Below are positions 1-39,748 of a stretch of 39,748 nucleotides of DNA, piece after piece (the first letter of the stretch is position 1; each line of letters starts with the position of its first letter). The notes beneath the pieces were generated by a model that was not told where the DNA came from, did not search any database, and saw only the letters and a program-made list of their open reading frames with translations. The stretch comes from a virus. The stretch lies in IMG/VR virus record IMGVR_UViG_2881214049_000001, one strand, 5' to 3'. Made by a program: the position numbers and the translations under genes.

Positions 1-235
1 CTTTAGTAAAGGTACTCACCATTGCCAATGCTGCTGCGCCATCGGTATTACTTGCAGCAATTCGTTGTTCTATTTCTTCTTTTACAGCAGCCTGAAAGCC
101 AAATAATGACTGTTTAGCAAAATTTGCTTCACGGTGATGAGTCGAAGACTCAGTTAATTTATCAAACTCAACAGCCTGCTTTGTGTCATACAGATTAGTA
201 TTCACTAAGGGTACCGCCCTAAATTCACGTCTCAT
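1..235 (-). CDS. Hypothetical protein, N-terminal part (runs off the window edge)
   Basis: Manual translation from ATG at 235 gives MRREFRAVPLVNTNLYDTKQAVEFDKL...AMVSTFTK, open to position 1. Not in the ORF track. Divergent from the recombinase. Confidence 0.6.
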   Translation of the reverse strand, partial: MRREFRAVPLVNTNLYDTKQAVEFDKLTESSTHHREANFAKQSLFGFQAAVKEEIEQRIAASNTDGAAALAMVSTFTK

Positions 236-690
236 TAGTTCATATAATTGTACAAGGTAAGTTACAACTACAATTGTACAATGAAATGGTTGGTTCTAGT
301 TTATCAAGACTGATGCTGTACAACAAGTTGCAAGAGAGCTTCCAATCTAGTTTTATTTTAGTGCTGAACGCAAAGCACTATAAGGCAGGCAGTTACAATA
401 CATGAAATAAAACAATGCACATAGGTTAGCTGTACAACCTTATATTCTCTCTCGGTATCAGTCTAAATTTACGCAAGCAACGTGTCACCGTATGTATATG
501 CGAGCCATACATTCAAAGCGGCTTTTCTATTAATATGGATACGACGTACAGCGAAATCCCAACTATTGTACAATGGTAAAATCCTCCTTATCTGTCGACA
601 AAATACCTGCGCCGCAGTGTGTTATGCTTGATTAGTGATTGTAGCCCAAGCTACACTTATCATTATTGTATAAAAGTATAAGTTGCTCTC

Positions 691-2583
691 ATGGCGTTAA
701 AAGAATATCAATCGTTCAAAAGCAAACTCAGCTCACGGGGTGACCGAAGAGCATTGAATCTGCTATCGACTTTGAACCTATTACGCCATGATATGCTCAT
801 TGATGAGCAAACAATTATCAAAGCCTGCCTCTGTGCAAAGACTTTAGCATCACTTAAAGCGAGGTTGTCCGCGCATTTACAAGCCCATGCCTTTACTAAA
901 AATTCAATCACAACTTATCGCAGCCGCCTCACTCAACTGGCAACCACATACAAACAACACATTAATCCACACGTATTAGATGAACAAGCCAATACGGGGC
1001 AACGTTTAATGCACTATGCCGCTAAATATTGGCCTAAAAAAAACAAAGGACAACTACATACGTTAATCAATGAGTACAGTGGTATTCCAATTGGGACAAT
1101 AAAACGCTGGACGAGTCACGACGCGCAGCCAAGGGCACAGCATGTTGTAGCTCTGGCAAAATTAGAAACGCTCTTTGGATTGGATATGGGCACGCTCACA
1201 CAGTGCGCTCGCATCAATAAGCAGCGCTCGCTAAGCAAGCACATTAAACCAAAGGTACCGTTACCAAAACAACAACCCGAAATCGACCCCTTACCAGCAC
1301 ACTTGCAGTTACAAATTAACGCCCTGCTAGATTTCAAAAATAAGTTAGTCGCGCCGCCGCTTTCACAAGCTAGCTTTGCGATGAGAAAGCGCGAAGCGCT
1401 TCCCCTACAAGGCGCAGGGCGGTGGACAACAACCCCTGATGGCATCAACAGCAGCGCTGAAAACTTTTGCGCTCAAGTCTTACGTTTCTTCCGGTGGGTT
1501 GTGACCTCACATGATATTGAAGTTCAGCAGCTTGATCTTAGCATGCTTACTTGTGTTGAACTCCTTGAGGGTTACACACACGCATGTTTTCGAAGTGAAG
1601 TGTATAACACGCTATTAGCTTTTCTTACGCCGCTATATGGCCTATGTGAGGCAAACTCAGGTTATTTAACTAGGTATCATGCTCCGAAGTGTACCTGGAT
1701 ACTCTACGATGGCCATAGCACGGAGCAATTTGATGGCCTCGACGACTGGCTGAGTCAATCCATATATTTACATCGACAAATTGGTACTTGGATCAGAGAT
1801 ACAAAACATAAAATCAATGAAAGGCGACATGATAAGCAAAGCAGTGGCAGTCGAAATATTCACTGGTTACTCGATAGGCCGGATGCAGACTTATCACAGA
1901 GTATGGCAGAATTACAGTTAATGATTGAAGCCATGGTAGAGTTTGCTGATAAAATAACAGAACCTGCACGACAGTTACTGCCTTTACAGGTGGCAGTGTG
2001 GTTATCACTTAGCATAAAAACTCCATTACGCATTTCAAACTGGTGCGCTATGCAATGGCTTGATGCACCTTTTGCAGCTCAAGCGAAAACACCCGTTTTG
2101 TATAAAGATGCAGGCACATATTATTTAAAAGTTCCCCGCAATTGGCTCAAAAATCGCCGTAGTCTTGAAGTCACTATGGTTGAGGCTAAAATAGAAGATC
2201 CATTTACAATCAAACTGCTAAATCGATTAGCAGCCATAAGGACGCAATTGGCCTGGCCAACCATGAGTGATGCGGTATTTATACAAACCAGAGACAGCAA
2301 AACGCGCGACCGCGGTGCGCCATACACACGTAAGGCACTTGCCAAAGTGATCCAACAGTGGACAGCTAAGACCGCCAAAGCACTTTGGCCAGAGCGGTTT
2401 ATTGAAAATGGCATAAACCCCCACGCCTTGAGACATTTTATGGCCACCTTTGTTCTCGATAAAACCGGTGATTATGGCATGGCAGCAACCAAACTGATGG
2501 ATAGCGTGGCAGTAGTGATTAAGGTCTATGGTAAAAACGACCATGAAACAAATACCATCAAACTGAAGCAGCTTGGTTTATAG
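691..2583 (+). CDS. Large tyrosine recombinase/integrase with long N-terminal extension containing an XRE-like HTH
   Basis: Catalytic residues in the expected order: R (PLRISN), K (WLKNRR), HxxR (HALRH), Y (KVYG). SGIPIGTIKRW...LAKLETLFG resembles an XRE/cro HTH. Confidence 0.8.
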   Translation: MALKEYQSFKSKLSSRGDRRALNLLSTLNLLRHDMLIDEQTIIKACLCAKTLASLKARLSAHLQAHAFTKNSITTYRSRLTQLATTYKQHINPHVLDEQANTGQRLMHYAAKYWPKKNKGQLHTLINEYSGIPIGTIKRWTSHDAQPRAQHVVALAKLETLFGLDMGTLTQCARINKQRSLSKHIKPKVPLPKQQPEIDPLPAHLQLQINALLDFKNKLVAPPLSQASFAMRKREALPLQGAGRWTTTPDGINSSAENFCAQVLRFFRWVVTSHDIEVQQLDLSMLTCVELLEGYTHACFRSEVYNTLLAFLTPLYGLCEANSGYLTRYHAPKCTWILYDGHSTEQFDGLDDWLSQSIYLHRQIGTWIRDTKHKINERRHDKQSSGSRNIHWLLDRPDADLSQSMAELQLMIEAMVEFADKITEPARQLLPLQVAVWLSLSIKTPLRISNWCAMQWLDAPFAAQAKTPVLYKDAGTYYLKVPRNWLKNRRSLEVTMVEAKIEDPFTIKLLNRLAAIRTQLAWPTMSDAVFIQTRDSKTRDRGAPYTRKALAKVIQQWTAKTAKALWPERFIENGINPHALRHFMATFVLDKTGDYGMAATKLMDSVAVVIKVYGKNDHETNTIKLKQLGL

Positions 2584-2814
2584 TGAACATAACTTTTTGA
2601 TAAATAAAAGTTTTTTACAGGGCGTTTTAGCGATAATTGCGTTGAATCGACTTCCAATAGCGAGCTACTGGTGCATAGTGCAATATTTTACCAACTCCGA
2701 GATCTACTGAAAAAAGACCTCTGGTTCCGGACGATTTAGCCCATCGACGCGACAAAAAGGCCACTATGAGAGATAAACAGATCATTGTCTTACCAGCTAA
2801 AAACAGCTTCACAC

Positions 2815-2990
2815 AGGGCGAGACGATGTTTAAGATAGCGTGTATGTCACGTAAACGGTTTTGCACTTTAGGGCTTCTTACTCTATCTTTTCTTCGCAAA
2901 CTTGCAACAGGCAAGGAAGTGGCCGCAGCCAAAGTTTCAAAGTTCGTGTGTAATGACTCAACCCAAAATTTAGGCTCTTCATATTGCCGA
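2815..2990 (-). pseudogene. Truncated remnant of an Xre/MbcA-type antitoxin (boundaries approximate)
   Basis: ETLAAATSLPVASLRRKDRVRSPKVQNRLRDIHAILNIVSP resembles the N-terminal half of Xre/MbcA antitoxins. The rest of ORF 2627..3085 lacks the usual C-terminal AxxW..P motif. Confidence 0.4.
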
Positions 2991-3162
2991 TAGTTAACAG
3001 GGGAACTTAGTAAAATGTCCACAAAAGTCCTAATTAACGACACTAATTCCGCCACATATTTGGACGTAAAGTGGATAAAGTACACTTTTTGTTGACTGAG
3101 CTCCTAGCCTCTCAATCGCTGTTTAGTGGTACCCCACACTACGGAGCTGGTCTTATCGTTAC

Positions 3163-3486
3163 TTAGCTATAGTCTGAAAAATATAAATCGCTACTACGGT
3201 CATTAAGCTGAGTAGCACATAGAAAATGGTGATAGTCCCCTTGCCAGTAACCGACTATTTTTTCAAAATAAGTAAAGTGTAGTGACGACTCAGGCTCTTT
3301 ATCTTGAGAAGGGGTTTGTGGCGGACTAAACAAATCACTTACCAATTTCAGCTGTGTTAGCGAGTCATTGTGTTGATCCAGGGGTAAATTGAAGCTTATA
3401 TTAGTAACATCACAGCATGTCGATTGATACATGCCAATGCTATCGCCATATTGATAAAATGACGTGCAAAAATTATCAGTATTCAT
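3163..3486 (-). CDS. Hypothetical protein (107 aa)
   Basis: ATG start 1 bp after the stop of the ProQ/FinO gene, suggesting an operon. Confidence 0.55.
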   Translation of the reverse strand: MNTDNFCTSFYQYGDSIGMYQSTCCDVTNISFNLPLDQHNDSLTQLKLVSDLFSPPQTPSQDKEPESSLHFTYFEKIVGYWQGDYHHFLCATQLNDRSSDLYFSDYS

Positions 3487-3487
3487 C

Positions 3488-4309
3488 TTATTTAGTCTCT
3501 ACTTTTTGACCGACTGGAATTATCATCTCTGGTGCTAAGGTCGTAGATCGACGCTTACGCTTAATCAGTATCGTAGGTTTGCCCACTGTTTTCTTAAGCC
3601 CCCCTTTTGACTTGCCAATATTCGGTTTTGATAGTCGCTTGGGCTTGTCATTGATAGCTGCGTGAACTTTGACTAGTGAGTCAGATAAATAGGGCCGCGG
3701 AGCAATACGCTCACATAGATCTCGCCCATTTTCAGCCAGCAATTCGTATGTCTGTGCGGCGCTATCTTCTTTCGCGACCCGAAACAAGTAGCTAGCATAT
3801 TTGTTGCGGATCTTAGCACGGGTAAGATCGCTACGAGTAAGCTCTGCTCGCATAATCCCAAGCACTATTTCACGCTCTAACCATTGTGCATAGCGTTCAC
3901 TTTGCAACGCGTTATGCTGCTTAGTCAATCCAACAAGTTGATTAAGAGTATAAATCATTTCTCGGCGCGTGATTTTCCCATCTCGCTTACCATGCAAGTC
4001 AACCCGAGCAGCGCCAACGCCCCACAAAACGCAACATGTTAAATATCTTTTTGAGCGCGCCACATATGCCAACGTGTCTCTGATCACCTGCGCTGAAAAC
4101 TCCCCTTCAAGTTTACGCAATAATTGCGCATGTAAAGCCAATGACCAAGGCCGAGGATCTTTACCAAAGTGTTGGGGGTACACCTTAGATAAGTGTTTTT
4201 GTAATTGCTTTCGCGCATTTAGCATGACTGCTTTTTGACTGCTCAGTCTAGCAGTGATGTCGTCAGCTGGTATTTGCTTGGTTTGACTAGGTGGCAATCG
4301 GTTTTCCAT
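3488..4309 (-). CDS. ProQ/FinO-domain RNA chaperone with basic C-terminal tail
   Basis: YPQHF..DPRPWSLALHAQL...RYL...GAARVDLHG matches the ProQ/FinO core. Start moved to ATG 4309 because GGAGG lies just upstream. Confidence 0.75.
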   Translation of the reverse strand: MENRLPPSQTKQIPADDITARLSSQKAVMLNARKQLQKHLSKVYPQHFGKDPRPWSLALHAQLLRKLEGEFSAQVIRDTLAYVARSKRYLTCCVLWGVGAARVDLHGKRDGKITRREMIYTLNQLVGLTKQHNALQSERYAQWLEREIVLGIMRAELTRSDLTRAKIRNKYASYLFRVAKEDSAAQTYELLAENGRDLCERIAPRPYLSDSLVKVHAAINDKPKRLSKPNIGKSKGGLKKTVGKPTILIKRKRRSTTLAPEMIIPVGQKVETK

Positions 4310-4667
4310 CTTGCCTCCCTCAAACGTTTTTAGCAAAATTAAGCAGGCACGTATATACGCATTGCGCTATCAGTCCTTTATTTACGATGCGCTTGTCATT
4401 TAAAGCAAAAATACAATAGTGCATTGTTCTTATCTCATTATGTTCACAGCAAAATAGCCGCTGCGATATCTCAAGTCTCATGTTTGATTTAAGTTGTACA
4501 ATATAGCAACTTGGGTACAAGGATACGGTTATTCGAGTGCACTGTAAAGCATTTGCTAAAGCCCAATCTATTTTTTACTGCTCGGTAGTCTAATATTGTA
4601 CAACTAAACTCCCTACCTCTCTGTGTCATGTCTCAAAAGCATCATCGATGTTGGCCACCTAACACAT

Positions 4668-5873
4668 TTAGACAAACAAATGGTCCGTATTGATCTGATA
4701 GCCAGAGGACTTCAACCTATCAACCAGGTGGTTTGCTCGGCTCTTAAAAGCACTTTCATTTAACCCTAGCCGTGATGCAAGCGCACCAACCGATACCCCT
4801 TGCACTAGCCCCATGATAACTTCCTGATCCGAAAGCTCCATATCCTCAATAACAGCTTTGTGCACTTTAGCCCCCCCCAGTACAACGATATCTTTATCGT
4901 TTCGTTGTATTGATGTTAGGTTAGGCTGCTCTTTTGTTTGATTATTTATTTGCAAGCTACCCGATTTGCCTTGGGCTTGTGCTAATGCGGCATCCATTTG
5001 CTGAATGCTAGGCGCTTGTTGCTTTGCCATCTGTCGGACCTGCGTCGGAATATCTGGCGCTCGCTTTTGAGATACTGGAGCGATTTGTTCATTCACAGTT
5101 TTAGTTGAAGGATCAGAGGTAGTAGGCTCGCTTGTACTACTCTGTTGCACTTCGTTTTGCTCCCTCTCCGACTTTTTGTGTTTCGATTCATTCTGTTTTT
5201 GCGCTAATGCACCGTTGGTTGCCAATGTTAAAATCACAGCTAAAGGATCAAACACGATAATAATGGCAAAAATAAAATACTTCACCGCTTCGTCTTTATC
5301 GATGTTAAACATATCAGCCACATACAATATCGGACCTACATGTGACTTGGCTTCAAGTATGCGTTTGTTTAATTGAGTTAACACCTCAATCAAGCGGCTC
5401 TCTCGTTCTGCTAACACTTCCAGTTCAGGTCGACGTTCTCGCTGCAATTCAATTCTTTTGGTCACATAGGTATTCGGTACATTTCCTATTTCCGTATGTA
5501 TACGCTCAATATCCTCACGAACGATGGTAAGTTCAATCTGTTTTTGCTCGACAAGCAACTCTATTTCGTTCAGTTGCTTGAGTGAATCTCCATAACCTTG
5601 TGATAGAAAACCAAATATTCCTAATGAAGTGATGGCCATAAGCACCAAGATCGCACTCACAAGATACCCTTTCATGGCTCTGCTAACGTCATCCCACGCG
5701 CGATAAACATAAGATGCAGCAACGAGTTTACCTAATTCAAGGCTTGCCCCCATAAATACCACTGGCCAATAGCTGGCAGAAAACATCGCGGCTAAACCTA
5801 AGATAGAAAAGTACGCCGCATTCCCTGCGATCAACAGCGCAGTAAAAGCCAAAATAGTTATAAAAATCATCAT
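4668..5873 (-). CDS. Phage-type membrane protein (3 TM + coiled coil + TM) with C-terminal HTH-like domain
   Basis: AAYFSILGLAAMF..WPVVFMGASLELGKLVAAS, TSLGIFGFLS, VGPILYVA and IIVFDPLAVIL are motifs I recognise from a conserved large-phage membrane family. GGAG RBS present. Confidence 0.75.
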   Translation of the reverse strand: MMIFITILAFTALLIAGNAAYFSILGLAAMFSASYWPVVFMGASLELGKLVAASYVYRAWDDVSRAMKGYLVSAILVLMAITSLGIFGFLSQGYGDSLKQLNEIELLVEQKQIELTIVREDIERIHTEIGNVPNTYVTKRIELQRERRPELEVLAERESRLIEVLTQLNKRILEAKSHVGPILYVADMFNIDKDEAVKYFIFAIIIVFDPLAVILTLATNGALAQKQNESKHKKSEREQNEVQQSSTSEPTTSDPSTKTVNEQIAPVSQKRAPDIPTQVRQMAKQQAPSIQQMDAALAQAQGKSGSLQINNQTKEQPNLTSIQRNDKDIVVLGGAKVHKAVIEDMELSDQEVIMGLVQGVSVGALASRLGLNESAFKSRANHLVDRLKSSGYQINTDHLFV

Positions 5874-5895
5874 ATTCTCCGTGTTTTACTGAGTA

Positions 5896-6267
5896 CTACT
5901 CAAAAGAAGGGATAGTCATCGGCTGGCTAGATTGCGGCTGAATAGGTGTCAGCATCTCAATGACATAATCACAAGCAGCTTCAAAATCGAATTGTTCTAA
6001 ACTCGTCCCAACCGAGTCATCTGCTATCGTCAACGCTACACAGCGCACACTCGCAACATTGAGTTTTTCGACTTCATTCCTAACGTGGGTGCGCAGCTGA
6101 AGCTGAGCTTGTTCACTTTGAAACTGACTTGGGAATAAGCAATACACTGTCGCAGCAGTATTGCACAGCCAATCTGTTAGTTGTTCACGGCTGGGAAACC
6201 CTTTGACTAACACCAAGTCATTATTCGTGTGCTCTATTCTATGGCGTTTAAATTCAGTGCTTTTCAT
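5896..6267 (-). CDS. Hypothetical protein (123 aa)
   Basis: AGGAG RBS, ATG start, co-oriented with neighbours. Confidence 0.7.
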   Translation of the reverse strand: MKSTEFKRHRIEHTNNDLVLVKGFPSREQLTDWLCNTAATVYCLFPSQFQSEQAQLQLRTHVRNEVEKLNVASVRCVALTIADDSVGTSLEQFDFEAACDYVIEMLTPIQPQSSQPMTIPSFE

Positions 6268-6282
6268 TCATCACTCCTTTTA

Positions 6283-6411
6283 TCATAGCCTGTGTAAAGG
6301 CGCCGAATAGGCAACCAACACTCTCACCACTGTACTTAACGTGCTAGTAATTAATATACTTGCTAGCATAACCAGTAAGCTGATACTGGCGTCTAATGCC
6401 TCAAAACTCAT
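6283..6411 (-). CDS. Possible small hydrophobic protein (42 aa)
   Basis: Manual translation MSFEALDASISLLVMLASILITSTLSTVVRVLVAYSAPLHRL; stops just before the RBS of the next gene; own RBS weak. Confidence 0.3.
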   Translation of the reverse strand: MSFEALDASISLLVMLASILITSTLSTVVRVLVAYSAPLHRL

Positions 6412-6474
6412 CGATAAACGGATAACCCTAGGTTTGGAGTATGCCAGTATCGCAGTCTAATCAATTACGGCAAC

Positions 6475-6505
6475 AAAAAAGCCGCAGTCTACATTCGCTG
6501 CGGCT
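6475..6505 (-). terminator. Intrinsic terminator ending the left structural operon
   Basis: AGCCGCAG...CTGCGGCT stem followed by T6 on the minus strand, downstream of ORF 6543..7427. Confidence 0.75.
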
Positions 6506-6542
6506 ATTGTACAACAGATATTGAGAAAGTGTATCTCTCTGT

Positions 6543-7427
6543 CTAAATTGCTTGGTAACCCTTAGCTAGAGCCCTTGAATCAACTCCTTGGCTGATAAGC
6601 GTAGCCGCTGCGTTAATTTCGTCTAAACGCGATAATGCACGCGCATCCATGCCAAGAGACTGAATCATATGCCCAGCTACTGAGCCATCTGCAAATATTG
6701 AGCGCGTATCCATACCACGCGAAGTAATATAGGGAGCAGACTCCATGCTTGCTTGATTGAAATACTCAGTATGGTAACCAAATCGAGCCAGCAGTAAGTT
6801 ACCCTTAGTAGTAAATCGCAAAGGCTGTAGAGCAATCGCCCTTCTTTCTACAGCAGCAACAGCAACTTTGTTTTGCTCAGGTAAACCGGTACTTGTTAAG
6901 AGCGCTTCAGAAGCTACCTGGGCGTGACTGATAAGCACTTTAGGCTGTATTCTATGCGTACCATGGAGAAGCGCAGCTTCCTGAACCTGAGATAGATTAC
7001 ACAGATACTCTGGTTTTATATGTGCGGTGTTATATAAAAGTGCATCCCTATTGGCAATGGAGTCAAAAAACACATATTCAGGTTTAATAGACGTAGTATT
7101 TAACAGTAACGGATCTAAATTAACCGTTGTGTGAATAAATATATAGCTAACTTTGGGCGACTGAAAGCTGCCAACTAAAACCGGCTCTTGAAGTTCACCA
7201 GTATAATTAGTTAGCACACTCCACCTGGCCGTATGCGCAGTTTTGACTACCAGATCTGAATAATTAGCATCGCCAAAAAACAATAGCTGTTCTTGTGGAT
7301 AGCCAATAAACTCTGTAGTGTGCTGTTTTGCCTTCACCCAATGTTGTCGGTAGCGAGAAACTGGCTTCTCCTCACCGTTCCAACTGTCGCGTAACGTGAT
7401 CCCTTTGTATCGTAAAGTAACGTGCAT
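6543..7427 (-). CDS. Hypothetical protein with short internal repeats
   Basis: AGGAG RBS. Repeats LL.NT..IKPEY and S.G(M/V)D.R(S/A) x3. Confidence 0.75.
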   Translation of the reverse strand: MHVTLRYKGITLRDSWNGEEKPVSRYRQHWVKAKQHTTEFIGYPQEQLLFFGDANYSDLVVKTAHTARWSVLTNYTGELQEPVLVGSFQSPKVSYIFIHTTVNLDPLLLNTTSIKPEYVFFDSIANRDALLYNTAHIKPEYLCNLSQVQEAALLHGTHRIQPKVLISHAQVASEALLTSTGLPEQNKVAVAAVERRAIALQPLRFTTKGNLLLARFGYHTEYFNQASMESAPYITSRGMDTRSIFADGSVAGHMIQSLGMDARALSRLDEINAAATLISQGVDSRALAKGYQAI

Positions 7428-7478
7428 AATGTCTCCTAGCCGTCAGACGCAAATGGTAGGTAATGCCTACCATCACAA

Positions 7479-8210
7479 TCACTCTCCCAAAGCCTCTATT
7501 TCAGCACCGCTTTTGAGTGTATCCACAGAGGAAAGGCGGTTAAGTGCCGCTTCCATTTGTGCTTTTGCATCTGACCAATCATGAAACATATTGGTGAAGT
7601 AAACATCGATAAATTTACTCACTAGAGGTAAATTCACATCACTTTTGCTCATATCCAATCGTGTTAACTGCAACGGAGCCTGTGAATCGTGTAAGCCAAC
7701 CGCCATATCAAAATATTTATAAGTTAGCTGCGCTACATCCAGCGGTGCAGAGCCATCCCAGATTTCATTAGGCCAATCCGTAATGTCTGTCTTGCTACGC
7801 ACTTCGTCTTGATCAACGATGATAAATGCCTGTGCTGCGGTACCACTGTTGCGAATATCAATTGCAAATTTAGAGGTGGGGTTAAAGCGCAGTGCCGGCA
7901 TAATAGGCAAACGCCTCTCTTCTGTATCAAAGTTCGTAGCTGGATCTCCCTTATCAGCGGCCTTTCGATATGTATATGATACGCCGAATTCAGCTAAAGG
8001 CAGTTGAGGTCGGCCCGAAGACCATTGGGTATACCCCACACTCGATGCTAATACCTGCTTATCTGCATCTAACACCACCAATAACGCGGGTTTACCTTCA
8101 ACAATCCGCATTCTTTTAAGATCTTCTGAAGTATCTTTGAACTGAGACTGGGTAGCATACTGTGGCTGCTCAGATGCAGCCAAGATATGTGGTAGGATAA
8201 TAAGTGACAT
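7479..8210 (-). CDS. Putative phage-structural protein, paralogue B1
   Basis: Shares KPALLxVxD..VLASxVG, PALRF, RNSGT and VYFTN..DWS with 9055..9783 and, partly, 15083..15823. Confidence 0.7.
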   Translation of the reverse strand: MSLIILPHILAASEQPQYATQSQFKDTSEDLKRMRIVEGKPALLVVLDADKQVLASSVGYTQWSSGRPQLPLAEFGVSYTYRKAADKGDPATNFDTEERRLPIMPALRFNPTSKFAIDIRNSGTAAQAFIIVDQDEVRSKTDITDWPNEIWDGSAPLDVAQLTYKYFDMAVGLHDSQAPLQLTRLDMSKSDVNLPLVSKFIDVYFTNMFHDWSDAKAQMEAALNRLSSVDTLKSGAEIEALGE

Positions 8211-8221
8211 ACAAAATACTC

Positions 8222-9022
8222 CTATTGCATCATGATGCGCAGTGAAAGTGGCGTAATAGTTTCAAATTCATAACCCCGTCTTGGCAGCTCTATTTGCAAA
8301 TCGGCACCGCTACCAACCAGGCCAATTGTACCAACTATAATCGGTCTTCTTTCAGGTTGATAATCATAAAACATGTGTGAAACATAGCCTGTTACTTTTG
8401 TGCCATCAGGATTTGTGGCACTCTTTGGCGCATACACTTTGTAGCTTTGCATTGTTGGTAAAGAACTTGATTCGCTGATCATAAACCACGTGGGCAGATC
8501 ACCAGATGTAAGTTTGTTCTCTCTACCGGCCTGTATAACACCATTGCGATTACCCGCATTCCAGGTATATTCCTTCTGCCCGTCAAAAGAAAAGTCCATC
8601 ATCCACGATGTCGTTACTCCTTCCAAAGGTGGCAGCGTTTGCATACCTTCAATCGCTGACTCCAACCGCACTCCCTCCGGCAGTATCAAGCCGCTAGCTC
8701 GAACCGACTGACCAAATACAGCTCGAGAATGGTTGTCAGTATGGTCACAGGACAATTCAATAGACCCGAGGTGAGGAAAGTGAAGGTCAAGAGAGAAACC
8801 ATATTTTTCAGTTGCATCCGCAGTAACGACATCACCTTCTTTCATCGCGAAGGTGCCGTAAAGTAATTCTGCTGGGGTAGGCACTCTACCTACAAAACCA
8901 TGCAAGTAATAATTACGTGCACCTTTGTTTTCTGAAGACGTGTCAATGTATGCAGGGCTGCCCCAACGATGTACAATTTCTTTAACCGCCTCATCATTAA
9001 TCAGTGTATTTAATGTAGACAT
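8222..9022 (-). CDS. Putative phage-structural protein, paralogue A1
   Basis: WGSP, GRVPTPAE..YGTF, PTWF.ISE and GTIGLVGSGADLQI shared with A2 and A3. Confidence 0.7.
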   Translation of the reverse strand: MSTLNTLINDEAVKEIVHRWGSPAYIDTSSENKGARNYYLHGFVGRVPTPAELLYGTFAMKEGDVVTADATEKYGFSLDLHFPHLGSIELSCDHTDNHSRAVFGQSVRASGLILPEGVRLESAIEGMQTLPPLEGVTTSWMMDFSFDGQKEYTWNAGNRNGVIQAGRENKLTSGDLPTWFMISESSSLPTMQSYKVYAPKSATNPDGTKVTGYVSHMFYDYQPERRPIIVGTIGLVGSGADLQIELPRRGYEFETITPLSLRIMMQ

Positions 9023-9054
9023 ATATTCTCCAAAAATTTAATTACTATGTGAGG

Positions 9055-9783
9055 CTAAAGGCCTGCGTCCAACATCTCTTGTGGGCTTTGCGTCGTGCTT
9101 ACCGATTCAATACTATTTAATCGCGCTTCTAGCTCCGCTTTAGCATTGGACCAATCACGTAAAAAGTTAGTGAAATACACATTGATATGGGGCTCAATCA
9201 ACTTTATGACTTGATCGTTTTGATCAACGTCTAAAGAGGAAAATCGCAACGTGGCATCCGACTGCTCAGTACCAACCGTTAACTCTAAGTATTTATAACC
9301 ACTGGTTGTTACGTCAAACGGTTCATCACCACGCCACATCTCACTAGGCCAGGTTTCTATATCTATTCTGCTATATTGTTCATTTCTATCGGTAATCAAA
9401 TAGGCATTCGCTATGGTGCCCGAATTTCTAAGTGCTACATCGAAATCCTGATATGGCGTAAACCTCAGCGCAGGGGTAAGCGGTTGCAAATTCACTGTTT
9501 GTGAAAAAGCAGTAACAGCATCAGCGTTGGATGTACGATATGTGAAGTTAACACCATGCTGACTAGGAGAAAGGTTTGAACGTTCCTTTGTTGACCAATA
9601 AGTCGTACCAACCGTAGATGCTAAAACGTTATTCTGCGCATCCACAACAATAAGTAGCGCAGGTTTATATTCAATCTTTCGTGTCAGATGAATATCTCTT
9701 GAAGATTCATGGATTGAAAGCTGAGCATAGCGAGTTCTGTTTTCAGCAGCTATCAATACAACCGGGTGAATAACCAATGACAT
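9055..9783 (-). CDS. Putative phage-structural protein, paralogue B2
   Basis: Clear full-length paralogue of 7479..8210; AGGAG RBS. Confidence 0.7.
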   Translation of the reverse strand: MSLVIHPVVLIAAENRTRYAQLSIHESSRDIHLTRKIEYKPALLIVVDAQNNVLASTVGTTYWSTKERSNLSPSQHGVNFTYRTSNADAVTAFSQTVNLQPLTPALRFTPYQDFDVALRNSGTIANAYLITDRNEQYSRIDIETWPSEMWRGDEPFDVTTSGYKYLELTVGTEQSDATLRFSSLDVDQNDQVIKLIEPHINVYFTNFLRDWSNAKAELEARLNSIESVSTTQSPQEMLDAGL

Positions 9784-9791
9784 AGTAGCTC

Positions 9792-10604
9792 CTAGTTACT
9801 TTTAATTTTCAACGATACTAAAGTTGCAGAGTAGATATTGTTTTCATATCCATCTGAAAGTTCAATTTCGGCACCACTACCCACAGAACCAAAACGGCCA
9901 TACAAGACCCCTAACCTAGAAAAGTGGGTACTTTGCAACGAATTAATTGTCGCAATATGTTGATTATCACGATCCATCACTTTTTGCGTATCTCTAGCAG
10001 GGAAATCTAAGTTTTCAGAAATATAAAACCAGGTGGGCTTGAACCCATGTACAAGCCGCCCCTCATCATGAGCTGTCTTTAACGCAGCTTTATTGCCCCC
10101 ATGCCAATGTTTTTTTGCGCTAGGACTAAACGTTACACTCATCATCATAGACGTATCATGGTGCTCTTTCACTGGCAATCGAATATAATGTGTATATCCT
10201 TTTACCAGTGATATTCCCTCGGGAAATACTCGCCCACTGACTTCAGCGTCAATAGTTGCCTGACCGGGAGAAGGTTCAGTATCAGCGTTACCACCTGCTC
10301 TATAATAATGCGCGTCAGCTGATAAATCGGTTCGAATACCAATCCAGCCTAGATAGGCATCAGCTAAATCGTGAGGGGTATTAGACACAAGATCTCCAGT
10401 TTTATTAATAAATGTTCCGTAGTACATTTCAGCAGGCGTTGGCACTCGCCCGGTAAACGCATGAATAAAGTACCGAGAGGCCAGTGAGCTACCATATTTG
10501 TGCATTCCCAAATAGTAAGTAGGACTCCCCCAACCATGTAATATCTCTTGTAGATCTTGCTTATTTAATAAGGTCTCTAACCTTGGTGCACCTTGATCAC
10601 TCAT
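9792..10604 (-). CDS. Putative phage-structural protein, paralogue A2
   Basis: HGWGSP, GRVPTPAEMYYGTF, PTWFYISE, GSVGSGAEIEL. Start moved to ATG 10604 (AGGAG RBS; length fits A1/A3). Confidence 0.7.
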   Translation of the reverse strand: MSDQGAPRLETLLNKQDLQEILHGWGSPTYYLGMHKYGSSLASRYFIHAFTGRVPTPAEMYYGTFINKTGDLVSNTPHDLADAYLGWIGIRTDLSADAHYYRAGGNADTEPSPGQATIDAEVSGRVFPEGISLVKGYTHYIRLPVKEHHDTSMMMSVTFSPSAKKHWHGGNKAALKTAHDEGRLVHGFKPTWFYISENLDFPARDTQKVMDRDNQHIATINSLQSTHFSRLGVLYGRFGSVGSGAEIELSDGYENNIYSATLVSLKIKSN

Positions 10605-10778
10605 CTGATCTCCTAATAACTGTGTCTCATCAATGCAAGCTATGTTCGGTGGACTGTTTCTAGCCATACATCATAAAATTTCAAGTCTAAGTAAACGTGC
10701 TGATGCACTAAAATATACACCAACCAGTATTGTACAATGTAAATTACACTCAACATACCACTAAACTACAACTTACTA

Positions 10779-11858
10779 TTATACAATACCTAAAATATGT
10801 ACATCGTTCACGCCGGTGGTGTACGTGTAAATAATATCGTAAGTGCCGTACCAATTCCTATGCCAATCAGGTGCGAGTACACCTGTAAACTGAAGGCGAA
10901 TACTTTTAACATTGTGAATAGGCGTTGGTAGATAAAGGGTTTCCACACCGCTTACGCCTTCGATAACAAATGTGTGTGCACTAGACCAATTACCAGCTGC
11001 ATCAGAGTATAAAAACTCAATTTGCTTGGGGCAACGATTGCGTCTTTGCGTTTCGCCTGAAATATGTAACCCAACCACGGTACGTTGTAACGTTTTAAAG
11101 TCAACTTGCAGGTAACTCGTGCCATTCACTTGGTCGGAAAGCCACAAACCACCACTTTGAAAAGCATGAAAAGGCAAAGTGTATGTCCAAAAACGTGCGC
11201 CACTATAGGGTGGACCCGCGTTACGAAACCCAGTGAAATCGCTCGAAACTAATCCGTTGGTACTGGGTAGAGACAGTTGCTGTGGCTTTTCACACACATC
11301 TTGATGCGGTTGGTGAATATAAAATGGCAATGGAACTTGATGCTGCTCAAGAAAAAGCCCCCGACCCATTGCAAAATCTTCAATGTGTTCAATTTCGAGA
11401 TCAGCGCCCGAGCCTTTCTTTCCAACTGTTCCTACAAAAAATACGTATCCCCTCACACTTAAATTGGCATCAACAGATGCGACACCATCTAGTTGGGTCA
11501 TCACGAATACAAATGATCGTAGTTCGCCAGTGTGCAGATACAAGGGAAAAACACCTCCTTCTGTTTCCTGTGGCCATCTAAATGACATAATACCTTCGTC
11601 ATTGACCTCAAGCCGTGGCATATCTCGATAAGCAGCAGGTTTGTGCCCTGCACTCAACATCAAATTGATGTCATTTTTACTAAGGCCGTTATTAAGCCTC
11701 AAGTACGCTACAAGCTCTTCAACTGGTCGAGAATCTAAACAAAACAACGCACCTTGGCTCAGGTCATTATGCCAAAGTGTTTTATCAAACGTTGGTAAGT
11801 TTGCATTTAAGTCTGTCGCTAGCTTTTTTTTATTAACCCAATAATGTTGGGACACCAC
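10779..11858 (-). CDS. Paralogue C1: structural N-domain plus C-terminal discoidin/F5-8C-like domain
   Basis: HYW, GALFCLDSR, GTVGKKGSGADLEI; C-terminus YLQVDF...PKQIEFLYS...IRLQF is discoidin-like. Confidence 0.7.
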   Translation of the reverse strand: MVSQHYWVNKKKLATDLNANLPTFDKTLWHNDLSQGALFCLDSRPVEELVAYLRLNNGLSKNDINLMLSAGHKPAAYRDMPRLEVNDEGIMSFRWPQETEGGVFPLYLHTGELRSFVFVMTQLDGVASVDANLSVRGYVFFVGTVGKKGSGADLEIEHIEDFAMGRGLFLEQHQVPLPFYIHQPHQDVCEKPQQLSLPSTNGLVSSDFTGFRNAGPPYSGARFWTYTLPFHAFQSGGLWLSDQVNGTSYLQVDFKTLQRTVVGLHISGETQRRNRCPKQIEFLYSDAAGNWSSAHTFVIEGVSGVETLYLPTPIHNVKSIRLQFTGVLAPDWHRNWYGTYDIIYTYTTGVNDVHILGIV

Positions 11859-11959
11859 CAGATCTCCTTTACATATTCAACGAGCGCAAAACGCACCAGA
11901 GCCTCTGTATTCATGACCTTAACCCGCTACAACAATGGATTAGTAAACATGACAAAACC

Positions 11960-13027
11960 TTATACAACACCCAGAACACGAATATCACTGATACCGATTG
12001 TACGGGTGAAAATTCGTCCAGGCCCGTAACGGTTTTTATGTGAATCAGGATTCAATACATCATTAAACTTCAGGCGCACACCTTTCACATTTTTTACCGG
12101 CTCTGGTAAATATAGAGTTTCAATACCTCGTGTACCTTGAATGACAAATGTATGGGCACTGTGCCATACGCCCTGAGCATCAATACAAATAAACTCTATC
12201 TTTTTTGGACAACGGTTACGTCGCCCTATCTGTCCCGCAATATACACTCCAGAAATAGAGCGCTGAATGGTTTCAAAGTTAACTTGCAAATGACCATTTA
12301 AAGCACTTGAAAGCCACAAACTTCTTTGAAACGCAGAATAAGGTGGTGTTGATACACCACGCTGCGCTCCACTATACAATGGCCCCGAATTATTTACACC
12401 TTGATAATCTCTGGTAGTCATACCATTAGTACCAGGTAAAGATAATGCCTGTGGATGAGTACTTTTATCGGCATGGGGCTGATGGATGAAAAATGGCATA
12501 TCAATGCTATTATTCTCCATAAAAAGCGCGCCTCCTACCTCATATTCAGAGATTTCCTCAAGCTCCAAATCGGCGCCAGAGTCTTTGCCACCGACTGTGC
12601 CTGCAAAAAATACGTAAGCCCTGGCACTTAAGTTGGGGTCAACCGAAGCATACGGGTCTACCCTTGTCAGCAGTAAAATAAATGACTGAACGGGCCCCGC
12701 TTCTAACTGTAGTGGATAAATCGCTTGGTTCGTTTCTTGTGGCCAAATAAATGATATTTTACCGTCGTCACTGACGACCAATTCAGGCATCTGCCTGTAC
12801 GATACAGGCTTATACCCAGATACTAACATAGCATTGATTTGAGCCGCATTAAGACCATTTTCTAACCTCAACTCATCCGCTAGTGCTTCAACAGGCCTAG
12901 CATCGAGACAAAAGAGCGCCCCCTGATCTGAGGTACCTCCCCAAGCCGTACCTGTAAAAGTAGGTAAGTATGAAGCTAAATCAGCTCCTAGTTTGCGCTT
13001 ATTTATCCAATAATGTGTGGATACCAT
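11960..13027 (-). CDS. Paralogue C2: structural N-domain plus discoidin-like domain
   Basis: Full-length paralogue of C1 (GTVGGKDSGADLEL; RRNRCPK; SAHTFVI). Confidence 0.7.
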   Translation of the reverse strand: MVSTHYWINKRKLGADLASYLPTFTGTAWGGTSDQGALFCLDARPVEALADELRLENGLNAAQINAMLVSGYKPVSYRQMPELVVSDDGKISFIWPQETNQAIYPLQLEAGPVQSFILLLTRVDPYASVDPNLSARAYVFFAGTVGGKDSGADLELEEISEYEVGGALFMENNSIDMPFFIHQPHADKSTHPQALSLPGTNGMTTRDYQGVNNSGPLYSGAQRGVSTPPYSAFQRSLWLSSALNGHLQVNFETIQRSISGVYIAGQIGRRNRCPKKIEFICIDAQGVWHSAHTFVIQGTRGIETLYLPEPVKNVKGVRLKFNDVLNPDSHKNRYGPGRIFTRTIGISDIRVLGVV

Positions 13028-13075
13028 AATCTCTCCATTCTTGGTATAACACGGAAATAGGCAACCAAGTTCGTG

Positions 13076-14113
13076 CTAAACACAACCTAGTACAACCATT
13101 TGCTCTATCGCGATGTGATAGTAGTAGTTGTAACGACCTGACCAACGGTTATAGACTCTGTCTTTAGCAAGTGATTCGATCAGTTCAAATCGCATGCTGA
13201 CCACGCCTTTTAGGGGGTCTGGGAATGTAAGGGTAACAATGCCATTTGAACCTGTATTATCAAATGTGGGACCTGTTCGCTCAACGCCATCGGCCAATGT
13301 ATAAAAGACCTTGATTATCCTAGGTAAGCGATAACGCCAATTAAGCTGACCTTCAACAAACAAGCCTGTAATTTCTTTTTGTGGCTCTTTGAAATCAACT
13401 TTAACATAGCTGCCACCAGAGGCCGCCGTAGTCCCCCAAACACCTCCAACCTTAAATGGACGCCAATAATTGCTACTTGGATTTGTTGAGCAATTAGCCA
13501 CACGAATACCATTTGTTCCAATTAAAGACAGCGGCTGTGGCGCATTCAGACGGTCAATATGCGCGTTATAAATATTAAATGGTGTAGTTACTTTATTATC
13601 TGGTACATACAAGGGTCGACCATTTTTATATTCATCGACCTTTTCAATTTCCAGCTCGGCACCACTTCCTTTCGTACCAACTGAACCCACGAAAAAAATA
13701 TGTGTTCGAACGCTCAGCTGGCTATCTAACGTAGCCCTATCACTAGTATTACTCATTAAAAAAGCAAATGACTTAACCTCCCCTTCTTCCAATTGCGGAG
13801 GGTAGCAAAGGTAGCGCTGTGCATCAGGCCAAGAAAACGTAATGCCACCAGAACCATCGATAGCTATTTGTGCGCGATCACGCCAGCCCATTGGTTTCGA
13901 TGGTTGCGTGAGCATATTATTAACCTGCGTTTTACTTAGCCCATTTTGATGGCGTAAATATGCTGCAAGCGCTTCAGGTTCTCTGCTATCGAGCAAAAAC
14001 AACGCGCCTTCATTGTGGTCACTAGACCAGCTTGAGTCTTTAAATGTTGGCAGATATTCACTGAGACAGTTGACTAGCATTTGGCTGCTAATCCAGTAGT
14101 GGGCAGCGGTCAT
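13076..14113 (-). CDS. Paralogue C3: structural N-domain plus discoidin-like domain
   Basis: GALFLLDSR, GSVGTKGSGAELEI, YVKVDF; C-terminal domain more divergent than C1/C2. Confidence 0.7.
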   Translation of the reverse strand: MTAAHYWISSQMLVNCLSEYLPTFKDSSWSSDHNEGALFLLDSREPEALAAYLRHQNGLSKTQVNNMLTQPSKPMGWRDRAQIAIDGSGGITFSWPDAQRYLCYPPQLEEGEVKSFAFLMSNTSDRATLDSQLSVRTHIFFVGSVGTKGSGAELEIEKVDEYKNGRPLYVPDNKVTTPFNIYNAHIDRLNAPQPLSLIGTNGIRVANCSTNPSSNYWRPFKVGGVWGTTAASGGSYVKVDFKEPQKEITGLFVEGQLNWRYRLPRIIKVFYTLADGVERTGPTFDNTGSNGIVTLTFPDPLKGVVSMRFELIESLAKDRVYNRWSGRYNYYYHIAIEQMVVLGCV

Positions 14114-14124
14114 GAATATACTCC

Positions 14125-14667
14125 TTATAAGGGGACTCTTACAGGTAACATATTGACAGGATCTGGCGCCTGCCCTTGATCAGAACTCTCAGTTATCACC
14201 AGCAAGTCCTTGCTAGAAACAGTATCGCCGACACCAACTGAGCCTAAAAACTCGATGCCACCGGTTACATTTTCCACCTGCTCCCAGTCACCCTCAAGAA
14301 CAGCAAACCATGTTGGTATTGGCAACGGTTCGCTCGCACTATAAAGCTTGCTAGCCACTTTGTGAGATAATGACGCTTCATCATTAGCTTGGCTGTATAA
14401 AAGGTTTGTAACTAATGCAGATTTGTTCCAATTAGGCGTTCCGTACTCTACCGAATCGGTGTAAGACAGAGATTTACCAGATAAAATTGGAATTAACTCA
14501 TACGTCGCGATGAAATCACTGCTACGTGCTTTTAAAACCTGCAACATATCCTCTTCTGATAGTCCCATGTCAAAAGCTGGTAATGCCCCTGAAAAAAGCA
14601 TCAATCTGCGTTTGGAGTGATTTAAAAACAACAAAGTTTTTAAAACCGTTGAGTAGTTTGTTATCAC
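14125..14667 (-). CDS. Putative phage-structural protein, paralogue D
   Basis: LMLFSGALP, PTWF and GSVGVG..DL resemble the A-family motifs; AGGGG RBS with GTG start. Confidence 0.6.
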   Translation of the reverse strand: MITNYSTVLKTLLFLNHSKRRLMLFSGALPAFDMGLSEEDMLQVLKARSSDFIATYELIPILSGKSLSYTDSVEYGTPNWNKSALVTNLLYSQANDEASLSHKVASKLYSASEPLPIPTWFAVLEGDWEQVENVTGGIEFLGSVGVGDTVSSKDLLVITESSDQGQAPDPVNMLPVRVPL

Positions 14668-14832
14668 CGTATTCCCCTAAAAATAGTGCTACTGGCCTTT
14701 ACCCTCAGCCCTAAATGTCATTCTATACATACCCGCCTAACTACTAGGTTTGTTTTGAGCCAAGAAGGCTTTTTTGGTAGCACCGCTACCGAAATCTGCT
14801 GTCGACAAAAGATTTAGATCTATGTAGATAAA

Positions 14833-15022
14833 GCAAAAATTCCGTTATTGAGCTGCGCTAAATGAGAAACTTTTAACGCGGCTATCGCCAGGTTTATACC
14901 AATTTTCTTAATTAAGTAGTCTATTTGGGGGCGAGAAAACCTTGTCGATAACCAGGCAAAATTTTGCTATTTAGTTGTTCTAAATAAGAAACTTTTAACG
15001 CTGTTAGCGTCAGATTTACTCC
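14833..15022. repeat. Two degenerate ~67-bp direct repeats in an intergenic region
   Basis: 14833-14900 versus 14956-15022; shared core CTAAATRAGAAACTTTTAACGC. Confidence 0.7.
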
Positions 15023-15082
15023 TTCAAATTGAGCAAGTATTAAGTCAAATTGGTATTACTCTTTAAAAATGCTTAACTGATA

Positions 15083-15823
15083 TTACAGATCAGTATCAGC
15101 CAATTGCGCATCAATGCTTGATTGGTCAACACCCAGCTCAGCTATGGTAGACAACAACGCTTTAAGCTCTGTATTTGTTTGCGTCCAGTCACCCAACAAA
15201 TTTCTAAAACAAATATGGAGCGCTTTGCCCGCAACATGTACTGTGTGGCTATCAGGGTCAAGTTCAAGCTCGGTGAGTCTTACGTCTGTATACGCACTTA
15301 TCTCTCCAATGCTCAGTTCCAAGGTAGGTAAGTCGCTTAGCACTCGATTAAATTGCCCTTCGTTGAATAGAGCATCATGCCACCCCAGCGCCACCTTTTT
15401 ACTAAAGTACTCTTTATTATCAACAACTAAATAGGATTTTGTCGCGACTCCTTTTGCTAGGATCCGCTCCGCGGACACCGCATTAGACGTAAACACAAGC
15501 GTAGGAAGGACGGGCTTAATGGGGGTATTGTACTGGCTCAGCACGGGCTGCTGAGCTTGTTCTGACATTTGTTCATAAAAATAAAACCCGCTTAAATCAT
15601 GCTCATTTCCTTGTCTTTCTTGAGACATATTCCAATGGGTTTCACCTACAGTTGTAAGTAATACCGTATCATTCTCGTCTGTAATCACCAGTATGGCCGG
15701 CTTGTTTTCTAATTGTCGTGTCAATGCAATATTTGGATCACTTTGTTTAAACGCGCCCTGCGTCGCCTCATTCATCGACTCTGACTGGTAGACAAGCATG
15801 GGATTTAACATTATCGCCATCAT
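15083..15823 (-). CDS. Putative phage-structural protein, paralogue B3
   Basis: KPAILVITD..VLLTTVG, PTLVF, F.NLLGDW. Confidence 0.7.
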   Translation of the reverse strand: MMAIMLNPMLVYQSESMNEATQGAFKQSDPNIALTRQLENKPAILVITDENDTVLLTTVGETHWNMSQERQGNEHDLSGFYFYEQMSEQAQQPVLSQYNTPIKPVLPTLVFTSNAVSAERILAKGVATKSYLVVDNKEYFSKKVALGWHDALFNEGQFNRVLSDLPTLELSIGEISAYTDVRLTELELDPDSHTVHVAGKALHICFRNLLGDWTQTNTELKALLSTIAELGVDQSSIDAQLADTDL

Positions 15824-15830
15824 TGTGCTC

Positions 15831-16592
15831 CTAAGTTGTGATTATACGTAAACCAGCCATCCGGATATGTGAATTAAACCCGGTCGCGCCTGAAATCAGT
15901 TCAAGATCTGAGTTAGTGCCCATCGCACCCACATTTCCGACAATTAGAGGTAACGCACTGGTTTGCATATCAACATGCAAAGATTCTATCACTGCAGTGT
16001 TATCCAATGAGTGTGGGTTTTGTACAACTCGTGTTTTCCAGCGAGGCCGGTTTTCGCTCTCCGAAATATAAAACCAAGTCGCCCCAGTGGTATTTAACCC
16101 TCCAGACAGCGCTTCTTGGCTAAGCCACCCGAGATTCCCATTTGACAGCACGAGCGTTTTAGTTGATTTAAAAGACCAATCTAACATCCAAGACTGCGTA
16201 GCCATTGATGCAACGGGAAGCGGTGACAAGGCAGTATAACTTGAAGCGATAGATACCTGCTCTGGCCATATACGACCTGTCGATTTGACACTTTTATTTA
16301 TGACACTCTCACCAACAGCCGTCGCAACGTTAAAGCTACCTAAATAGCGCTGCTCCAGCGTAAGCGGCATATCGCGATGGCTATCTCCTACTCTGTCAAT
16401 AAATGTGCCGTGTAAAACCTCACTTTGAGTAGGGATGCGGCCACAAAATAAATGTACAAAATACTGCCTTTGTGCTGTATTTGCTACATTCGCATTCGAA
16501 GGCGTTGCAAATGCTGGACACCCCCAACCGTGTAAGATCTGGCGCAACGTGTCATCAGGTAAAAGTGATGATACCTCATAGCTATCAGCCAT
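15831..16592 (-). CDS. Putative phage-structural protein, paralogue A3
   Basis: HGWGCP, GRIPTQSEVLHGTF, TWFYISE, GNVGAMGTNSDLEL. Confidence 0.7.
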   Translation of the reverse strand: MADSYEVSSLLPDDTLRQILHGWGCPAFATPSNANVANTAQRQYFVHLFCGRIPTQSEVLHGTFIDRVGDSHRDMPLTLEQRYLGSFNVATAVGESVINKSVKSTGRIWPEQVSIASSYTALSPLPVASMATQSWMLDWSFKSTKTLVLSNGNLGWLSQEALSGGLNTTGATWFYISESENRPRWKTRVVQNPHSLDNTAVIESLHVDMQTSALPLIVGNVGAMGTNSDLELISGATGFNSHIRMAGLRIITT

Positions 16593-16738
16593 ATAGTCTC
16601 CTAGGCGTTATATCTGAATAACAGTTCACAACAAGTTATTTAATAGCGTCATGCTAGACCCTAGTTACTAACATAAGCACATCATACTTGTGCTACTTAA
16701 TTCTACGATAAACAAATGTAATGCACTCAAATGAAAAG

Positions 16739-16876
16739 TTATTGTACAATAAAAACAAACACATGACAGCCTATTCATAAATAATCACAACGAGATGGGA
16801 TGCAACGACCTAAATTAGCAGTATGATGTGTTAGCTTGGGATATAATTTAGTACGGCTTAATAATATTGTACAATA
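16739..16876. promoter_or_regulatory. Two TATTGTACAATA palindromes in a divergent promoter region
   Basis: TTATTGTACAATAA at 16739-16752 and TATTGTACAATA at 16865-16876. Confidence 0.55.
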
Positions 16877-17067
16877 ATAAAAAACTAACAATTAGAACAA
16901 TAATTATGCGCGCAATCGATACATCGCTCATAAATACAACAAGTCCTTAAAAAACGGCTTTTTCTTCTTGATTTTTAGTGCCTATTAAGAATAGCATACT
17001 GACCTTAATACAGAGACGCGATAGTTTGCTCATCGCATATTAAATATCTTACAGACAGGTCTTATCC

Positions 17068-18675
17068 ATGATACGTGACAAGGTTCTTGTAGCCTCCGTT
17101 TACGCAGGCACAAGTGCGCGCGCAACTCGCTACTATCTATCGTCCAACAAGCAATTTGACGTAGACTGGCATATTGGTAAAGAGGAAGCGCTACGCTGGT
17201 TTGCTAGAGCACGCCTGTCTGACAATAAAGTTTCTGATCTCAAACCATGTGGGCAACCAACTTATGAGACTCGTAGAAAAAAGCGGATTTCACGGCAAGA
17301 GTATTTAGCTTGGGCGTATCAAGCGACACATAAAACAGAAACAACAGCATGTTATCTAACCCCCAACTTGTTTTTTGATTGGCGAAATACACAAAATATA
17401 AAAGGGCTGACAGCTCATTGGTTAGAAATTGATACCGCAGGTCATACTCCACTCACAGCCAATCAATCATGGGAAATATATCAGCAAATTGCAGACTGTT
17501 TAGGTGCATCGAATTTACCAGCACCAACTAACTGGGTGTTAACAGGCTCAGGTGGCGTTCATCTGTACTGGCGTTATGATCAGCCTGAGCTGGTACAGAA
17601 CAAAACCCATCGTTTCACACTCTTAAAACGCTGGAAAGATATAGCCGCAAAGTTAGGCAAAAAGCTTGAAACCTGGCGTATTAAATTAGGCTACAACGAC
17701 TGGAAAGTCGACCATGGGGCATCAAACGACCCTTCTAGATTAATGCGTATGCCGGGTAGCCAACATAACAAAACCGCGCGAGAAGTGCTCTATCTCACAG
17801 GAGGACCTGTGACAAGCTTACAAATGCTAGGAAAAAAGCTAGGGTTTAAAGCGCCAATTACAACGGACGCTGCCACCGCACCGCCCTCTAAAGCAATGAA
17901 AGCGCATCATATAAGAACTCCCAAGGTTTGTACTAGTATTGCGCGAGATCCCGCGGCTGACAAACTGGCTAAACTGGCAAAAGATTGGGAGGTGTACTTA
18001 CACCGACACGGGCAAGTGGTTAAAGGTAAACGCGATTTAACGCTATTCCACTTGTACAATATTTATCGTCGGATAATGCCTCCACAAACTGCATGGGACA
18101 AGATTATTCAGATCAATGATAAGTATATCGGCTTTACTGGGCAGCAATTAAGCGCGTACCTATCAAGCTCAATAAAAACAGTATACCGATACACACTTAA
18201 ACGGCTCAACGACATACTGACCGACGAATTAGAACTCCCCTTAAGTGTGCAGCTAAAGAGTCGAGAAAAGTTGAGTCCAGCAGAGCAACAACGTCGCCAA
18301 TCTATCAGCGCTAAAAAAGTCAGTAAAGCGAGAGCAAGTACTACGTTAAATACCTTGGTGGAATTAGTGCTGAGGTTATGTAAAGCCGGTTACACCTTAA
18401 CGTCTCTTACCCCCAACGTCCTGCTTAACCACTGCCAGATTTCCAGAGCTACAATTTATAGACACTGGAATAAAGTCATTAAGACTGTACAGCAAAGACG
18501 TCCGATACAACTAAAAGAATTACTCAAGGCTCAACACTATTCGTCTCATTCGCTCGGGTTCTTTATAAACCCCCCTAAATCGCGAAGCGGTAATAATGTT
18601 TTGAAAGAGCCTGCACAGCAATCCTCCATTAACTTATTAAGTGTTCATTGTGATATTCCGATACCTGATATTTGA
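17068..18675 (+). CDS. Primase-type (AEP/RepB-primase) replication protein with PriCT-like and C-terminal HTH domains
   Basis: YLTPN, WLEID, PAPT..V.TGSGGVHLYW, D...DPSRLMRMPGS.H.K, GKRDLTLF and HTH ISRATIYRH. Confidence 0.75.
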   Translation: MIRDKVLVASVYAGTSARATRYYLSSNKQFDVDWHIGKEEALRWFARARLSDNKVSDLKPCGQPTYETRRKKRISRQEYLAWAYQATHKTETTACYLTPNLFFDWRNTQNIKGLTAHWLEIDTAGHTPLTANQSWEIYQQIADCLGASNLPAPTNWVLTGSGGVHLYWRYDQPELVQNKTHRFTLLKRWKDIAAKLGKKLETWRIKLGYNDWKVDHGASNDPSRLMRMPGSQHNKTAREVLYLTGGPVTSLQMLGKKLGFKAPITTDAATAPPSKAMKAHHIRTPKVCTSIARDPAADKLAKLAKDWEVYLHRHGQVVKGKRDLTLFHLYNIYRRIMPPQTAWDKIIQINDKYIGFTGQQLSAYLSSSIKTVYRYTLKRLNDILTDELELPLSVQLKSREKLSPAEQQRRQSISAKKVSKARASTTLNTLVELVLRLCKAGYTLTSLTPNVLLNHCQISRATIYRHWNKVIKTVQQRRPIQLKELLKAQHYSSHSLGFFINPPKSRSGNNVLKEPAQQSSINLLSVHCDIPIPDI

Positions 18676-18911
18676 ATGTGTTTAGTTAGTTGGCCTTTGT
18701 ATCACTCTCAAGCTAATTTATTCTTAAATTAATAAAGGTACCTTAGGATCCATAAGTAAGGTCATAAGTGAAATGCCTAAACGATTGCACCCTAGGCATT
18801 ACCGTGGCAAGATACCGCCCTACTCTCAGGTCTGCTATACGTTGCGTTTTTACACAGAAAGCCTGAAGTTTAAACTTATAAATATCGAATAAACTGAGTC
18901 TTGGAGTTTTT

Positions 18912-28913: not shown

Positions 28914-31100
28914 TTAAGCAGTTACAACCTCAATTTCATCATCGACCGATAAATCGATATTTAGCGTAATACTCTGCGTCCCGTTGATGGTGTACTCACT
29001 TTTACGCAAGAGTTTCCGATTCAAGTAGACGGTAAGGAATTTGGGTTTGAGCGTGAGTGGCTCACCATTAACCTTAAAAATGTATTCCTTAATAGATGCA
29101 GACATCACGTACTCAACATCTGAGTGCTGCATATTCATTTCCGAAGCAATGGTGACAATTGGTTGAAACCCCTCGGCCGTTTTCCGTTCAACAACAGTGG
29201 CATCACCCGCAGTGTTAAACCAAATGTCGTTAATGCCAGCATCTGTATTTGGTGGTGGCTCATCACCGCCGAAAACCAACGTTTTATGCATGGTTTCACC
29301 AGTAGCAGTTTTACCTGAACGTAAGTTTGCTACTTCCACATGGGTAAAGTCATCTGATGGGTGTGGCCCCACACCTGATAAGTCGGGTAAATCAGCAATG
29401 TCAGCCATTTTCACACTTTGCAGCGCACTATTGATTTTATCGATCAGTTCATCAGTCAAATCATGGGTTGAAAGGCCTTTTCCCGGTACATTATCAACTT
29501 TGCTTTGTACTGACTGAGTTTGTGCTACCGCTTGAGCGAAGTCAGAAATTGTCTGTGCCGTCTGTGTACCTGTATGATTTGCTCTATCTCGATCCGCTTC
29601 GTGGTAGTGTAGGTGAGTACTTTCACCTGTCGTGAGTTGCTGGTGTTGTTGCTCGGTGAGCAAGCGTAGGTCATCTGTGCGAACAATGGCACGCATATCG
29701 CCATCGACACCAAGTGTCCACGCATTGAGAGTTTCATCCCATAAAATGGCTGCATTGGCCGAGTTACCACGCGTAATTTTTAGGCCTGCGTCCAAGGTTG
29801 GTTCATCAGTGGTGCCAGCTAATAGTGTAATAAATTGCTCACCAGAGGTAACATTGGTCGAGCTAGTTTCGGTGCGTGTACCTGCTACGTCTAGGTTTTC
29901 TGACACAACCAAGTTTTTAACAGTTAACTTGCCTTCTGAGTTTAAGTTAAAGAACTTACTGATCACAGTGAGCAGCTGTTCAGCGCCACAATTAATATTA
30001 ACGTTGTCATCACCATTGCCAATACTTGCATGCTCCGAGAAGCTCACTGGTGCATTGAAAGTGGTAGTGGCGTTGATTTCAGCGCTGTTTGCAGCGCCAC
30101 TACCCAAAACGGTATTAGCACTGACATTGAGGTTTTCCAGCGCGCCGTGTACAATATCAATACGTGCGCCAGTAAAGGCCTGGCCATTGATTTCCAGAGG
30201 CGCACCGGTTTCATCTATTAACTTTAATTGACCAGTTGCTTCGTCGTAGCGTAATAGATACTGCGTCTTATTAGAGCCTGTCAGTATGATTTGTGCTGGG
30301 GCAACACCTGCGCTGGTTGTCCGCGCTTGAATATCTACTTGGTTAGCAAGTAACTTTCCTTGTTGTGTGTCTGGATCTTCACTTTGAGAGCGTGTGTCGA
30401 CTGAATTTGCTGATATAGTCGCGGCGTGTACTTGGGCAAATGGGTGATCAGCTCGACCTAAAGTTTCTTGATCGGTATTAGGTAATAAGTCTTTGATGAC
30501 CTTGGTGTGATCGAAATCGGCGGTAAACATGCCATTAAATGAATCGATGTGCTGCGCGTGATCGGTTAGCGTTGTCCCTACATCGGTTCCGTCAACCATC
30601 AACCCATTGCTATCCGCTGTTACTTTGCCCTGTGCAACAGAAATAATTTGGTTAACGGTTAGCATTTCGATAATGCCATCTTCAGTTGCCAGTCTAGGGA
30701 TGGCCAAGTCGCTATGGATAAATACCACTACTTTACCTGACACCGCATGACTGAAATTTAATTTAAACTTGTTTTTATCTATAGGGGTTGGATTGGCATG
30801 TAATATATTGCCGTTGTCGTCATACACCATAAACACATACTCATCGGTGTTATAGTTATGCGACACTGTCCATTCGAAAGCGGGAGTTGATTGAAAATGG
30901 ACATGGGAACTTTTTTTATTGGTTAATGGAAACCAAGTTTGCGTTACGCCGATCTTGGAATATATGTATAAGATCCCTTCAACGAGTGCAAATTGCCCAG
31001 GAAAAGGGTTCAGTGGAAAAGAATCAATTTGATCAAAACTAAGCGCTGAACGACCGAACATTCTCATATTCGTCATCACGCGCAATTCAGAAGTAGACAT
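28914..31100 (-). CDS. Phage tail-fibre-like protein (728 aa)
   Basis: DAGLKITRG..NAAILWDE, HLHYH, RANHTGTQ...ISDF and KVDNVPGKGLSTHD are recurrent tail-fibre motifs; N-terminal WTVSHNYN domain. Confidence 0.75.
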   Translation of the reverse strand: MSTSELRVMTNMRMFGRSALSFDQIDSFPLNPFPGQFALVEGILYIYSKIGVTQTWFPLTNKKSSHVHFQSTPAFEWTVSHNYNTDEYVFMVYDDNGNILHANPTPIDKNKFKLNFSHAVSGKVVVFIHSDLAIPRLATEDGIIEMLTVNQIISVAQGKVTADSNGLMVDGTDVGTTLTDHAQHIDSFNGMFTADFDHTKVIKDLLPNTDQETLGRADHPFAQVHAATISANSVDTRSQSEDPDTQQGKLLANQVDIQARTTSAGVAPAQIILTGSNKTQYLLRYDEATGQLKLIDETGAPLEINGQAFTGARIDIVHGALENLNVSANTVLGSGAANSAEINATTTFNAPVSFSEHASIGNGDDNVNINCGAEQLLTVISKFFNLNSEGKLTVKNLVVSENLDVAGTRTETSSTNVTSGEQFITLLAGTTDEPTLDAGLKITRGNSANAAILWDETLNAWTLGVDGDMRAIVRTDDLRLLTEQQHQQLTTGESTHLHYHEADRDRANHTGTQTAQTISDFAQAVAQTQSVQSKVDNVPGKGLSTHDLTDELIDKINSALQSVKMADIADLPDLSGVGPHPSDDFTHVEVANLRSGKTATGETMHKTLVFGGDEPPPNTDAGINDIWFNTAGDATVVERKTAEGFQPIVTIASEMNMQHSDVEYVMSASIKEYIFKVNGEPLTLKPKFLTVYLNRKLLRKSEYTINGTQSITLNIDLSVDDEIEVVTA

Positions 31101-31108
31101 ATCGTCTC

Positions 31109-31495
31109 CTATTTTTTAATTGGGTACTCTGGTTTGGCTGTATCGTAAGATGGACACGATTGCTCTGCGCCTGTTCGGAGGGGGTTTTCTGTTTCCCTAT
31201 CTATGTCAATGCCACTAAAGCGGCACTTACCATCAAAATTTGTGGCAACTTGCTGCAACAAGCTCAATAACTCGTATTGCTCTTGAACAAAAACCACCAT
31301 GTCTTCAGCAGACATCTCATCTGTACTGTCGATGAATTGTTTGCTTTTGGTGTGCTCAAGCTTGTGTGCTAGGTGTGTTGGTACATTGACGGGCACCTTG
31401 CCATTATTTGATTTGAGTAAGAAGCGTTCAATCTGTCTTTGTAGCTGATTTATCCAGCCTGCACTTTGTACCGTTTTGACATCTTTCACCGCCAT
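31109..31495 (-). CDS. Possible degenerate DksA/TraR-like protein
   Basis: Helical region with DSTD (DxxD), then FDGKCRFSGIDI...AEQSCPSY resembling a degenerate DksA zinc finger. Confidence 0.4.
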   Translation of the reverse strand: MAVKDVKTVQSAGWINQLQRQIERFLLKSNNGKVPVNVPTHLAHKLEHTKSKQFIDSTDEMSAEDMVVFVQEQYELLSLLQQVATNFDGKCRFSGIDIDRETENPLRTGAEQSCPSYDTAKPEYPIKK

Positions 31496-31797
31496 TATTT
31501 GCGCCTCAACACCGTTTTATTGATTTGGATAGCATTCAGTAAAAGCACGCTCTGTTGTTGCTTTTGCTGTAACTTGCGGTAATCCAAATGTCCTTCGTCA
31601 AGGATCAAGCGTTCAATACGCTCATAAAATCGGCGTAAGAACGTAATGGCTTGCGTTAGCTCTTTGATTGGCACGCCTTGCTCACTGAGCATGGCAGCCT
31701 TTAGCTCCGATAGTGCATCGTGCAATACATACAAAGCATCTTCGCGCGTTTTTAGAGCAACAACATTGACACGGTAAAAACTAAACAAGGTTGACAT
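31495..31797 (-). CDS. Hypothetical helical protein (100 aa)
   Basis: AAGGAGG RBS before ATG 31797; stop overlaps the next start (TAATG). Confidence 0.7.
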   Translation of the reverse strand: MSTLFSFYRVNVVALKTREDALYVLHDALSELKAAMLSEQGVPIKELTQAITFLRRFYERIERLILDEGHLDYRKLQQKQQQSVLLLNAIQINKTVLRRK

Positions 31798-31814
31798 ATT
31801 TGCCTCCTTCTTCA

Positions 31815-31863
31815 TATGTTGTACAACATAAATGAGCCGACAACTACGTCGGCCCATTTATGT
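31815..31863. promoter_or_regulatory. 16-bp palindrome TATGTTGTACAACATA overlapping a long hairpin (possible terminator/attenuator)
   Basis: Palindrome at 31815-31830; hairpin ACATAAATGAGCCGAC-6nt-GTCGGCCCATTTATGT at 31826-31863 (one mismatch). Confidence 0.55.
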
Positions 31864-31890
31864 GTGTTAATACAAGGTAGGCCGAAAAAC

Positions 31891-34287
31891 TTAAGCTGTT
31901 GGGTCTGCAAGTTTACGAACTGCTTGGACAGAGACTTTTACTCTTGCCGCTTCAGTTAGGTAAATCATCACAACATTGTCTGATTCTTGCTTGACCATGG
32001 TAATGTCGTTATAGAAGCGGGCATCTTCGCCTTCACCGCGCTCCACCCATACCATCACGTCGACATATTCAGAGTTTAGATTGTGTTCGATTTTGTGCTG
32101 CATCAGTTTGTTCTGTGACAGCTCGAAGTAAACATTATCATTAACTTGGTTTACGACATTGGTGATATTAGAGCGTACGCCACCCAGTTCAGATGCCATT
32201 TCTACATCTAACTTGGTGATAGCGCCAAATAGCGACGTTGTATCCTTGATATAAGTGTAGCTATCAACACTTTGCATGCTACCGTCTGCTGATAGTCCTG
32301 CCCCTTGTTTGATAGCGTTGTCAGCGTTCTCACGGGCAATCTTTTCAGCGACTAACTCGCTAGAGACTGCCTTTAATGCGCTATCTAAGAGTAAGCTTGC
32401 ATTGTGTACACTCGTCGCGGTGTTTAAGTAGTTGCTGTCGGTTGCTTGCTTATAGCTTCCATCCAGCTCTAGACCCGTGCCTACTTGTGTTTTATCAAGC
32501 TCTAACTGTAGCGCTTGTCTTGCATTGTTATGTGCTTCTGATTCGCTGGATAGACGTTCATCAACGGCTTTAATTGCATCATCTAACGCTTTATCAGCTG
32601 TTTTTAAGCTAGTGACCGCTGTTAAGTAATTCGTTTCTGAATCAGCAATATAGCGACCGTCTGCCTCAAGGCCTGCAGCAATTTGGGTGGCGTTGAGTTC
32701 ATTGGCAATGGCATTCACACTGTCTTGGAATGTGGCTGAAACCTTCAGGCCTGCATTACTTTTTTCTAGTGTATCGCCATCTATCTTAATCTGTAGCTTA
32801 GCCGCTGACGCATCTGACTCGGTGCTGCCATCTTCAGTTGTAAATAAGCCATCGCCAAAGTCGATACCAATCTCATCAGTTGGAGATTCCTTAACACCAG
32901 CCCCAAAATTCAAAAATAGGGTATTGCCATCTTTTTGAATACCTGCACCTGCTGTTAGCTGGCCTGCGCCCGAGAATTGTACGAAAGTCAGCTCGGTGGT
33001 TTCTAGACTAATTGGGTTGGGAGTGCCAAGTACAAAACCAGCATTGGCATAGGTTGCACCTTCTTCAATGAAGGTGTGCATGCCATTAGTTACTTCGCCA
33101 TCTGGCGTACCATCTGCGTCTATCGCGCGCTCAAATTCAGCTTTTGCTTCGGTCGTTTGGTCAGAAACCTCAGAGATAGTGACGACATAAATACCGTTAT
33201 AAATCGCGCTTGGTGAGTCGGTACCATTTTGGCTTGCTGAGTTTTTGATAAGTACGCGGTCGCCACTGACGAGTGTTACACCATCAATTTGATAACTGTT
33301 ATCGCCATTATCTTGAATATCACCACCGAGGTTGGCAATGGGGGCGGTTGTTGCGACCCGTACGGACTCTCGGACATCTAAGCCGGCACGCATACCATCG
33401 ATGTATTTTAAATTAACTAGGTGATTGGGTTGCGTAGGTACGTGCGCGCTACTGATTGGGTTGGTACCCATATCGAGTGCGCCAGTCATTACACCGCCCG
33501 CAATATTTAGTTTTAAGTCATCGGCTTGCTCAGCGGCAACTTTATTGCTTTGTACCGTGTCTGTTAGCGACTTTATTGCATCATCTAACAACTCGTCAGC
33601 AGCGGCGAGAGAAGGCACTTTAGATGCGTTAGTAAAATCTTCTGATTTTAGATAATTTGCCCCAGTTGAAGGCGTATAATCGCCAGACTCACTTAACCCT
33701 GCTGCTGCTTGGGTTTTGTCTAACTCAGCTTGAATAGCCTCTGAGCTGACTTTACTGGCTGCTTTGTTGATGTCGATTTGATCAACCATCGCATCTAGGG
33801 CTGCCTTCAACGTGGTCGGTGCAATACTAAATTCACCTAAACCACCTGCTTTACCTTCGTAGCCAATTTTATTGGTACCAAGGCCTGCATTTTGCGCACC
33901 TAAATCAGCTAATGCTTGTTTGTCTGCATCAACAGCATCAATGATGGCGCCGATGATATTGTCTAGCGTGCTTGCTTGCGCTGAAAACTTCGCATTGATG
34001 CCTTGCTTGCCTTCGTAACCGACTTTAGAAGCACCTGAATTGCCTGCTTCTTGAGATGCAAGCGCTGCTAAAAAGTCAGTAAACTCTTGGGTTGTTTGAA
34101 AAGCTATCGTTGTCAGCGCACCGCCTTCGTCAGTGATCGATGCCTTAAATTGCTTTTCAGCAGAGTTATACCACACGCGGCCTTCAGAAGCGCCTTGCGG
34201 ATCTGAAGCCAAGGATTCAATAACAAGGTTTTCAAATGTTGCGCTATTTGCTAGCGTGATACCGTGAAAAATAGGGTAGTTAGCCAT
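31891..34287 (-). CDS. Phage tail-fibre/fibritin-like protein (798 aa)
   Basis: GLDVRESVRVATT, IDGVTL..GDRVLIKN, NGIYVV, RAIDAD and TFVQFSGAG form a common tail-fibre domain; repeats ELD.TQ..GL..G.Y..NYL; C-terminal HNLNS domain. Confidence 0.8.
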   Translation of the reverse strand: MANYPIFHGITLANSATFENLVIESLASDPQGASEGRVWYNSAEKQFKASITDEGGALTTIAFQTTQEFTDFLAALASQEAGNSGASKVGYEGKQGINAKFSAQASTLDNIIGAIIDAVDADKQALADLGAQNAGLGTNKIGYEGKAGGLGEFSIAPTTLKAALDAMVDQIDINKAASKVSSEAIQAELDKTQAAAGLSESGDYTPSTGANYLKSEDFTNASKVPSLAAADELLDDAIKSLTDTVQSNKVAAEQADDLKLNIAGGVMTGALDMGTNPISSAHVPTQPNHLVNLKYIDGMRAGLDVRESVRVATTAPIANLGGDIQDNGDNSYQIDGVTLVSGDRVLIKNSASQNGTDSPSAIYNGIYVVTISEVSDQTTEAKAEFERAIDADGTPDGEVTNGMHTFIEEGATYANAGFVLGTPNPISLETTELTFVQFSGAGQLTAGAGIQKDGNTLFLNFGAGVKESPTDEIGIDFGDGLFTTEDGSTESDASAAKLQIKIDGDTLEKSNAGLKVSATFQDSVNAIANELNATQIAAGLEADGRYIADSETNYLTAVTSLKTADKALDDAIKAVDERLSSESEAHNNARQALQLELDKTQVGTGLELDGSYKQATDSNYLNTATSVHNASLLLDSALKAVSSELVAEKIARENADNAIKQGAGLSADGSMQSVDSYTYIKDTTSLFGAITKLDVEMASELGGVRSNITNVVNQVNDNVYFELSQNKLMQHKIEHNLNSEYVDVMVWVERGEGEDARFYNDITMVKQESDNVVMIYLTEAARVKVSVQAVRKLADPTA

Positions 34288-34312
34288 ACTTTGACTGTCC
34301 TCTTACGTCGAA

Positions 34313-37300
34313 TTATGAATAAAACACAACGTCAATGAAGCCGGTTAGGGCTTCGGTGAGACTCACCACAAAACTCATGTCGTCAATGATTTCGTGATGT
34401 GCGAACATGCGCACACCTTGACTGTTAAAAATTTCAATCGAGAAATCTTTGGTATTTCTCTCATGTTGTACAATCCACTGCGTTGATTGCTGAGAAAATT
34501 CAAATCTCAGTCTTTTTGGCAGTGATACTCGAGTCAGTATTTGTGCCATGCGGTCTTCGACCAGCTGTGGCACGGTTTCAGTTAATTTTAACGTGACCAG
34601 GTTTGGTATAAAGGTCGACTTTAATGTTTCAACCTCTGTATCTACAACGGTACGAACGGTGCTGTCTACCAAGTCAGGAACTGCTTCTTGGAGCGCAGCT
34701 TGTACTTCATTCAATGCGTATTCAGGTACTATGCGCTCGATAAAGGGTGACACCGTTGTGTCGACATACTCTTGTACAATACCTTGCGCAAGCGCGGTTA
34801 CATTGTCTTGAAAGTATGCGGCAATACTGCCTTCATCTTTTAGACCCTCATTGATCTTGAACTCAACTAAACTCGGTAGTTCTGAGGTTATCGCGCCAAA
34901 CGCCTTATCAACCTCACCGCTCACAAATAGTGGAAGTTGATTAGATATCTCTAATTGTACAACAGTAGAGAGAATATCGGGTAGTTGTTTGTCTACTTCC
35001 TGCGCTATTTTTGGAACGACGGATCCGTTGATGTGTGTATCGATCTGTGCCGCAGTCTTTGATGCGATAATGGGCCACAATGTATCTTCATTTAGCTGAG
35101 CATCAATCATATCCGGAACAGTGATCGCGTCGACAGTCGCGGCTATTTCTTGGATCTGTTCTTGAGTCCAATGGTTACCCAAGTTAATACTATCGATGGC
35201 TTGGCTCAGCTCCGTGCGATACGTCTCAGTGATTGACTGGGCTAGGTTTGATAGCGCGTCTGCAACGGTCTGTTCGCCAAAAGTGCCGAGCTTTTCGTTA
35301 AGCTTGTCCTCTACAATGCCTGGAACTATAACATTGTCGACGGCTGCTGCAATCTCCTCTATTTGAGCTTGGTTCCATATTCCTTGACCAATATTCTCAA
35401 TTGCTTGGGCTATTTCAGCCCGATAGGCCTCAGTTACGGTTGCTTGTAACGCGCTGAGATCATCGACAAGTGCTGCTTGGGCAAGTGGCGCAAGTTTTTC
35501 CTCAAGTTGTGTGTCGACAATGCCTGGCACGACTATGTGGTCTATTGCCGCTGCAATGTCTTCAATCTGTGCTTGAGTCCACTGATTGCCTTGGCCCATA
35601 TTTTCGATGGCTTGCGCGATTTCAGCTCTGTAAGCGTCGGTGATGGAAGTTTGCAGGGCGTTCAGATTGTTTTCAACAGCAGCCTGAGCCAGTGGAGCAA
35701 CTCTCGCGGGCAGCTGTGCATCAAGCATGTCTGGCACGGTGACACTGTCGACTGCTGCGGCAATTTCTTCAATTTGAGCCTGGCTCCATGCACCCTGAGC
35801 AATCTGCTCAATAGCTTCGTTTATCTCGGTGCGGTACGCCTGCGTGATAGACTGACTAATAGCAGATAATGTATCGGCAACCGTTTGTTCTCCCAGATCA
35901 CCTAACCTTTCGGCAAGTATAGTCGCCACAATGTCTGGGACGGTGATGTTGTCAACAGCAGCGGCGATTTCCTCGATTTGAGCCTGGTTCCAGATCCCCT
36001 GTCCCATGCTCTCAATTGCCTGAGCGATATCAGCTTTGTAGGCTTCGGTGACGGCTGCCTGCAAGGCATTGAGGTCGTCGACAAGCGCTGCTTGAGCTAG
36101 AGGCGCTACTTTTAAAGCGAGCTGTGTGTCGACAATATCCGGTACCGTGACGGTGTCGACGTTGGCGGCAATGGACTCAATCTGTGCTTGAGTCCATTGG
36201 TTGCCTTGAGCAATGCTATCAATCGCTTGTGTGATTTCTGCTTGGTAAGCCGCGGTGACAGATGCCACTAATGCGCTCAAATCATCAGCAAGGGCGGCTT
36301 TGGCTAAGGGTGCAACTTTTGCGCTTAACTGTGTGTCAATGATCTGGGGAACGTTAATAGAATCGACATTGGCGGCAATGTTTTCTATCTGTGTCTGCGT
36401 CCAACTGTTGCCTAAGTCAATGCTCTCAATTGCCTGATTTATCTCAGTTCGGTAGCTGGTTGTGAGCGACTGAGCCATTGTCGAGAGTGCATCTGCAACG
36501 GTTTGTTCACCCAACGTACCGAGCTTGGCATTGAGGTGATTATCCACAATCTCTGGTACGGTGATAGTATCGACATTAGCGGCGATGTCTTCAATCTGCC
36601 CTTGCGTCCAATTGTTAATTTGATCAATGCCTTCAATGGCTTGATTTATCTCCGCGCGGTAGGTTTGGGTGATGGACTGCGCCATAGCAAAAAGCGCATC
36701 AGCAACAGTTTGATCCCCAAGTTCGCCAAGTTTTGCATTTAATTGATTATCAACAATGCTTGGCACGGTGATAGCATCAACTGCGGCGGCAATGCTTTCG
36801 ATTTGTTCTTGGTTCCAGCTATTGCCTTGACTGATACTGTCAAGCGCCTGTGTAATGGCCGTATTGTATGCTTCGGTCACCGCGCTCTCCAGCGCGAGTA
36901 AATCATCGGCAAGGGCGACTTTGGCCAGAGGAGCGACCTTCAAACTCAGCTGAGCATCTACAATATCTGGTACCGTGACCGTGTCGACGTTGGCGGCAAT
37001 GTCCTCAATCTGTGCCTGCGTCCACTGATTGCCTTGTTCTATGCTATCAATCGCTTGTGTGATTTCTGCTTGGTAAGCCGCAGTGACGGACGCCACCAAT
37101 GCGTTCAAGTCATCAGCCAGCGCAGCTTTGGCCAAGGGGGCAACTTTTGCGCTTAACTGAGTGTCAATGAGCTGGGGAACGGTGATAGAATCGACGTTGG
37201 CGGCAATGTCCTCAATCTGTGCCTGCGTCCACTGGTTGCCTTGTTCTATGCTATCAATCGCTTGTATGATTTCTGCTTGGTAAGCCGCAGTGACGGACGC

Positions 37301-39748
37301 CACCAATGCGTTCAAGTCATCAGCCAGCGCAGCTTTGGCCAAGGGGGCAACTTTTGCGCTTAACTGAGTGTCAATGAGCTGGGGAACGTTAACTGAGTCG
37401 ACATTAGCGGCAATGTTTTCTATTTGAGCCTGTGTCCAGCTGTTGCCTAGGTCAATACTCTCAATTGCCTGACTTATCTCAGTTCGATAGCTGGTCGTGA
37501 TCGATTGAGCCATTGCGAAGAGTGCATCTGCAACGGTTTGTTCTCCCAACGTACCAAGCTTGGCATTGAGGTGATTATCGACGATATCTGGTACGGTGAT
37601 AGTATCGACATTAGCGGCAATGCTTTCTATCTGTGCTTGTGTCCAATTACTACCTTGGTTGATATTGTCAATTGCCTGGACAATTGCCGCGGTATACGCT
37701 TCGGTTACTGAGTTCTCCAGTTGATATAGATCGTCAGCAATGGCCGCTTTGGCCAAGGGAGCGACTTTTAGGTTCAGCTGAGTATCAACGATATCTGGTA
37801 CGATAATATTGTCGACCGCTGCGGCAATCTCTTCGATCTGTCCTTGCGTCCAGCTACTACTTTGCCCTATGTCTTCAATGGCTTGGTTTATCTCGGCGCG
37901 ATAGCTAGTCGTGATAGACTGGGTCATGGCCGAAAGTGCGTCTGCAACGGTATTGTCGCCAAGAGCGCCTAATTTTACGCTGAGTTGATTATCAACAATG
38001 TCAGAGGTGATAGCAGTACTTACTGCCGCAGCAATATTTTCTATTTGCGATTGAGTCCAACTATCGCTAGGCTCTATCCCCTGAAGAGCTTGTGTGATTT
38101 CGGCTCTATAGGCTTCGGTGACAGAAGCTTGCAATGCGTTAAGGCTGTCTTCAATTGCTGTGATAGCAAGGGGTGCCACTTTCAAATTAAGCTGTGCATC
38201 AACAATATCTGGGACAGTAACCATGTCAATGTTAGCGGCAATCTCTTCTATCTGTGCCTGTGTCCAATTGTTACTTTGGCTGATATTATCAACCGCTTGC
38301 GTAATTGCCGCGGTGTACGCTTCGGTTACAGCGGTCTCCAGTTGATATAGATCGCTCGCAAGAGCCGCTTTAGCTAAAGGTGCGACTTTTAAACTCAGCT
38401 GAGTGTCAACAATGTCAGGTACGATAATGTTGTCGACGGCTGCAGCAATTTCTTCGATCTGTCCTTGTGTCCAGCTATTGCTTTGCCCAATACTCTCAAT
38501 GGCTTGGCTTATCTCGTTGCGGTAGTTAGTCGTGATAGACTGCGCCATGGCCGACAGCGCGTCAGCAACGGTATTGTCGCCGAGGGAGCCCAATTTGGTG
38601 CTCAATTGATTTGCAACAATATCCGGCACCGTGACGTTATCAACCGCCGCTGCGATTTCTTGAATTTGCGCTTCGCTCCAACCGCCACTTTGGTCAATGC
38701 CGGCGATGGCTTGGGCGATTTCTGTCTGGTAGGCGTCAGTGACACTGGCTTGCAAAGCATTGAGGTCATCGGCAAGGGCGGCTTTGGCCATTGGTGCAAC
38801 TTTTAAGTTCAATTGCGTGTCGACGATTTCTGGCACCGTGACGTTATCAACCGCTGCTGCTATTTCTTGAATTTGCGCTTCGCTCCAACCGCCACTTTGG
38901 TCAATGCCCGCGATGGCTTGGGCGATTTCTGTCTGGTAGGCGTCAGTGACACTGGCTTGCAAAGCATTGAGGTCATCGGCAAGGGCGGCTTTGGCCATTG
39001 GTGCAACTTTTAAGTTCAATTGCGTGTCGACGATTTCTGGCACCGTGACGTTATCAACCGCTGCTGCTATTTCTTGAATTTGCGCTTCGCTCCAACCGCC
39101 ACTTTGGTCAATGCCGGCGATGGCTTGGGCAATTTCTGTCTGGTAGGCGTCAGTGACACTGGCTTGCAAAGCATTGAGGTCATCGGCAAGGGCTGCTTTG
39201 GCCATTGGCGCGACTTTTAAAGTCAGTTGTGTGTCAACGATTTCTGGCACCGTGACGTTATCAACCGCCGCTGCTATTTCTTGAATTTGCGCTTCGCTCC
39301 AACCGCCACTTAGGTCAATGCCGGCAATGGCTTGGGCAATTTCTGTCTGATAGGCGTCAGTGACACTGGCTTGCAAAGCATTGAGGTCATCGGCAAGGGC
39401 AGCTTTGGCCATTGGCGCGACTTTTAAAGTCAGTTGTGTGTCGACGATTTCTGGCACCGTGACGTTATCAACCGCTGCTGCTATTTCTTGAATTTGTGCT
39501 TCGCTCCACCTGCCACTTTGGTCAATGCCGGCGATGGCTTGGGCAATTTCTGTCTGGTAGGCGTCAGTGACACTGGCTTGCAAAGCATTGAGGTCATCGG
39601 CAAGGGCAGCTTTGGCCATTGGCGCGACTTTTAAAGTCAGTTGTGTGTCGACGATTTCTGGCACCGTGACGTTATCAACCGCTGCTGCTATTTCTTGAAT
39701 TTGTGCTTCGCTCCACCTGCCACTTTGGTCAATGCCGGCGATGGCTTG
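34313..39748 (-). CDS. Giant acidic repeat protein (>1800 aa, 5'-truncated), at least 22 ~69-aa repeats
   Basis: The frame stays open past the GTG at 39664 to the window end. Each repeat has one W and a conserved Y. C-terminal WIVQHERN beta domain. Confidence 0.9.
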   Translation of the reverse strand, partial: QAIAGIDQSGRWSEAQIQEIAAAVDNVTVPEIVDTQLTLKVAPMAKAALADDLNALQASVTDAYQTEIAQAIAGIDQSGRWSEAQIQEIAAAVDNVTVPEIVDTQLTLKVAPMAKAALADDLNALQASVTDAYQTEIAQAIAGIDLSGGWSEAQIQEIAAAVDNVTVPEIVDTQLTLKVAPMAKAALADDLNALQASVTDAYQTEIAQAIAGIDQSGGWSEAQIQEIAAAVDNVTVPEIVDTQLNLKVAPMAKAALADDLNALQASVTDAYQTEIAQAIAGIDQSGGWSEAQIQEIAAAVDNVTVPEIVDTQLNLKVAPMAKAALADDLNALQASVTDAYQTEIAQAIAGIDQSGGWSEAQIQEIAAAVDNVTVPDIVANQLSTKLGSLGDNTVADALSAMAQSITTNYRNEISQAIESIGQSNSWTQGQIEEIAAAVDNIIVPDIVDTQLSLKVAPLAKAALASDLYQLETAVTEAYTAAITQAVDNISQSNNWTQAQIEEIAANIDMVTVPDIVDAQLNLKVAPLAITAIEDSLNALQASVTEAYRAEITQALQGIEPSDSWTQSQIENIAAAVSTAITSDIVDNQLSVKLGALGDNTVADALSAMTQSITTSYRAEINQAIEDIGQSSSWTQGQIEEIAAAVDNIIVPDIVDTQLNLKVAPLAKAAIADDLYQLENSVTEAYTAAIVQAIDNINQGSNWTQAQIESIAANVDTITVPDIVDNHLNAKLGTLGEQTVADALFAMAQSITTSYRTEISQAIESIDLGNSWTQAQIENIAANVDSVNVPQLIDTQLSAKVAPLAKAALADDLNALVASVTAAYQAEIIQAIDSIEQGNQWTQAQIEDIAANVDSITVPQLIDTQLSAKVAPLAKAALADDLNALVASVTAAYQAEITQAIDSIEQGNQWTQAQIEDIAANVDTVTVPDIVDAQLSLKVAPLAKVALADDLLALESAVTEAYNTAITQALDSISQGNSWNQEQIESIAAAVDAITVPSIVDNQLNAKLGELGDQTVADALFAMAQSITQTYRAEINQAIEGIDQINNWTQGQIEDIAANVDTITVPEIVDNHLNAKLGTLGEQTVADALSTMAQSLTTSYRTEINQAIESIDLGNSWTQTQIENIAANVDSINVPQIIDTQLSAKVAPLAKAALADDLSALVASVTAAYQAEITQAIDSIAQGNQWTQAQIESIAANVDTVTVPDIVDTQLALKVAPLAQAALVDDLNALQAAVTEAYKADIAQAIESMGQGIWNQAQIEEIAAAVDNITVPDIVATILAERLGDLGEQTVADTLSAISQSITQAYRTEINEAIEQIAQGAWSQAQIEEIAAAVDSVTVPDMLDAQLPARVAPLAQAAVENNLNALQTSITDAYRAEIAQAIENMGQGNQWTQAQIEDIAAAIDHIVVPGIVDTQLEEKLAPLAQAALVDDLSALQATVTEAYRAEIAQAIENIGQGIWNQAQIEEIAAAVDNVIVPGIVEDKLNEKLGTFGEQTVADALSNLAQSITETYRTELSQAIDSINLGNHWTQEQIQEIAATVDAITVPDMIDAQLNEDTLWPIIASKTAAQIDTHINGSVVPKIAQEVDKQLPDILSTVVQLEISNQLPLFVSGEVDKAFGAITSELPSLVEFKINEGLKDEGSIAAYFQDNVTALAQGIVQEYVDTTVSPFIERIVPEYALNEVQAALQEAVPDLVDSTVRTVVDTEVETLKSTFIPNLVTLKLTETVPQLVEDRMAQILTRVSLPKRLRFEFSQQSTQWIVQHERNTKDFSIEIFNSQGVRMFAHHEIIDDMSFVVSLTEALTGFIDVVFYS
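38620..39748. repeat. Near-identical 207-bp tandem repeats (at least 5 copies)
   Basis: Shadow ORFs recur at 38813, 39020 and 39434 (multiples of 207); units differ mostly at synonymous sites. Confidence 0.95.

Follow-up and report, generated by a model that had tools for sequence, protein, structure and literature searches.

Gene content of the window

The closed circular 128,275-bp plasmid of Pseudoalteromonas sp. SCSIO 43201 (NZ_CP072685.1) is ~99% identical to the window (the whole 39,748-nt stretch of DNA analysed here), and the gene order of the window is also found in contig G001:C15 and in the 127,643-bp record G002. A literature search found no paper on this element. Two blocks of co-oriented genes (6543-16592 and 26576-39748), both on the minus strand, lie on either side of a plasmid replicon (Table 1).

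Table 1. Features of the window, in order of position.
Feature	Coordinates	Strand	Basis or remark
Eleven-gene paralogue array (left array)	6543-16592	-	BLASTP paralogy and alignments
294-aa protein	6543-7427	-	left array, 11th in transcription order
A3	7479-8210	-	left array, 10th
B3	8222-9022	-	left array, 9th
A2	9055-9783	-	left array, 8th
B2	9792-10667	-	left array, 7th
C3	10779-11858	-	left array, 6th
C2	11960-13027	-	left array, 5th
C1	13076-14113	-	left array, 4th
D	14125-14667	-	left array, 3rd
A1	15083-15823	-	left array, 2nd
B1	15831-16592	-	left array, 1st
Primase-polymerase-like protein, 535 aa	17068-18675	+	phrog_2478 'DNA polymerase/primase' (2.3e-05)
Methyltransferase-like protein, 473 aa	18912-20333	+	phrog_498 'DNA methyltransferase' (2.1e-05)
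Palindrome GTACCAWTGGTAC array, 5 copies, 108-bp period	21114-21771		centromere-like or operator array
Fic toxin-antitoxin module	22502-23234	-	Fic toxin 22502-23089, overlapping upstream 51-aa antitoxin-like ORF 23079-23234
RepA, plasmid-type replication initiator, 370 aa	24087-25199	-	tblastn
Iteron region, AT-rich, putative vegetative origin	25200-26575		directly upstream of repA
Last two right-operon genes, 189-aa and 243-aa proteins	26576-27892	-	ORFs
326-aa protein, tail-fibre-type C-terminal domain	27898-28878	-	phrog_22757 (7e-07), phrog_29809
728-aa modular fibre protein	28914-31100	-	N-terminus phrog_21918 (E 9e-17)
Two small ORFs, 120 and 128 aa, between fibre genes	31109-31857	-	hypothetical proteins in closed plasmid
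798-aa tail-fibre-like structural protein	31891-34287	-	PHROG matches
Giant fibre-like protein, 3' 1,811 codons	34313-39748	-	runs off the window's right end

Using tblastn, we found homologues of RepA on 1,286 plasmid records (26-31% identity, coverage at least 80%). Their annotations read 'replication protein A' or 'RepB family', and among the records are IncA/C-size plasmids as well as Pseudoalteromonas chromids; searches of Pfam, NCBIfam and the PDB with RepA gave no match. Twelve copies of the iteron core ACCWCTGAT, in the two orientations, cluster at 25279-26508, and the rest of the window has just two; the GC content of this cluster is 34-38%, against 42-50% in its flanks. The Fic toxin matches Pfam Fic (E 3.5e-17) as well as the NCBIfam Fic (E 2e-48) and VbhT (5.6e-35) families. 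Its translation contains HPFREGNGR, and that of the overlapping 51-aa ORF the inhibitory SxxxEG, as in a VbhT/VbhA-like pair. The palindrome GTACCAWTGGTAC is confined to one cluster on the whole 128-kb replicon, and its copy number varies, since the SCSIO plasmid has 8 copies.

The primase-like and methyltransferase-like genes, in which we read the motifs EID and SGGVHLYW by eye, are divergent from the left array. Orthologues of both occupy the same position in a 400,011-bp metagenome contig (ERZ27315289 k141_37242; 36% and 44% identity) and in a 202.6-kb contig of Pseudoalteromonas (contig C26 of genome G137, the sister element; 37% and 39%), indicating that they are ancestral phage genes and not, as first counted, part of the plasmid replicon. 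RepA is not on the G137 contig, and its sole homologue in that genome lies on another contig. The centre of the window thus combines ancestral phage genes with a compositionally foreign block of RepA, iterons, Fic pair and palindromes that is missing from the sister. RepA is IncA/C- or chromid-like, and the replicon is an acquired one.

The right operon begins with the giant-protein gene, directly after baseplate and DUF4815 genes. In the closed plasmid the full-length giant protein has 2,118-2,123 aa, arranged as an N-terminal domain of ~207 aa, ~24 tandem repeats of 69 aa and a non-repeat C-terminal part of ~260 aa that has no PDB sequence match. The repeats are Ala/Ile/Gln-rich helix-loop-helix units of two types, visible as 207-bp tandem repeats at the DNA level. 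The 798-aa protein matches phrog_30390 (E 1e-22), phrog_11518 'tail fiber protein' (1.5e-14) and phrog_24595 'virion structural protein' (3e-14); its centre matches a PA5oct 'structural protein' and cyanophage PSS2, and a full-length orthologue (49% identity) lies at G137:C26:184753-187137. The 728-aa protein matches jumbo Erwinia phages at residues 15-138 and a 'tail fiber-like protein' of a Synechococcus phage at residues 316-461; its orthologue in G137 has retained the two ends (50% identity) and is missing the middle. Residues 211-318 of the 326-aa protein match phrog_7049 'tail fiber protein' (2.6e-04). The 120-aa and 128-aa ORFs have no Pfam or PHROG family and are possibly assembly factors. 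For the last two genes the sole notable match is phrog_19088 (6e-10), to the 243-aa protein; the 189-aa protein has a membrane-spanning and coiled-coil look by eye. These genes form the distal end of the tail operon, and they are conserved in the terminase-positive sister.

Most of what had been read from the sequence alone in these parts holds: the two co-oriented blocks, the iteron/RepA origin, the FicTA pair, the parS-like sites (the GTACCAWTGGTAC palindromes) and the giant repeat protein are all borne out. The tail-fibre motifs reported for both blocks are confirmed in the right one by the fibre and structural PHROG matches of the 798-, 728- and 326-aa proteins, but not in the left one.

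Head and tail modules on the same circle and the absence of a terminase

Profile searches across the replicon, as the sequence-only reading had proposed, recovered capsid, portal, sheath, tube and baseplate genes but no terminase. The portal gene, which starts at window position 205, the prohead protease and the Gp23-type capsid protein lie on the same circular replicon just left of the window; the head module matches Pfam Gp23 (E 2.9e-14), Peptidase_S77, phrog_207 and phrog_138. The replicon further encodes neck proteins, a sheath, tube, tape-measure, baseplate hub, baseplate V, PAAR, gp25-like and DUF4815 proteins, a lysis cassette with a GH108 lysin, ParA with a ParB-like protein, and ProQ, Hfq, SecB and HU. 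The reported lack of capsid, portal, sheath, tube and lysin genes is therefore correct within 6543-39748 and wrong for the replicon.

The replicon's T4-type head module and its contractile tail, which is complete, are syntenic with Kleczkowskaviridae (Rhizobium jumbo phages RHph_Y65 and RHph_TM30; Cuauhnahuacvirus, ~207 kb), the shared modules covering head, neck, sheath, tube, baseplate and adsorption protein. Identities to RHph_Y65 are 55.7% for the capsid protein, 39% for the sheath and 38% for the portal, and the synteny extends over 18 genes. However, the stretch of Y65 that was examined has no counterpart of the fibre genes past DUF4815, the A/B/C/D array, the primase-like gene or any of the plasmid functions, and upstream of the portal gene Y65 carries TerS and TerL, both of which the element lacks.

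Tailocins and eCIS (R-pyocins, Afp/PVC, Pseudoalteromonas luteoviolacea MACs) have a contractile sheath, a tube, a PAAR baseplate and fibres, and do not package a genome. The element shares these features, including a probable lack of own-genome packaging, but has intact capsid, portal and prohead protease genes and a phage-type tail syntenic with that of a true phage; neither an AAA+ assembly ATPase nor an effector cassette was seen in it. Because head genes are present, we rejected an eCIS or tailocin identity, and with it that part of the proposal of a plasmid-domesticated fibre or particle system.

The Y65 TerL protein gave no match at E < 1 in G001 or G002 and, by tblastn of the closed plasmid, nothing at E < 50. 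Five TerL Pfam families were absent from a six-frame search of the element, on which no small terminase was found either. Such profile searches are fallible here, since Pfam Terminase_6N also missed G137's own TerL. The same Y65 probe, in contrast, finds TerL in the sister at G137:C26:92965-94878 (E 3e-163), where TerL and a TerS-like gene lie directly upstream of the portal gene; the corresponding site in the element is taken up by 485 bp of intergenic DNA and a recombinase-like gene in divergent orientation. Because the sister has both genes, the loss is lineage-specific. G137 also shares with the element the 798-aa and 728-aa fibre genes, ProQ, the recombinase-like gene, HU, lysis genes and ParA, whereas its contig C26 has no RepA of this type.

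Origin and possible role of the left array

Families B, C and D of the left array share only the motif G-x-x-G-x-x-GSGADLE. The 11 proteins have no Pfam or PHROG family match apart from a discoidin (F5/8 type C) match in one C paralogue that, at 24 bits against a cut-off of 28.2, is sub-threshold. The left proteins, which fit no tail-fibre profile, are not demonstrably the fibres that they had been taken for. The family C model has a pLDDT of 39.7, and a discoidin-like, beta-rich domain at the C-terminal end is suggested by that sub-threshold match and low-confidence model. The family B model is confident (pLDDT 80.6). By VIA-align, its three best matches among solved structures are fibre or neck proteins of phages; its three best in the ESM Atlas are mostly viral proteins of ~130 aa. 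All these matches are weak (Z at most 4.7, TM by query at most 0.38). The core of the model aligns best to a 139-aa chain of the phage 7-7-1 tail-fibre entry 9RKV (Z 4.7, rmsd 5.5 Å), which by its size may be the 'garland' protein of this Agrobacterium phage (PMC12796354). As in the garland and in the branched or multiple receptor-binding sets of large phages, several paralogous small and tip-bearing proteins adjoin in the left array; however, the garland has no sequence similarity to family B, which no cultured phage has, and attachment of the left-array proteins to the baseplate is hypothetical.

Both G137 and the 400-kb contig keep a full cassette of ~14 genes next to the primase-like gene, in the same order of methyltransferase-like gene, primase-like gene and cassette with B, A, D and the C N-domain. 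Their C lacks the discoidin-like domain suggested for the element's C. The 400-kb contig differs from the element in that its cassette is duplicated in tandem, with copies 36-53% divergent, and the larger copy of cassette gene g2 has Bact_surface_Ig-like domains. In the relative L019, array proteins are 31-40% identical and their neighbours 48-68%, indicating that the array diverges faster. The left array thus appears to be the amplified remnant of a cassette carried by uncultured relatives: B, A, D, C and the 294-aa protein would alone have been retained from this clade-specific set, the B-A pairs amplified to three copies, and C, with a lectin-like tip gained, likewise amplified to three.

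We tentatively propose that the array encodes accessory fibre or adaptor proteins whose lectin-like tips may widen or switch surface-glycan recognition. In the element and its relatives alike, it adjoins replication, methylation, ProQ and HU genes and not baseplate genes. This distance, its constant divergent placement beside the primase-like and methyltransferase-like genes, the lack of fibre profile matches and a TTGTACAA signal shared with the non-structural blocks would also suit an intracellular module specific to the clade (serving, for instance, host takeover, anti-defence or a replication compartment) that moves together with the primase-like, methyltransferase-like and HU genes and is no part of the virion. 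We consider such a module unlikely, given the Ig-like domains of g2, the discoidin-like end of family C and the fibre, neck and small viral proteins nearest to family B in fold; whole-cassette duplication and faster divergence than the neighbours, moreover, resemble receptor-binding modules.

A plasmid probably derived from a giant tailed phage

The window holds tail-fibre genes and plasmid-maintenance genes belonging to a 128-kb Pseudoalteromonas plasmid whose ancestor was probably a giant tailed phage. The account that we favour, and hold to be reasonably probable, is that a jumbo myovirus gave rise to this circular 128-kb plasmid, with the window as its host-recognition and maintenance sector. 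The RepA-iteron block would now drive theta-type plasmid replication, and the plasmid would owe its stability to ParA and the ParB-like protein, to the palindrome array, which may be the centromere, and to the Fic toxin-antitoxin pair. Long and side fibres on the baseplate would be built from the giant 69-aa-repeat protein together with the 798-, 728- and 326-aa proteins. With no terminase the particle would be unable to package its own genome, and the element would therefore persist vertically as a plasmid, its particle genes still under purifying selection.

Synonymous changes exceed nonsynonymous ones in both operons between two terminase-less isolates (36:29 in the left operon, compared with the SCSIO plasmid, and 37:18 in the right), in a crude codon count based on few differences. 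This excess after terminase loss would fit a particle system domesticated by the host, which would keep heads, contractile tails and amplified lectin-tipped fibres on a stable plasmid for its own benefit, be it as DNA-free killing particles, as a packager of random DNA in the manner of a gene-transfer agent, or as structures for adhering to corals or algae. The terminase loss also coincides with the gain of RepA, iterons and Fic pair, C-type tips are amplified here and not in relatives, and the element carries ProQ, Hfq, SecB and HU. Selection may, however, only seem to persist, because the compared plasmids are ~99% identical and have had little time for decay; a tailocin has no use for head genes, a gene-transfer agent depends on a terminase, and the particles themselves are a prediction. 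We therefore regard this surviving part of the domestication proposal as distinctly unlikely.

In anatomy, the proposed large phage-plasmid whose head genes lie elsewhere is borne out, these genes being on the same circle, but the element, lacking a terminase that its sister has, does not qualify as a self-sufficient phage. That it is still a temperate phage-plasmid in full working order, packaged by a highly divergent or prophage-borrowed terminase and with both operons as ordinary virion fibre genes, is very unlikely. Every structural ORF is open, the lysis cassette is in place, other large terminases occur in the host genome (G001, contigs C33 and C30) and the Terminase_6N failure shows how a profile can miss one, so an unrecognisable or helper-supplied enzyme may exist; yet the probe that detects the sister's TerL is blank on G001, G002 and the closed plasmid, the five Pfam families are missing, and the expected site holds the intergenic stretch and recombinase-like gene instead. 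We know of no T4-type head that is filled by a foreign terminase. Misassembly, chance juxtaposition of replicon and fibre operons, or a chromosomal prophage, which the sequence-only reading had kept in view, are next to inconceivable, as the order is identical in the closed circle, G001:C15 and G002, and we found no support for them.

The phage-plasmid groups that Pfeifer et al. reportedly described in 2021 include P1, N15 and SSU5. The element shares with these their extrachromosomal mix of plasmid replication, partition and addiction genes with tailed-phage head, tail and lysis genes, but differs in having no terminase and a plasmid origin that is a recent, compositionally foreign acquisition missing in the terminase-positive sister. 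To our knowledge, a jumbo-phage lineage with a T4-type head is not among the phage-plasmid groups described so far. Three points are new: that a sister element has a terminase, that the replicon was acquired, and where the left-array cassette comes from. With its particle genes kept, a plasmid origin gained and the packaging enzyme lost, the element looks like a natural intermediate between virus and plasmid.

A circular replicon carrying head, tail and lysis genes

Using megablast, we found that window positions 6543-16732 and ~21434-39748 match NZ_CP072685.1 at 99.2% and 98.6% identity. This record is a closed, circular, non-mobilizable plasmid of 128,275 bp from Pseudoalteromonas sp. SCSIO 43201 (the SCSIO plasmid). 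Contig C15 of G001, the nearest genome, and the IMG/VR record G002 (127,643 bp; GCA_003934235.1 contig RDBW01000012.1) show this gene arrangement too, and we refer to these replicons and the window as the 128-kb lineage. Misassembly, which the sequence-only reading had named as a way for its observation to fail, is therefore excluded by the same gene order in the closed plasmid, G001:C15 and G002. A literature search found no published description of the element.

The sequence-only reading had seen a plasmid replicon between two fibre-like operons and had recognised no capsid, portal, sheath, tube or lysin gene. The observation is largely real, and the absence holds within 6543-39748, but beyond these coordinates the circle does carry such genes. 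Immediately to the left of the window is a head module, made up of genes for the portal, a 236-aa protein, a prohead protease (phrog_207, 3.6e-31; Peptidase_S77) and a Gp23-type major capsid protein (Pfam, 2.9e-14). The plasmid annotation and our scans place a tail sheath gene (phrog_23, E 3e-75) and a tube gene outside the window, and the circle also encodes a 1,321-aa tape-measure-like protein, baseplate V, PAAR, gp25-like, a 'phage tail protein' and two DUF4815 proteins, together with a GH108 lysin, ParA with a downstream ParB-like gene, Hfq, SecB and HU. A tailocin or extracellular contractile injection system would have no head genes, an alternative rejected by the intact portal, protease and capsid genes of this replicon.

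Phage-plasmids combine an autonomous extrachromosomal replicon, virion and lysis genes, replication and partition genes, and a terminase. The 99% identity to a closed circular plasmid record accounts for the first; a Gp23-type capsid protein, S77 protease, portal, sheath, tube, baseplate and GH108 lysin account for the second; and RepA, with its homologues on plasmids, the iterons, and ParA with its ParB-like neighbor account for the predicted replication and partition functions. No terminase was found with either a terminase large subunit (TerL) probe or Pfam profiles. The earlier suggestion of a phage-plasmid with head genes elsewhere agrees with the anatomy, head, tail and lysis genes being on one circle.

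Positions of features in the window.
Feature	Position	Strand	Remarks
Portal gene	start codon at 205	-	591 aa; head module
630-aa protein gene	691-2583	+	weak tyrosine-recombinase C-terminal matches (Pfam Phage_integrase, 25 bits; XerA and XerD fragments)
ProQ/FinO-family protein gene	3488-4336	-	Pfam 1.4e-12
401-aa protein gene	4668-5873	-	RefSeq name 'chloride channel protein'
Left array	16592 to 6543	-	transcription order B-A, D, C, C, C, B-A, B-A, 294-aa protein
Primase-polymerase-like gene	17068-18675		
Methyltransferase-like gene	18912-20333		
AT-rich block	20.3-26.6 kb		GC 0.34-0.38
GTACCAWTGGTAC palindromes	21114-21771		five copies, 108-bp period
Right operon	39748 to 26576	-	
TTGTACAA palindromes (examples)	248, 274, 566, 4494, 4596, 6507, 10730, 16742, 16867, 24076		6507, past left array; 10730, within it; 16742 and 16867, at its heads

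The virion genes relate the element to the Kleczkowskaviridae. Its capsid protein is 55.7% identical to those of the Rhizobium phages RHph_Y65 (Y65) and RHph_TM30, members of this family with genomes of ~207 kb, and its sheath and portal are 39% and 38% identical to Rhizobium phage proteins. From portal to DUF4815 adsorption protein, 18 genes are syntenic with Y65, so that the core structural module and gene order of the family are shared. The fibre operons and array of the element are without homologues in the region of Y65 compared (158-207 kb), and TerL is missing from the 128-kb element.

Six tandem paralogues of 296-657 aa, outside the window at NZ_CP072685.1 52832-61098 (22733-30999 of the stretch L003), all match phrog_12249, annotated 'tail sheath', at E 1e-32 to 1e-58; the true sheath gene is a separate one, and a giant ORF of 2,837 aa comes after the six. 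Hfq, SecB, HU and thioredoxin, encoded elsewhere on the replicon, form with the ProQ/FinO-family protein of the window an RNA/protein chaperone set that is unusual for a phage or plasmid. The RefSeq name of the 401-aa protein is without Pfam, PHROG or NCBIfam support; this protein is kept after the array in two relatives, the 203-kb Pseudoalteromonas contig G137:C26 (41% identity) and the 103.7-kb contig L019 (48%).

The terminase junction and the acquired replicon

We searched the 128-kb lineage with TerL of Y65. The probe has no match in the closed plasmid (tblastn, E < 50; phmmer --max), nor in G001 or G002, and none of five TerL Pfam families matches G002 in any of its six frames; G001 carries other terminases, on other contigs. 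The same probe detects TerL in the sister element at G137:C26:92965-94878 (E 3e-163, 43-45% identity), which serves as a positive control for the negative searches. In a six-frame search, Pfam Terminase_6N missed this TerL, the clade's own, so that its negative result on the element carries little weight alone and profile negatives by themselves are unsafe. At the level of sequence, the probe searches show that terminase loss is specific to the 128-kb lineage.

Comparing window positions 1-690 with G137:C26:91644-97084 (L028) locates the change. The sister has the order TerS-like, TerL, portal, 233-aa protein, protease and capsid protein (72% identical to that of the element), with the TerS-like (335 aa) and TerL (637 aa) genes directly upstream of portal. 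In the window, what lies upstream of portal is 485 bp of intergenic DNA containing three TTGTACAA palindromes, and beyond it the divergent gene for the 630-aa protein. Since TerS-TerL and the 485-bp stretch occupy the same side of portal, the deletion or rearrangement of packaging genes maps to this junction.

The 630-aa protein was considered as a terminase and rejected, as it has no similarity to Y65 TerL and matches only tyrosine-recombinase C-termini, weakly. Its gene has orthologues in G137 (43% identity) and L019 (50%). The protein may be a recombinase acting in dimer resolution or rearrangement. In size it is reminiscent of protelomerases, but searches found no protelomerase match and, by sequence and profile, no PDB match.

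The centre of the window (~16.7-26.6 kb) is composed of two parts of different origin. The AT-rich block contains 12 iterons and a RepA with homologues on 1,286 plasmid records; an initiator beside AT-rich repeated sites is the arrangement of iteron-type theta replicons of the RepA/RepB family, making this block the putative origin. RepA has no NCBIfam match, and no PDB match in sequence and profile searches. Class I Fic toxin-antitoxin pairs (VbhT/VbhA type) are defined by HxFx(D/E)GNGRxxR together with a separate small upstream protein bearing (S/T)xxxE(G/N); a 195-aa protein here carries HPFREGNGRAQR and an overlapping 51-aa ORF carries SSKYEG, with profile matches for the Fic protein. Thus the RepA plasmid homologues, the iterons, the Fic active site and the SxxxEG inhibitory motif bear out the iteron/RepA origin and FicTA of the sequence-only reading. 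G137:C26 is without RepA of this type, the sole G137 homologue (31% identity) being on another contig, indicating that the AT-rich block is an acquisition of the 128-kb lineage. The GTACCAWTGGTAC palindromes are confined to one array on the replicon, and their 108-bp repeat varies between near-identical plasmids, the window carrying five palindromes and the SCSIO plasmid eight (NZ_CP072685.1 122822-123787).

The primase-like and methyltransferase-like genes form the other part and are not plasmid genes: their orthologues hold the same divergent position beside the array in two relatives, namely a 400,011-bp uncultured metagenome contig (the 400-kb contig; 36% and 44% identity) and G137 (37% and 39%). 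The two proteins, like the 401-aa and 294-aa proteins, have no NCBIfam match, and the primase-like protein has neither a PDB match nor a tblastn match among cultured phages.

The window has 16 copies of the TTGTACAA palindrome, where 1.5 would be expected. It is found mostly in intergenic leaders of gene blocks, in phage-derived and plasmid-derived parts alike, including the heads, interior and far side of the left array and the region upstream of portal. It is also frequent in the 400-kb contig (L013) and L019, but has only one copy in 49 kb of Y65. The leader motif AATGAGAC is not enriched in the window (18 matches at <=1 mismatch vs 33 expected), and scans for sigma-70 promoters and terminators did not rise above shuffled controls.

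Distal fibres and the left array

The right operon extends the tail operon, its first gene coming right behind the DUF4815 genes. Its giant protein, of 2,123 aa by ORF call on the closed plasmid and 2,118 aa in the record annotation, contains a ~207-aa N-terminal domain, ~24 Ala/Ile/Gln-rich units of 69 aa and a ~260-aa non-repeat C-terminus; the units are of two alternating types, helix-loop-helix by eye, and we infer a long segmented fibre from this layout. The 798-aa protein has matches among tail-fibre and virion-structural PHROGs (1e-22 to 3e-14), as well as to cyanophage PSS2 and a 'structural protein' of PA5oct, and has a full-length orthologue in G137:C26 (49% identity). The 728-aa protein is modular, resembling jumbo Erwinia phage proteins at its N-terminus and a Synechococcus phage 'tail fiber-like protein' in its middle, and its G137:C26 orthologue is shorter with both ends kept. 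The C-terminal end of a 326-aa protein is a tail-fibre PHROG domain. These matches of the 798-, 728- and 326-aa proteins substantiate the tail-fibre motifs noticed earlier in this block; sequence and profile searches found no PDB match for the 798-aa and 728-aa proteins or the C-terminus of the giant protein. Position, domain similarity and conservation in a terminase-bearing relative together make the prediction that the right operon encodes distal tail fibres well supported.

BLASTP and alignments divide the left array into four families, A (243, 242 and 246 aa), B (266, 291 and 253 aa), C (359, 355 and 345 aa) and D (180 aa), beside a 294-aa protein. Families B, C and D have in common only a 28-residue G-x-x-G-x-x-GSGADLE segment. 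The eleven proteins have no Pfam or PHROG match except one: an F5/8 type C (discoidin) match in one of the three C paralogues, scoring 24 bits, under the cut-off of 28.2. The fibre motifs claimed for this block are thus without a fibre profile, and the discoidin-like tips correspond to that sub-threshold match. An exhaustive profile search of 1.84 billion proteins returned 16 representatives of family B; a word-indexed search for family C returned the element itself only; motif-based scans of viral contigs for B and C returned G002 only; and tblastn with B1 found no match in cultured phages. Across the genus, the capsid protein and family B are present in the same 2 of 140 genomes.

The origin of the array is indicated by its relatives. 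In the 400-kb contig (ERZ27315289 k141_37242), a 13-kb cassette of ~14 genes includes a B-A pair, D and a 189-aa protein that matches the N-domain of C but has no discoidin-like part. The cassette starts beside the primase-like gene and is duplicated in tandem (L020/L021, ~356-393 kb; 36-53% gene-by-gene identity between copies). Its second gene differs in length between the copies, at 633 aa and 1,014 aa, the longer version carrying surface Ig-like domains, and ten cassette neighbours have no PHROG match. G137:C26 contains the same full cassette and a second B-A pair, and in L019 D and a single C accompany three B-A pairs; the array proteins of L019 share 31-40% identity with those of the window, against 48-68% for their neighbours. 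These contexts indicate that the array of the window is a remnant of an ancestral cassette. In the 128-kb lineage ~nine cassette genes would have been lost, the B-A pairs amplified, and C may have gained a lectin-like tip and then triplicated.

We modelled two families. The AlphaFold2 model of family C (3-sequence alignment) is unusable (pLDDT 39.7), with moderately confident strands only at residues 248-325; sequence and profile searches gave no PDB match for C or A. Family B (15-sequence alignment) yielded pLDDT 80.6 and pTM 0.79. Foldseek found no PDB match for it at E <= 0.001, and BFVD gave one match, an uncharacterised jumbo Erwinia phage protein (E 3e-4, TM < 0.36). Exhaustive VIA-align returned four chains at Z >= 2, the top three of which are phage virion parts, all weak: a 139-aa chain from the tail-fibre entry of Agrobacterium phage 7-7-1 (Z 4.7), a neck chain of Sf14 (Z 3.5) and a GP4 fibre-tail adaptor entry (Z 2.8). 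Small 'garland' proteins decorate the fibres of phage 7-7-1 (PMC12796354), and its size suggests that the 139-aa chain is the garland protein. ESM Atlas gave three clusters for B, weak matches to mostly viral hypothetical proteins of 127-135 aa (TM 0.65-0.67 by target), and its feature search gave nothing usable for B or A. On the model, a fibre-associated adaptor is plausible for family B. We propose, with modest confidence, that the left array encodes accessory fibre or adaptor proteins with carbohydrate-binding tips.

Selection and the fate of the element

We compared the window with the SCSIO plasmid codon by codon; neither has a terminase. The eleven left-array genes differ by 36 synonymous and 29 nonsynonymous changes and eight right-operon genes by 37 and 18, giving a crude dN/dS of ~0.27 and ~0.16, respectively, with small counts and ~3 nonsynonymous sites assumed per synonymous site. 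Such ratios favour the view that the proteins of both operons are still functional.

The absence of a terminase, the acquisition of an origin and the selection that persists on particle genes give some probability to a second reading, in which a jumbo-phage descendant became a host-kept particle system once its terminase was lost and a plasmid origin gained. Such a particle would comprise heads, contractile tails and the amplified, lectin-tipped accessory fibres of the A/B/C/D array, and selection would maintain its genes because they serve the bacterium, for instance in the killing of competitors, the packaging of random DNA or adhesion to surfaces. We consider this course of events unlikely; if true, the element would be a head-bearing, plasmid-borne counterpart of tailocins.

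Known phage-plasmids are mostly P1-, N15- or SSU5-like and of modest size, whereas this element descends from a jumbo-phage lineage. New here are the terminase-positive sister as a control, the acquired replicon and the cassette origin of the left array. The A/B/C/D cassette is a protein family without annotation anywhere, one member of which has a confident model but no clear structural relative. Three stages can be compared: the 400-kb uncultured relative, the sister on a 203-kb contig with terminase and ParA, and the 128-kb terminase-less plasmid, in which terminase was lost, a RepA-iteron origin and a toxin-antitoxin pair were gained, and one gene cassette was remodelled. The route from virus to plasmid, or to domesticated particle, thereby becomes testable in a culturable marine genus.
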